In this document: in pieces, positions 1 through 50,367 of the stretch | Layout: each line of letters begins with the position of its first letter | Numbering within the stretch: position 1 is the stretch's first letter | Source: Schmidtea nova | Lineage: Eukaryota | Assembly (NCBI GenBank): GCA_044892505.1 | Contig: CM097883.1 | Span: 391,468,234 to 391,518,600, forward strand | Length of the DNA: 50,367 nucleotides | Direction of reading: 5' to 3' | Translations under genes and position numbers: made by a program | Notes under the pieces: generated by a model | Databases searched by the model: none | What the model was told of the DNA's origin: nothing | The model's input: the letters and a program-made list of their open reading frames with translations, nothing else

Positions 1-2003
1 TTGTTGATTTAATTATTTTTTATCCTCAGTTCTACTTTGAAATATCAACTCTTTAGCCATAAAAATGACTTCCAAGAAAATATTATTCAAAGAAAATCAA
101 CAATATAATAAAAATGTGGAAACAGTTATTCACATATTATGATCAGCAATAATTTAATATATTTAATTAGTAAAAAATCCCAGCAAAACAAAAACAGTTT
201 TTAATATTTACAGACATTTTGATGAGCAGCAAAACGCATATTAAAATTTAACAGGTAAAATGAATAAACTAAAACTAGTGAACATATTCATAAAGAAATA
301 TCAGGTCAACAAAATGTTTACAAATTATCAATATAAGCCTCGACCAAGGAGAATATGTAGACCATACCGCCCTTCCGCTTATGTGAGAGGGTCAAAGGTT
401 ATATCTATTTATACACGTGATATTTGACTATCCTTGTACGATTTGATGTATGGATAAGAACAATTATTATTAGATAATGCTGACAAGGATTAATTGGAAT
501 TTTCGACACATATTAAATAATTTAAAAATTATTAAAATTGCTGTTAATGCACCATTTAATTCATTAAAGACCCTGATTATTTGAATACCATTTCCATGGT
601 TTCCATGTGATTCTCACTGTTTCATATTGTAATGAGCTTTACAATTTGCATGTGATATCTTTTGTGGTTTGATAGGAAATAGTCTTAAATAATTGTGTGA
701 TCATTTGCTCATGAGGTATTTAATTTCAGTTTATTGGGTTGTCTGGAGATTCTGACTGTATGCAACGACTAAATATACTTGGTTTCATAGTTTAAAAGTA
801 ACTATGATACAAGTAGGTGTGTACATCTACTGGTTACTCGTAGTTACTTTGTTGAATTATTTATTTATTCATTTAGCCATTTTTTTAAAAAGTTTATTTA
901 TTAAGATATCTTTCAATACTTCTATTTTGATCATACTATCATATAAGATCACTATAGAAGCTTTGAAAGTTTATCTGTATTCTTCAATATTATTTTGATT
1001 TTATATTTATTAGCTTTTAAGAAAAATATGATTTTTTATAAAGATTTTTGGAAGTTTTTTACATTAAACGTAAGTAAAAATATTTGTTAACAATAGTTTA
1101 TTAATAAAATTAATCAGCCTCCGAATATTTCCATTATATTTGTTCTGCACTTATTTTTATTTAATTTTTAAATATTTTCTAACAAATTATGAATTTTTTT
1201 ACATTTTCTGGGAATTATTTTCATTTAAAGTAAGTTAAAAAAATCATTTTTAACCAAGAATTATTATTATTATTAAATAAAGATTTTCTATTTTTGAAAT
1301 ATTTTTTTTTGGATATTCCAAGAAATAATTTAATTAAGCTTAATTTTCTATTTCAAGAATTGCCAAATTTTATTGTCCTGTATTATCTGAGACTTCAAAA
1401 TGATCTAAATTTCAGTGTAAATATGTTTAAAATAATTAGACTGAATTATTTTTTGGCTACTGAAAACGGAAAAATTTTCCAAAATAATTTTTGGAAATTT
1501 ATGAAATTTTTTATTAAAATAAAACTTACGATGGTATTTATCCATTTTCTTGACAACTCGCAAAAACCAAACTATATTTTAAAAATAAATAAATTTATTA
1601 TAAGCCTTTTAACCGCGTAACAAGATGTACCCTTAAAAGTTTACAAGCAATTTTCATTATGTGTTGTGTTTGTGTGTATAATTTATTTTTATTCTTACTC
1701 ATTGTCTATTACATAATAAATTTTTTAAACTACTAAATATCAAAATTTAACACCAACGTAAGTTTTCATTTGCTAATGGTTATTTTTATTTAATATTATA
1801 AAAACTTTTAATGCATGAAACCAGGTGTAAGTGTGACGTATTGGACAGTTCACGCATTTTTCTTCTTATTGAAGATTGAATTGTGAAATGGTAAAATTAA
1901 AATTTTCATTTTTTACATTGTTGTATTACACTTTGTTTTTTTGTCTCCAAATTTTGTAATCGATTTTTCGTTCACTTCCGATTATCCAATTGAGCTGAAA
2001 TTT

Positions 2004-2051
<48 letters not shown>

Positions 2052-2904
2052 TAATGACAATGTAATATTGAATATTCTATGTGTATAACCTCAAAATTAG
2101 CCCCCGTCAATGGTGATGCAGATAACTGCAAAATATAAAATTATGTGAATATTGAACATCGAATTTTTAATAGAAGGCTATTAATTTTGTTTTCTGCTAA
2201 AATAATAATTTTCATATAATAATAATTAAAAAATGGATTACTTATCGAAGAACTAGAATGCTTAAAGTTAACAGGAGAAACACCTTTCAATGACAGTGCA
2301 CTTGCAGAAATAGTAAGACTGTGAATTTAATTAAAATTCTATATAAAACCATGTTCTTCCAATTTTTTGAATGATACTTGTTTTATAAAAACTACAGATC
2401 AAATTTTTATTTGTTAAAAAAGTACACGAATATTTGGCACTCTATTTCAAGTGTGCATTTAGACACTTGTAAGTAGTTGTTTAGAAAATTTGTGTACTTA
2501 ACCCGAAAACAATCGATCTTTAATCTTAATAAAAATATAAAAAATTTCTGAAATAGAAGCTTAAAGATCAAAAGCGAAAATAAGAGATAATAATGGTAAT
2601 TAAAATTGATTAATTTTTTCCAATTTCTTTTATCTTCATTTCAGACTAGATAAATATTTGTATTAATTTAAATCGAAAAATTATGATTTACTGTTTGAAA
2701 TGACTTTAAAAAAGTTATTGAAACTGAAAACAGTTGATTAATGGTGAAGAGGATAAAAGATTTTACTGACAATATCAATTCTTATTGTAAATAGTTTTCA
2801 AAAGTCATTTGTTTTTATATTCTGATTAGCGATACTTTGAACTCACTTATGTGTAATATTTAATAATCTAATTCCAATCCAAAAATGCTTATTTTATTAA
2901 TAAA

Positions 2905-3529
2905 ATGAATTTAGAAAAACATTTCTCATATATATTTTTACTTGTGATCTATTTTTTTATTTATACCGCCTTCCTTTATGTTCAAGTGTATGTAATGTCC
3001 CATTCTATACCTTGGTCATATTCCAGCTATGAAAGAAATGTGATACTGATCGCTATTGAGAGTTCAACAGTTTTGCTAGGCGGAATATTGGCGAGTAAAA
3101 TATATTTATATATTTCTCACTAAATCATACTTTTCAAATTAGCTTTTTTCGTTCCAGTGTATCTATTGTTGAGTTTTTCGTTGTTTTCATTAATAATAGG
3201 ACTTTCTCTTTTTATGTTTGACGTCTTTCTAAAAAATCAAAAACTGGGATCAATTTCTTTAGCAGGTGTCATTATGTTTGCAATTTTTTACGGGACTTTT
3301 AGATTTATTTTCCTATCAATTATTTTGGATCAGGTTTGGATTTTATTTATTTTTCAAATTTGATCGGCTTATAGGAGCAGTCAAAATTTATCAAAAAAAA
3401 ATTAATCGGATGGCTTGGAGTAATAAACCTTTCCTATGTGCTTGTCTACGTCATTCCCAGCCCGAAATTTAGCACATATTTATTGTTTTTACCAGTATCT
3501 CTCTCTATTATTGGAATTATTTTACTGGT
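2905..3529 (+). CDS. Host SLC15/PTR2 (POT family) peptide transporter-like gene A, exons 1-3 (2905-3094, 3143-3333, 3375->3529, runs into gap)
   Basis: Removing GT-AG introns 3095-3142 (48 nt, phase 1) and 3334-3374 (41 nt, phase 0) joins three ORF-track fragments into one open hydrophobic frame (..GGILA|TFFVP..IILDQ|EQSK..INLSYVLVY..). The same two intron positions occur in the paralogue at 49692. The family call rests mainly on the downstream exons. Confidence 0.75.
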
Positions 3530-3890
3530 NNNNNNNNNNNNNNNNNNNNNNNNNNNNNNNNNNNNNNNNNNNNNNNNNNNNNNNNNNNNNNNNNNNNNNN
3601 NNNNNNNNNNNNNNNNNNNNNNNNNNNNNNNNNNNNNNNNNNNNNNNNNNNNNNNNNNNNNNNNNNNNNNNNNNNNNNNNNNNNNNNNNNNNNNNNNNNN
3701 NNNNNNNNNNNNNNNNNNNNNNNNNNNNNNNNNNNNNNNNNNNNNNNNNNNNNNNNNNNNNNNNNNNNNNNNNNNNNNNNNNNNNNNNNNNNNNNNNNNN
3801 NNNNNNNNNNNNNNNNNNNNNNNNNNNNNNNNNNNNNNNNNNNNNNNNNNNNNNNNNNNNNNNNNNNNNNNNNNNNNNNNNNNNNNNNNN

Positions 3891-3950
3891 TATTTATATA
3901 ATTGATGCATATATTGTTGACATATTCGATATTATAAAGAAATTTAAAGG
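3891..3950 (+). CDS. Probable internal exon fragment of SLC15-like gene A (5' end in gap)
   Basis: Only one frame is open after the gap (YIIDAYIVDIFDIIKKFK), ending at a strong donor GG|GTAAGA at 3950/3951. Its phase does not join directly to 6368, so another exon may be hidden in gap 5901-6355. Confidence 0.4.
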
Positions 3951-4083
3951 GTAAGATAATTTATGGTTTAAAGAATTTTTATTTATTTGAGCTAAATTTC
4001 ATTTCGTGTGTTAGAAAACTTTCTCATTTATAAGGCCACTCATAAAACAGTCAATTGCAAGACAGTTTTAGGTCCTTTTAAAT

Positions 4084-5900
4084 CAAGGGTGAGCAACCTT
4101 TTAATTTAAATTTTAAAATTTTTTGGCGGGCCGTACATAAAGTAACACTTATTATTAATTTACAAAACTTTATTTATAATAAACATTATAATAAACAAAT
4201 ATAAAATTTTTTTAAAATATAAAGATTTCATATACAAATTTTAATGCAAAATAAAAACAAACAAGAAAACAGAAAAATGAAATTTTTAATGAGAAATTTG
4301 GCACTGTTTTTTCGATACAAGCTGATGAGAGTAGCTATACGTACTCAGCTTTCTAATCGTGCATCACTCATTCTTGATCGGTGGTCATTTTTGATTAATT
4401 TCATGGTTGAAAATAATAGTTTGCAAACATACATACTTCCGAACAGAGACGTCATTTGCTTTGCATTTTTCATCAAAATCGGAAATTTCTCAGGGCTCAC
4501 ATAAGATTTATAAAAGTTTTCGATGTTTACTGAGAAAAATACATTTTTTAAATCGGTATTATTTTGCATGTCAATCTCTTTTATTTGAAAGTCTACGGGA
4601 ACTGTATCTACATCGATATTAAATGGCGAGGAAAACATGTTCATGGAAACCGCTGTCTTTTCAGCTTTGAACATTTGGAATCGTAATTGTAATACATTGA
4701 TTAGAATGTCTATATATTGTGCGTATTTTTGATTAGTAATAACGTTTTCTTTTTCTAAATGTGGAAAGTGAAACACATTATTCTGCAAAAGATGCTGTTT
4801 CCACAATTTTAATTTGCGCTCAATGCCCTGAATTTTATCATACAAATTGTGAATAAACTGTCCTTTGCCTTGAAGTTCCACATTAAGATCATTGAGATGC
4901 TGAGTCATGTTGATAAGAAACCCAAAATCGCACATCCATTCTTTATATCCCTTCATATCCAAAAACAATTGTATTTCGCTTTTTAAGTTGTATACTCTTT
5001 TTAGCATTGTACCTCTACTAAGCCAAAGTACTTCGGTATTAAAAACCACGTCGCCATATTCAGTTTCTAAATCTTTCAGGAATTCTTTAAATTCACGGCA
5101 ATTTAACGCGCGCGACTTTATAAAATTGATTAGTTTAATTATTGGTACTGTCACATTTGGCAAGCTCAATCTTTTCGCACACAAATTTTCCTGGTTAATT
5201 ATGCAGTGGTTAACGAATATTTCCCTTTCTGTGACCTTCTTAATGTCTTGAAATAGCCTTCCCGATACTCATACTTCCATGCTTGACATTGCTCGAGCTC
5301 CATCTGTCGATATACCAATAATCTTTTCTAAGAAAATTGAAAAATTTTCCAACACAGACTTCAGTTCATTGTACAGGTCTTTGCCGGTTGTAATCCCTTG
5401 CATTGGAAACAGTGAACATAATTCTTCGGTAATATTAAATTTGGTGTCAATACCACGTAAAAATATAGCCAGTTGTGCTGTATCAGTAATATCACAACTC
5501 TCATCAAGTGCCAAAGAACAGTATTCGAATTTTGCAATGCGTTCACGAAACATTGTTGCTATGTTCTCGGACAAGTCTTCGATTCTCCTTGCAATGGTGA
5601 ATCTTGATAAACTAATGTTTGAAAAAATATTTATTTGATCAGAAAATGCTATTTCTGCAACAGCATTAACACATTTTTATATCATCTCTCCATCCGCAAA
5701 GGGTTTCATTTTTTTGCCAGTATTTGACTGACAACAAAACTAGCCTTTACTGCCGATTTTGATAAAATAGCTTGAGTTTTAAAAATAACCTGTTGTTTTC
5801 CAGGTTTTTTACCATTTGATTAAACTTATCTATCCAGAGTTGTCCTGTCAAGTTTTTATATTGTTGTTCATGTCTTGTATCGTAATGTTTTTTTTGTTAT
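4084..5900 (-). mobile_element. Decayed hAT DNA transposon (Buster/SPIN/GTF2IRD2-like transposase), frameshifted
   Basis: ORF pieces 5269-5574 and 4345-5184 carry hAT motifs SLALDES, STDGA..M, WLSRG and SPF. The C-terminal S(T)YxCE motif reads SMYVCK, so the catalytic Glu is lost. A terminal-like CAAGGGTGAGCAACC lies at 4084. The other end falls in the gap. Confidence 0.85.
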
Positions 5901-6367
5901 NNNNNNNNNNNNNNNNNNNNNNNNNNNNNNNNNNNNNNNNNNNNNNNNNNNNNNNNNNNNNNNNNNNNNNNNNNNNNNNNNNNNNNNNNNNNNNNNNNNN
6001 NNNNNNNNNNNNNNNNNNNNNNNNNNNNNNNNNNNNNNNNNNNNNNNNNNNNNNNNNNNNNNNNNNNNNNNNNNNNNNNNNNNNNNNNNNNNNNNNNNNN
6101 NNNNNNNNNNNNNNNNNNNNNNNNNNNNNNNNNNNNNNNNNNNNNNNNNNNNNNNNNNNNNNNNNNNNNNNNNNNNNNNNNNNNNNNNNNNNNNNNNNNN
6201 NNNNNNNNNNNNNNNNNNNNNNNNNNNNNNNNNNNNNNNNNNNNNNNNNNNNNNNNNNNNNNNNNNNNNNNNNNNNNNNNNNNNNNNNNNNNNNNNNNNN
6301 NNNNNNNNNNNNNNNNNNNNNNNNNNNNNNNNNNNNNNNNNNNNNNNNNNNNNNNTGCCATTAGTAG

Positions 6368-6710
6368 GTGTCTTTGACAGCAACGATAGTGAAAGAGATA
6401 TTATTTCAATTTCAAAGTCAATTATATTTTTCTTATTTTTAATTCCGTACGGAATTTGCGATTCACAAGTAATATTTATCATGAAATGTTTTTTAAGGTT
6501 TATTAATTTTTATTTTATTAGAATAGGTATGCTTACCAATATCAATCTAATTACTTGAGAATTTTTACCTGGAGTGGGTTTCTAGGTCCCGAGTCAAAGG
6601 TTTGATATTATTTTGATAATTTCTAGCATTGGGGGTCTGATGTTCTATAAAGTATTGAGACATCTCTCTGATTCGTTCCCTATTACGGAGTTCAAATAAA
6701 GAGAGGAATA
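6368..6710 (+). CDS. SLC15-like gene A, central exons (6368-6468 and 6522-~6710, the second frameshifted)
   Basis: ..SKSIIFFLFLIPYGICDSQ | NRYAYQYQSNYLRI.. across a 53-nt GT-AG intron (6469-6521) resembles SLC15A4 LIPYWTVYFQ|MQTTYVLQSLHLRI. The continuation FDIILII..VLRH needs a +1 shift near 6585-6600. Confidence 0.65.
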
Positions 6711-7616
6711 AAAATAAATTGTTTCCTAAACCATTCAAGAAAATAAAATATTTCTATGATAAAATATTTTATGACAATGTAGTGAATAGAAATAATTAAT
6801 ATCAATAATTCCAATATCAAAATTTCTTTAAATAAGTACACAATATTTCGGAACAGTATTTATCATGTGTGTATTGTATAAAGGCTGTGCCGAAATCGAT
6901 CAGTGGTGAGAATATAATTTTTTACGGTAAACATAGAGTTGAAGAAGAAAATGTTTTGTGATGAATGAAAAAATTACCTAAGAACAAGGTTTAACATGAC
7001 AATTGATCCTTGAATTTGAAAAATAATCCTTGACAACATGACTTGATAAAAATTTAAAGATTTATTTTTTCCTGATCTTTGTTGAAACAATATCTGCGGT
7101 AAGGTTTTTGACACTATATTGGTGGCAAACGCAAACCAAAGTTTACTAACAAGGAACTCTAATCATTCTTTATAATATTATTTAATGGGTTGGCACTTTG
7201 ATTGTCTGACAACCAATGATATATAATATGTTTTTCATGGGGTCTTCAGAATTGACTTAATTTGATGATATATATTTGAGCTGCAAGTAAAGCAATGAGT
7301 CTCATTTGAAGAAATTTGTTACCTTGTTTTAGAAAAATATATTTTTTTAATTTTTAAAATTTCTGAATCTTATAAAGCCATCATTTTTTTGTGTTAAATC
7401 CGTCTGAAATCGGTGTGATTACCAATAGCTTTACAATATTAAACTATTTACTTTTTGAAACTATATCAGGAGAATTAGTATTAATTGAGGTGCAAGGAGA
7501 TACAAAAATTCAATAAATCAATCAATGAATTTTGGAAATGTGTACCAACAATTCGGTGCAACAATTTGAAAAATGCAGCTTATCGTTTACTGTCCATTTT
7601 TGAATAGACATATGAT

Positions 7617-7720
7617 TAGCGTGACCATTTGCTCATTATTACCAAGGACAGTCCCCTATTTTGAGAATTTGTCCCGTGTCCCGTAAGGGACAACATTTGT
7701 CCCGTATTTCAAAAATTTCT
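7617..7720 (+). mobile_element. Solitary left end of a Blackjack-type hAT element
   Basis: TAGCGTGACCA terminus followed by GGACAGTCCC and several TGTCCCG subterminal motifs. No matching right end or TSD was found. Confidence 0.4.
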
Positions 7721-8338
7721 ATTAAAGTTAAAAAAAAAAATTATCAAATTGAAGCAAAAATGAAAATTTTACTCAGTAAAGTCGTTTATTATTTTTCAAA
7801 AAATTCCTCTGTTTCCCTCCCTCGAATGCCAATTTCCTACCCCTTATACAACATTCTGATAACCACAATATTGCGCTACTTTGTCAAATTAAACTTTACA
7901 ATTACCTAAAAAATTAAACTACAAATCAACAATAAACTATAAAAAATTAGTAAACTACATATTAGAAATATTTTATTCGTTATTTTCTAATTGAGTACTA
8001 CCTCTTTAAACATTAATATCAAACTGCAAACCCGCACCATACTTTTATCAAAACTAATGTAAGATAAAATAAAGGAAATCCCCTGCAGTTATGTGTCACA
8101 CAATTTGTTGTATAACATACAACATTTTGTTGAATCAAGGTAAATTAAATTCGGCTACAAAAAGTTTGCGTAAAGATAGAGTCAGTAGTTTTTAGAACTT
8201 ATTTTTAATAAATTAAAAGTTCTGCGCAGGAGTTTGAGAAATGGTTACTAAATTTGGAAACCATTTTGTTTCAAATGTTTAGTGTTAAAATGTCAAAATT
8301 GAGTAGGTAGATGTGTGGAGCCGGGAACAAAGACATTA

Positions 8339-8500
8339 TGACTCATGCGTGGGCGGAAAAAAAAGAACAAAGACCCCCCCCTCCCCCCGGGGGGGGGTAG
8401 AAATTTTTTTTTTTGGTGAGTCATCGATGAGTCATCGATGACTCATCGATGAGTCATACTTTTTTTTTTGATGAGTCATCGATGAGTCATCGATGAGTCA
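8339..8500 (+). promoter_or_regulatory. Array of AP-1/TRE-type sites in the left TIR (11-bp unit TGASTCATCGA)
   Basis: TGA(C/G)TCA at 8339, 8417, 8428, 8439, 8450, 8472, 8483 and 8494. Function is inferred from the motif only. Confidence 0.6.
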
Positions 8501-8523
8501 TAATTTTTTTTTTCAAAAATTTT

Positions 8524-8726
8524 TTTCGCGCCAAATTTTTTTTTTCAAAAATTTTTTTTCGCGCCAAATTTTTTTTTCAAAAATTTTTTTTCGCGCCAAA
8601 TTTTTTTTTCAAAAATTTTTTTCGCGCCAAATTTGTTTTTCAAAAATTTTTTTCGCGCCAAATTTTTTTTTTCAAAAATTTTTTTCGGGCCAAATTTTTT
8701 TTTTCAAAAATTTTTTTCGCGCCAAA
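8524..8726 (+). promoter_or_regulatory. Tandem array of 7 E2F-type sites (TTTCGCGCCAAA) in ~32-bp T/A-tract units, left TIR
   Basis: Six perfect copies plus one CGGGCC variant. The 12-mer matches the overlapping double E2F site of mammalian DHFR promoters. Confidence 0.65.
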
Positions 8727-9184
8727 TTTTTTTTTCAAAAATTTTTTTAATTAGTCCAAATTTTTTTTTACTAATTTTTAAAGACGAATTTTTTTTAAGA
8801 TAAATTATTTTTAGTCAAATTTTTTTTTAAAAACAAAATTCGAGTAATCAAAAATATTTACAACAGGTGTGCAAACAAAGACATTTTTTTTATGTGTGCA
8901 TGTTTAATTAATTATTATTTGTCAAGTATGAAGCTTTTGCACTTCAAAACCATCACAGAAGAGGTTCTGCTTCCAGGGTTCTGATCGCAATGTTCTGCTT
9001 CCAGGGTTCTGATACTAAATGTTCTGCTACATTTAATTATTATTTTTTCAAACTAAAGACATTGCAACACGCGTGCAACATGAACAAAGACATTGCAATA
9101 CACATGCAAACTAAACAAAGACACATGCGTGCAACACATAAACAAAGACATTAAAAAGACAAAATTTATTTATAAATATATCGT

Positions 9185-9950
9185 NNNNNNNNNNNNNNNN
9201 NNNNNNNNNNNNNNNNNNNNNNNNNNNNNNNNNNNNNNNNNNNNNNNNNNNNNNNNNNNNNNNNNNNNNNNNNNNNNNNNNNNNNNNNNNNNNNNNNNNN
9301 NNNNNNNNNNNNNNNNNNNNNNNNNNNNNNNNNNNNNNNNNNNNNNNNNNNNNNNNNNNNNNNNNNNNNNNNNNNNNNNNNNNNNNNNNNNNNNNNNNNN
9401 NNNNNNNNNNNNNNNNNNNNNNNNNNNNNNNNNNNNNNNNNNNNNNNNNNNNNNNNNNNNNNNNNNNNNNNNNNNNNNNNNNNNNNNNNNNNNNNNNNNN
9501 NNNNNNNNNNNNNNNNNNNNNNNNNNNNNNNNNNNNNNNNNNNNNNNNNNNNNNNNNNNNNNNNNNNNNNNNNNNNNNNNNNNNNNNNNNNNNNNNNNNN
9601 NNNNNNNNNNNNNNNNNNNNNNNNNNNNNNNNNNNNNNNNNNNNNNNNNNNNNNNNNNNNNNNNNNNNNNNNNNNNNNNNNNNNNNNNNNNNNNNNNNNN
9701 NNNNNNNNNNNNNNNNNNNNNNNNNNNNNNNNNNNNNNNNNNNNNNNNNNNNNNNNNNNNNNNNNNNNNNNNNNNNNNNNNNNNNNNNNNNNNNNNNNNN
9801 NNNNNNNNNNNNNNNNNNNNNNNNNNNNNNNNNNNNNNNNNNNNNNNNNNNNNNNNNNNNNNNNNNNNNNNNNNNNNNNNNNNNNNNNNNNNNNNNNNNN
9901 NNNNNNNNNNNNNNNNNNNNNNNNNNNNNNNNNNNNNNNNNNNNNNNNNN
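9185..9950. other. Assembly gap inside the Polinton (other gaps: 3530-3890, 5901-6355, 30339-30467, 36865-37653, 39436-39628)
   Basis: Runs of N. Confidence 1.
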
Positions 9951-10166
9951 TATTAATAATAATATTAATAATAATAATAATAATACTATAAATCAAAATA
10001 ATAAAACACTTAATAAAACATATAATAATAACTTATAATAACTTATAAAAATAACTTATCAAAAAGAAAAAAACTAATAAAAATAACTTATAAAATATTA
10101 ACAAAAAAAAAATAATAATTTCTTAGTTTTAATTGATTGCGCAATTTATTACAATCAAAATGTAAT

Positions 10167-10182
10167 GGCCCTAAAGAGGACC
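10167..10182 (-). terminator. Histone-mRNA-type 3' stem-loop 2 (GGTCCT-CTTT-AGGGCC) downstream of polB
   Basis: 6-bp stem and 4-nt loop with histone-like flanks (AAC...ATTACA). An AATAAA follows on the same strand at 10150-10145. Confidence 0.6.
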
Positions 10183-10436
10183 GTTAATTCGTTCACATTC
10201 TGATTCGGCTTTCTGAATATTTTCATCATTTGTTTCTGTGTATTTTCCTCATTTGTTTCGTATGATTTTTAATCATTTGTTTCGGATTATTTGTTTCTGA
10301 ATATTTTCATCAACATTTCTTTCTCTTTATTTTTATCAATTGTTTTGGATTATTTTCATCATTTGTTTCTGTAATCTTTTTTTTTCTTCATCTGTAAGCT
10401 AAAATTTAGTAATATTTGTTTACAATCATAAATTGT

Positions 10437-10452
10437 GGCCCTGAAGAGGGCC
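10437..10452 (-). terminator. Histone-mRNA-type 3' stem-loop 1 (GGCCCT-CTTC-AGGGCC) 143 nt after the polB stop
   Basis: Fits the GGYYYT-YTYN-ARRRCC consensus and is followed by ACAA, in sense orientation to polB. Confidence 0.65.
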
Positions 10453-10594
10453 GATTGTTCATTCTCATATCTTTTTTTTTTTTTTTGGTTTTTTGATTTT
10501 CTTTTTTTTTTTTTTGGTTTTTGATTTTCTTTTTCTGGTTTTTTAACTTTTTTTTTCCATTTCATTCTTATCATCTTTCTCCTTGCCATCATAA

Positions 10595-10658
10595 TCATGC
10601 GAAATAATCCCGAGCCGTCGGGTCATAGAAAGCGTAGGGGTCATCTTGTTGTTGAAGC

Positions 10659-10692
<34 letters not shown>

Positions 10693-13600
10693 CTTGGACA
10701 TCCCTATCACCTACAAATATAGTGGTGTCACCCCCCATATAATGACCATACGCCAAACTTTTATTTTTTTCCACCCAGTTCCTCTTATCGTCCCTACAAG
10801 ATAAAGCCCTCTTATTACTTTTAATACTGAAAAGTTGGTGGTTTTTCGAAGTAATGCGGAACTGGGGGACATTGTATATCTTATCATTAAGGTAACAGTC
10901 AAGATAAGATTGATGTGTGAGACCTGCATCTTTCAAACAGATCCCCTTGGCTTTCATGCAGGCCTCGTCTCCCATAAGACTATAGCACTTAGGTCTCAAG
11001 AAAACCCACTCATCATACAGTAGACCCTTATTCTCATCCTTAAATTTGCCAATCACAGAATCTAGGGTCCTACTATACAATGTATGACGAGTGTCGTAAT
11101 TAGAGGTATCCAAAAGCCTATCTCGAATCATGGCGGTCAAAAGGGTGTTAAGATCAAGATGTTTGATTTCCAAGAAGAAGGAATCAGTATCCCCAGCAAC
11201 GATGTTAATTTCGCAGTTGAAGTCGTTACGATATTTTTGTAACTCTTCATACTGCAGCTGGTACATACGAAGTTTGGATAAATCCAGTACGGTTTGTCCA
11301 ATGTAGCTGGGTCTATCCAAACATACTGATTCCTTCTGAAGCAATACGGAGATGAGATCATTGTCGATTTTTGTAGTTTTTTTGAAATTAGCTTTTGACG
11401 TGTAAGTCAGCAGTTTTTGTGCCGAGTTACACAGTCGTAAATTTATGCGTTTTTTTAAGTTCTCTACGGTTTTGCCGTAGAGACTATTATTTAATAATTT
11501 GTAAAAATTTTTATCGAGCTTGTTGGTAGCAGCCGCTCGTAAACTGGTGTTTATGTTTATGTAATTAAAAAATATTTTTTCTTGCTTAAATTTAATAGCC
11601 CTGTGGACTTTAGTTACAATTACACCGATTTTTATAAATAGTTGCAGAAGCCGCCAATGAAGAACATAATTCTTCTTTGGAAGATGCGTTAGCAACAGCT
11701 TCTCAACCTTGGATCCCGGTGCACACATCTTTTCAGCGGCAACTGGAAGATCATCCAGTTTGTCGTGAATCGATGCCGGAATTTCCAAATCCACTTCTAT
11801 GGTGTAACCATAATGAAGTGTATCGAGATTTCCCGATGTGCACTCACAAACGATTTGATTTAATAATTGGTCATCAGTGACCCACTCAAAATTACCACAA
11901 GGAAGGGGTTGGCTTAAGGCCCACCCGTATAAATTATTTATGTCAATATATAGTAATGCGGTATCCGGGCTCGTCTTGACATAATGTTTATTGACAAACG
12001 TTAGTCCGCCGCGAATACCGCCCTCGAAAAAGTTATACATCTCCATATCGGTGAGGAGCTCGATAGGAGAGTCAAGTGTTAATAAAGCGGAACTCCACGA
12101 CATGCCGGGAATTCCGAGAAAATTTAAAGGCTCAAGCCTGTTATGGTTAATTGATTTTAATCGAAATTGCTGAAAATAATCAGCTAACAAAAACACATCC
12201 AATTTTAAATAAACCATCATGTAATCGTACAGTGATGTACATGATGTTTCTTGCCAGATTTTATGGGCAGCAGCATACTCGACAGCAGTTATATCTTTCC
12301 ATTTCGGGGGTAAACACAAGGTTGATTTTAAAACTTCTAAAGAAGTGGCAGCGTCGTAAGGAAAAATGCCCTTGGCAGTGACTATAGTGCCTCGAAATTC
12401 AGATTGTGTTAATGGTAAGCTAGTGAGTGTTTTTACTTCGTTATTTAGAGACTCACTTACAAACTGATAAGAGTCAATAAATTTTACGGTCAGGCTATCG
12501 ATGTACGCGAAAAGGCTAAGAAACTTTTCACTTGTCAAGGGTATACAACTAATATTCCAACTGTTGTATTTTGAAAGACCATATTTTAAAATATGGTGTA
12601 AATCGTAACCCTTCAAGTTATGAAAGATTACGGGCAAAGAGTGTCGTATTTGCCGTGACTTGTTACACTCTGAGCAGGCTGCTCCAATATAAAGACCGGT
12701 GAAATGGTCGTGATCCCTAACAGGTGCCACTAAAAGTTTTTTGCATAAATAACAATTAGTGCTATTATCAAATTGTCGCTGTTGGGTCGCAGTGATAGTC
12801 ATGCGTTTTTGATAATTTTTATAGTAATAGGGTGTCACTATATACCGACTGATTGACTCAATTTCTCTTAAGAATTGATCAACACAGTCTAACCCTACAA
12901 AAGATTTGTAAATTCTCACCCCAGAAAAGTTGTTAATGAGAAGGAGACCTGCGGCAATAGGAAGATGTTTTTGGTGGTGAACAGTGTCTTTCGGTAATAT
13001 TGCCTCGAAATCCGCATATATTACAAAAGGAGGAGTTACTGTTTTTTTCCAATCAGTAAACTCCAAAAATTTATTTTTGGGTAATGTGTACAGTGTGGTA
13101 CCCAACTGATTTTTGTTACAAAGACCCTTATGACGATTAAAGGCTTCGTCGTTCCTAAACCCATTCAAGCAACGAGGGCACCATTGACTACAAATCCTAA
13201 CTGGGGTGATTGTGCTGTTTCGGCAATTCAAAAAGCGATTCAGATCGGTAATCGCAAGATAATGAAAATTATCTTTTTTCTCCAAGAGAAGCAAATTTAT
13301 GGGAATAGCCCCGACTACTTTACTACGGTAGACTATATCGATAAAGGGGTGTTTAAGGACGACATTATCATCATTGTCGTTGTCGCTTATATCAATTTGG
13401 GCCTTTTCGTCATATGTAAGGACATTTATACTATAGCCACTGTTTTGTCTTTCAAATTTTTTAATATTTACTAATTTCATGGGCATGTCGTTGGGGTCAA
13501 AAACAAGTTGGGAAATGTCATAAGAAGTAGTCCTATGCCTGTATTGGCGTTCAATACTATTGTATTTAACTACTGCTAAAAAGCTATATAAAAAGCAATA

Positions 13601-14221
13601 GGTGTCATTATTTTGTACATTAACTAAACAACTTAAATTTTTTAAGGTATTCGGCGTTTCGATATAACTGCTGCCGCTCAATCGACTAATTTCAGAAAAT
13701 TTAGTCACTAAAAAACTAATATATTCGATTTTGGAGATTGTCCAATTACTCCCCTTTTCGTTAATCTGGACAATCTTCTCATTTAAATTAGTGACACCTT
13801 CCTCAATAAAGGTATCACTCCACTCTCTGGCAGAATTTGAGATGACGAAAGATTGTAGTTGATCATCTTTCTCAAATTCTACCTTGAGACAAAATTGAAT
13901 TTTTACAGATTTTAAATTAATAATATAAGATTTTAGTTTTTCTAATAATATATCCGGCACAGAGACCGTTTTTAATAATAAATTAGATACATCCATTTTT
14001 ATAATAAAATGGGTATCGTTCAAGTCGGAAGTAACTTCAACAATACCCATTCCAATTTGATTATTATTATTATTTAAAATATTAACATAATCGTCAAATT
14101 CATCATCATTGACGATTATGTCATCGGCGGATATAATACTGATATTAGTACTTTTATTATAAATAAGATCATCCTCATCATCACTGATGAGGGATATAAT
14201 ATTATTATTATTATTATTAAT

Positions 14222-14284
<63 letters not shown>

Positions 14285-14823
14285 ATTTTCATCTTCATCA
14301 TCGCTGATGTCGATTATTATAATTTTTTTAGGAACTGAATCCATTAATGTTTGGTTTTTTCTTTTATTTATATTTGATGTATTGATTTTATTTGTATTTT
14401 GTATATTATTTGTTTTAATAGTATTTTGTAATTTATTTGTATCAATAGTATTTTGTAATTTATTTGTATCAATAGTATTTTGTAAATTATTTGTATTAAT
14501 AGTATTTGTTGTATTATTATTATTATTTGTATTTATATTATTTGTTGTTTTATTTCTAATAGGAGTATTTGATAAATTATTAGTTTTATTCGAAATATAA
14601 TTTTTATATAACGAATTAAAAAGTGATTTTTTAGATGGTTGGTATTGGGAAAGGTGTGACCTATGAAAGATATAAAATTCCCTATAAGAAGTAGTTTCAA
14701 TAATTTTACATTTAGGGCATAGGAGGTGGGTGACACCATTATATTTATATGAATAATACTTTTCCATAATGACATGACAGTCACTATGGAAAGTATTATT
14801 GCAAAAATTTTGGTATATTGAGC
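10595..14823 (-). CDS. polB: Protein-primed family B DNA polymerase (pPolB), main exon; ATG-only ORF 10595-14767, 1390 aa
   Basis: Exo I YADFE, Exo II FHNLKGYD, Exo III YLKLD, Pol A YIDINNLYG, Pol B KLLNNSLYGK, Pol C GDTDS, and KAKG. Also an EndoVII-like RDHDHFTG..CSECN insert and an OTU-like DTYCF...HY region. The frame stays open upstream to a CAG acceptor at 14826-14824. Confidence 0.97.
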
Positions 14824-15870
14824 CTGAATATTGAAAAAAAAAATTAAAATCAAAGGCTACAATTATAAAATTAAAATATTATGAGTAAAAATTAAAATAT
14901 TATTAGTAAAAATAAATATTTCAAATAAGAGATTATTACCTATTAAGTTAATGATTAATATATTTTTATAACAAAAAAAAAATTAATATTTTGATAAATA
15001 TTTAAAATAATAGTTAATTGTTAAAAAATAAACATTTACCTATTATTTTAAATATAATCAAAAGTTTTATATATATATATTATTTTTAAAACCTAATCAT
15101 AAAAAATAATATTATTTTTATATCATTATAAAATCATCATTAAAATATTAAAAATTGTTCATCAATATAATATATTCTTCATAAAAAATTTCAGCATAAT
15201 AATATCATCTTCGTCATAAAAAAAAATTGAGCGTAATAATATCATCTTCATCATAATAAAAAAAAATTGAACATCATCATATCATCTTCTTCATAATAAA
15301 AAAATTGAACATCATCATATAATCGTTTTTTTTTTTTTGTCATAAAAAATTTCAACTACATATTTTTTATTCATAAAAATAATTTTATATATATATTAAA
15401 AATAATAAAAAAATATTAGCATAAATATATAAAAAATAATATTATTAATTTCATATAAATTCAACATTATTTCATCATAAAAAATTTGAGCATTATTATA
15501 TCATCTTCATCAAAAGAAAAAATTGAACATCTTCATATAATATTTTTTTTTATCATAAAAATTTTAACATTATATTTTTTTCTTCATAAAAAAATTTATC
15601 TTTTTCTTCATAATAAACATTTCTTTTCATTTCAAATTCATAATATCATAATTTTTTTCTTCATAATAAAAATATATCTTTTTTATTTTCATTTCAAATT
15701 CATAATATCATATTTTTTTTTCTTCATAATAAACATTTATTTTCTTCATAAAAATAATTTTATCATAAAAAATTAATTAATTTATTTAAAAATATTCCCA
15801 TAGGAATTAATTAAAAATAATAAAAATATTATTATTATTATCATATACAAAAATAAAAATAAAAAATTAC

Positions 15871-16257
15871 ATTTGCCAGAGTTTTTTCCAATAAAACTCT
15901 GCATATTGGACCATCCGTTATAAGCATCATTAATCGGGACATCGTTACTCGGCATATTGGTACTCGAGACATCGAAATTCAGGACATCATTATCATCACC
16001 ATCATCATTAATCGAGGCATCTATATCAACAACATTTCCTAAAAAATTGAATAATAAAGAAAATAATAATTTAATAATATTAATTTTACTATTTAATCTG
16101 TTTTGATTTTGGATTCTTAACGATGTTCCTACCATATTGTTGGATAAATTAACACCTAGAAATAATATATTATAAATATAATAAAATAAAAATTAATAAT
16201 TTTACTTTTTAGACCTCCGGCGATCCTTGTTGGTAAATTAATATTTAAATTTTGCAT
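15871..16257 (-). CDS. Three upstream coding exons (16257-16206, 16155-16090, 16038-15871), probably the 5' exons of polB
   Basis: GT-AG introns of 50 nt (16205-16156) and 51 nt (16089-16039), all phase 1. A donor at 15870 is phase-compatible with the polB acceptor (T+GC = Cys), giving a 4515-nt frame (1504 aa + stop). Confidence 0.6.
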
Positions 16258-16325
16258 AATTGCTTTAGAAATTGATTAGAAATTTGTTATAAAATTTGAA
16301 AGTAAAAAGTGACGAAATAATTCAA

Positions 16326-16476
16326 GTATATACTATATAAAGGTGAATTTTATTAACCGACCAATCAGAATCGAGATAGGATAGGTAAATACATGCACAC
16401 ACATACTGCACACATAATATACCTTTGTTTATGTGTGTTTGACGTCACGATATTGCTTTGTATCGTGACAAAGACA
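16326..16476 (-). promoter_or_regulatory. Putative polB promoter: TATA-like, CCAAT, CRE and ACAAAGACA elements
   Basis: TATATAG at ~16339-16333, CCAAT at 16361-16365, TGACGTCA at 16440-16447 and ACAAAGACA at 16468-16476, all upstream of the ATG at 16257. Confidence 0.5.
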
Positions 16477-16615
16477 TGACATGTGATTATCACGCATTGA
16501 TCACGCACTGGTCATGCCTTTGTGATGAAAATAATAATATTTATAATTAATAATAATAAAAATAATAATTAATAAAAATAATAATAAAAATAATAATAAA
16601 AATAATAAAATACAT

Positions 16616-17017
16616 TTATTGCTTTAAATAATCAACAACAGCAGACAAGCACCCTTTATAGGCACACATGCAATGATCTTTATAGGGACATGAAATGTTT
16701 TCAGGAACATATTCAACATCTTTAAAATTATATTTAATTAATCTTAATTTGGGGAAATACTTCTTCAAAACATACATCTTTTCATGATCTGTTACATAGA
16801 AAATAGCTCCTTTATCTGTAATATCATCCATTATACATTTTGGGCAAAAATAATCTTGTCCTTCAAACGATTCTATACGATCAGGCCATAAAGATAAATC
16901 ACTGTATATATAATACTGAGGTGTGAATATATTATTGACATTCATAATACATAATTCCTTAATTGTTGTTCCACCCATTTCATTATATCCATAAAAATCA
17001 ATAAAATAACAAGACAT
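16616..17017 (-). CDS. Small conserved Polinton accessory protein (133 aa), possibly DnaQ/DEDD nuclease-like fold
   Basis: N-terminal IDFYGY...IKELCI, central FYV..HEK..LK and C-terminal CP..H..CA resemble a recurrent Maverick protein family as I recall it. The fold assignment is tentative. Confidence 0.55.
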   Translation of the reverse strand: MSCYFIDFYGYNEMGGTTIKELCIMNVNNIFTPQYYIYSDLSLWPDRIESFEGQDYFCPKCIMDDITDKGAIFYVTDHEKMYVLKKYFPKLRLIKYNFKDVEYVPENISCPYKDHCMCAYKGCLSAVVDYLKQ

Positions 17018-17049
17018 TTTTTCAAATAAAGTTTATTAAAATAAATTGT

Positions 17050-17427
17050 TTATAACATTGATTTCAACCATGCAAGGCAATGTTCACCACAAGTGATTGT
17101 TAAAGGATGCTGATACCGAATTCTATTATACACAATAGGTTTACCGATAGTTTGTAGTTTTCGAACAAGTAAATTCGGATAATAATATCCAAATGGATCA
17201 AATACATGTATTCGATCTGGTTTCACATAAACTGCAATCCAATGTTCACCACCCAATGTAGATGTCTGAGTATTTACAATGATGGCTTGATTCATTTTCA
17301 AATAAGGTATTTTATCGAGAGGAAATACTCCAATAAATTGATTTCCCAATAGTTTTTTACCTTGTTGTAATACCTGAAAAGAACTAATTAAAAATAAATA
17401 ACTAATCAATTAAAAATCTTACTCCAT
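17050..17427 (-). CDS. Adenain-like (family C5) maturation cysteine protease, 2 exons (17427-17423, 17383-17050), 112 aa
   Basis: GEHW, FDPFG and Q..TITCGEHC supply His, Asp, Gln and Cys. A 39-nt GTAAGA..TAATTAG intron yields the N-terminus MDSFQVL..FIGVFP. A TATAAA lies at 17465-17460. Confidence 0.9.
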
Positions 17428-17467
17428 AATAATAATAATAAAAATAATAACTTTGATCATTTATACT

Positions 17468-17538
17468 GTTTGAGCTCTGCTCAAACCAGTAATGTTTAAG
17501 CTTTGCTCAAACTAGTAATGTTTGAGCTCTGCTCAAAC
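17468..17538. repeat. Three 26-bp-spaced copies of a 19-bp palindrome GTTTGAGC-TCT-GCTCAAAC between MCP and protease
   Basis: Copies at 17468-17486, 17494-17512 (variant) and 17520-17538. The last overlaps the MCP stop codon. Confidence 0.9.
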
Positions 17539-18753
17539 CAGTATTGTTCGATTGGCAGTAATTTGAACTTCATTTTCAAAAACTCCATAAATAACTACAT
17601 GAACCGGTTCATCAATAGGTTTTGCAAACTTTATATCCAGTCGTAAATTTCCGTTTTGAGGGATTTGGCTTTGATTCAAATCAAAATCGGGAGCCAGAAC
17701 AAATGTAAAGAATGGATAACTAGATTTAAATTCATCTAGACCAATACCACAATTCAAGTTTTTATCCAAATAACCTAGATTTCGGACAAGACTTTGCATA
17801 TATGATGCACTAAAATTATCATTTTCAAAATCCTGGGTATATGTTTCACGATAATCGGTATTTTTCGACAATGTTAATGAAGTCACATTAAAGTGTTTGA
17901 ATGTAGATGTTGACTCAGTATAAGACCCATTATATTGATTTTCGGATTGAAAAGCCACAAGAATGAAATTAGGCATTCGTCTATCTCCAAATATTTGCTC
18001 CTTGTAAAATGACGATGCCCCTTTACCGATAGCAAACGATACGATTTCTTTGGATTTTAATGGATAAATTGCATGTTTTTTATTTAAACCAATTTGATGA
18101 CCGGCCAATACTGAAGAATCACATCGAACTCTTCTTACCATTAATTTTGCATCAACTATTTGGATAACTGGTTTTCCAGCTACCGATTTCAATGATAATG
18201 CAGAATCAGATCGCTTCAATCTAATATGTACATTAACTCCGGGAAGTAAGTATTTAGGTTGATCCATAAAATCCAGTTGTAATGACGAACACATGTTGAA
18301 AAGTTTAGATCCTTTAATCCATTTTTTTCGATCGTCAGCTGAACCATATCCCATTGGAGTAAGACATGTTTCTTTAGCATCATTCGTATAATTTAAAATA
18401 GTTTCGATTATTGCCTTGTGTGCATATGTATTGTTTCCACCCTCGATTTTTATATTATTAAATCCGAGAATTACATCTTTGAAAAGTGTATGAAACAGGT
18501 AATTATTAGGAACTACATCACTCGCATCGGCTAGAGCTTTTTTATCTTTATCTACAACTTTGATTGTAACGGACAATAATGTATCGTTCAAATCCAAATA
18601 TTCGGTTTGAGAACCATTAATGTAAAATTCAACATCATTTCTACTATCTGTAATTGAATTCATTGGAAACACATCTTCAAACGCCCCATATTCAATAACT
18701 GCTTGAGGTGATGGTCGATCAAAAAGACATAATTCAGATTTACCGCAAATCAT
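17533..18753 (-). CDS. Major capsid protein (double jelly-roll, Polinton PY), 406 aa
   Basis: CGKSELCLF..P..IE, VEFYI.G..EYLDL..T.L, LDFMDQPKYLLPGV and GNLRLDIKF are typical Polinton MCP motifs. Confidence 0.93.
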   Translation of the reverse strand: MICGKSELCLFDRPSPQAVIEYGAFEDVFPMNSITDSRNDVEFYINGSQTEYLDLNDTLLSVTIKVVDKDKKALADASDVVPNNYLFHTLFKDVILGFNNIKIEGGNNTYAHKAIIETILNYTNDAKETCLTPMGYGSADDRKKWIKGSKLFNMCSSLQLDFMDQPKYLLPGVNVHIRLKRSDSALSLKSVAGKPVIQIVDAKLMVRRVRCDSSVLAGHQIGLNKKHAIYPLKSKEIVSFAIGKGASSFYKEQIFGDRRMPNFILVAFQSENQYNGSYTESTSTFKHFNVTSLTLSKNTDYRETYTQDFENDNFSASYMQSLVRNLGYLDKNLNCGIGLDEFKSSYPFFTFVLAPDFDLNQSQIPQNGNLRLDIKFAKPIDEPVHVVIYGVFENEVQITANRTILV

Positions 18754-19133
18754 TCTTCAAATATAGTTCCATGACCTTTCATTCGTTTGTTTATACGCTT
18801 TCGTTTACGTCTTGGTCCTACCGGTACAGATTCCGGTTCCTTATTTTTTGTAAACATACTTGTAATTGTAGGAAGCATTTGTGTTACAGCAGGTATAGCT
18901 TTATTAACTGCGGCCAAAGCATTGGTTTTCAATGACGGTAATATTTTATTATCTTTCATGATAACGTCCTTGGCAGTATTCATTCCGAAATTACCTAGTC
19001 GTCTAAGAATTGGAAGTGCAAATCTCCCAATAGTTTTCAACCAACCTGATCCATACTGTTTACCGACAAAATACGGTAATTCGCCACCAGTTTGGCTATC
19101 ACTGTACATTGAAACTATATCGGGATTACTCAT
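18750..19133 (-). CDS. Putative virion core/membrane-lytic precursor protein, 127 aa
   Basis: QTGG and QYGSG glycine motifs, then an amphipathic WLKTIGRFALPILRRLG helix and a basic RRKRKR tail. Lies between mCP and MCP with overlapping start/stop codons. Confidence 0.7.
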   Translation of the reverse strand: MSNPDIVSMYSDSQTGGELPYFVGKQYGSGWLKTIGRFALPILRRLGNFGMNTAKDVIMKDNKILPSLKTNALAAVNKAIPAVTQMLPTITSMFTKNKEPESVPVGPRRKRKRINKRMKGHGTIFEE

Positions 19134-20169
19134 CGTTTTTTCGAAAATGTAGAGTTAAGTGAGTTTTTGAATCTTTTGGAAATTTTATAAATCTTCCACT
19201 GTCATCCCGGATATTTATTTCTATATTGTTTATACAGGATGTTGAAACAGGTAAATACATTGGATTTTCAACTTGTATTTGAACAATTTCATCTGGCTCG
19301 TATTTTTCAATCCATATAGATTTTAGTAAAGGAACCAAGGAATCACCAACAATAATGGGTTCGATAATGTTTGTATATACGAATAATTGCTGATGAAGTT
19401 TAGATATTTTCGGTTGACGAACACCAGAAATAATATTTTTATCGGTAAATGTATCCTTATCTAATCCCAATGTATTGACCAAGTATTTATCAAATCTGAC
19501 TTTATTGATTTTTTCTTTGAGTTTGAATTTAAACAATTTATTTAATTCGACAACTGTAAAAATATCCGAACAATTATCGCTAATATATTTCTGTAATTCA
19601 TCTAGATGCGTTATATACAACTCCTCCTTGAAGGTGAATACATGTCCTTCTTGACGATCATACGATATTTTAAAAGTAATTATTTCTTCATCGTTACTGG
19701 CCAAGTTTTGCATAACTTTGAATTCACATTCTTCTTCATTACATATCATTGTCAGTTTATTACTTCCCATTCGTTTTGCTACATCAAGATCGTTAAATGT
19801 AATTGTATACGGAACAACATTACACGTGAGAATTATTCTTCCACTTCGTTGCCACATTTCGATATCCGGATCAATTGTGTGAGTTGGAACATTCAGAAGG
19901 CCACTATTATTATATATCGAGAAAAATGCATTTGCAACAGTTGTTTTCGTAATATAGTAATATATTTTACAATAACTATAATATGGAAAAGGATGGTAAA
20001 CAAATGTAAAATCCATTAGAGCAACTTCCCAATTTCCGTTTAAATAAATAGGATTAGGTAAATTCACCATGAATTTACTTGCGGTATTATCTGGATGGAT
20101 ATTCGGACAACTATTACTCGGTAAAATAGTGTAAAAATTCACTTTACTAGATTTTTTGACGAGATCCAT
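19126..20169 (-). CDS. Minor capsid protein (penton, Polinton PX), 347 aa
   Basis: FYTILPSNS..PDNT..F.V.LP.PI.L.G.WEVAL and LFVYTNIIEP..VGD..VPLL..Y.PV..IEINIRD. Confidence 0.92.
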   Translation of the reverse strand: MDLVKKSSKVNFYTILPSNSCPNIHPDNTASKFMVNLPNPIYLNGNWEVALMDFTFVYHPFPYYSYCKIYYYITKTTVANAFFSIYNNSGLLNVPTHTIDPDIEMWQRSGRIILTCNVVPYTITFNDLDVAKRMGSNKLTMICNEEECEFKVMQNLASNDEEIITFKISYDRQEGHVFTFKEELYITHLDELQKYISDNCSDIFTVVELNKLFKFKLKEKINKVRFDKYLVNTLGLDKDTFTDKNIISGVRQPKISKLHQQLFVYTNIIEPIIVGDSLVPLLKSIWIEKYEPDEIVQIQVENPMYLPVSTSCINNIEINIRDDSGRFIKFPKDSKTHLTLHFRKNDE

Positions 20170-21183
20170 GATGGTTCTTTATATCCATGCCATTTGACAT
20201 AGTATTGTTTATCCTTACCCACCATTTTAGTCTTCAAAATCTTTTGAATTCTAAATATCGTAGGTTTAGGAATAACTTGTAATTCTTGTTCGTAGAATTT
20301 GCCGCTGATTATATTGTTATCAGAGTCACGAATAGTATACATGACAGGATTCTGCACTGTGTTGACTTTCGATATTTGATATACCTCATCACTCCAATTA
20401 TTATCAAAATTTTTAACGAATGGCGATGTACTAATCTTGCTAATTCGAACATGATCATCAACTTTATATTTTGGTTTCTTTACTTTCACTTCACTCACAA
20501 TATTTTCAGTATCAACTACTTCTGCCGGTTTCCTACCATTTATACCCCGATGAGCACTATGATTATAACTATGAATCAATTGAGGTAAGACATTAATCCA
20601 GGTTTTATTGCCTTTAAAAACAAAGTATTTTTTCAATCGATCACGCAAAGTTCGATTAAGTCTCTCGACATGAGCGGCTTTGAATTGTGAGAATACCGAA
20701 TAATGATTTATTCCCTTGATAACTTCCTTGACTTTACTGTTGTAAAACTCCTTTCCTAAAAAATATTAAATTTATAAATTTAAATTAAAATTTACCCAAA
20801 TCGGTTTGTAAATTAGTTGGCCGATCCTTTTTCATCATTGTCTTGATAGCAATTGCCATATCATTAGCAGATTTTGATTTTACTCCAATTGCTCGAGCAA
20901 ATCTACTGTAAACATCAATACACGTTAAAATATACTTGTACCCCTTGTTAATTTTGGAATACGGAATCATTTCCATCAAGTCCATTTGCCACAAATCATT
21001 GATTCTATATGTTTTATATGCTCGAGTTGGAAACCGTTTCAACATCGGCTTGTTTAGACTGTATGCAAGTTGCCCCGATAACCAACTTTGTGTCTGTTGT
21101 TTCGACTTCTGTGCTTTTTTCCTTAGCTTTTCGACTCCACCGAAACCGGCGTCGTCTTTTGGGTTCGTCCAGATCTTCTCCAT
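20139..21183 (-). CDS. int: Retroviral-type (rve) DDE integrase with C-terminal chromodomain, 2 exons (21183-20796, 20755-20139), 334 aa
   Basis: WQMDL, QTDLG|KEF and VERLNRT form D-D-E once the 40-nt GT-AG intron 20795-20756 is removed. Total 1005 nt in frame. YYVKWHGY..SW chromodomain. Confidence 0.95.
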
Positions 21184-21238
21184 TACAACAAGAAGATTTA
21201 AAGTTTAAATTTAAATTAGGTAATGATTGACCCATTGT

Positions 21239-21748
21239 TTATGACTTTCTTTTTCCCAATAAACCAGCACCTCCCAATAAAGATAATGCTAATGGTAACA
21301 ATGCTGCGATAAAACCACCTTGTTGTTTATATATTACTTTGCGCATAAGTTTTTTATTTTTTGAGTTTACTAGCGACAACAATGGTTTTTTATGTTTGTT
21401 CAAAACACGGCGATTAGATGGAGTTAGATTTATTTTACCTCGCACGACTTTAATTAAAATAGAGAGTAAATCATCGATGACGTAACTAGGAAACGATTGA
21501 AGAATACCCATTCTTCTAACGGAAGGGGCTTTAAGTAATGCATTAAAAAACGGTAAACTACGATGATGTGTTTGTTTAGCATTAGATTTCAAATTATTTT
21601 TGGGAATATTATCCATAAGTATTTTCTTGGATTTCTTTCTTGATTTCTTTATAGATTTCTTTGTAAATAGTTTCTTTGTTTTCTTTCCCGCTTTCTTTGT
21701 TCTAGCCTTTATCAATGGCTCAAACTTTACTCGAGATTTCATTAACAT
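21239..21748 (-). CDS. Putative basic DNA-binding core protein precursor, 169 aa
   Basis: Lys/Arg-rich N-terminus. C-terminal QQGG-FIAALLPLALSLLGG hydrophobic segment with protease-site-like GG motifs. Confidence 0.7.
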   Translation of the reverse strand: MLMKSRVKFEPLIKARTKKAGKKTKKLFTKKSIKKSRKKSKKILMDNIPKNNLKSNAKQTHHRSLPFFNALLKAPSVRRMGILQSFPSYVIDDLLSILIKVVRGKINLTPSNRRVLNKHKKPLLSLVNSKNKKLMRKVIYKQQGGFIAALLPLALSLLGGAGLLGKRKS

Positions 21749-21768
21749 GATTACGATTGCAAACAGAA

Positions 21769-22392
21769 TTAACTTTGTTTATAAACCATGGCTCCTTCAG
21801 GGTTAAAAATATCGGTTCTAACCCGTAAATCATCACTACATTGTTGAGTAAAATCAAGGAAAATATATCCATGAGGAGATTTTGTAGCATCTTGAAAGGC
21901 TTCAATCAAAAAGTTACGATTAGAAGGATAAGCTTGTCTTGCCAGAAAATCAATAACTGTTGCATCTCTAGGATTTTTAAAAACAACAAGATATTGAACA
22001 TTTAAATTACGAGTTCGATGACTACCGCCCTGATGAAATAAATTCTGAGTTATAAAAATAACAGTAACACCTTTATGTCTACTGATTTTCGTAAATAAGT
22101 TATTGAAATCCTTTTCTTTATTTGCTTCTTGATACAAGTCGTCAATGATAATCACATCACCATGTTTTAATCTAGATGACCAGTTTTTATCGAAACCTTT
22201 AATGATTGTCATTTTTATTTTACAAAACTGATCTTGTGTCATTCCACTTTCGTCGTCAGCACCCCTATGCCAATAAATATTATTAAATTTTGACTTGAAT
22301 AATTTCGATTGCAATAATTTACAAACAAATAAAGTTTTTCCACTCCCGCTCGGACCAACAATTTGAAACACTGCATCATTTCTTAATTCCAT
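21769..22392 (-). CDS. FtsK/HerA-superfamily (A32-like) genome-packaging ATPase, 207 aa
   Basis: Walker A GPSGSGKT, Walker B IIIDD, SRH..VIFITQNLF and N.QYLVVFKNPRD. Confidence 0.95.
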   Translation of the reverse strand: MELRNDAVFQIVGPSGSGKTLFVCKLLQSKLFKSKFNNIYWHRGADDESGMTQDQFCKIKMTIIKGFDKNWSSRLKHGDVIIIDDLYQEANKEKDFNNLFTKISRHKGVTVIFITQNLFHQGGSHRTRNLNVQYLVVFKNPRDATVIDFLARQAYPSNRNFLIEAFQDATKSPHGYIFLDFTQQCSDDLRVRTDIFNPEGAMVYKQS

Positions 22393-22485
22393 ATTTAAAA
22401 ATTATATTTTCTTAATATTATTGTTTATATTTGTTTTAAATACCTGTTCTCAAAGTAATTATTTCATTTAAAAATATTTTCAGTA

Positions 22486-22953
22486 ATGATTAGAAACATT
22501 AATTACAAAGGTAAGACAGATGTATCACACATGAAATTTCCAAATGGAAAACCCCAGCAAATTGTAGATCGAAGTGGAAAATACCCAATAATATACTTTA
22601 AATCAGGAAGATATAGAATAATGGGATGCAGGGAATTTATTAGTGACGAACAAGTTGAGTTTTACGATTTAAAGATACAATCGATAACTGTAACTGCGGA
22701 TTTAGGATTTATTTGTAATTTGAATGAATTATCGAAATTAATACCATGTGTTTACGAGCCAGAATTATTTCCAGCTTTGAGATATATCAAATATAATCCC
22801 ATGTGTGTAAATATATTTGCAAGCGGGAAATTAGTCATATTAGGATTAAAAAACAAAGACTATAGTACTATAGTTGATGATATTATTTACGATATAAAAT
22901 CAATTATAGAAGATAAAGCCTTTATTGATTTCATACTAACATGTGACTCATGA
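22486..22953 (+). CDS. TATA-box-binding protein (TBP)-like protein, 155 aa
   Basis: Two TBP repeats: RNIN..IIYFKSGRYRIMGC and KIQSIT..DLGF..L..L..YEPELFPALRY..NIFASGKLVILGLK, compared with canonical YEPELFPGLIY..LIFVSGKVVLTGAK. Confidence 0.88.
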   Translation: MIRNINYKGKTDVSHMKFPNGKPQQIVDRSGKYPIIYFKSGRYRIMGCREFISDEQVEFYDLKIQSITVTADLGFICNLNELSKLIPCVYEPELFPALRYIKYNPMCVNIFASGKLVILGLKNKDYSTIVDDIIYDIKSIIEDKAFIDFILTCDS

Positions 22954-23128
22954 CTGCAATATCGATGCATTAGAAATGCACGATTCTGATTGGCTCTGTG
23001 TGTATCGATAGAATAAAGACATGTTGTGCATGCTTCATTCTGATTGGTTCATTATGTATGTTTCAAATCATGTGTGTTTCTTTGATATATATACTATGAA
23101 CAATCTCACATAGTTTATATTCACAATA

Positions 23129-23792
23129 ATGTCTCTTACGCAAACACTAATTAAAAGCCGTAAGGATTTTTAATTATTTATTTATTAAAATTAATATTAT
23201 TTCTTTTTTAGAAAAGTTGATGAACGTTATTTACAGAAAGCTTGAGGAACTGTTCCCAAATCTTATGCCAGCTCTGGTCTATACGGCTCCTGAGATGTTC
23301 CCGTACAAGATAATGGTCTTGACGGGAATCGACATCAATCAGATTGTGCTCGATCACATGACGAGCCAGAATACTGATCTTCCAAGGGTACCCGAGCACA
23401 TTATCTGTGCGTACCAATGCGGGAGCTGCGTGGAACGCATTCGTCAATTTAATATTTGGGTTTTGCGAAACTCATTGAGATTATACGAAGTCCAGCAAAT
23501 GGACAAAATCGATGAGGAAAAGGAAGATGATGAACAAGTCAAGGAAACATGGCCGAACTCGACTCCGGAACCGAATGATGATGAAGATGATCAATCAAAA
23601 AATGATTGCTCAATGGAACATGCACCATCTCTAGATGGTCCGTATCCATCGAAATCACCTGATTGTTCAGAATCTCCACATTCACCCGATTGTGCCGAAT
23701 GCCATCGACAGGCTGATGGTGTTGATAATGATGATGAAGAAGAAGAAGAAGAACAAGAAGAAGAAGAAGTAAAAGAAAACGATGAACAATAA
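23129..23792 (+). CDS. Hypothetical protein with acidic C-terminal tail, 2 exons (23129-23159, 23212-23792), 203 aa
   Basis: The ORF-track start is a TTG just after a TTTTTAG acceptor. A 52-nt GTAAGG..TTAG intron restores an ATG start in phase (612 nt). GC content is raised, and CCAAT and TATA-like elements lie upstream. Confidence 0.7.
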
Positions 23793-24290
23793 TCTGATGT
23801 GTATGTGTGTGTTTAATGTAATTAGTTTTTTTCTTTTAGTTATGTTATTTTAGTTTAATAAAAGTTTATTTATTTATTTTAGTTTTTTTATTCATTTTAG
23901 TTTTTGTTTTCATTTAAATAATAGTAATAGTTTTATTTTTTTTTTTTTTTATTAAAACATTTTAAGTAGTAGTTTTTTAATTAACTGTATATAAAAGTTA
24001 AAAAAAAAAAATTTTTTATTAAATACTTTTCAGAAAGAAAGTAGTAGTAGTAGTATTATAAAATAAATAAGAACATTAGGAACAGAACCTATTCTGTGTT
24101 GGTTTTGATATGCAAAAAGCTTCATACTAAACATATACTAATTAATTAAACATGCACGCATACAACAAAAATATTGCAATACATGTGCATACTGTGTGCA
24201 AAACAAATGCATGAATATGATTGGACAAAGACATCCAGTAATCAGTATAAATACAAAGACATTTTATAAAATATTGTCACAATTTACAAC

Positions 24291-24707
24291 ATGCAATCAC
24301 GAAAAGAAAATCTAGATATAAGCGAAGAAAAAATATATCAGACTGAGGTAAAACCAGTTCAGATGTACTATGACAGCCGACTTTATTTTTTGGTTAATGA
24401 AATACCGTATCGATTATCATTTCCGGTAAAGTTAACAAAATCTTTATATGACAGTCTTGCTATAATTATTTCCAAAGCAGATATTATCGCATTAAATCGA
24501 TTATTTTCAAAGATCAATGTTAATTTGACATGTAAAGAAACAATGTACATCAATAACCGAAAAACTCGGTTTCATGATGCTTTTCAGACTATTGATTTCA
24601 TGGATCAAGAACACTGGTTCGTTACAGTTATTATTCAAGGGTACAAGATTGATAAAAAAGATGTTGTTACTCCGATTTGGAGAGTTGACAATGCAAGATA
24701 CGCATAA
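24291..24707 (+). CDS. Hypothetical Polinton protein, 138 aa
   Basis: Clean ATG ORF with TATAAA at 24246-24251, an ATTGG box upstream and AATAAA ~10 nt after the stop. Confidence 0.7.
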   Translation: MQSRKENLDISEEKIYQTEVKPVQMYYDSRLYFLVNEIPYRLSFPVKLTKSLYDSLAIIISKADIIALNRLFSKINVNLTCKETMYINNRKTRFHDAFQTIDFMDQEHWFVTVIIQGYKIDKKDVVTPIWRVDNARYA

Positions 24708-24771
24708 TTGTTTTTTAATAAATATTTTAGTATGAACAAATTTAGTTTTTATATTAGTTTTTGTTTTTAAA

Positions 24772-25353
24772 ATGAAATTAATTATAGTTATTTTATTATT
24801 ATGTGTTGACAATACTGAAGGAGAACAAGCTTTGGAGGATTGTCAATCATCACATCCGTTTCGAAAACAAGATAGTACTTGCGCGAGTTATAACGATATA
24901 TGTCTTTACTCAAACATTGAATGCAATCAAATTAAATTACAATGTAATCAATGTCCTTCCAAAAATAATGTGATTAATAATGATATTGAAAAAATGATTA
25001 ACAAAATAATTATGAAAATAGTTGAACGATTAAAATGTATAAATCAAACTATTGTTAAAAAAGAATATGAAGTCAGATACCAAAATCAAACAGTTGAAAA
25101 CGAAAAAACATCAATTGTTTTACATTATATAAGTTTATTTATATTAATAATAATACTGATGTTATCGGCATCCATACGGCTGGAGAAGATTTCAAATATT
25201 CCAAAGAATAATATTCCGACAAATACTAGTATTCCGATGAATAATATTACAATGAATAATATTCCGATGAATAATATTCCGAGTAACAATTCAGATGTAA
25301 ATAATTTTGAAACTAAATTTTGTACACGTACACAACGATATATTTATAAATAA
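24772..25353 (+). CDS. Type-I membrane protein with signal peptide and 6-Cys ectodomain (TNFR-CRD-like), 193 aa
   Basis: Hydrophobic N-terminus, C-x12-C-x6-C-x6-C-x6-C-x2-C, two NQT sequons, TM segment ISLFILIIILMLSASI and an NNIPMNN-repeat tail. Confidence 0.7.
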   Translation: MKLIIVILLLCVDNTEGEQALEDCQSSHPFRKQDSTCASYNDICLYSNIECNQIKLQCNQCPSKNNVINNDIEKMINKIIMKIVERLKCINQTIVKKEYEVRYQNQTVENEKTSIVLHYISLFILIIILMLSASIRLEKISNIPKNNIPTNTSIPMNNITMNNIPMNNIPSNNSDVNNFETKFCTRTQRYIYK

Positions 25354-26354
25354 ATTTTGTCTTTTTTAATGTCTTTGTTTATGTTGAACGCATGTGTCTT
25401 TGTTTAGTTTGCATGTGTATTGCAATGTCTTTGTTCATGTTGCACGCGTGTTGCAATGTCTTTGTTCATGTTGCACGCGTGTTGCAAAGTCCTTGCACGT
25501 GTGTTGCAATGTCTTTGTTAACTTGCACGCATGTTGCAAAGTCATTAGTTTGAAAAAATAATAATTAAATGTAGCAGAACATTTAGTATCAGAACCCTGG
25601 AAGCAGAACATTGCGATCAGAACCCTGGAAGCAGAACCTCTTCTGTGATGGTTTTGAAGTGCAAAAGCTTCATACTTGACAAATAATAATTAATTAAACA
25701 TGCACACATAAAAAAAATGTCTTTGTTTGCACACCTGTTGTAAATATTTTTGATTACTCGAATTTTGTCTTTAAAAAAATAATTTGACTAAAAATAATTT
25801 ATCTTAAAAAAAATTCGTCTTTAAAAATTAGTAAAAAAAAATTTGACCTAAAAAAAAAAATTTTTGAAAAAAAAATTTGTAAAAAAAATTTTTGAAAAAA
25901 AAAATTTGGCGCGAAAAAAATTTTTGAAAAAAAAATTTGGCGCGAAAAAAAATTTTTGAAAAAAAAATTTGGCGCGAAAAAAAATTTTTGAAAAAAAAAA
26001 TTTGGCGCGAAAAAAAATTTTTGAAAAAAAAATTTGGCGCGAAAAAAATTTTTGAAAAAAAAAATTTGGCGCGAAAAAAAATTTTTGAAAAAAAAATTTG
26101 GCGCGAAAAAAATTTTTGAAAAAAAAAATTATGACTCATCGATGACTCATCGATGAGTCATCAAAAAAAAAGTATGACTCATCGATGACTCTTCGATGAC
26201 TCATCGATGACTCATCGATGACTCATCGATGACTCATCAAAAAAAAAAAATTTTCTACCCCCCCCCGGGGGGGAGGGGGGGTCTTTGTTCTTTTTTTTTC
26301 CGCCCACGCATGAGTCATAATGTCTTTGTTCCCGGCTCCACACATCTACCTACT
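25335..26354 (-). repeat. Right terminal inverted repeat of the Polinton (at least 1020 bp)
   Basis: Mirror of 8302-9184. Contains 7 TTTGGCGCGAAA copies (25905-26108), 9 perfect TGASTCA sites (26132-26317) and extra TTGCA/CTTTGTT subrepeats (25410-25545). Confidence 0.95.
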
Positions 26355-26857
26355 AAATTGGTTTCATTCAATTGTTTTTTCTATAACATAAAAACTCAAT
26401 ACAATTATATTATAGGCTTACTTGTGTGTCGAAGACCTTTTTTCACTTTATTACCATTTTCATATGGCTTCCACACTATATGAAAAAAACAAATCTGCGC
26501 ACTAACTCAGAATCATAATATAAAAGACACGATATAACTTGTAGAAAAATTAAGCTTTTCATTAATTTATTTTTGTCAATATATTTTAAACAATGAAATT
26601 TTATCTAAAAAATATTCTTAGAAATATATCTGCACTGTCTACTCCTATTAATTAAATAATGTAATTTGATTATTTTTCTTATACAAAATTTCTATGTTAT
26701 TAAATTTTTAGAAATCGAAAAAATACTTGAAAATGTTTAAAAAAATTTTATATTTAATTTATAATTAGTAAGCTTAGAAATTATTTTAATTTATCTACAT
26801 AATAATTAATAATTTCTTAAAATATTCATAAAAAGTTTAATAATCATTAGCCCAATA

Positions 26858-27713
26858 CAGTGGTTCAAAAGTGTGGTTCGCGAATCGACTTAAAGTGGGA
26901 GCAAAAATTTTTAATATTTAGTTGTTCGTATTAATTGTGTGGATATTAATTTGCTTTTAATGATTTTTGCTGCAATATAAAAGTAGAAGTCGAAGATGTT
27001 ATTGCCAAAATTAGAAAACTAGCTCATTAGTCTCATGCAGCGCCGTGCTGTAACTTTTGGGGGCCCTGTGCAGAAACTAAAAAATTTTTTTTTTAATTTG
27101 AATTAATTTTTTATTGATTTTATTTAAAAAAATAATACAAAGCAATTATAAAGTAATTTTTCTAGCTTTTTTGCTGGCAAATTCATTAATTATATCATTG
27201 TAATCAATTGCTCTGGCTGTTGCATTTCCAATCGGCAGTATTGCCAATCCATGAAGTCTTTCCTGTGACATTGTAGACTGTAGATAATTTTCAATTAATT
27301 TTAGTTTTGAAAACGATCGTTCACAATGAGCAAAGGTAAAATGGGTACTGTTAAAATTATTCGATATATGATACATACATTTGGATCTAATTCTTCCAAA
27401 CTTCTTTCTAAAATGTATTCCAAATTCTCCATAATAGTATAAATATCTTCTAAAATATATTTTTGCTAATGGAGAAGTTTTTCCAATGTATTTAATATTT
27501 GGGGGCCCTTCAAAAATAGGGGCCCCAGTGCTATTGCACTTGTTGCACTTGCGATAGTACGGCGCTGGTCTCATGCATTCACTTAATTATTAAATGGGCT
27601 TTTAATAAATAAATTAAAGATTTTACTTTTATCCTTGTTTTTTTACAGGTGGCTAGCGAAAAACTTACGTTTTTTATAGTTGGACTCGACTGATAAAAGT
27701 TTGGGAACCACTG
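26858..27713. mobile_element. Decayed Charlie/Buster-type hAT MITE (interrupted by a second hAT)
   Basis: CAGTGGTTC..AAAGTGTGG left end and AAAGTTTGGGAACCACTG right end. The TSD is no longer recognisable. Confidence 0.7.
27038..27567 (-). mobile_element. Non-autonomous hAT deletion derivative (530 bp) retaining the transposase dimerisation-domain tail
   Basis: TIRs CAGCGCCGT(G/A)CT and an 8-bp TSD GTCTCATG (27030-27037, 27568-27575). Encodes CERSFSKLKLIENYLQSTMSQERL..LAIL. Confidence 0.92.
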
Positions 27714-28593
27714 ACTTACTAATTACAAATTTTTACAACACACTAATTAATTATTTAGTTTTGAAAATGGCCTAAAAATTGAAACGGAAAAATATCATAT
27801 TGAAACATAATATATCTAGTGTGTTATACAAACTCATAATACAAAAAATACACGGTTAATAATAGTATTTTTAACATATAATAATAATAATAATGTTGGG
27901 TTAGTGTAAAATATTGAGTTAAATAAAAATATTGTAAATTTATCTAAAGTTAAAGGTTTAGCTGAATTTGATCAGCTAACTATTTTTAAATATAAATTTA
28001 AGTCTGTTGGAAAGATAAGGCTTTAAATGAATCGGAACTTCTTTTTAAATCCGAATAAAGCTGAGTGTCTAGGTTCTTATTGATGGGCGGCCTAAATACA
28101 TGGTTAAATCTCCCATGAGACATCCATGTGCAAATAGCAGATGATATATATTATAAGGTCATCGCGTGTAAGAATATTCTTTTGGCCTTTGGAATCTATT
28201 TTCTTTCAAACTCATCCTTGACAAGGCTGCTCACAATTTATAAACCTTTCCCAAATATGCCAATCAAGGTGGGCTTGTTGTAGCACCTGGTAGATTCAGA
28301 TGCTATAGCTTTATTTAAGTTGGTAAATATCCCTCCTTCTGTAGCATTTGATCCAGATTCTGAAATCTTTGACACGCGTTGAAATCTTATCATGAATTTC
28401 TTCATTGTTTCCTTTTAAACTTTCTGCAATTGTGGAATCATTGTGGAATAGTACACCAATAACGAATTTTTACAGTAACAAAAACAGATGTGAAGACTCT
28501 CATTTTATAAAGAGTTGGGTTCTGTCGCTTTTTAATAAGCAATCTTCTGTCTGTGACTTTAAAATTTTTCATGATCCCGATAGTCTCCAATAA

Positions 28594-28832
28594 CGGTTCA
28601 TTATATCTGCTGTTGGTCAATCTTTTTGCGTCAAAAACAGTATCATTTGTGTTCATTGTAATTTGCTTTTTGCATCATCTCCAATCAATCGCTCTGTATC
28701 GGTAAATGCTACATAACTGGGAGTTGTACGATTTCCTTGTTCGTTGGCAATAATTTTTACTTCGCCATGTTGGTACACTCCAATGCATGAATAAATAGTA
28801 TCCAAATTTATGCCAATAGAGTTATCAGACAT
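28594..28832 (-). pseudogene. hsp70: HSP70 N-terminal fragment (pseudogene)
   Basis: [48 protein letters not shown] and, after a frameshift, N..TVFDAKRL. The GIDLG motif has decayed and no further HSP70 sequence follows. Confidence 0.9.
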
Positions 28833-29860
28833 TGAATTAAATTTCAAATTCGAAGAAAATCAATTATTATTAAAATTGCTTTTATAATTTGAAAACAAAT
28901 TAAAAATTTTATTATTATTTCAATACAACTCTTCTTTAAATAACAAAAAGCCAAAATAACTCCAAAATATTTAAACTGGTTCGACAAAACAAAGCATTCA
29001 TTGTCGAACCATTTTTAACAATTATTAAAAATAAATTTCTTATAATTTAATTTTTTTACAAATTCACTTGTCTCTAAATCCCTGATATTATTCAAGCCCA
29101 ATCAAATCTTTAACTTAAAATTTATTTTAATTTTACTATGGCAGCAGCTAGACACGACCTGAAAGAGTGGAGAGGTATGCGAGTTAAATGCATAACTCTT
29201 TCTCAGAGAAAGAATTATATATATTTAGAACTAACTTTATTAGCTACATATTTTAAACAACATTTAATGAAATAACATCTTACCTATTATCTAAGGATAC
29301 GAAATAAGTTAAAGCTAAAAAGTCTTTCATCAAAAACCATATAAAGATAATGAATATTGTCAAAAGCTAATTCACTATAAAGACTTTTTTGTAAAATTTA
29401 GAAATCTAATTTTTGGCCAACCATTCTAAGCAGCTTGACGGTATTCGTCGCAGTTTTGGTCTTATCATTATTGAAAAAATACAACAAGTCTCATCTTGTA
29501 CAGAAATTATATTCCTCTATTAAAGTGCAAATAATTATTGGCAATATCCTAATGGTGCTTTCATCAACAATTGGCGGAATAGTTGAAAAGTTTCGATTTC
29601 AGATATATTGGAATTGGGATCCAGCTGCCGGAATTCTCTCTCCGGAATCTTTTTATCAAACAATAGGTAAATATATATATTTATATAATATACTTTGAAA
29701 TTTGTGATAATTTTCATGTTCAATATTGAAAATTTATTTTACAGTCTATGTTGATACGTAAGGGATTTTGAATAATAAATGTGGAAGTAGTTAATAACTA
29801 TGCCACTCAAAACTACCTTTCCCTTTATTAATTACAAAAACTTACAAATATATTATTAGA

Positions 29861-29896
29861 CTAGAAAAAAAGCCCGTTGTACTTGATACAACAGGC
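29861..29896 (-). mobile_element. Helitron 3' terminus (hairpin + CTAG|T)
   Basis: Minus strand reads GCCTGTTGTA-TCAAG-TACAACGGGC, then 7 T, then CTAG followed by T. Confidence 0.7.
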
Positions 29897-30564
29897 CCAC
29901 AGTAATATTTTAAGCAAATTTCTGAAAATAATAATAATAATAATAATTGAGTGAGGGTTCTCCATAAAAGGTTATAATAAAAAAAATTAATTAAAATTAA
30001 TTAATCGCTTAATGGGAAGCCCGAGACAATGGATAATCTGAGTGATTAGGAAAACCTGGAGCGCCAGAAGACCCGAAAGATTGAAGTCAGGTAATTGCGC
30101 ACAACAATTAAGGATAAAATCCACCCGGGCGCTAGATAAAAAATAAAACTGTAAGTGACCAAACGACAAAGAATAAAATATATAAGATATATATATATAT
30201 ATATATAATTATCTTACAACTATTTTATTTAATAGTATTATAAAATACTAATAATTGAAATATTAACCCTGTTTAATATAAAGCTCATACTATCAAATGA
30301 GAAACCCTATATTCATAATATAGAAATGATAGTAAAAANNNNNNNNNNNNNNNNNNNNNNNNNNNNNNNNNNNNNNNNNNNNNNNNNNNNNNNNNNNNNN
30401 NNNNNNNNNNNNNNNNNNNNNNNNNNNNNNNNNNNNNNNNNNNNNNNNNNNNNNNNNNNNNNNNNNNTAGATTTGATTAAAAATCAAATAATCAAAGAAA
30501 CCTGTGATTTCGTTAATTCAAAAACTAGTAAAATAAATAAAAAAAACAGCAAGATTAATACATC

Positions 30565-31194
30565 CAGGGCCGGCTCAGAGGTCGGGACTTCGCGGATCTT
30601 TCCAGAGTCCCACGCTTTCATATTCTAACAATAATTAGTAGCTAAGCAAATTTTTGACACCAAATGCAACGTTTTTTACAAGTCGGATGTTAACGCAGGT
30701 CTTTCCCTGCATTTTCAATATCGATGAATTGTAATATCTTGACTATAATACGCATTTTTTCACATTTTAGTCAGCAAAAATAAGGCTACGTATTATTAAG
30801 TATTATTAAGTATACAAAAAAAGTAATTTTAAACATTGAACAATTGAATTCCACTATTGAATTCTCAGCTATAAAGAAAGGACATTTTTTTTCAAAATAT
30901 GAAGTGGACAAACAAAATATATAAAAAAAACAATGTATTGTAATAGCATTCTCAATTTATAAAGAACTGTAGCCATTGTAACTAGACACATAAAGTAATG
31001 AAAAGACTTTAAATAACAGATGGTTTCGGATCAAAGAACGGCGTCTAGAAAGGTGCAGGGCCTTTTCAATAAAATAACAAACCAAAAAATAAATGCAAAT
31101 AAAAGTTTATGTTCATGTATCATTTCTTCTTTTGTGGGAAAGGGCCTCACATAAAATATTTTCCCGAGGCCCACAAAACCCTCAGCCGCCCCTG
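30565..31194. mobile_element. hAT MITE, 630 bp
   Basis: TIRs CAGGG(C/G)CGGCT and an 8-bp TSD AATACATC (30557-30564, 31195-31202). Confidence 0.9.
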
Positions 31195-31820
31195 AATACA
31201 TCGCGTTTTAAGATTTAAGATCTATTTTTAAGATAAATTGAATTATCACACAGTAGAAAACACATATTAACTTGTTTCATTTCAAAATTTTAAGTACCAG
31301 AAACTTATAATATAGAAATACATACATAATATAGAAAAAGAAGCTAATCAGTTAACACACAAGCAGACCATGTATACTCAACACACATTTTCTATAAAAA
31401 ATACAAACATAGCCGATAATTTAGTAAACGAATTTCAAAATCAAGATACATTTTTAAAAAATTAAGATAAAAATAAACAAAATAATTTTTTTTAAATTTT
31501 TAATGCAAAGATGACTTCAACAATACCTGTTAATGAACATTACACTGCAAAATTTTAATATTTTGCAATTTAAATTTACTATTATTTTTCAAGAATTTCT
31601 CTGAAATGCAAAAGAAAAATAATTCCGTCATAGAGAATGGAAAAAACTTTAAAAATTTACTGAAAAATTGTCTCTAATATTGCTTGAATTTGTATAATCT
31701 ATTTAAAGAGAATGTATTTAACAAAATTATAAAAATAACTTACATTTTGAATGAAATTATTCTAAATCTAAATTTAAAAATTTATATACACCAAAGAGCA
31801 TGATTAAGGGTGCTATAGAC

Positions 31821-32200
31821 CAGAGGTTCCCAAACTGTGGGTCGTGACCCAAAAGTGGGTCGCCAAGCTCTGGCAAGTGGGTCGCGAAAGTTTTTAGGAA
31901 TACATCCTTCACATTGATTCTTTAAACTTGACAGTATAAATATTAGTTAAACTGTTATAACACTGTTAAAACTGTTGCTTTTGCATTGAAATAATTTTTT
32001 TACTGTTTTCCTAAGTTTCATTTTTATGTTTTAAATGTGCTAATTTCTAAAGTTTCTAAACGCTGTTTGTAAATCGGAATATTTTAACCCAATTTATGAG
32101 ATATTACTGAGTACTCGATGCTTAATTTTATTCAGTGGGTCCCGAGATGTCAAAAATATTTCCAAGTGGGTCCAGAGCCAAAGAAGTTTGGGAACCTCTG
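31821..32200. mobile_element. Charlie/Buster-type hAT MITE, 380 bp
   Basis: Perfect 16-bp TIRs CAGAGGTTCCCAAACT, an 8-bp TSD CTATAGAC with central TA, and subterminal AGTGGGTC repeats. Confidence 0.95.

Positions 32201-50367: not shown

What the first reader, a model, noticed from the sequence alone, without database searches (positions are those of the whole stretch)
8302..26354. Integrated hypothesis: a Polinton built to couple to host S phase (E2F/AP-1 termini, histone-type polB 3' end, own TBP)
Three independently observed features point the same way: E2F-site arrays at both ends, SLBP-type hairpins on the polymerase mRNA, and a captured TBP. CRE and CCAAT elements at the polB promoter and a TATCGATA (DRE-like) at 23003 add weaker support. 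Together they suggest a latent provirus that senses proliferating or wound-activated cells through host factors, then switches to a TBP-like-driven late programme. The model is inference; each component is visible in the sequence.
Basis: inference. Interest (0 to 1): 0.85.

Follow-up and report, generated by a model that had tools for sequence, protein, structure and literature searches.

The report
Near-intact Polinton with host-type regulatory signals
This is an almost intact 18-kb virus-like transposon (Polinton/Maverick) that carries its own small TATA-binding protein, has two histone-type RNA hairpins just after its DNA polymerase gene, and has arrays of E2F-like and AP-1-like sites in its end repeats; this fits the idea that it times itself to host DNA replication, but does not prove it.

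Summary
All the described features are in the sequence. The element (8302-26354) has a 6-bp target duplication, inverted end repeats of about 0.9-1 kb and a full Polinton gene set. Only the integrase is broken, once. Each end repeat holds 6-7 exact TTTCGCGCCAAA units and 8-9 TGASTCA sites, far above chance. Two hairpins 142 and 412 nt after the polB stop, on the polB sense strand, match Rfam Histone3 just below threshold. Each matches the C. elegans histone hairpin at 15 of 16 positions. The TBP-like gene folds as a compact TBP saddle. It belongs to an old family of about 150-residue proteins and is present in both relatives examined, so it is not a recent capture. The single CRE and TATCGATA are at chance level.

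The unifying S-phase model is only partly supported. In two relatives (polB 55-60% identical) the TBP-like gene is present. The E2F/AP-1 arrays are absent. No hairpin follows polB; the same hairpin module occurs once, beside a non-histone ORF in flanking DNA. The end arrays lie downstream of the terminal genes, not upstream. The assembly gap lies in non-coding DNA and affects none of these features. The histone-type 3' module on a viral polymerase gene is the most novel item. The host is unidentified, possibly a nematode.

The parts
8296..8301 (.). Target-site duplication AAATTG, left copy
   Evidence: Read; same hexamer at 26355-26360.
8302..9164 (+). Left terminal inverted repeat
   Evidence: about 90% gapped identity to the right arm. 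Its first 45 nt also align with the ends of a relative.
8417..8501 (.). 11-bp tandem array with TGASTCA (AP-1/bZIP-like) sites; one more site at 8339
8505..8748 (.). 32-bp tandem array, 7 units with TTTCGCGCCAAA (E2F-like on both strands)
9050..9161 (.). Inner repeats carrying ACAAAGACA and CACGCGTG-type palindromes; the same motifs recur in internal promoter-like regions
9185..9950 (.). Assembly gap (unread; not filled, not looked up)
   Evidence: It lies in non-coding DNA between the left repeat and the polB 3' region.
10142..10187 (-). Histone-type hairpin module 2 (hairpin 10167-10182), followed 16 nt later by AATAAA
   Evidence: Rfam Histone3 21.5 bits.
10412..10457 (-). Histone-type hairpin module 1 (hairpin 10437-10452), 142 nt after the polB stop; first 3'-end-like signal after the stop
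   Evidence: Rfam Histone3 31.5 bits, E 4.9e-7; fold z-score -3.8; 15/16 match to the C. elegans histone hairpin.
10595..14767 (-). Protein-primed family B DNA polymerase, intact 1390 codons, with an Asn-rich N-terminal region and an endonuclease VII-like zinc module
   Evidence: Exo and Pol motifs read. More than 4000 homologues, many carrying PF03175. Weak PF02945 hit.
15782..16135 (-). Small ORF (117 codons) of unknown function upstream of polB
   Evidence: no homologue in the two relatives.
16330..16530 (-). Promoter-like module: TGACGTCA (16440), CTGATTGG (16361), TATA-like box
16616..17017 (-). Conserved Cys-rich ORF (133 codons)
   Evidence: Homologues in both relatives.
17050..17409 (-). 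Adenain-like cysteine protease
   Evidence: Pfam Peptidase_C5 26.7 bits against a cut-off of 21.3; His and Cys motifs read.
17533..18753 (-). Major capsid protein, double jelly-roll
   Evidence: AlphaFold model pLDDT 92.7. Foldseek top hits are the iridovirus, PBCV-1, mavirus and Sputnik major capsid proteins, E 1e-15 to 1e-12.
18750..19133 (-). Small basic-tailed virion-type ORF (127 codons)
   Evidence: 54-63% identical to genes at the same place in the relatives.
19126..20169 (-). 347-codon ORF at the minor-capsid position (function inferred from position only)
   Evidence: 31-38% identical to relatives' genes; three tandem paralogues in L002.
20139..21183 (-). Retroviral-type integrase with chromodomain; the reading frame is interrupted once
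   Evidence: Pfam rve and Chromo. It matches the uninterrupted integrase of L002 in two frames.
21239..21748 (-). Basic 169-codon ORF (core-protein-like, inferred)
21769..22392 (-). Packaging ATPase (A32/FtsK type)
   Evidence: Pfam Pox_A32 29.5 bits; 71-75% identical to relatives.
22486..22953 (+). Compact TBP-like protein (155 codons): shortened first repeat, full second repeat
   Evidence: Pfam TBP; family alignment A1; model pLDDT 92.5; Foldseek hits are all TBPs; family profile against PDB TBPs E 1e-28.
22954..23110 (+). Promoter-like module: two CTGATTGG, TATCGATA, TATA box
23217..23792 (+). 191-codon ORF with Cys cluster and acidic tail
   Evidence: no family hit.
24130..24290 (+). Promoter-like module: GATTGG, two ACAAAGACA, TATAAATA
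24291..24707 (+). 138-codon ORF, conserved in one relative
   Evidence: 32% identity to L001 5271-5642.
24772..25353 (+). 193-codon ORF with a hydrophobic N-terminus, a Cys-rich part and a hydrophobic segment (small membrane protein, inferred)
25355..26354 (-). Right terminal inverted repeat, with an E2F-like array (25853-26127) and an AP-1-like array (26131-26238)
26355..26360 (.). Target-site duplication AAATTG, right copy

Best explanation
Shown: this is a young, almost intact Polinton/Maverick of the adintovirus-like kind, 18,053 bp long, inserted with a 6-bp duplication into an AT-rich animal-like genome. It encodes a protein-primed polymerase, integrase (broken once), packaging ATPase, double jelly-roll capsid protein, adenain-type protease and a lineage-conserved compact TBP paralogue.

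Shown: its non-coding DNA is built from signals that look like host signals. These are end-repeat arrays of exact bZIP/AP-1-type and E2F-type sites, internal CCAAT-plus-TATA promoter modules, and two copies of a roughly 50-nt histone-type 3' hairpin module directly after polB on its sense strand.

Inferred, most likely working:
- The polymerase transcript is cut or stabilised at the hairpin by the host's histone stem-loop pathway (SLBP, called CDL-1 in nematodes). Polymerase would then be made when histone mRNAs are, that is, in S phase.
- The end arrays act as platforms for host factors, as distal enhancers or as helpers of the terminal replication origin. They would not be gene-proximal promoters, because the terminal genes run towards them.
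- The TBP-like protein acts on the element's own TATA-bearing promoters.

The hairpin step is the best supported of the three. The arrays are a recent, lineage-specific elaboration. The three features have not been shown to form one designed unit.
For: Element identity rests.

Hairpins:
- Rfam Histone3 scores both, on the polB strand only.
- None is expected by chance.
- The stem, the C-first loop and the ACA flank match the C. elegans histone hairpin printed in PMC1924863.
- Module 2 is followed by AATAAA, as in C. elegans histone genes.
- No AATAAA lies between the polB stop and module 1.
- The two copies differ by one stem change that keeps pairing (G-C to G-U). They are more alike in the hairpin than in the 5' flank.
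- The same module with the same flanks occurs in another genome (L003), so it is a conserved functional unit rather than a chance palindrome.

Arrays:
- The counts are far above chance.
- The bZIP-like 10-mer is also present once at the same sub-terminal place in a relative.

TBP-like protein:
- The fold is confident and the matches are to TBPs.
- Three of the four positions that hold the DNA-kinking phenylalanines in TBP are invariant Phe in 39 family members.
- The gene is present in both relatives.
- TATA-like boxes lie in three internal promoter-like modules.
Against: - There are no expression data. Whether polB transcripts end at the hairpins is unknown, and AATAAA signals lie downstream of both.
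- Both hairpins score below Rfam's gathering threshold.
- No hairpin follows polB in the two relatives. The third copy of the module lies outside the relative's element, next to a non-histone ORF.
- E2F-like and AP-1-like arrays are absent from the relative whose ends are visible.
- The arrays are tandem copies of one unit, so the counts are not independent. A GC-only hexamer between a T run and an A run reads as an E2F site in 12 of 64 cases. Similar T-run/CGCGCC/A-run arrays occur in unrelated contigs.
- The host, and whether it has E2F, SLBP and AP-1 factors, is not identified.
Confidence: 0.4

Rival explanations
1. The end-repeat arrays are fast-evolving satellite expansions of short terminal motifs, or binding sites for the element's own integrase or replication proteins. 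Their likeness to E2F and AP-1 sites would then be coincidental, and they would not sense the host cell cycle.
For: - Each array is one unit copied 7-9 times.
- The arrays are missing in the relative with visible ends, which has a different 18-bp array at the same place.
- The bZIP-like 10-mer exists as a single sub-terminal copy in that relative, so the window's array looks like an amplification of a terminal recognition motif.
- The chance of an E2F-like reading, given a GC core between T and A runs, is about 19%.
- The arrays lie downstream of the nearest genes on both sides.
Against: - Two different arrays both match well-known proliferation or stress factor sites exactly. The per-unit chance is about 8e-4 and 1e-3 before allowing for the many motifs one could have recognised.
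- The 12-mer reads as an E2F site on both strands.
- Array copy number and unit sequence are kept in both arms.
Confidence: 0.35
2. The two hairpin modules are passengers: a duplicated piece of host-type histone 3' sequence, or of another mobile element, that landed in the repeat-rich DNA after polB. The polB mRNA would ignore them and be polyadenylated.
For: - They are not present after polB in the relatives.
- The same module sits in flanking DNA of a relative beside an unrelated ORF.
- The region is full of tandem repeats.
- AATAAA motifs lie at 10326-10331 and 10145-10150 on the polB strand.
- polB is inverted relative to both relatives, so this 3' region is a recent arrangement.
Against: - Both copies are in the polB sense orientation.
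- Module 1 is the first 3'-end-like signal after the stop.
- After duplication the hairpin stayed paired and better conserved than its flanks.
Confidence: 0.3
3. The TBP-like protein is not a switch for a late programme. It would instead be a general helper or a competitor of host TBP (for example a decoy or a shut-off factor), unrelated to S-phase sensing.
For: - It shares a 93-bp divergent intergenic region with the ATPase-capsid block, so it may be co-expressed with those genes rather than ahead of them.
- Its first repeat is shortened, and one of the four Phe positions is not Phe.
- Nothing in the sequence ties TBP to the cell cycle.
Against: - Strong conservation of the DNA-facing residues points to real DNA binding.
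- TATA-like boxes are present in the element's own promoter-like modules.
Confidence: 0.3

Closest known systems
Polintons/Mavericks and adintoviruses (Starrett et al. 2021, PMC8502044; nematode Polintons, PMC10748475)
   Same: Protein-primed PolB, rve integrase with chromodomain, A32-type ATPase, double jelly-roll capsid protein, adenain-like protease, roughly 1-kb inverted end repeats and a 6-bp target duplication. A relative also carries a Bcl-2 homologue, as reported for adintoviruses.
   Different: The literature found here mentions TBP genes only in figure legends of Starrett et al.. The nematode Polinton paper mentions neither TBP nor histone signals. No paper in the library links SLBP with Polintons. 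Here polB is inverted relative to the two closest relatives.
Replication-dependent histone mRNA 3' end (Rfam RF00032; C. elegans type, PMC1924863)
   Same: 6-bp GC-rich stem, 4-nt loop beginning with C, ACA 3' flank, A-rich 5' flank, and an AATAAA shortly after (module 2).
   Different: It follows a viral polymerase gene, not a histone gene. It lies 142 nt rather than a few tens of nt after the stop. It is present in two copies. Its conserved downstream element (TGATTGTA) is not the AATCC element of C. elegans. It scores below Rfam's threshold.
E2F-dependent early promoters of small DNA viruses (adenovirus E2 early unit, which encodes the viral polymerase; parvovirus early promoter); from established knowledge, no sequence was fetched
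   Same: Paired or palindromic E2F-type sites in a virus that needs S-phase conditions. Adenoviruses are distant relatives of Polintons.
   Different: Here the sites form arrays of 7 inside the end repeats, downstream of the nearest genes, and are not conserved in a relative. No Rb-binding LxCxE protein was found above chance.
Cellular TBP and TBP-related factors; TBP-like genes of large DNA viruses and of some midsize linear dsDNA viruses
   Same: TBP fold over both repeats. The second repeat has the YEPELFP and FxSGK motifs.
   Different: It has about 150 residues instead of a core of about 180. The first repeat lacks its first helix. It is only 31-36% identical to cellular TBPs and forms its own family (58 hits).

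Membership tests
Polinton/Maverick | Protein-primed family B DNA polymerase | tested here: met
   Exo I-III and Pol A-C motifs read; homologues carry PF03175. The window protein itself gave no Pfam or PDB polymerase hit by sequence.
Polinton/Maverick | Retroviral-type (rve) integrase | tested here: met
   Pfam rve 34.7 bits against a cut-off of 32.6 and a weak Chromo hit. The reading frame is interrupted once.
Polinton/Maverick | Terminal inverted repeats and 5-8 bp target-site duplication | tested here: met
Polinton/Maverick | Double jelly-roll major capsid protein, packaging ATPase, adenain-like protease | tested here: met
Histone 3' stem-loop (RF00032) | Score at or above the family's gathering threshold | tested here: not met
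   31.5 and 21.5 bits against 34.
Histone 3' stem-loop (RF00032) | 6-bp stem, 4-nt loop, conserved flanks; likeness to a real histone hairpin | tested here: met
   15 of 16 hairpin positions match the C. elegans histone hairpin shown in PMC1924863.
Histone 3' stem-loop (RF00032) | Lies in the 3' UTR of a replication-dependent histone gene | tested here: not met
   It follows polB in the window and a non-histone 162-codon ORF in L003.
Histone 3' stem-loop (RF00032) | Bound by SLBP and defines the mRNA 3' end | not testable with these tools
   No transcript or binding data; host unknown.
E2F-regulated cis-element | Match to the E2F consensus | tested here: met
   30 TTTSSCGC matches in the window, 26 of them in the two arrays, read on both strands of each unit.
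E2F-regulated cis-element | Placed in a promoter and conserved in relatives | tested here: not met
   The arrays lie 3' of the terminal genes. There are 0 and 1 matches in the relatives. The ends of L002 were not all in hand.
E2F-regulated cis-element | Occupied by E2F/DP in the host | not testable with these tools
   Host not identified.
TBP family (PF00352) | Pfam score above gathering; two-repeat saddle fold | tested here: met
   51.3 bits against 22.9. The Foldseek top 44 hits are all TBPs, with alignments of 164-178 columns. The first repeat is shortened.
TBP family (PF00352) | Four DNA-kinking phenylalanines | tested here: inconclusive
   F38, F95 and F111 are invariant. The fourth position, in repeat 1, is not Phe.
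TBP family (PF00352) | Binds TATA DNA and TFIIA/TFIIB | not tested
   No complex was modelled.

The most novel reading that the evidence does not exclude
A lineage of animal Polintons has taken over the host's replication-dependent histone mRNA 3'-end pathway for its own DNA polymerase gene, and has multiplied E2F-type sites in its end repeats. Replication proteins would then appear only in S phase. This would be the first virus-like element known to use a histone-type, SLBP-dependent mRNA end.
Probability: 0.25. Interest if true: 0.8.

Novelty: new variant of a known kind. Interest (0 to 1): 0.55.

Why it matters
How Polintons and adintoviruses are regulated is almost unknown; they have been studied mainly through their protein genes. 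If the hairpins really end the polymerase mRNA, this would be a new way for a DNA element to tie itself to the host cell cycle. It would also be a rare case of a non-histone gene using the histone 3'-end pathway, and a handle for finding when and where such elements are active using ordinary expression data. The conserved compact TBP defines a viral transcription factor family that has only been mentioned in passing. The negative co-occurrence result also cautions against reading design into tandem arrays.

Tried and rejected
- The Rfam scan of the whole window at gathering level gave nothing.
- The polymerase gave no polymerase hit by sequence in Pfam or the PDB. Its identity rests on motifs and homologues.
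- An exact look-up of the window's TBP-like protein found it is not on record, so other copies in this genome could not be compared.
- Host identification through the flanking hAT fragment failed. The best named hits are GTF2IRD2-like genes of bees, spiders, scorpions and a microsporidian, a pattern of horizontal spread that names no host. Other flanking ORFs gave only hAT hits.
- Literature searches for the exact 12-mer and the exact hairpin found nothing.
- A metagenome scan for the hairpin plus its downstream element found nothing.
- A metagenome scan for paired TTTCGCGCCAAA found 96 stretches of DNA. None encodes a relative of any protein of the element.
- A covariance model of the hairpin module found no further copies in the window or the relatives.
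- An LxCxE (Rb-binding) motif search gave one match, at chance level, with no acidic or CK2 context.
- I first thought the hairpin-bearing ORF in L003 belonged to the relative's element, which would have made the module a positional feature of the lineage. I rejected this once the relative's ends were located by alignment to the window's terminus.
- I first thought the protease was split. I rejected this because the 119-codon ORF holds both the His and the Cys motif, and the next ORF is a separate gene conserved in the relatives.

Full report
GAP FIRST. The unread stretch 9185-9950 lies between the inner end of the left terminal repeat and the DNA downstream of polB. The polB stop is 644 nt from it. 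The only ORFs that cross it are made of unread letters. The right arm of the repeat ends at about 25355, which corresponds to about 9164 on the left. The left arm is therefore complete before the gap. The same hexamer, AAATTG, flanks both ends (8296-8301 and 26355-26360; chance about 8e-4). This supports the order and orientation of the scaffold join. Everything from 9951 to 30338 is continuous sequence. None of the three features depends on reading across the gap. What the gap could hide is a further hairpin copy, the true end of the polB transcript, or a small gene. I did not look it up or infer its letters.

WHAT THE ELEMENT IS. 8302-26354 is a Polinton/Maverick. On the minus strand it holds:
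- an intact 1390-codon protein-primed PolB, with exonuclease and polymerase motifs read, more than 4000 homologues, many with PF03175, and an endonuclease VII-like zinc module;
- a 117-codon ORF;
- a Cys-rich ORF;
- an adenain-type protease;
- a 406-codon protein that folds as a double jelly-roll major capsid protein (pLDDT 92.7; Foldseek E about 1e-15 to the PBCV-1, iridovirus, mavirus and Sputnik capsid proteins);
- two smaller virion-type ORFs;
- an rve integrase with chromodomain;
- a basic ORF;
- an A32-type ATPase.

On the plus strand it holds the TBP-like gene and three ORFs of unknown function. Compared with the two relatives, every gene is full length except the integrase, whose frame is interrupted once. 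The element looks young.

HOST. The host is not identified. The genome is AT-rich (29% G+C). The flanks hold hAT fragments whose named relatives are spread over arthropods and a microsporidian. One relative carries a Bcl-2 gene, which points to animals. The hairpin type (below) and TTTTCAG-like acceptors just before two start codons hint at a nematode. This is inference only.

END REPEATS. Each arm is a mosaic.
- The first 45 nt carry ACAAAGAC and one TGACTCA.
- Next comes a C/G run.
- Next comes an 11-bp array with 7-8 TGASTCA sites.
- Next comes a 32-bp array with 7 units of TTTCGCGCCAAA.
- Next comes a 28-bp repeat.
- Last come inner repeats with ACAAAGACA and CACGCGTG-type palindromes.

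The counts are far above shuffles: 14 against 0.2 for the 12-mer and 23 against 4.2 for the heptamer. They are copies of one unit each, so the real question is how likely one unit is to carry such a site. That chance is about 8e-4 for the E2F 8-mer in a 32-nt unit and about 1e-3 for the heptamer in an 11-nt unit. Given a GC hexamer between a T run and an A run, it is 12 in 64. Allowing for the many motifs a reader could have recognised, the double match is suggestive, not decisive. Position argues against ordinary promoter function. On the left the nearest gene (polB) runs towards the repeat, and on the right the last two ORFs do the same.

HAIRPINS. On the polB sense strand there are two hairpins with 6-bp stems and 4-nt loops, 142 nt and 412 nt after the stop (none expected by chance).
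- Rfam Histone3 scores them 31.5 bits (E 4.9e-7 in that search) and 21.5 bits, against a gathering score of 34. There is no match on the other strand.
- The hairpins read GGCCCT-CTTC-AGGGCC and GGTCCT-CTTT-AGGGCC. The C. elegans histone 3' UTRs printed in the supplement of PMC1924863 read GGCCCT-CTTT-AGGGCC followed by ACA. That paper stresses that the loop there is CTTT or CTTA and that an AATAAA follows.
- So each hairpin here matches at 15 of 16 positions. The first loop base is C. Module 1 has the ACA flank. Module 2 has AATAAA 16 nt downstream.
- No AATAAA lies between the polB stop and module 1.
- The two modules are duplicates of a unit of about 60 nt. The hairpin differs at 2 of 16 positions, and the one difference that falls in the stem keeps pairing. 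The 5' flank differs at 5 of 16.
- A covariance model of the module finds no other copy in the window.

RELATIVES. The closest proteins in the public collections are only about 60% identical and come from metagenome assemblies. I looked up two contigs:
- ERZ25039515 contig_33250 (L001 and L003; polB 57%, TBP-like 47%);
- ERZ2272806 NODE_2 (L002; polB 55-60%, TBP-like 53%).

Both share the whole gene set, and both have the TBP-like gene next to the ATPase end of the capsid block. In both, polB points the other way from the window. Neither has a hairpin after polB. Neither has E2F-like or AP-1-like arrays (0 and 1 TTTSSCGC; 2, 1 and 0 TGASTCA). For L002 the ends were not all in hand.

The relative's ends could be placed by alignment with the window's first 45 nt. 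They carry ACAAAGAC and a single copy of the same bZIP-like 10-mer that is amplified in the window. They are followed by a different 18-bp array. The heptamer may therefore be an old terminal recognition motif, either for a host factor or for the element's own proteins.

L003 does hold one Histone3-like hit (23.9 bits). It has the same upstream and downstream flanks as the window's module 1. However, it lies about 380 bp outside that element, 16 nt after the stop of a 162-codon non-histone ORF. The simplest reading is that this module of about 50 nt is the standard histone-type 3' signal of the host group, and that the window's element has acquired it. It is not a conserved feature of the Polinton lineage.

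TBP-LIKE GENE. The 155-codon ORF matches Pfam TBP.
- It has 58 homologues. About 40 form a tight family of 144-160 residues, while cellular TBPs appear only at 31-36% identity.
- In the alignment of 39 members the second repeat keeps the YEPELFP and FxSGK motifs. The first repeat is shortened but keeps its FxSG strand. F38, F95 and F111 are invariant. In the profile alignment to a solved TBP, F95 and F111 fall on the two phenylalanines of that repeat.
- The model is confident (pLDDT 92.5). All 44 significant PDB matches are TBPs, aligned over 164-178 columns.
- It is therefore an old, constrained viral TBP paralogue, not a recent capture.
- Starrett et al. list 'TBP' among genes of some midsize linear dsDNA viruses, in figure legends only.
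- Three internal regions combine CTGATTGG or GATTGG, ACAAAGACA-type motifs and a TATA-like box upstream of ORFs. CTGATTGG occurs 6 times against 0.83 expected.
- The gene shares a 93-bp divergent intergenic region with the ATPase-capsid block, so a role as an early switch is not indicated.

WEAKER ITEMS. There is one exact TGACGTCA and two TATCGATA. Both are at chance level on their own. The CRE/CCAAT/TATA module sits about 200 nt upstream of the 117-codon ORF and 1.6 kb from polB. It could serve polB only if the two are one transcription unit, which is inference.

VERDICT. The hairpins give real, specific support to a link with the histone/S-phase pathway. The arrays are compatible with it but are lineage-specific and could be satellites or self-recognition sites. 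The TBP-like gene is real but has no demonstrated link to the cell cycle. Closer relatives were not available.

1. I made three look-ups of metagenome contigs that encode relatives. Once one of them showed a Bcl-2 gene, which suggests an animal host, I made no further look-ups. I used the three loci only for gene tables, motif counts and short alignments.
2. The two metagenome pattern scans targeted cis-motifs. None of the returned loci encodes a relative of the element.
3. Possible slips:
In my private working I also recalled histone-hairpin and related consensus strings from memory. The comparisons that carry weight use tool-supplied data (the Rfam model and the supplement of PMC1924863).
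   - The table printed shows match bounds that bracket the integrase interruption, and in my working I looked at where the integrase ORFs end. I do not repeat those places here.
4. Model R1 is a search profile of a 59-nt non-coding module. Nothing was derived from it.

Noticed in passing
window 17405-17560 (minus strand): Three 26-nt repeats, each a strong palindrome, straddle the stop of the major capsid gene. The RNA fold is -42.5 kcal/mol, z-score -5.6. This is a second, different hairpin array at a gene's 3' end.
   Followed up: partly
window 10595-14767 (polB, N-terminal third): There is a long Asn-rich low-complexity region. It has two stretches of hydrophobic residues followed by Ser/Asp/Glu runs (SUMO-interaction-like), plus an endonuclease VII-like zinc module between the exonuclease motifs. 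The non-histone ORF beside the hairpin in L003 has a similar hydrophobic-acidic stretch.
   Followed up: no
window 10595-14767 against L002 393-3968 and L003 5403-7811: polB is on the same strand as the capsid genes in the window, but it converges on them in both relatives. The polB segment is therefore inverted in one of the lineages.
   Followed up: partly
L002 12382-12759 and 6945-9969: The relative carries a Bcl-2 family gene next to its TBP-like gene. It also has three tandem paralogues of the window's 347-codon ORF.
   Followed up: no
L003 1925-2474: A 162-codon non-histone ORF in DNA flanking the relative ends 16 nt before a histone-type hairpin. This may be a second case of a non-histone gene with this signal.
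   Followed up: partly
L004-L099 (for example L008, L040, L051, L087): Pairs or arrays of TTTCGCGCCAAA occur in 96 unrelated metagenome contigs. Some are AT-rich with the same T-run/CGCGCC/A-run build. One (L040) has TTTGAA directly after each site. One group of about 30 contigs shares a 33-nt spacing.
   Followed up: partly
window 4348-5676 and 27149-27586 (minus strand): There are two hAT transposase fragments of the GTF2IRD2-like kind. Partial matches reach 82-87% identity to spider and scorpion genes, and there is a hit in a microsporidian, which suggests horizontal spread.
   Followed up: partly
window 8347-8355 and 26301-26309: An exact GCGTGGGCG (EGR/Zif268-type 9-mer) lies next to the terminal TGACTCA in both arms. 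These are the only two in the window. It is not conserved in the relative.
   Followed up: no
window 14768-15781: One kilobase of 16% G+C tandem repeats (units of 21-63 nt) lies between the 117-codon ORF and the polB start.
   Followed up: no
window 3530-3890, 5901-6355, 30339-30467, 36865-37653, 39436-39628: There are five further assembly gaps in the window. Long 'ORFs' listed across them are artefacts of unread letters.
   Followed up: yes

Follow-up and report, generated by a model that had tools for sequence, protein, structure and literature searches.

We suggest that the E2F-like repeats at both ends of the element described here form the cell-cycle module of a compound host-factor enhancer/silencer cassette in the terminal inverted repeats (TIRs) of a Maverick/Polinton, a reading of the sequence on which we are evenly divided. 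The element spans 18,053 bp (positions 8302–26354) of the window, that is, the whole stretch of 50,367 bases analysed, and both its ends start with AGTAGGTAG, which places the repeats in true TIRs (Table 1). Its TIRs measure 883 bp or more, the flanking 6-bp duplication is identical on both sides (second copy at 26355–26360), and its genes include, by Pfam (PF03175, PF00665, PF00385, PF04665, PF00770), pPolB, an rve integrase, a packaging ATPase and a cysteine protease. Mavericks have a published size range of 12.7–24.6 kb and published end motifs (AG)3 or (AGT)2 (PMC8097293); the termini found here, AGTAGG, agree with (AGT)2 at five of six bases, the published motifs being from vertebrate elements. 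Size and ends fit the Mavericks of that paper, the element type points to an animal host, and the size, TIRs, 6-bp duplication, AGT-type ends and core gene set are alike in the Maverick and adintovirus elements of PMC8097293 and PMC8502044. E2F has no occurrence in the main texts of these two papers, and a description of E2F/AP-1 arrays in Maverick/Polinton TIRs was not found in the open full-text literature.

Table 1. Coordinates of features of the element and its immediate boundary
Feature	Positions	Strand	Remarks
Left target site duplication	8296–8301	+	6 bp
Left TIR	8302–9184	+	begins AGTAGGTAG; inner edge hidden by N gap 9185–9950
Outer TIR module	8327–8398	+	two ACAAAGAC motifs, one AP-1 site (8339), GC box (8351), C-run/G-run hairpin (8373–8398)
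AP-1 array, left	8417–8501		11-bp tandem, TGA(C/G)TCA, 7 sites
E2F array, left	8504–8726		seven 31–33-bp units; nt 203–425 from terminus
T-tract/A-tract scaffold, degenerate continuation	8727–8837		CGCG core absent
Inner TIR module	8868–9184	+	ACAAAGAC(AT), TTGCAA, TGTGCA repeats; 28-bp and 31-bp tandem units
Protein-primed family B DNA polymerase	10595–14767	-	PF03175, E 5.8e-20; reads toward left TIR
Presumptive promoter upstream of polymerase region	16291–16530	-	CRE, CCAAT-type box, ACAAAGAC, TA-rich box; promoter status inferred
Adenovirus-type cysteine protease	17053–17409	-	PF00770, E 5.3e-06
Presumptive major capsid protein	17533–18753	-	label inferred from size and gene order; 147 unnamed homologues
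Retroviral-type integrase with chromodomain	20142–21183	-	PF00665, PF00385; two reading-frame pieces, 40-nt GT-AG intron candidate between
A32-type packaging ATPase	21769–22392	-	PF04665, E 6.7e-07; L001 counterpart 57% identical
Small TBP-like protein	22486–22953	+	PF00352, E 1e-13; atlas matches TBP-family
Internal copy of inner TIR segment 25616–25717	24067–24169	+	103 bp, 82.5% identical, blastn E 8e-24; upstream of SSB-like gene
OB-fold viral SSB-like protein	24291–24707	+	model pLDDT 92; Enc34 SSB, T7 gp2.5, ASFV CP312R at Z 6.8–7.0
Right TIR	25336–26354	-	inner limit is a minimum, set by left-side N gap; overlaps stop codon and AATAAA of ORF 24772–25353
E2F array, right	25905–26108		seven exact copies; nt 227–450 from terminus
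AP-1 array, right	26131–26238		8 consensus sites and one changed unit

The arrays and their place in the terminal repeats

Allowing one mismatch at most, TTTCGCGCCAAA has 14 matches in the window, all inside the two TIRs and 13 of them exact. The left copies lie on the forward strand at 8524, 8557, 8589, 8620, 8651, 8683 and 8715; those of the right array, all exact, lie on the reverse strand. Seven E2F double sites per TIR had been claimed in the preliminary description, and seven units do occur at each end, but only six of the left ones are exact, the sixth copy (8683–8694) carrying one core mismatch. A unit consists of T9-10, CAAAAA, T7-8, CGCGCC and AAA. Tandem Repeats Finder reports 7.7 copies with a period of 32 and 95% matches on the left (8505–8748), and 8.7 copies with 93% matches on the right (25853–26127). 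In 13 of the 14 units the canonical E2F/DP consensus TTT(C/G)(C/G)CGC with A/T flanks is present on both strands. The 12-mer is the DHFR E2F site of a published table (PMC2784457), in which promoter, as here, the consensus is read on both strands, and it agrees with the consensus TTSSCGC (PMC5716687, Table 1), so that the proposed identity as an overlapping bidirectional E2F site holds. Flanking runs of 3–5 A/T narrow the minor groove that an E2F arginine reads, and in SELEX of E2F2/DP1 a GGCGGG core was preferred over GCGCGC (both PMC4686757).

The three-turn spacing and the A/T embedding of the units were confirmed as well. The cores follow one another at 31–33 bp, with means of 31.8 and 32.0 bp (3.03 and 3.05 turns at 10.5 bp per turn) and a phase coherence at 10.5 bp of 0.93 and 0.73, while runs of at least five A or T account for 67% and 70% of the array sequence compared with 6.9% of the background, where the maximum in any 230-bp window is 32% (n=4,398). 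Poly(dA:dT) tracts exclude nucleosomes. Compensation among T-tract lengths as a means of holding the period was considered and was not supported (rho -0.29, p 0.32, over 14 units that are not independent), and sigma-70 promoter matches in the TIR are an artefact of the repeat. On the outward strand all 14 units carry a CHR-like TTTGAA, 9–10 nt from the GC core. A composite CDE/CHR (DREAM) element was rejected, given this spacer of 9–10 nt, where the CHR hexamer of CDE/CHR-type tandems lies 4 nt downstream of the GC element (PMC5716687), and TTTGAA is common here (155 matches); the units may, on sequence, contain a lone CHR.

The adjoining array, absent from the preliminary description, is made of TGA(C/G)TCA sites, which we take to be AP-1 consensus. 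Six of the seven on the left, and most on the right, extend to the full 9-mer ATGA(C/G)TCAT, and the left array is interrupted by a T-tract that preserves a 22-bp step. The two TIRs differ by 15 substitutions in 875 aligned bases, two of which (positions 141 and 174) swap the central C/G, a change that the AP-1 consensus tolerates. Whether the AP-1 and E2F arrays would share a helical register depends on the pitch assumed, with a coherence of 0.83–0.91 at 10.7 bp but 0.19–0.28 at 10.5 bp. The AP-1 units are joined by CG, which puts an ATCGAT palindrome between neighbouring units, 5 in all on the left (array at 8417–8501) and 6 on the right, presumably a Cut/Onecut- or DRE-like core. Nearer to the end, the C-run/G-run hairpin and its right-TIR copy lie 70–95 nt from each terminus and form the sole strong stem kept in the centroid fold.

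Further inward, the TIR resembles DNA from inside the element. Three presumptive promoters (16291–16530, 22954–23110 and 24100–24290), chosen by position and motif content and unmapped, have 40 of the 230 informative 8-mers of the inner TIR in common with it, compared with maxima of 18 for flank windows (n=1,107) and 21 for coding windows (n=367). The E2F and AP-1 blocks contribute 0 of 10 and 0 of 37 informative 8-mers to this sharing, which comes largely from the 103-bp block at 24067–24169; this block would be a promoter module common to both places or else what is left of a former TIR edge. Because the inner TIR has this sequence in common with the presumptive promoters, regulatory DNA of the element itself would seem to have gone into part of the TIR. 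The promoters have in common CTGATTGG/GATTGG, which gives a CCAAT box in the opposite strand, as well as AAAGACAT and TGTGCA; their AACAAAG presumably fits Sox/TCF sites and might alternatively be a site for a factor encoded by the element. The second of them carries a DRE-type TATCGATA and has an AP-1 site directly upstream (22944). AATAAA occurs on the outward strand near the inner edge of the left inner module. An inward TATA promoter at the TIR inner edge is possible, but was set aside as the same bases supply the AATAAA of ORF 24772–25353.

The genes between 10595 and 22392 are oriented toward the left TIR and those between 22486 and 25353 toward the right one, so that all identified genes adjoining the TIRs point toward them, the nearest start codons being 1.1–6 kb off. 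The adenovirus E2 early promoter has E2F sites directly upstream of replication genes, and the analogy with it drawn in the preliminary description fails here: the array lies downstream of the polymerase gene, which faces it, and the nearer E2F array is 6.0 kb from the polymerase start and 7.6 kb from the presumptive promoter of that gene. By comparison, the E2F sites of both the E2 early and DHFR promoters are promoter-proximal and upstream of replication genes. TTTSSCGC is absent from the three presumptive promoter regions and from 14768–16615. No identified gene start lies within 1.1 kb of the arrays, where starts are unmapped and 766 N bases adjoin the left TIR (9185–9950), a gap that could contain a gene. 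E2F and CHR sites normally act no more than about 200 bp from the transcription start (PMC5716687).

Chance, amplification and rival readings

In a shuffle test of TTTCGCGCCAAA with up to one mismatch, a mean of 0.20 and a largest value of 2 matches were obtained and none of 100 shuffles reached 14; this test ignores tandem duplication and overstates the case, because each set of seven is a single tandem array. Taken as a single event, the two-strand E2F 12-mer is expected 0.8–1.9 × 10^-4 times per kb (Markov orders 0–3). An all-G/C core occurs in 0 of 342 background TTT-N6-AAA contexts, the E2F 12-mer in 0 of 20,000 simulated 32-bp units, and the AP-1 9-mer in 1 of 20,000 random 11-bp units. 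On a lenient panel of 30 textbook motifs, scored on 20,000 random units per length, some motif was found in 3,416 32-bp units (17%) and 1,274 11-bp units (6.4%), or about 1% jointly. Since two exact motifs stand side by side here, and this has a joint probability of about 1% even on the lenient panel, the sequence moderately favours function, bearing in mind that palindromes may arise preferentially in TIRs.

Selection is another matter. That the 12-mer is "kept seven times" had been taken as its sign, but the copies reflect recent tandem amplification and homogenisation between TIRs; forming one tandem array, they are no proof of selection. Within the 14 units, 1 base in 84 has changed in the core and 1 in 237 in the T-tracts, and the core is therefore not better conserved than its spacers. 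Copy number also varies between ends in neighbouring arrays (AP-1, 7 left and 8 right). We conclude that the number of E2F copies is slippage-driven and need not involve selection. The persistence of a CpG-rich core in AT-rich DNA cannot be read as selection either: CpG observed/expected is 0.86 and 0.93 in the flanks (27–30% G+C) and 0.77–1.11 in eight 4-kb windows, and with flank CpG barely depleted there is little CpG decay for the core to resist.

Relatives were sought by a profile search of prokaryote genome contigs with the capsid protein (31-sequence alignment, that is, 30 of 120 listed matches and the query). Three loci were found, of which one (L001), a Polinton binned into a bacterial genome assembly, reaches a presumptive terminus; the other two (L002, L003) are Polinton fragments in prokaryote bins, probably through binning contamination. 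L001 has 46% capsid identity and a similar gene set. Its end region (11232–12067, 836 bp) begins AGTAGT and is a presumptive TIR resting on a 33-bp inverted match, the other contig end being cut. It has 57–63-bp and 138-bp repeats of its own, and in these 836 bp of one distant relative neither E2F nor AP-1 consensus was found. The 57–63-bp repeats carry CATGCGCGCAT and a GCGCGC palindrome. Going by this single distant relative, repeat-built TIRs would recur, and the E2F/AP-1 motif set would be lineage-specific or recent.

Much of this could be accommodated by a structural or neutral minisatellite, in which a phased A-tract scaffold, bent and nucleosome-poor and either under selection or simply tolerated, carries an E2F-like unit that was amplified by slippage and copied between the TIRs. 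The T/A scaffold runs on inward with other cores, its A-tract centres are partly phased (0.43–0.49 at 10.5–10.6 bp), the TIR repeats of L001 are unrelated, the inner repeats of the two TIRs differ by 83 bases and the AP-1 arrays by one site, and the core is conserved no better than its spacers. The last point counts for little, as the array holds too few substitutions for an absence of constraint to mean much, and two adjoining exact textbook motifs would have to have arisen by chance, at odds that are far lower at the observed stringency than on the lenient panel; we regard the minisatellite as unlikely. Rather improbable, in our estimate, is a packaging signal, likewise absent from the preliminary description, which the element's A32-type ATPase and a partner would read at a fixed distance from the end and with which E2F binding could coexist. 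Seven AT-rich units at nt 203–425 (left) and 227–450 (right), with TTTG and CG in the outward strand of every unit, in an element that encodes an A32-type ATPase, a protease and presumptive capsid proteins, resemble the seven AT-rich A-repeats of Ad5 at nt 220–400, which are phased by whole turns (PMC5033970). However, TTTG and CG are separated here by N1, N3 or N14–16, and a search of both strands of the two TIRs gave no N8 match; in adenovirus the domain sits at a single end and not within the ITR; L001 has no similar array despite an ATPase that is 57% identical; and, the array being unstable, the number seven may be a coincidence.

Protein-primed origins and their auxiliary factor sites occupy roughly the first 50 bp, whereas the array begins about 200 nt inward of the terminus. 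This makes it very unlikely, in our view, that the array is an auxiliary origin or end-recognition element, at which bound host factors help the terminal protein/polymerase or the integrase to engage the ends, even if it is present symmetrically at both ends and a block of the inner TIR recurs beside the SSB-like gene. The first 459 nt fold strongly as a single strand (z -9.7), a score expected from palindromic repeats and of which little is kept in the centroid structure. More doubtful still is a decoy, in which 14 double sites per genome, at high copy number, would sequester E2F/Rb/DREAM repressors and drive the host cell toward S phase, replacing an LxCxE oncoprotein. LxCxE "Oncoid" genes, marked by a conserved LxCxE protein with a CK2 site and CxxC, occur in other adintoviruses (PMC8502044), and the sites here are dense and lie at a distance from every identified promoter. 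The readable part of the element yielded no conserved LxCxE protein of the Rb-binding kind, although an Oncoid gene may hide in the 766-N gap; the decoy would also require a high episomal copy number, and activators would be titrated too.

Viral precedents and a possible gate at the element ends

The terminal control regions of viruses, and transposons as well, are already known to contain E2F sites. By analogy, the left end of adenovirus, where an E2F site at nt 280 overlaps the seven-repeat packaging domain, is a better match than its E2 promoter. In Ad5 this domain consists of seven AT-rich A-repeats at whole-turn spacing with a bipartite TTTG-N8-CG consensus, the CG being bound by IVa2 (PMC5033970), and the nt-280 site binds Rb/p107, keeps the immediate-early gene repressed and is required for the virus to persist (PMC4726734). 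Both genomes are linear, protein-primed and of a related kind, with E2F consensus 200–450 nt from the terminus, seven AT-rich repeats in the matching interval and activator sites near by. In Ad5, though, the E2F sites are single and number one or two; they occur at one end, not within the ITR but directly upstream of the immediate-early gene, and their partner is GABP; the Polinton has seven phased double sites inside both TIRs, an AP-1-like partner array and no identified downstream gene, and it departs from TTTG-N8-CG. Merkel cell polyomavirus, in which an E2 site of the NCCR supports E2F-driven early transcription (PMC12642449), is alike as a small DNA virus that ties early transcription to S phase through host E2F/DP; it differs in having a single site beside the early start and an LxCxE feedback protein, neither of which was found in the Polinton. 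Amplified E2F consensus sites are carried by DNA transposons as well, namely Brassica/Arabidopsis MITEs, where they are reported to be bound in vivo (Henaff et al. 2014, cited in PMC5950925). These MITEs are non-autonomous and are discussed as donors of sites to host genes, whereas here an autonomous, virus-like element has the sites in its own TIRs.

From the end inward, the proposed enhancer/silencer cassette begins with the terminal module and continues with the AP-1 array, repeated every 11 bp, the E2F array, repeated every 32 bp on the same helical face with rigid A/T spacers, and the module shared with the presumptive internal promoters. The poly(dA:dT) spacers would keep the element end nucleosome-poor and E2F/DP would occupy several of the phased sites. 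In quiescent or differentiated cells, Rb-family proteins or DREAM would be bound and the ends silent; in cycling cells, Rb would be released and AP-1, induced by stress or wounding, could cooperate. Once released, the ends might enhance the internal TATA/CCAAT promoters from a distance, so that replication genes would be licensed when host S-phase supplies are present.

The host-factor reading draws on the exact two-strand consensus with its A/T flanks, the adjoining AP-1 array, the inner module in common with the presumptive promoters and, by analogy, the viral precedents. It would have to contend with starts 1.1–6 kb off, when E2F and CHR act near starts, with a core no better conserved than its spacers, with E2F and AP-1 blocks that have no informative 8-mers in common with the internal promoters, with the lack of both consensus motifs in the end region of L001 and of an LxCxE protein, with the SELEX preference for GGCGGG, and with rates of 17% and 6.4% on the lenient panel. 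What remains of the earlier interpretation is motif identity, spacing, A/T context and improbability by chance; copy number, CpG content, the E2 analogy and "activation" alone fall away, the last because a repressor site is what occupies this position in the viral precedent that has been studied best (PMC4726734).

If true, this would mean that a transposon-virus has converged on the Rb/E2F logic that adenoviruses and polyomaviruses use, by amplifying a cis-element and not through an oncoprotein, and that every insertion drops two cell-cycle enhancers beside host genes. The prediction is that quiescent cells keep the element silent and that stressed, cycling cells express it. The finding bears on what switches animal Mavericks/Polintons on and on whether they have a virion stage, no particles of animal Mavericks having been observed so far according to PMC8097293. 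Improbable in our judgement is a fuller version in which the TIR, as an elaborated counterpart of the adenovirus left end, is a phased AP-1 plus E2F logic gate, with the provirus latent under Rb/DREAM and open only in stressed dividing stem or germline cells, and the seven AT-rich repeats double as a packaging signal for the ATPase of the element; this would be the first defined regulatory code for an animal Maverick and the first cis-acting sign of a virion stage.

Coding capacity and flanks

ORFs whose size and order would fit double and single jelly-roll capsid proteins are present; the larger, the presumptive major capsid gene, is without a Pfam match and stands in the same gene order in L001. 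Capsid proteins 64–84% identical to it exist in closer relatives. The TBP-like gene also occurs in L001 (38% identical), and its product may serve the element's own TATA promoters. Maps of adintoviruses/MELD elements likewise show TBP-like and SSB-like accessory genes, the former named in a figure legend (PMC8502044). For ORF 24291 the assignment as an SSB-like OB-fold, which depends on a structural model, is of moderate confidence: the Foldseek E is only 0.015 and Z is below 8 in VIA. A full HMMER scan gave 31 homologues of this ORF, and neither it nor ORF 23220 had homologues in a word-indexed database. Its LxCxE was rejected as an Rb-binding motif, since one of the 23 sequences in the alignment (the query and 22 of the 31 HMMER matches) has it and it falls inside the folded OB domain of the model.

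ORF 23220–23792 (+) has a Cys cluster and an acidic tail and is without LxCxE. ORF 24772–25353 (+), which terminates inside the right TIR, has a signal-peptide-like start, a Cys-rich part and a hydrophobic segment. A small Cys-rich ORF at 16616–17017 (-) is 31% identical to an L001 ORF of the same neighbourhood and is possibly a candidate for the gene class labelled "MAEL" on adintovirus maps. Directly downstream of the polymerase, a Lys-rich open stretch with 23-bp repeats (10150–10590, -; AATAAA at 10145) perhaps encodes a basic core protein of small size; it contains two short palindromes, GC-rich and almost identical to each other, at about 10167 and 10437.

The element appears to carry spliceosomal introns: the GT-AG candidate in the integrase falls in 20766–20800, and the region ahead of the polymerase ORF (14768–16290) likely holds 5' exons and an AT-rich, repeat-filled intron. 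Intact vertebrate Mavericks are described as intronless (PMC8097293). Rfam gave no matches for structured RNA in 8000–27000. The host flanks contain two broken hAT transposase fragments and three copies of a 138-bp tandem repeat (positions 4348–5676, 27149–27586 and 48599–49014).

What the first reader, a model, noticed from the sequence alone, without database searches (positions are those of the whole stretch)
10145..10452. Two histone-type 3' stem-loops downstream of the viral DNA polymerase gene
On the polB sense strand, 143 nt after the stop, lies AACAATC-GGCCCT-CTTC-AGGGCC-ACAA. About 270 nt further lies AAC-GGTCCT-CTTT-AGGGCC-ATTACA. Both have the 6-bp stem/4-nt loop geometry and GGYYYT..ARRRCC sequence of replication-dependent histone mRNA ends bound by SLBP. 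A C at the first loop position is known from nematode histone hairpins. Both are followed ~7-10 nt later by a shared TGATTGTAA (possible downstream element), and an AATAAA follows the second. These are GC-rich islands in very AT-rich DNA, and I found none after the other viral genes. A viral polymerase mRNA using the histone 3'-end/SLBP pathway would be confined to S phase. I am not aware of this being described for Polintons, but I cannot search the literature.
Basis: partly seen in the sequence, partly recalled or inferred. Interest (0 to 1): 0.9.

Follow-up and report, generated by a model that had tools for sequence, protein, structure and literature searches.

The report
Histone-type RNA hairpins in a Polinton
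An integrated virus-like element (Polinton/adintovirus type) carries, just after its DNA polymerase gene, two copies of the RNA hairpin that normally ends histone messages, so the element may borrow the cell's histone-message pathway; relatives do not share the feature after their polymerase genes and no expression data exist.

Summary
Two 6-bp-stem/4-nt-loop hairpins lie on the polB-sense (minus) strand at 10437-10452 and 10167-10182. They are the only two in 50 kb. Both match Rfam Histone3 (RF00032) at 31.5 and 21.5 bits, below the gathering score of 34. The 16-nt hairpins are 15/16 identical to the C. elegans histone hairpin and 13/16 to the Drosophila one. Flanks resemble both types.

They sit inside an exactly bounded 18,053-bp Polinton (8302-26354, 6-bp target duplication, terminal inverted repeats of at least 883 nt). 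The first starts 142 nt after the stop of an intact polB.

A third copy of the same ~48-nt module occurs in a related element (L003), 20 nt after the stop of an unrelated orphan ORF. In two of the three hairpins one stem pair is U·G, which pairs only on the sense RNA strand.

Thirteen relatives (47-61% polB identity) with usable sequence after polB lack any such hairpin. The downstream motif is not purine-rich. The second hairpin follows no ORF. The host's own histone hairpins could not be obtained.

Best reading (about 0.5): a portable histone-type 3'-end module acquired by these elements and acting on sense transcripts. Main rival: an inert relic of captured host sequence. No paper found describes this.

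The parts
10437..10452 (-). Hairpin 1 (HP1): 6-bp stem, 4-nt loop CUUC, all Watson-Crick pairs
   Evidence: 15/16 identical to the C. elegans histone hairpin
10412..10467 (-). HP1 module: Rfam Histone3 match (10412-10457, 31.5 bits) plus the 47-nt stretch (10421-10467) that is 85% identical to L003:1934-1980
10420..10428 (-). Shared downstream motif TGATTGTAA, 8 nt after HP1
   Evidence: (family D8)
10167..10182 (-). Hairpin 2 (HP2): 6-bp stem with a U.G third pair, loop CUUU; pairs fully only on the minus strand
10142..10187 (-). HP2 Rfam Histone3 match, 21.5 bits
10149..10157 (-). Shared downstream motif TGATTGTAA, 9 nt after HP2
10145..10150 (-). AATAAA hexamer overlapping the end of the second downstream motif
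10210..10380 (.). Array of about 23-nt repeats between the two hairpins; no ORF of note
10453..10594 (-). A-rich 142-nt stretch between the polB stop and HP1, without AATAAA or ATTAAA
10595..14767 (-). Protein-primed family B DNA polymerase, 1390 aa, single open frame. N-rich low-complexity N-terminus and an Endonuclease VII-like zinc module
   Evidence: PF03175, E 1.1e-26
8302..26354 (.). Whole Polinton/adintovirus-like element, 18,053 bp including 766 N, flanked by the 6-bp target duplication AAATTG
8302..9184 (.). Left terminal inverted repeat (runs into the N gap)
25335..26354 (.). Right terminal inverted repeat
17050..17409 (-). Adenovirus-type cysteine protease (Peptidase_C5)
17533..18753 (-). 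406-aa ORF, 64% identical to the 409-aa ORF at the same position in L001; probable major capsid protein (by position and size only)
20139..21183 (-). Integrase (rve core plus chromodomain), broken: reads in two frames, one frameshift-type break
21769..22392 (-). A32-type packaging ATPase
22486..22953 (+). TATA-binding-protein homologue carried by the element

Best explanation
The two hairpins are genuine histone-type 3'-end elements carried by the Polinton. Each is a roughly 48-nt module: a 5' flank, a 16-nt hairpin and a downstream motif. The module looks portable, because the same module ends a different gene in a related element. In the window HP1 would be read on polB-sense transcripts. 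The host stem-loop binding protein would bind it, and the transcript would be cut a few nucleotides after the stem. That would give a non-polyadenylated polB message handled like a histone message, and so tied to proliferating or DNA-replicating cells. HP2, with its AATAAA, would act as a second, fail-safe end. Shown here: the sequence, the strand, the family resemblance, the position, and the recurrence in a relative. Inferred: binding, cleavage, and coupling to S phase or the germ line. The module was most likely copied from host histone genes.
For: Rfam Histone3 matches only at these two places, sense strand only (31.5 and 21.5 bits). L003's copy scores 23.9 bits. HP1 and HP2 are each 15/16 identical to the C. 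elegans histone hairpin, and the 5' GAAC...AAC and 3' ACAA flanks resemble it. The fly H3 substrate shares the AAUC 5' flank, the GGUCCU arm and the ACAA 3' flank. [quoted passage not shown] HP2 and L003 have U.G at stem pair 3, so the stem closes only on the sense RNA strand. Among the three copies, 14/16 hairpin columns and 9/15 and 12/17 near-flank columns are invariant, against 2/13 and 3/21 further out. These 47 nt are the only similarity found between the first 5.4 kb of L003 (which holds its hairpin) and the window. In L003 the hairpin starts 20 nt after a stop codon, the canonical distance. No AATAAA or ATTAAA lies between the polB stop and HP1. The order hairpin, conserved motif, AATAAA at HP2 mirrors C. 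elegans histone genes.
Against: Both window matches are below the Rfam gathering score. Thirteen related elements with at least 269 nt after polB, and 126 kb of the closest loci searched at E<=10, have no such hairpin. HP1 is 142 nt from the stop, whereas the metazoan median is 30 nt and hairpin conservation falls with distance. HP2 follows no ORF and lacks the ACA flank. The downstream motif is U/A-rich, not purine-rich. No compensatory double change supports the stem; there is one one-sided change among three sequences. The host, its histone hairpins, its SLBP and its U7 are unknown. There are no transcript data. The integrase is broken, so this copy may be decaying.
Confidence: 0.5

Rival explanations
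1. Inert relic. The hairpin modules are leftovers of host histone-gene 3' flanks, or of a small cargo cassette like the one in L003, captured into the subterminal region and then duplicated. They lie after polB by accident of position and have no role in polB expression.
For: The feature is sporadic. It is absent after polB in 13 relatives. In L003 it lies in a segment of about 2.1 kb that the sister element L004 lacks. In the window the hairpins sit in repeat-rich non-coding DNA, and HP2 has no ORF. The distance from the polB stop is atypical. The integrase is broken.
Against: All three stems are perfect, and a roughly 48-nt core is far better kept than its surroundings. Both window copies and L003 are in the sense of the upstream ORF. 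L003's copy is at the canonical distance behind an intact ORF with a TATA-like box. No histone coding remnant lies nearby.
Confidence: 0.3
2. A different kind of hairpin signal. The hairpins act as a general transcript-end or terminator hairpin, or as a DNA-level site near the element's end for replication, packaging or integrase binding. The likeness to histone hairpins is convergent.
For: The position is subterminal, about 1.9-2.2 kb from the left end. HP1 is almost palindromic, and the model folds draw longer outer stems between the flanks and the downstream motif. The neighbourhood is rich in repeats.
Against: There is no counterpart near the right end, and the region is not part of the terminal repeat. 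U.G pairs make HP2 and L003 strand-specific. Identity of 15/16 to a real histone hairpin plus matching flanks is hard to reach by convergence. The outer stems are not shared by L003.
Confidence: 0.12
3. Chance G+C-rich palindromes in A+T-rich DNA.
For: Short hairpins are common. A scan of viral contigs with the 16-mer gave 41 hits that are all chance matches, mostly in G+C-rich contigs and in the one recurrent A+T-rich group checked inside an ORF of a phage-like contig.
Against: There are two copies 270 nt apart with homologous flanks, and a third in a relative. Shuffles gave 0 of 100 with two or more matches. Divided by the 4227 families searched, the window-wide Histone3 E-values correspond to about 8e-9 and 4e-5. 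The blastn E-value for the module match to L003 is 7e-8.
Confidence: 0.03

Closest known systems
Replication-dependent histone mRNA 3' stem-loop (Rfam RF00032), C. elegans type (CDL-1/SLBP site)
   Same: 6-bp stem and 4-nt loop. Stem GGCCCU/AGGGCC and loop CUUU are the worm letters; HP1 and HP2 each differ at one of 16 positions. C at loop position 1. 5' GAAC...AAC and 3' ACAA flanks. A conserved motif and then AATAAA downstream.
   Different: It follows a viral-type polB (or an orphan ORF in L003), not a histone gene. It is 142 nt from the stop. The downstream motif is TGATTGTA, not AATCC. Scores are below the Rfam gathering score.
Drosophila histone H3 pre-mRNA 3' element (stem-loop plus U7-binding downstream element)
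   Same: AAUC before the stem, a GGUCCU 5' arm (HP2, L003), a loop ending UUC (HP1, L003), ACAA after the stem, and a GAUU-containing stretch about 9 nt downstream.
   Different: The first loop base is C, not U. The third stem pair is C-G or U.G, not U-A. The downstream stretch is not purine-rich. Pairing with U7 was not testable.
Polintons/Mavericks of animals, adintovirus type
   Same: Protein-primed polB, rve integrase with chromodomain, adenovirus-type protease, A32-type ATPase, long terminal inverted repeats, 6-bp target duplication, 18 kb. Cargo such as TBP here and Bcl-2 in relative L001, as listed for adintoviruses and their kin.
   Different: No histone-type 3' end is mentioned in the adintovirus paper, the nematode Polinton paper, or any paper found.
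Hairpin-defined mRNA 3' ends of giant viruses (mimivirus 'hairpin rule'; recalled from my own knowledge, not checked here)
   Same: A virus marks transcript ends with hairpins after its genes.
   Different: Those hairpins are A+T-rich, differ from gene to gene, occur genome-wide and precede polyadenylation. Here a single host-type, SLBP-type hairpin occurs at one gene.
U7 snRNA acting on LTR12 retroelements in human cells (PMC11417402; abstract only)
   Same: A link between the histone 3'-end machinery and a mobile element.
   Different: That is repression through U7-complementary motifs in retroviral LTRs. No stem-loop ends a coding message there.

Membership tests
Histone 3' UTR stem-loop (Rfam RF00032) | Score at or above the curated gathering score (34 bits) | tested here: not met
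   31.5 bits (HP1), 21.5 (HP2), 23.9 (L003); no hit at 'gathering'
Histone 3' UTR stem-loop (Rfam RF00032) | 6-bp stem and 4-nt loop, fully paired | tested here: met
   18 of 18 cells are standard pairs; minimum-free-energy folds keep the stem
Histone 3' UTR stem-loop (Rfam RF00032) | [quoted passage not shown] | tested here: met
   Present in HP1, HP2 and L003; the criterion is as stated
Histone 3' UTR stem-loop (Rfam RF00032) | U at loop position 1 (general metazoan state) | tested here: not met
   C in all three copies; C is the C. elegans state
Histone 3' UTR stem-loop (Rfam RF00032) | A-rich 5' flank and AC(C/A) 3' flank | tested here: inconclusive
   HP1 has CAAUC / ACAA and L003 has AAACC / ACAC. 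HP2 has UUAAC / AUUACA, so its 3' flank is not met
Histone 3' UTR stem-loop (Rfam RF00032) | Lies shortly (about 20-60 nt) after the stop codon of a replication-dependent histone gene | tested here: not met
   It follows polB at 142 nt (HP1), follows no ORF (HP2), and follows an orphan 162-aa ORF at 20 nt (L003). None is a histone
Histone 3' UTR stem-loop (Rfam RF00032) | Purine-rich downstream element complementary to the host U7 snRNA | tested here: inconclusive
   A conserved motif lies 8-9 nt downstream but is U/A-rich. The host U7 is unavailable. Nematodes use another route
Histone 3' UTR stem-loop (Rfam RF00032) | Bound by SLBP; transcript ends 3-6 nt after the stem without poly(A) | not testable with these tools
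   No RNA or binding data; the expected end position is taken
C. elegans-type histone 3' module (hairpin - AATCC - AATAAA) | A conserved 32-36-nt block around the hairpin, then an AATCC core, then AATAAA | tested here: inconclusive
   The hairpin and parts of the flanks match. AATAAA follows HP2 only. AATCC is replaced by TGATTGTA
Polinton/Maverick (adintovirus-like) | Protein-primed polB plus rve integrase | tested here: met
   PF03175 E 1.1e-26; PF00665 34.7 bits (cut-off 32.6); the integrase is broken once
Polinton/Maverick (adintovirus-like) | Capsid-maturation protease and packaging ATPase | tested here: met
   Peptidase_C5 26.7 bits; Pox_A32 29.5 bits
Polinton/Maverick (adintovirus-like) | Terminal inverted repeats, 6-bp target-site duplication, 15-20 kb | tested here: met
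   Repeats of at least 883 nt, AAATTG on both sides, 18,053 bp
Polinton/Maverick (adintovirus-like) | Double-jelly-roll major and minor capsid proteins | not tested
   The 406-aa ORF is conserved in place with relatives, but no fold or profile test was run

The most novel reading that the evidence does not exclude
A lineage of animal Polintons (adintovirus-like elements) uses a portable copy of the host histone 3'-end module as an expression cassette. It is placed behind the replication polymerase in one element and behind an accessory gene upstream of polB in another. Their messages would then be non-polyadenylated, SLBP-bound and restricted to replicating (S-phase or germ-line) cells. These would be the first non-histone protein-coding messages, and the first of a virus-like element, to end in a histone stem-loop. 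If the host is a nematode, the same module might also draw the message into the CSR-1 small-RNA route that processes worm histone messages.
Probability: 0.3. Interest if true: 0.85.

Novelty: new variant of a known kind. Interest (0 to 1): 0.66.

Why it matters
[quoted passage not shown] A virus-like element that places the same signal behind its DNA polymerase would be a new way for a mobile element or virus to time its replication gene to host DNA synthesis. It would also show that the histone 3'-end module can be moved between genes in nature. The claim can be tested directly with descriptive data: the host's histone gene flanks, 3'-end reads, and poly(A)+ versus total RNA. If the hairpins prove to be inert relics, the finding still documents capture of host histone-gene flanks by Polintons.

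Tried and rejected
- **Viral-contig scan with the 16-mer** gave 41 hits, all chance matches. Most lie in G+C-rich contigs. The one recurrent A+T-rich group (checked in L046) lies inside an ORF of a phage-like contig.
- **Viral-contig scan with the 3' arm plus downstream motif** gave 0 hits.
It returned 80 loci, none with the hairpin.
- **Exact look-up of the window's polB** found nothing on record. The closest protein is 61% identical, so conservation within the element's own family could not be tested.
- **The L003 162-aa protein** has no Pfam family, no homologue among 5.8 billion proteins, and no match in the window.
- **Are the hairpins part of the terminal repeat or mirrored at the right end?** No.
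- **Is there a gene between the hairpins?** Only tiny ORFs and 23-nt repeats. A 79-codon lysine-rich frame across HP1 is a translation of A-rich DNA.
- **Other Rfam hits in the region** (snoRNA-like, sRNA-like) are weak, far below their thresholds, and arise from the TGATGA-containing repeats.
- **Host identity.** A flanking hAT transposase relic is closest to spider and scorpion copies (80-87%), while the hairpin is closest to the worm type. No flank similarity to the ERZ25039515 contigs was found.
- **Extended outer stems** seen in folds of HP1 and HP2 are not shared by L003.

Full report
**1. The observation**

The window is A+T-rich, about 27% G+C. Reading 9900-10700 shows two G+C-rich hairpins on the minus strand.
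- HP1 lies at 10437-10452: GGCCCT-CTTC-AGGGCC.
- HP2 lies at 10167-10182: GGTCCT-CTTT-AGGGCC.

Each is followed 8-9 nt later by TGATTGTAA. An AATAAA overlaps the end of the second motif.

With up to three mismatches the pattern occurs nowhere else in the 50 kb. The expected number is 0.07, and no shuffle in 100 gave two matches. A neutral scan for any 6-bp GG...CC stem with a 4-nt loop finds only these.

Rfam finds nothing at curated thresholds. With E-value reporting, the Histone3 model RF00032 matches exactly these two places, minus strand only. The scores are 31.5 and 21.5 bits against a gathering score of 34. The window-wide E-values over all 4227 families are 3.3e-5 and 0.18.

**2. The surroundings**

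The hairpins lie inside an exactly bounded Polinton.
- It spans 8302-26354, which is 18,053 bp including a 766-nt run of N.
- Its termini begin with AG.
- Its terminal inverted repeats are at least 883 nt long.
- A 6-bp target duplication, AAATTG, flanks both sides.

Its genes are as follows.

| Gene | Coordinates | Evidence |
|---|---|---|
| Protein-primed polB, 1390 aa, intact | 10595-14767, minus | PF03175 E 1.1e-26 once the N-rich N-terminus is cut off; |
| Adenovirus-type protease | 17050-17409, minus | |
| 406-aa capsid-position ORF | 17533-18753, minus | |
| Integrase with chromodomain | 20139-21183, minus | reads in two frames, one frameshift-type break; |
| A32-type ATPase | 21769-22392, minus | |
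| TBP homologue | 22486-22953, plus | |

This is the adintovirus-like kind of Polinton. Relatives carry TBP, and one carries Bcl-2, as described for adintoviruses and their kin.

polB is the last gene of the leftward block. Between its stop and the HP1 stem lie 142 A-rich nucleotides with no AATAAA or ATTAAA; the first such hexamer is 264 nt after the stop, beyond HP1. Between the hairpins there are only 23-nt repeats and no gene. Beyond HP2 come A+T repeats and then the N run, which I left as it is. The hairpin region is not part of the terminal repeat and has no mirror at the right end.

**3. Comparison with real histone hairpins**

All comparison sequences were supplied by tools.
- The C. 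elegans histone 3'UTR alignment (PMC1924863, additional file 1) reads ...CCGAACCCAAACG-GGCCCT-CTTT-AGGGCC-ACAAAT..., then an AATCC core, then AATAAA.
- HP1 and HP2 each differ from that hairpin at one of 16 positions. L003 differs at two.
- The 5' GAAC...AAC and 3' ACAA flanks are also alike.
- The Drosophila H3 substrate printed in PMC3884669 reads ...AAUC-GGUCCU-UUUC-AGGACC-ACAAACCAGAUUCAAUGAG.... It shares the AAUC flank with HP1, the GGUCCU arm with HP2 and L003, and the ACAA flank. Identity is 13/16 for HP1 and HP2, and 14/16 for L003.

The module therefore looks like an ecdysozoan-type histone 3' element. The two features named as diagnostic in a recent survey are present in all copies: G-C at stem pair 2 and U at loop position 3.

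**4. Strand and structure**

In HP2 and in L003 the third stem pair is U.G. The stem closes fully only on the polB-sense strand; on the other strand this pair is a C-A mismatch. That argues for an RNA-level, sense-strand element.

With three sequences there is only this one-sided change and no compensatory double change.

**5. Relatives**

The polB has thousands of homologues, the best at 61% identity, almost all from ENA or JGI assemblies. I fetched 8 loci by exact look-up, 80 from metagenome contigs and 14 from viral contigs. Together with the window this is about 0.84 Mb.

- A hairpin scan and a search for the 3' arm find one further copy only, at L003:1950-1965, minus strand.
- That copy reads AAAACC-GGTCCT-CTTC-AGGGCC-ACACATTATGATTGTA and scores 23.9 bits on Histone3.
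- It begins 20 nt after the stop of a 162-aa ORF that has a TATA-like box. The ORF has no Pfam family and no homologue anywhere.
- It lies in a segment of about 2.1 kb that the sister element L004 lacks.
- The 47-nt module is the only similarity found between the first 5.4 kb of L003 and the window (85% identity, E 7e-8).
- Across the three copies, 14/16 hairpin columns and 9/15 and 12/17 near-flank columns are invariant. Further out the figures are 2/13 and 3/21.

Rfam at E<=10 finds no Histone3 match in 126 kb of the 17 closest loci.

**6. Interpretation**

The data fit a portable module of about 48 nt of histone 3'-end type. These elements have acquired it, most simply from host histone genes, and it sits in sense orientation behind an ORF.

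I put about 0.5 on the module being used, meaning:
- SLBP binds it;
- the message ends a few nucleotides after the stem, as shown for worm histone messages;
- HP2 plus AATAAA serves as a second end.

Depending on the host, the cut would be U7-dependent, or, in nematodes, would follow the CSR-1 route on polyadenylated precursors. Coupling to S phase or to the proliferating germ line is inference. In C. elegans adults histone expression is confined to the germ line.

The main rival, at about 0.3, is an inert relic of captured host sequence. Its support is the sporadic distribution, the atypical 142-nt distance, the ORF-less HP2 and the broken integrase. A DNA-level or unrelated hairpin role gets about 0.12 and chance about 0.03. 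Both fit poorly with the strand-specific U.G pair, the lack of a right-end mirror and the flank identity.

**7. Host**

The host is not identified. A hAT transposase relic in the left flank (4345-5184, minus) is closest to spider and scorpion copies, at 80-87% over part of its length. The hairpin is closest to the worm type. The comparison with the host's own histone hairpins is the key missing test.

**8. Literature**

- No paper holds Polinton or Maverick together with a histone stem-loop or SLBP.
- The adintovirus paper and the nematode Polinton paper do not mention such hairpins.
- The exact hairpin letters of the window occur in no paper. The worm variant occurs as a histone hairpin only in the C. 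elegans paper.
- Histone messages are described as the only metazoan protein-coding mRNAs ending in a stem-loop (abstract of PMC6303110).

**9. Conduct**

- The N runs were not filled.

Noticed in passing
window 8415-8502 and 26130-26238: Each terminal repeat holds 7-9 tandem 11-nt units, GATGAGTCATC, whose core TGAGTCA is an AP-1/GCN4-type palindrome (identified from my own knowledge). There are 27 matches against 0.5 expected. These arrays produced the weak miRNA-like Rfam hits.
   Followed up: partly
window 8376-8398 and its mate near 26262-26284: A run of C followed by a run of G (C8-T-C6-G9) forms a strong palindrome near each end of the element, just outside the 11-nt repeats.
   Followed up: no
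window 8502-9078 and 25523-26130: The terminal repeats are largely built of tandem units of about 32 nt (T-run, CAAAAA, T-run, CGCGCCAAA).
   Followed up: partly
window 20139-21183 (-): The integrase (rve core plus chromodomain) reads in two frames, a single frameshift-type break. polB, the ATPase, the capsid-position ORF and three further ORFs matched (16616-17017, 17533-18753, 19126-20169) read in one frame against relatives.
   Followed up: partly
window 22486-22953 (+); L001:12382-12759 and 12985-13431; L003, L004, L142: The elements carry a TATA-binding-protein homologue. L001 also carries a Bcl-2 homologue and L005 a RING-finger ORF.
   Followed up: no
window 13900-14767 (-), N-terminal third of polB: Long asparagine-rich runs and two hydrophobic-then-acidic stretches (IIIIDISDDEDE, IISLISDDEDD) that look like SUMO-interaction motifs. 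The L003 162-aa ORF has a similar IIIDLCGEED stretch.
   Followed up: no
window 12650-12800 (-), polB residues 656-704: An Endonuclease VII-like zinc module (PF02945, 22 bits, just below cut-off) sits inside polB. It is shared with most relatives.
   Followed up: no
L003:1036-3208: A segment of about 2.1 kb that is absent from sister element L004. It carries the orphan 162-aa ORF with a TATA-like box and the histone-type hairpin. It lies next to tandem repeats of about 300 nt (3030-3770).
   Followed up: partly
window 4345-5574 (-) and 27146-27574 (-): Relics of hAT-family transposases (GTF2IRD2-like) in both flanks. The left one is closest to spider and scorpion proteins (80-87%).
   Followed up: partly
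window 10405-10475 and 10135-10205 (-): In model folds the downstream GAUUGU stretch pairs with an AAUC-containing stretch upstream of each hairpin, giving a longer outer stem (z -2.8 and -3.3). L003 does not share this.
   Followed up: partly
L001, L003, L004, L143 versus window, L005: polB is inverted relative to the capsid/integrase block in some relatives and co-oriented in others, so the polB module has flipped during the family's history.
   Followed up: no
ENA records ERZ2272806 (NODE_2, 16.3 kb) and ERZ2272490 (NODE_182, coverage 66): The closest relatives are among the longest or best-covered contigs of their assemblies. This may mean free or highly copied elements in those samples.
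   Followed up: no

Follow-up and report, generated by a model that had tools for sequence, protein, structure and literature searches.

Inherited GT-AG introns predicted in the integrase, protease and polymerase genes of a Polinton/Maverick element of Schmidtea nova

Do short inserts in the core genes of a Polinton/Maverick element represent introns that the host removes, when were they gained, and do they act as switches? The question arises from a window of 50,367 nucleotides of Schmidtea nova, the whole stretch of DNA that we analysed (assembly GCA_044892505.1, contig CM097883.1, positions 391,468,234 to 391,518,600). A first-pass annotation had placed five short introns in it, in the protease, the integrase, an accessory ORF and, twice, the polB leader. 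All five inserts sit at those positions and all are GT..AG. They lie in an element whose ends and other genes are as follows:

8302..26354, no strand assigned: Polinton/Maverick element, 18,053 bp, ends AGTAG..CTACT, 6-bp target duplication on either side
8302..9184, plus strand: left terminal inverted repeat; masked sequence comes next
25335..26354, minus strand: right terminal inverted repeat (approximate inner boundary)
16616..17032, minus strand: conserved ORF, function not assigned (conservation)
17533..18756, minus strand: major capsid protein, double jelly roll, no intron (predicted fold)
18750..19154, minus strand: conserved small ORF (conservation)
19126..20178, minus strand: conserved ORF for which no Pfam family passes the cut-off; guessed from its position to be a minor capsid protein
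21239..21778, minus strand: basic conserved ORF (conservation)
21769..22401, minus strand: A32-type packaging ATPase, no intron (profile match)
22459..22953, plus strand: TBP-like protein (PF00352)

The element is a capsid-encoding Polinton/Maverick. It has long terminal inverted repeats (89% identity between left and right over ~900 nt) with AG..CT ends and a 6-bp target duplication. It encodes a protein-primed B-family polymerase (PF03175, E 6.6e-27), a packaging ATPase (PF04665, E 6e-7), an adenovirus-type protease (PF00770, E 5e-6) and a retrovirus-like DDE integrase, with PF00665 in exon 1 and a chromodomain in exon 2. The predicted fold of the capsid protein (mean pLDDT 63.6) matches the capsid proteins of iridovirus, Sputnik and mavirus (E 8e-13 to 4e-11) and identifies a double-jelly-roll major capsid; a PDB sequence search with this protein as query gave no match. 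Animal Polintons/Mavericks have the same pPolB, rve integrase, packaging ATPase, adenovirus-type protease and double-jelly-roll capsid, as well as the terminal inverted repeats, the 6-bp target duplication and the 18 kb size. Intronless core genes, a described property of Mavericks that is not part of their definition, are where the window element departs from them. In the available text of the respective papers, the core genes of vertebrate elements are described as intronless (PMC8097293), and nematode Mavericks are described with introns in cargo genes only (bioRxiv 10.1101/2022.07.12.499685). Relative to these accounts, integrase, protease and polB are split here, in nearly all matching copies.

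The three inserts at 17422-17384, 20795-20756 and 23160-23211 have 5-13% G+C. AT-rich GT..AG stretches are common by chance (about 50 candidates were listed in the element), so a single one is cheap evidence and the case is carried by comparison between copies and homologs. The strongest comparison concerns the integrase:

20796..21183, minus strand: integrase exon 1 with both catalytic Asp (PF00665)
20756..20795, minus strand: predicted intron, 40 nt, phase 1, GT..AG, in a Gly codon two residues past the second catalytic Asp
20139..20755, minus strand: integrase exon 2 with catalytic Glu and chromodomain (profile match, homolog alignment)

In the spliced frame of the window copy, the catalytic triad is D68, D128 and E160. 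The insert was originally described as lying inside the active site; it is indeed within the DDE triad, more precisely after the second Asp (D128) and before the Glu (E160). Without splicing, the frame meets a stop after 132 codons, and ORF callers would wrongly call the gene broken, as the first-pass annotation anticipated. A single residue, Gly, spans the break in 120/120 full-length homologs. The gapped motif occurs at the same site in 10,807 loci of the host genome, compared with 1 (reversed motif) and 0 in the controls. GT..AG ends are present in 10,465 of these loci, a 97% retention that partly reflects the youth of the copies. Among 30 loci, the intron is 40-45 nt long (a separate case has 48 nt) and its identity falls to 64% while the GT/AG ends persist. 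Another observation, zero differences in the intron among the first 30 copies, was set aside because these copies had been chosen for similarity there. Both exons are under purifying selection, with dN/dS of 0.05-0.15 in four subfamily comparisons (five were computed, of which one saturated on exon 2), and in the window copy the low dN/dS extends to codons upstream of the first Met of exon 2.

These data bear on two other readings of the inserts. The first takes them as inactivating insertions or decay, with split copies mobilised in trans by intron-free elements. The same genome does contain an intron-free integrase family (~172 loci), and no transcripts were seen in four runs of unrecorded kind. 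Yet both exons are selected across subfamilies and the insert keeps its position and its GT/AG ends while its length varies, which makes this reading very improbable. The four runs, all from one study, cover the element evenly and are uninformative on expression; among the 15 of 126 joints listed none skips an intron exactly, and 0 of 7 joints over the integrase intron do so. The second reading lets ribosomes frameshift or hop across the break, or takes the inserts as introner transposons or self-splicing elements. Frameshifting and hopping are difficult to reconcile with integrase inserts whose lengths span all three frame classes. Introners are known from dinoflagellate eupolintoviruses, where, in the available text of two papers, the introns are copies of transposons that mostly arrived once the element had integrated (PMC12166617, PMC11957031). 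Those elements and ours have in common spliceosomal-type introns inside polintoviral elements. However, the introns studied here are dissimilar, lack inverted repeats and occupy fixed sites inherited across subfamilies. The five short ones are no more alike than shuffles (the best of ten pairs ranks 23 of 500) and have no terminal inverted repeats. As to self-splicing, group I introns are present in some PLVs, but they measure 309-376 bp in the available text of that report (PMC12220804), far more than our inserts. At 39-52 nt and 5-13% G+C, the latter should be too short for a group I/II catalytic fold. Taken together, this second set of explanations is barely credible.

The protease carries an insert immediately after its start:

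17423..17427, minus strand: coding part of protease exon 1, start codon plus two bases (homolog comparison)
17384..17422, minus strand: predicted intron, 39 nt, phase 2, GT..AG, five bases past the start of the start codon
17050..17383, minus strand: exon 2, adenovirus-type protease (PF00770)

The unspliced window copy reads ATG-GAG-TAA, and the spliced start matches that of intron-free homologs, which begin M-N/D-S/T/H. We found the insert in 5,226 loci of the host genome (GT..AG in 5,081), in 10/10 subfamily copies and in two families whose integrase lacks the intron. Metagenome contigs cover the gene in 5 cases, and 4 of these carry the insert as well. Inactivation or decay is hard to square with the same insert in intron-free-integrase families and in metagenome contigs; the latter also suggest that this intron is older than the expansion in the host genome. 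Intron-free protease starts in the genome gave 58 matches, against 286 for the control, and the protease was found at 0 of 10 loci checked. Scans of viral contigs with the protease alignment and with the capsid protein found no relative.

The remaining predicted introns are in the polB gene and in the accessory ORF:

16206..16257, minus strand: polB leader exon 1 with start codon (gene model)
16156..16205, minus strand: predicted leader intron 1, 50 nt, phase 1, GT..AG (multi-copy test)
16090..16155, minus strand: leader exon 2 (gene model)
16039..16089, minus strand: predicted leader intron 2, 51 nt, phase 1, GT..AG (multi-copy test)
15871..16038, minus strand: leader exon 3 (gene model)
14824..15870, minus strand: predicted long intron, 1,047 nt, phase 1, GT..AG (multi-copy test)
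10595..14823, minus strand: last exon, with Cys/His-rich zinc-finger-like start, low-complexity linker and PF03175 polymerase
23129..23159, plus strand: accessory ORF, short first exon (gene model)
23160..23211, plus strand: predicted intron, 52 nt, phase 1, GT..AG (copy comparison)
23212..23792, plus strand: accessory ORF exon 2 (no Pfam family)

The sixth intron, of 1,047 nt, was absent from the first-pass annotation and connects the leader exons with polB; the resulting four-exon model has 1,504 codons and zero internal stops. With introns picked by composition only, the leader test passed in 23/28 copies and failed in 5, in a sample where 20 of the copies are near-identical. A search for homologs of the zinc-finger exon found none outside that would confirm its predicted junction. 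In the accessory ORF, the same phase-1 intron occurs in 7/7 subfamily copies that have the gene, plus locus L181, and across 20 copies gaps fall within the intron and none in exon 1. We rejected GT..AG candidates at the starts of the ATPase, the TBP-like gene and the gene at 24 kb, which have a conserved ATG start without such a stretch.

The homolog break site, the genome-wide motif and the tree described below thus support the proposal that the introns are of spliceosomal type and that their removal re-establishes frames and motifs. As expected for U2-type introns, GT..AG ends are kept while interior and length change, and removal yields a homologous uninterrupted frame in integrase and protease. 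We consider it highly probable, from sequence comparison, that the inserts are GT-AG introns inherited with the element, constitutively spliced by the host major spliceosome and gained at different times. The host introns in the window had been given as 41-58 nt. This range was not reproduced, since three candidates in a PTR2-like gene measure 53, 57 and 78 nt (parts of the window are masked); the element introns remain similar or slightly shorter.

When were they gained? In an integrase tree, a branch with support 97 separates the 12 rows that carry the intron from the rest, and these rows adjoin an intron-free family of the same genome. The mapping of introns on a Polinton phylogeny that had been called for thus places the integrase-intron copies in one clade among intron-free relatives, which suggests a single gain. 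The tree was made by a quick method, without bootstrap, and midpoint rooted. It uses 24 of the 120 database proteins, which are intron-free owing to how they were called, and leaves out L192, L222, L184, L180 and L181 (no long continuous frame) and L208 and L210 (no open frames). None of the 9 intron-free matches fetched is a processed, intron-lost copy; they belong to distant families or are decayed fragments, most of them with 55-75% identity to the exons of the window copy. The proposed gain during nuclear residence, taken as residence in this host, finds partial support. The integrase intron was gained within the lineage according to homologs, motif and tree, but the protease intron and the intron-rich polB 5' end are also seen in distant metagenome contigs. 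The latter two would be old and common to relatives outside the host genome, while the integrase intron would have arisen once, at the base of a clade that expanded to >10,000 copies. It likely arose where a GGTAA site was already in place, through the insertion or duplication of a short stretch. Intron-free sisters read GGTAAA there, and exon 2 starts with GTAA in 15/30 loci; it starts with GAAA in 13/30, window copy included, so that a duplication origin is only suggested. The polB leader introns multiply; in at least one copy, an exon and its intron have been duplicated in tandem as a unit.

Transcription of the element would take place in the nucleus, and the integrase, the full-length protease and the full polB N-terminus would need splicing. 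Could splicing be a gate for integration and maturation, as first proposed? On such a reading, retention in most cells would leave the integrase truncated and the protease missing, and permissive cells would turn on integration and virion maturation by splicing. The Drosophila P element is an intron-containing DNA transposon controlled by splicing, in which retention leads to a truncated protein; its third intron is the precedent for splicing-gated transposition. Like it, our element has a transposition enzyme predicted from sequence to need host splicing, but it is self-synthesizing and capsid-encoding, and regulated retention is a P-element feature. In the window copy, retention abolishes the integrase and protease proteins, and introns are in enzyme genes while the capsid and ATPase genes have none. 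In the available text on one planarian, piRNA-linked control of Polinton transcripts shifts with differentiation (PMC8532177), which may not apply to the host here. Against a gate, a phase-2 GTAA donor always yields a stop, so the protease stop reflects the donor consensus and is no sign of gating. The integrase intron is stop-free, and read through, in 2/30 loci, and elsewhere its in-frame stop lies anywhere from codon 3 to 20. Its donors are mostly the consensus GTAA (27/30), no conserved interior motif was seen in the 30 loci, and the intron-free integrase family multiplied too in the same genome. We thus regard regulated gating as unlikely. Similarly doubtful is a polintovirus lineage, reaching beyond the host genome, that depends on the spliceosome and uses introns as controls, with intron-free capsid and packaging genes, a TATAAACA promoter and its own TBP-like factor. 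If true, only some cells would permit transposition and virion maturation, by splicing the integrase, protease and polymerase messages. With constitutive splicing, the introns likely persist because exact removal is cheap and no reverse-transcription step erases them, rather than for a switch function.

Inherited spliceosomal introns in the core genes of Mavericks did not come up in our searches of the literature outside subscription journals, Repbase Reports, preprint supplements and the 2006-2007 founding papers. Pipelines that require continuous core ORFs would class >10,000 integrase loci as dead and truncate the protease and polB N-termini. Several database proteases have N-termini of translated intron, which suggests that such mis-annotation already occurs. 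Seldom can an intron gain be placed on a tree when one genome holds both the ancestral, intron-free state and thousands of descendants; such a case lends itself to tests of how spliceosomal introns originate and drift. Finally, inherited introns in genes for replication, integration and maturation imply that the element is transcribed in the nucleus and depends on the host spliceosome, and this dependence would restrict the hosts open to it.

The element studied is a Polinton/Maverick with terminal inverted repeats of about 900 nt (89% identity), in an AT-rich host genome of 1.25 Gb. It encodes a protein-primed polymerase (PF03175), an rve integrase with a chromodomain, an A32-type ATPase, an adenovirus-type protease and a TBP-like protein. 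The fold predicted for a 406-aa ORF (mean pLDDT 63.6) resembles, with modest confidence, the double-jelly-roll capsid proteins of iridovirus, Sputnik and mavirus. The features discussed here are:

8302-26354 (18,053 bp): Polinton/Maverick, ends AGTAG..CTACT, with the same six bases flanking either side
20795-20756: short insert in the integrase
17422-17384: short insert in the protease
23160-23211: short insert in the accessory ORF 23129
16205-16156 and 16089-16039: short inserts in the polB leader
15870-14824, minus strand: predicted long polB intron (window copy)
28240-28860, 4345-5676 and 27146-27586, minus strand: a decayed 5' fragment of Hsp70, and two remnants of hAT-type transposases
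29405-29760 and 37660-38171, plus strand: host exons from a gene for a PTR2/POT-like transporter (Atlas lead 0.92; 34% of members carry PTR2), whose candidate introns measure 78 and 57 nt

In the subfamilies of L193/L194, L201/L202 and L207/L208, the gene at window 19126-20178 is present twice in tandem; metagenome loci L061-L063 share this arrangement. In the minus-strand structural module, six genes out of seven have the motif TATAAACA upstream (window 17047, 18788, 19227, 21324, 21776 and 22422), and the motif is found again in subfamilies. It is a candidate promoter for the TBP-like protein. Across the window it occurs 12 times, a number no higher than chance would give (8 of 100 shuffles attain it).

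The first-pass annotation proposed the five short inserts as introns, and all are present, bounded by GT..AG, with 5-13% G+C. Such AT-rich GT..AG strings are frequent in this DNA (about 50 candidates in the element), so the case for introns rests on comparison. On that basis, their being real introns is a well-supported prediction. We compared the two integrase exons separately with each of 120 full-length homologs, those listed among the 182 found. In all 120, exactly one residue, a Gly, separates the final complete codon of exon 1 from the first complete one of exon 2. The insert falls between the triad residues Asp128 and Glu160 and, if unspliced, terminates translation of the window copy after 132 codons. 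Genome-wide, the flanking motif with a gap of 27-57 nt occurs at 10,807 loci (control, 1), with a GT..AG insert in 10,465 (control, 0); the ungapped motif occurs at 172. Among the first 30 loci by position, inserts are 40-45 nt long with all three frame classes represented, are 64-100% identical to that of the window, and start with GTAA in 27. Because insert length varies, frameshifting at the break is excluded. Both exons have dN/dS of 0.05-0.15 in four subfamily comparisons, a fifth being saturated on exon 2. In the window copy the tested exon 2 codons precede the first Met of that exon, and are therefore readable only from the exon 1 start. Of the first 100 copies listed, one carries an insert with GC..AG ends (host contig position G000:C1:4385915-4385982). 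Were every one of the 10,807 loci a full 18 kb long, they would account for as much as about 15% of the assembly (1.25 Gb).

The gapped protease pattern was found at 5,226 genome loci, 5,081 of them with GT..AG; these patterns were narrower than those for the integrase and therefore counted fewer subfamilies. The intron is in 10 of 10 subfamily copies and also in families with an intron-free integrase (L192, L222 and a palindromic family). Damage to the gene was seen in one decayed copy lacking the GT and in L181, which lacks that part of the gene. Five of 38 metagenome loci cover the protease: four carry the intron at the same site (L067, L071 and the near-identical L074 and L075), and L085 lacks it. 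Among 15 database proteases read, several begin M-N/D-S/T/H, matching the expected spliced form, and about half begin with an Ile/Tyr/Phe-rich stretch that looks like translated intron. The palindromic family (G000:C1:17243500-17257800, L188/L189; also L190/L191) has arms of 6.85 kb (99.8% identity), each carrying genes for the ATPase, an intron-free integrase and the capsid, with a single protease gene at the centre; polB had no match inside it. Inverted integrase pairs about 7 kb apart are numerous genome-wide.

The polB leader exons reach as far as 15871, which leaves about 1 kb to the polB frame. In eight copies viewed, a donor follows the leader; beyond it come a long stretch of AT-rich sequence and then the acceptor of a Cys/His-rich exon. 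Joining four exons of the window copy gives 1,504 codons with no internal stop. With short introns chosen by composition only, the frame is open from ATG to the long donor in 23 of 28 testable copies (30 given) and failed in five; these are not 23 independent tests, because 20 copies are close relatives. Short introns in passing copies measure 43-56 nt, and the long intron 333-1,156 nt over the 28. Metagenome contig L071 has, judged by eye, three short GT..AG inserts at the polB 5' end; a homolog search with the Cys/His-rich exon gave no outside homolog confirming the long junction. The long intron of L193/L194 and L201/L202 contains an antisense reading frame with short intron candidates of its own, which had no match among window proteins. 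In L205/L206, two near-identical exon-plus-intron units in tandem give four short leader introns, an apparent intron gain through duplication.

All seven subfamily copies that carry ORF 23129 have a phase-1 intron behind its short first exon, and so does L181. Exon 1 shows 11% substitutions and no gaps across 20 close copies; the intron is gapped, and sequencing runs commonly show it with one base deleted. This intron is less essential than those of integrase and protease, because an in-frame Met lies just downstream.

In a quick integrase tree (53 sequences, with 24 of the 120 database proteins; L192, L222, L184, L180, L181, L208 and L210 omitted), a branch (support 97) sets apart the 12 intron-bearing rows, which adjoin an intron-free family of the same genome and two database proteins. 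A single gain explains this most simply. GGTAAA stands at the site in the intron-free sister family, and of 30 loci, 15 have an exon 2 that begins with GTAA, as the intron does (not so in the window's own subfamily), a pattern suggestive of insertion or duplication at a pre-existing donor. Both halves of the integrase are present at 32 metagenome loci, none of which shows a gap of intron size (3 nt in 26, 4-15 nt in the others). The protease intron likely predates this clade, since it occurs on branches outside it (L067, L071 and L074). The five short introns are mutually unrelated and lack inverted ends, which rules out introners.

The element would be transcribed in the nucleus and its introns removed by the major spliceosome; they may persist because precise removal comes at little cost and the element lacks an RNA step that would erase them. 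The earlier proposal that splicing gates integration and maturation finds no support: the protease stop is the outcome of any GTAA donor in phase 2, and when the integrase intron is read through, a stop comes at codons 3 to 20, except in 2 of 30 loci, where 30 codons pass without one.

PMC8097293 finds intact vertebrate Mavericks to lack introns, in keeping with what Kapitonov and Jurka reportedly described in 2006, and the core genes of nematode elements are called intronless, with introns located in cargo (bioRxiv 10.1101/2022.07.12.499685). Introners in dinoflagellate polintoviral elements are mostly secondary (PMC11957031, PMC12166617), PLVs have group I introns (PMC12220804), and Maverick expansions are noted in one flatworm genus. 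Our search, with Repbase Reports, subscription journals and preprint supplements outside it, found no description of inherited core-gene introns in Mavericks. The element class is already known, and core-gene introns are what varies here. The present case contributes scale, a putative intron gain mapped onto a tree, an intron common to distant contigs, and a corrected, predicted polB gene.

Follow-up and report, generated by a model that had tools for sequence, protein, structure and literature searches.

A Polinton of Schmidtea nova encodes a short TATA-binding protein with a rewired DNA face, a candidate switch for late genes behind a TATA variant

The open reading frame (ORF) at 22486-22953 of the window (the whole stretch of 50,367 nucleotides of Schmidtea nova DNA analyzed here) is a TATA-binding protein (TBP) homologue within an intact Polinton. 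On sequence evidence, we put a probability of roughly 65% on the reading that it encodes a Polinton-specific TBP of altered specificity, likely a late-gene switch, which is predicted to bind the box TATAAACA and to recruit host TFIIB and RNA polymerase II (Pol II). Positions of the gene and its promoter region are as follows:

22486-22953, plus strand: short TBP-family gene, 155 aa (155 open codons; Pfam, PDB and AlphaFold model)
22393-22485, no strand assigned: divergent promoter region between the TBP and ATPase genes, 93 bp

The Pfam TBP profile (PF00352) matches residues 62-133 of the protein (E = 1e-13, 51.3 bits, cut-off 22.9), and a PDB sequence search returned TBPs in 35 of 35 matches (best E = 8e-18). 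An AlphaFold model, computed with 38 aligned relatives as input, has a pLDDT of 93, and Foldseek, at E ≤ 0.001, listed 40 rows for this model, every one a TBP chain. Residues 1-142 of the model align with residues 164-337 of human TBP (VIA; Z = 11.8, 140 residues, rmsd 2.9); both lobes are therefore present, and the protein is modeled as a two-lobed TBP saddle with a continuous beta-sheet. An ESM Atlas query yielded TBP clusters only, with recognition under the reliable level of that atlas. The original prediction of a TBP homologue is borne out by the profile match and by the model, and its description of a gene divergent from the structural and ATPase block across 93 bp is exact: the TBP and packaging ATPase genes stand head-to-head, 93 bp apart.

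The Polinton occupies 8302-26354 (18,053 bp). Its terminal inverted repeats are long, its ends read AGTAGG, and a 6-bp target duplication, AAATTG, flanks it. Genes for family B DNA polymerase (PolB), integrase, ATPase and protease are all present, as expected of a Polinton/Maverick. Its main features are:

8302-9078, no strand assigned: left terminal inverted repeat, containing ATGAGTCAT words in tandem (preceded by the AAATTG target duplication, 8296-8301)
10595-14767, minus strand: family B DNA polymerase (57-66% identity to PF03175 matches in genome G000)
17050-17295, minus strand: C5 maturation protease, last coding part (Pfam Peptidase_C5, E = 8e-6)
17533-18753, minus strand: 406-aa ORF, likely major capsid protein, from size and position only, without a Pfam match (232 relatives)
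19126-20169, minus strand: 347-aa ORF, likely minor capsid protein, from size and position only, without a Pfam match
20785-21183, minus strand: integrase, N-terminal part of the rve core (Pfam rve, E = 2e-8)
21769-22392, minus strand: A32-like packaging ATPase, first gene of the late block (Pfam Pox_A32, E = 7e-7)
24291-24707, plus strand: 138-aa ORF, predicted Enc34-like single-stranded DNA-binding (SSB) protein (weak fold match, E = 7e-3)
25523-26354, no strand assigned: right terminal inverted repeat (followed by the AAATTG target duplication, 26355-26360)

The minor and major capsid labels of the 347-aa and 406-aa ORFs are presumptive, assigned by size and gene order. An intron-like GT..AG stretch lies upstream of the last coding part of the C5 protease. 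Among the 14 ORFs of the element scanned with Pfam (those of 80 aa or more), matches were found to integrase, A32-like ATPase and C5 protease and none to RNA polymerase, TFIIB or herpesvirus late-factor families, in agreement with the earlier claim that the element carries no RNA polymerase. The element has at least 150 copies: 150 of 19,115 genome-search candidates were scored, and 150/150 are at 99-100% identity with no stops.

The short TBP belongs to a sizeable family. A single-sequence search gave 58 matches among 66 candidates, 42 of them classed as short TBPs and most of the others as canonical TBPs. A profile search returned at least 120 clusters at 90% identity, the best 120 all being short family members and none coming from NCBI or UniRef, and 57 clusters at 50% identity match the short-TBP profile at E ≤ 1e-30. 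Another gene of this Polinton adjoins the TBP gene in 39 of 59 metagenome loci, many of the remaining contigs being only 1-2 kb long, and in G000 the TBP gene is head-to-head with the ATPase gene in all 30 ATPase loci (49-99% identity). The gene, first placed outside the standard Polinton core set, is therefore not rare but standard in this Polinton lineage.

Ratios of dN/dS are 0.12-0.21 in four of nine G000 pairs (N-lobe, 0.06-0.13), dS being saturated in the other five, and 0.15-0.48 in eight of nine metagenome pairs; constraint is as strong in the N-lobe as in the C-lobe. Judged by these ratios, the family is under purifying selection. A degenerate passenger gene is ruled out by the dN/dS values together with the 150 scored copies without stops. 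A host pseudogene or a recent host capture is likewise ruled out: the near-identical host TBP that such an origin would predict was not found, host TBP-like loci matching at E = 1e-5 or weaker over short stretches. The phylogeny against host and giant-virus TBPs that had been suggested was run as two quick trees, both unrooted and without archaeal rows; in each, the short-TBP family falls on one side of a long branch (SH-aLRT 99 and 100, the first tree including one spurious row, L172), apart from canonical, host and large-virus TBPs. Four IMG/VR scans with family, ATPase and capsid queries gave no matches, and a scan of prokaryote genomes gave one, which reads as an unrelated enzyme. In the host itself, a single canonical TBP is accompanied by three or more diverged paralogue loci (L090-L094; 64%, 42% and 34% identity to a canonical query), and a search for host TFIIB returned Brf-like or intron-split loci, several diverged TFIIB/Brf-like loci being present (L096-L101). 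Introns, the TBP paralogues and the Inr-like promoters point to a host that is probably an animal.

We analyzed the residues of the protein over 123 relatives, leaving out two fragments; yeast TBP residue numbers were mapped onto the 155-aa protein by alignment. Three of the four canonical intercalating phenylalanines are kept, F38, F95 and F111 (yeast F116, F190 and F207), each in 123/123 relatives, as had been predicted; the fourth position (yeast F99) is P23, with Pro in 122/123. The yeast N69 position is kept in 117/123. Replaced positions in the N-lobe are, besides F99, V71 (to N, 118), V122 (to R, R44, 122) and T124 (to M, M46, 123), and those in the C-lobe are N159 (to S, S66, 120), V161 (to T, 111), I194 (to R, R99, 122), V203 (to C, C107, 123), L205 (to N, N109, 123) and T215 (to L, 106); the equivalent of yeast R196 is lost. 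The earlier description of the C-terminal repeat as well conserved holds in that the lobe is intact, but it is not simply conserved, as six of its DNA-facing positions are replaced. The candidate TFIIB glutamates of the C-lobe stirrup are both kept: E91 (yeast E186) is Glu in 118 relatives and Asp in 5, thus acidic in 123/123, and E93 (yeast E188) is Glu in 123/123.

The N-lobe of the model consists of strands only, with no helix of at least four residues before residue 79, so that helix H2 with its basic patch is missing. The linker from S5 to S1', the site of H2, measures 16 residues in the window protein against 31-32 in nine canonical TBPs, and 16-21 residues in 110 of 114 measurable rows. 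The predicted shortening of the N-terminal repeat was thus found in both the model and the alignment. Changes at I194, V203 and L205 alter TATA specificity in the yeast mutant TBPm3 (PMC1636458), the two stirrup glutamates are TFIIB contacts (PMC7221094), and N-lobe H2 is a surface for TFIIA, TAF1, Brf, Mot1 and NC2 (PMC7221094). Distant relatives (P0416, P0424, P0428, P0433, P0448, P0464) have longer N-lobes or linkers with helix-like segments, and their DNA face is already rewired. The rewired face is therefore the mark of the whole family, and loss of the helices sets a subgroup apart; rewiring of the face would have come before loss of the helices. Escape from the N-lobe regulators is not family-wide, as these distant relatives keep N-lobe helices.

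TATAAAC(A) was first seen in the upstream regions of late genes. Six copies of TATAAACA lie within the element:

22422-22429, minus strand: ahead of the ATPase, first gene of the late block
21776-21783, minus strand: at the end of the ATPase gene, ahead of a 169-aa basic ORF
21324-21331, minus strand: within the 169-aa ORF, ahead of the integrase region
19227-19234, minus strand: within the 347-aa gene (codons xxT-ATA-AAC-A), ahead of a 127-aa ORF
18788-18795, minus strand: within the 127-aa ORF, ahead of the major capsid gene
17047-17054, minus strand: at the end of the protease gene, ahead of a 133-aa ORF, last gene of the block

All six are on the minus (late) strand, each ahead of a gene start, and they cover six of the eight late-block genes, the 347-aa ORF and the protease being the two without a box. 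The word shows no enrichment when the whole window is counted (12 seen, 8.1 expected); the signal is therefore its placement. The late blocks of 10 TBP-bearing elements hold 54 sense and 0 antisense copies (5.1 expected), counts that are not independent, as these elements are related. Five PolB genes have 0 sense copies, and the PolB gene of the window (10595-14767) has no TATAAAC[AG] box. Among distinct relatives, the box precedes 26 of 32 starts of the ATPase, orf127, major capsid protein (MCP) and orf133 genes (9/10, 5/5, 6/6 and 6/11, respectively; ~0.9 expected in all), four sets that were picked after the upstream motif had been seen, a choice of which the whole-block counts are free. 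It precedes 3/6 protease, 1/7 integrase, 1/39 TBP and 0/10 SSB-like genes; the 347-aa gene, with its unreliable starts, was left untallied. The distance from the box to the ATPase ATG is 32-48 nt.

Where the box falls over codons of the 347-aa gene, ATA-AAC is used in 11 of 11 sites picked by amino-acid pattern, compared with 21 of 170 other Ile-Asn pairs, a codon bias that shows selection on the DNA itself. Position 7 of the box in late blocks is C in 54 cases, A in 10 (13.0 expected) and T in 3 (11.2 expected), canonical TATAAATA being rarer than chance (3 seen, 11.2 expected). Most particle-building genes of the element appear to have a single private TATA variant, TATAAACA, ahead of them. 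The idea that the box is a poly(A) signal belonging to the gene before it was considered and ruled out: the box precedes the first gene of the block, is absent after the last and lies within upstream coding sequence.

In some relatives (L039, L168-L171) the 347-aa (minor capsid-like) gene is present twice in tandem, and in the G000 example each copy has its own TATAAACA box ahead. There are also PolB-only derivatives (L152-L155, L164-L167; pairs such as L111/L112), some head-to-head ~5-11 kb apart; in G000 these regions are without capsid or late genes, TBP and TATAAACA box, and they are no fair control for the box.

A control was found in a second, distant Polinton group of the same genome, returned by a Pfam capsid search (L189-L206, e.g. 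G000:C3:40021769-40037767; PF21738 capsid, PLA2-like domain). Family and canonical TBP profiles gave nothing better than E = 0.3 inside the element (two repeat-bounded elements; lines for five of six regions), and a very divergent TBP could have escaped detection. In this group TATAAAC occurs in 0 of 38 distinct upstream regions of late-strand genes, and its five late blocks hold 5 box copies (5.8 expected). The comparison is of one lineage with one lineage, and co-occurrence of gene and box may reflect shared ancestry. Genes of the second group start in A-rich TAAAATG or TAAATG contexts, reminiscent of the poxvirus late start.

The TBP gene is preceded by other words. The plus strand of the window region 22393-22485 has no canonical TATA; TGTTTTA lies 54 nt ahead of the TBP ATG, and Inr-like TCA words lie 22 and 6 nt ahead of it. 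Across 39 distinct relatives, the upstream region contains an Inr-like TCA in 34 (7.3 expected), a canonical TATA in 22 (5.0 expected; TATA-to-TCA spacing peaking at 29-30) and TATAAAC in 1, which suggests two promoter classes in the element, one for late genes and one for the TBP gene. Sorted by word, the promoters of these relatives (L031-L089) have canonical TATA only (21), TGTTTWA only (13), both (1) or neither (4). Against 1.2 expected, 14 of the 39 carry TGTTTWA at 43-64 nt upstream of the TBP gene, nearly all of them lacking a canonical TATA; in the window a word of this type lies at 22432-22438. TGTTTWA resembles the late box reversed, and autoregulation of the TBP gene is possible. 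Ahead of the SSB-like 138-aa gene, CAGTATAAAT at 24243 is a canonical TATA and probably a host-TBP promoter. The original prediction had put CAGTATAAAT forward as the probe for the viral protein; it is not the enriched motif, and that proposal found no support.

The timing, binding, recruitment and activation that we propose would run as follows. The TBP gene would be made early, from a host-type promoter. The saddle of its product is predicted to read a box with C at position 7, off the host consensus TATAWAWR that is the canonical TBP target, and would prefer TATAAACA over TATAAAAG or scrambled DNA. The EPELF stirrup would dock host TFIIB and bring Pol II, since the element encodes neither a TFIIB nor a polymerase, and packaging, integrase and capsid genes would be turned on through the box. 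Loss of H2 would place the short TBP beyond TFIIA, TAF1, Brf, Mot1 and NC2. One caveat is that the C-lobe changes, by the usual polarity, cover the unchanged TATA half of the box; another is that the loss of R196 and of one intercalating Phe could weaken binding. The original prediction had offered redirection of host Pol II to viral TATA boxes, late-gene activation or a dominant-negative decoy; the private box, the late block and the restriction to the sense strand favor the late-gene activator, and a pure decoy is disfavored, since nothing in the family is more invariant than its DNA-facing residues.

The box could instead be a weak TATA that host TBP reads once the DNA has replicated; the viral protein would then be a decoy that ties up TFIIB or Brf, or a damper of host transcription. 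The invariant TFIIB/Brf glutamates and the loss of R196 and one intercalating Phe would suit such a role, and host TBP tolerates C at position 7: cellular TBP takes it in a crystal (PDB 1qn3, C(-25) variant), and TATAAAcg kept 27% activity in a plant assay (PMC10005294). A decoy, however, has no need of a rewired DNA face that is invariant across clusters less than 50% identical, and in boxes driven by the host, position 7 would be expected to wander toward A or T, whereas it is fixed as C (54 versus A 10 and T 3). We regard this reading as unlikely. Quite improbable, in our view, is that the protein binds the box in reversed polarity, acts as a repressor, or works only with another viral protein covering its helix-less N-lobe. 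The backward box starts with TG, and yeast TBP altered at I194, V203 and L205 accepts G at the second base pair counted from the C-lobe end (PMC1636458); the near-reverse TGTTTWA precedes the TBP gene in 14/39 relatives (1.2 expected), and herpesvirus TBP mimics need five partners (PMC6541308). Against this, the boxes sit on the sense strand at a TATA-like distance upstream, and the conserved neighbor orf138 is predicted to have an SSB-like fold, not that of a transcription factor. On a reversed complex, by the established PIC geometry, a polymerase led by TFIIB would face in the direction opposite to the late genes.

The box might also belong to a sequence-specific factor of the host, for example one of the forkhead type, leaving the TBP gene to serve other promoters. 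ATAAACA fits the forkhead consensus RYAAAYA, and GTAAACA is slightly over expectation in late blocks (13 sense, 7.4 expected). Yet GTAAACA shows no strand bias (9 antisense), whereas the box is confined to one strand (54 to 0) and depends on its leading T, and the TBP-less group in the same host lacks it; we consider this very improbable. Least probable of all is that the box is a late promoter belonging to some large DNA virus that acts as helper, with the TBP gene as an accessory. Promoter sharing with a helper is reported for virophages and Polinton-like viruses, but this element integrates and has intron-like stretches and host-type promoters, which point to nuclear Pol II, and the box tracks the presence of the TBP gene in the one contrast made.

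Read as a late-gene switch, the short TBP can be set beside several known proteins. With cellular TBP, eukaryotic and archaeal (PF00352; PDB 7egb_P, 2z8u, 1cdw), it shares the two-lobed saddle, three of four Phe, N69, the PELF loop and the TFIIB glutamates; it differs in that it belongs to a mobile element and lies on a long branch of its own, with ~25-30% identity, F99 changed to Pro, nine other DNA-facing changes and, in this subgroup, no N-lobe helices. Yeast TBPm3 (I194F, V203T, L205V) has changes at the same three positions that are invariantly changed in the short TBP (R99, C107, N109); TBPm3 is engineered and reads TGTA (PMC1636458), whereas the short-TBP changes are natural, to other residues, and their target is predicted. 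TBPs of large DNA viruses (NCLDV and mirusviruses) are likewise virus-encoded, with a diverged N-lobe regulator surface, and fold matches of the short TBP to them reach E = 7e-7. They come with a viral TFIIB, however, and their TFIIB-contact glutamate is ~40% conserved (PMC7221094), versus acidic in 123/123 short TBPs; 10 IMG/VR large-virus TBPs that we examined have canonical spacing and do not group with the family.

The TBP mimics of beta- and gammaherpesviruses (KSHV ORF24, EBV BcRF1, HCMV UL87), the precedent for the late-gene switch proposed here, also provide a polymerase-less virus with a TBP-like protein, and their late genes share a minimal altered TATA box, TATT, where the Polinton late genes have TATAAACA. 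The mimics are large, belong to a six-member complex and bind Pol II directly, whereas the short TBP has 155 aa and an intact TFIIB stirrup (mimics as described in PMC6541308). Fold matches to the mimics are weak (E = 4e-3 to 7e-2), and the short TBP therefore looks like an independent solution. By analogy, a shared altered late box would back a protein that works like a herpesvirus mimic, not membership in that group.

A TBP-like gene has been noted once in a Polinton-related element, as a figure legend entry in a section on non-animal datasets (Starrett 2021, PMC8502044, Fig. 5); the main text contains no analysis of it, and the main texts of PMC11131425 and PMC8097293 do not mention TBP. 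Within the literature covered, which excludes subscription papers, Repbase and the Starrett supplement, we found no published description of a Polinton TBP gene or of the TATAAACA box. By sequence the gene is widespread in the lineage, and the one possible published trace that we found is that legend.

These results bear on how integrated Polintons turn on their capsid genes and on whether they need a helper virus, a question that a dedicated factor and a matching 8-base box make testable. To our knowledge, particles of Polintons have rarely if ever been seen. Late genes, and autonomous lineages too, can be marked in sequence by the box. The family is also a natural experiment in TBP biology: with the TFIIB stirrup kept, both N-lobe helices can be lost and the DNA face rewritten without loss of the fold. 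More tentatively, at somewhat less than even odds, the lineage may run its own early-to-late program with a single orthogonal TBP of ~150 residues, a private box and host TFIIB, the regulator surface having been shed in this subgroup. If true, the protein would be to eukaryotes what a late sigma factor is to phages, no smaller viral late-transcription system would have been described, and there would be direct evidence of these elements as self-sufficient nuclear viruses.

Three further features of the window were noted. All 16 window copies of ATGAGTCAT lie within the terminal repeats (8338-8501 and 26131-26318; 0.5 expected); TGAGTCA is the AP-1 site, and the repeats are a possible stress- or wound-responsive enhancer. 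Near the right repeat, a 193-aa ORF (24772-25353) without a Pfam match has a signal-peptide-like start, a Cys-rich part and one hydrophobic segment. Left of the Polinton, broken transposase-like frames, presumably of hAT type, lie on the minus strand at 4345-5553.
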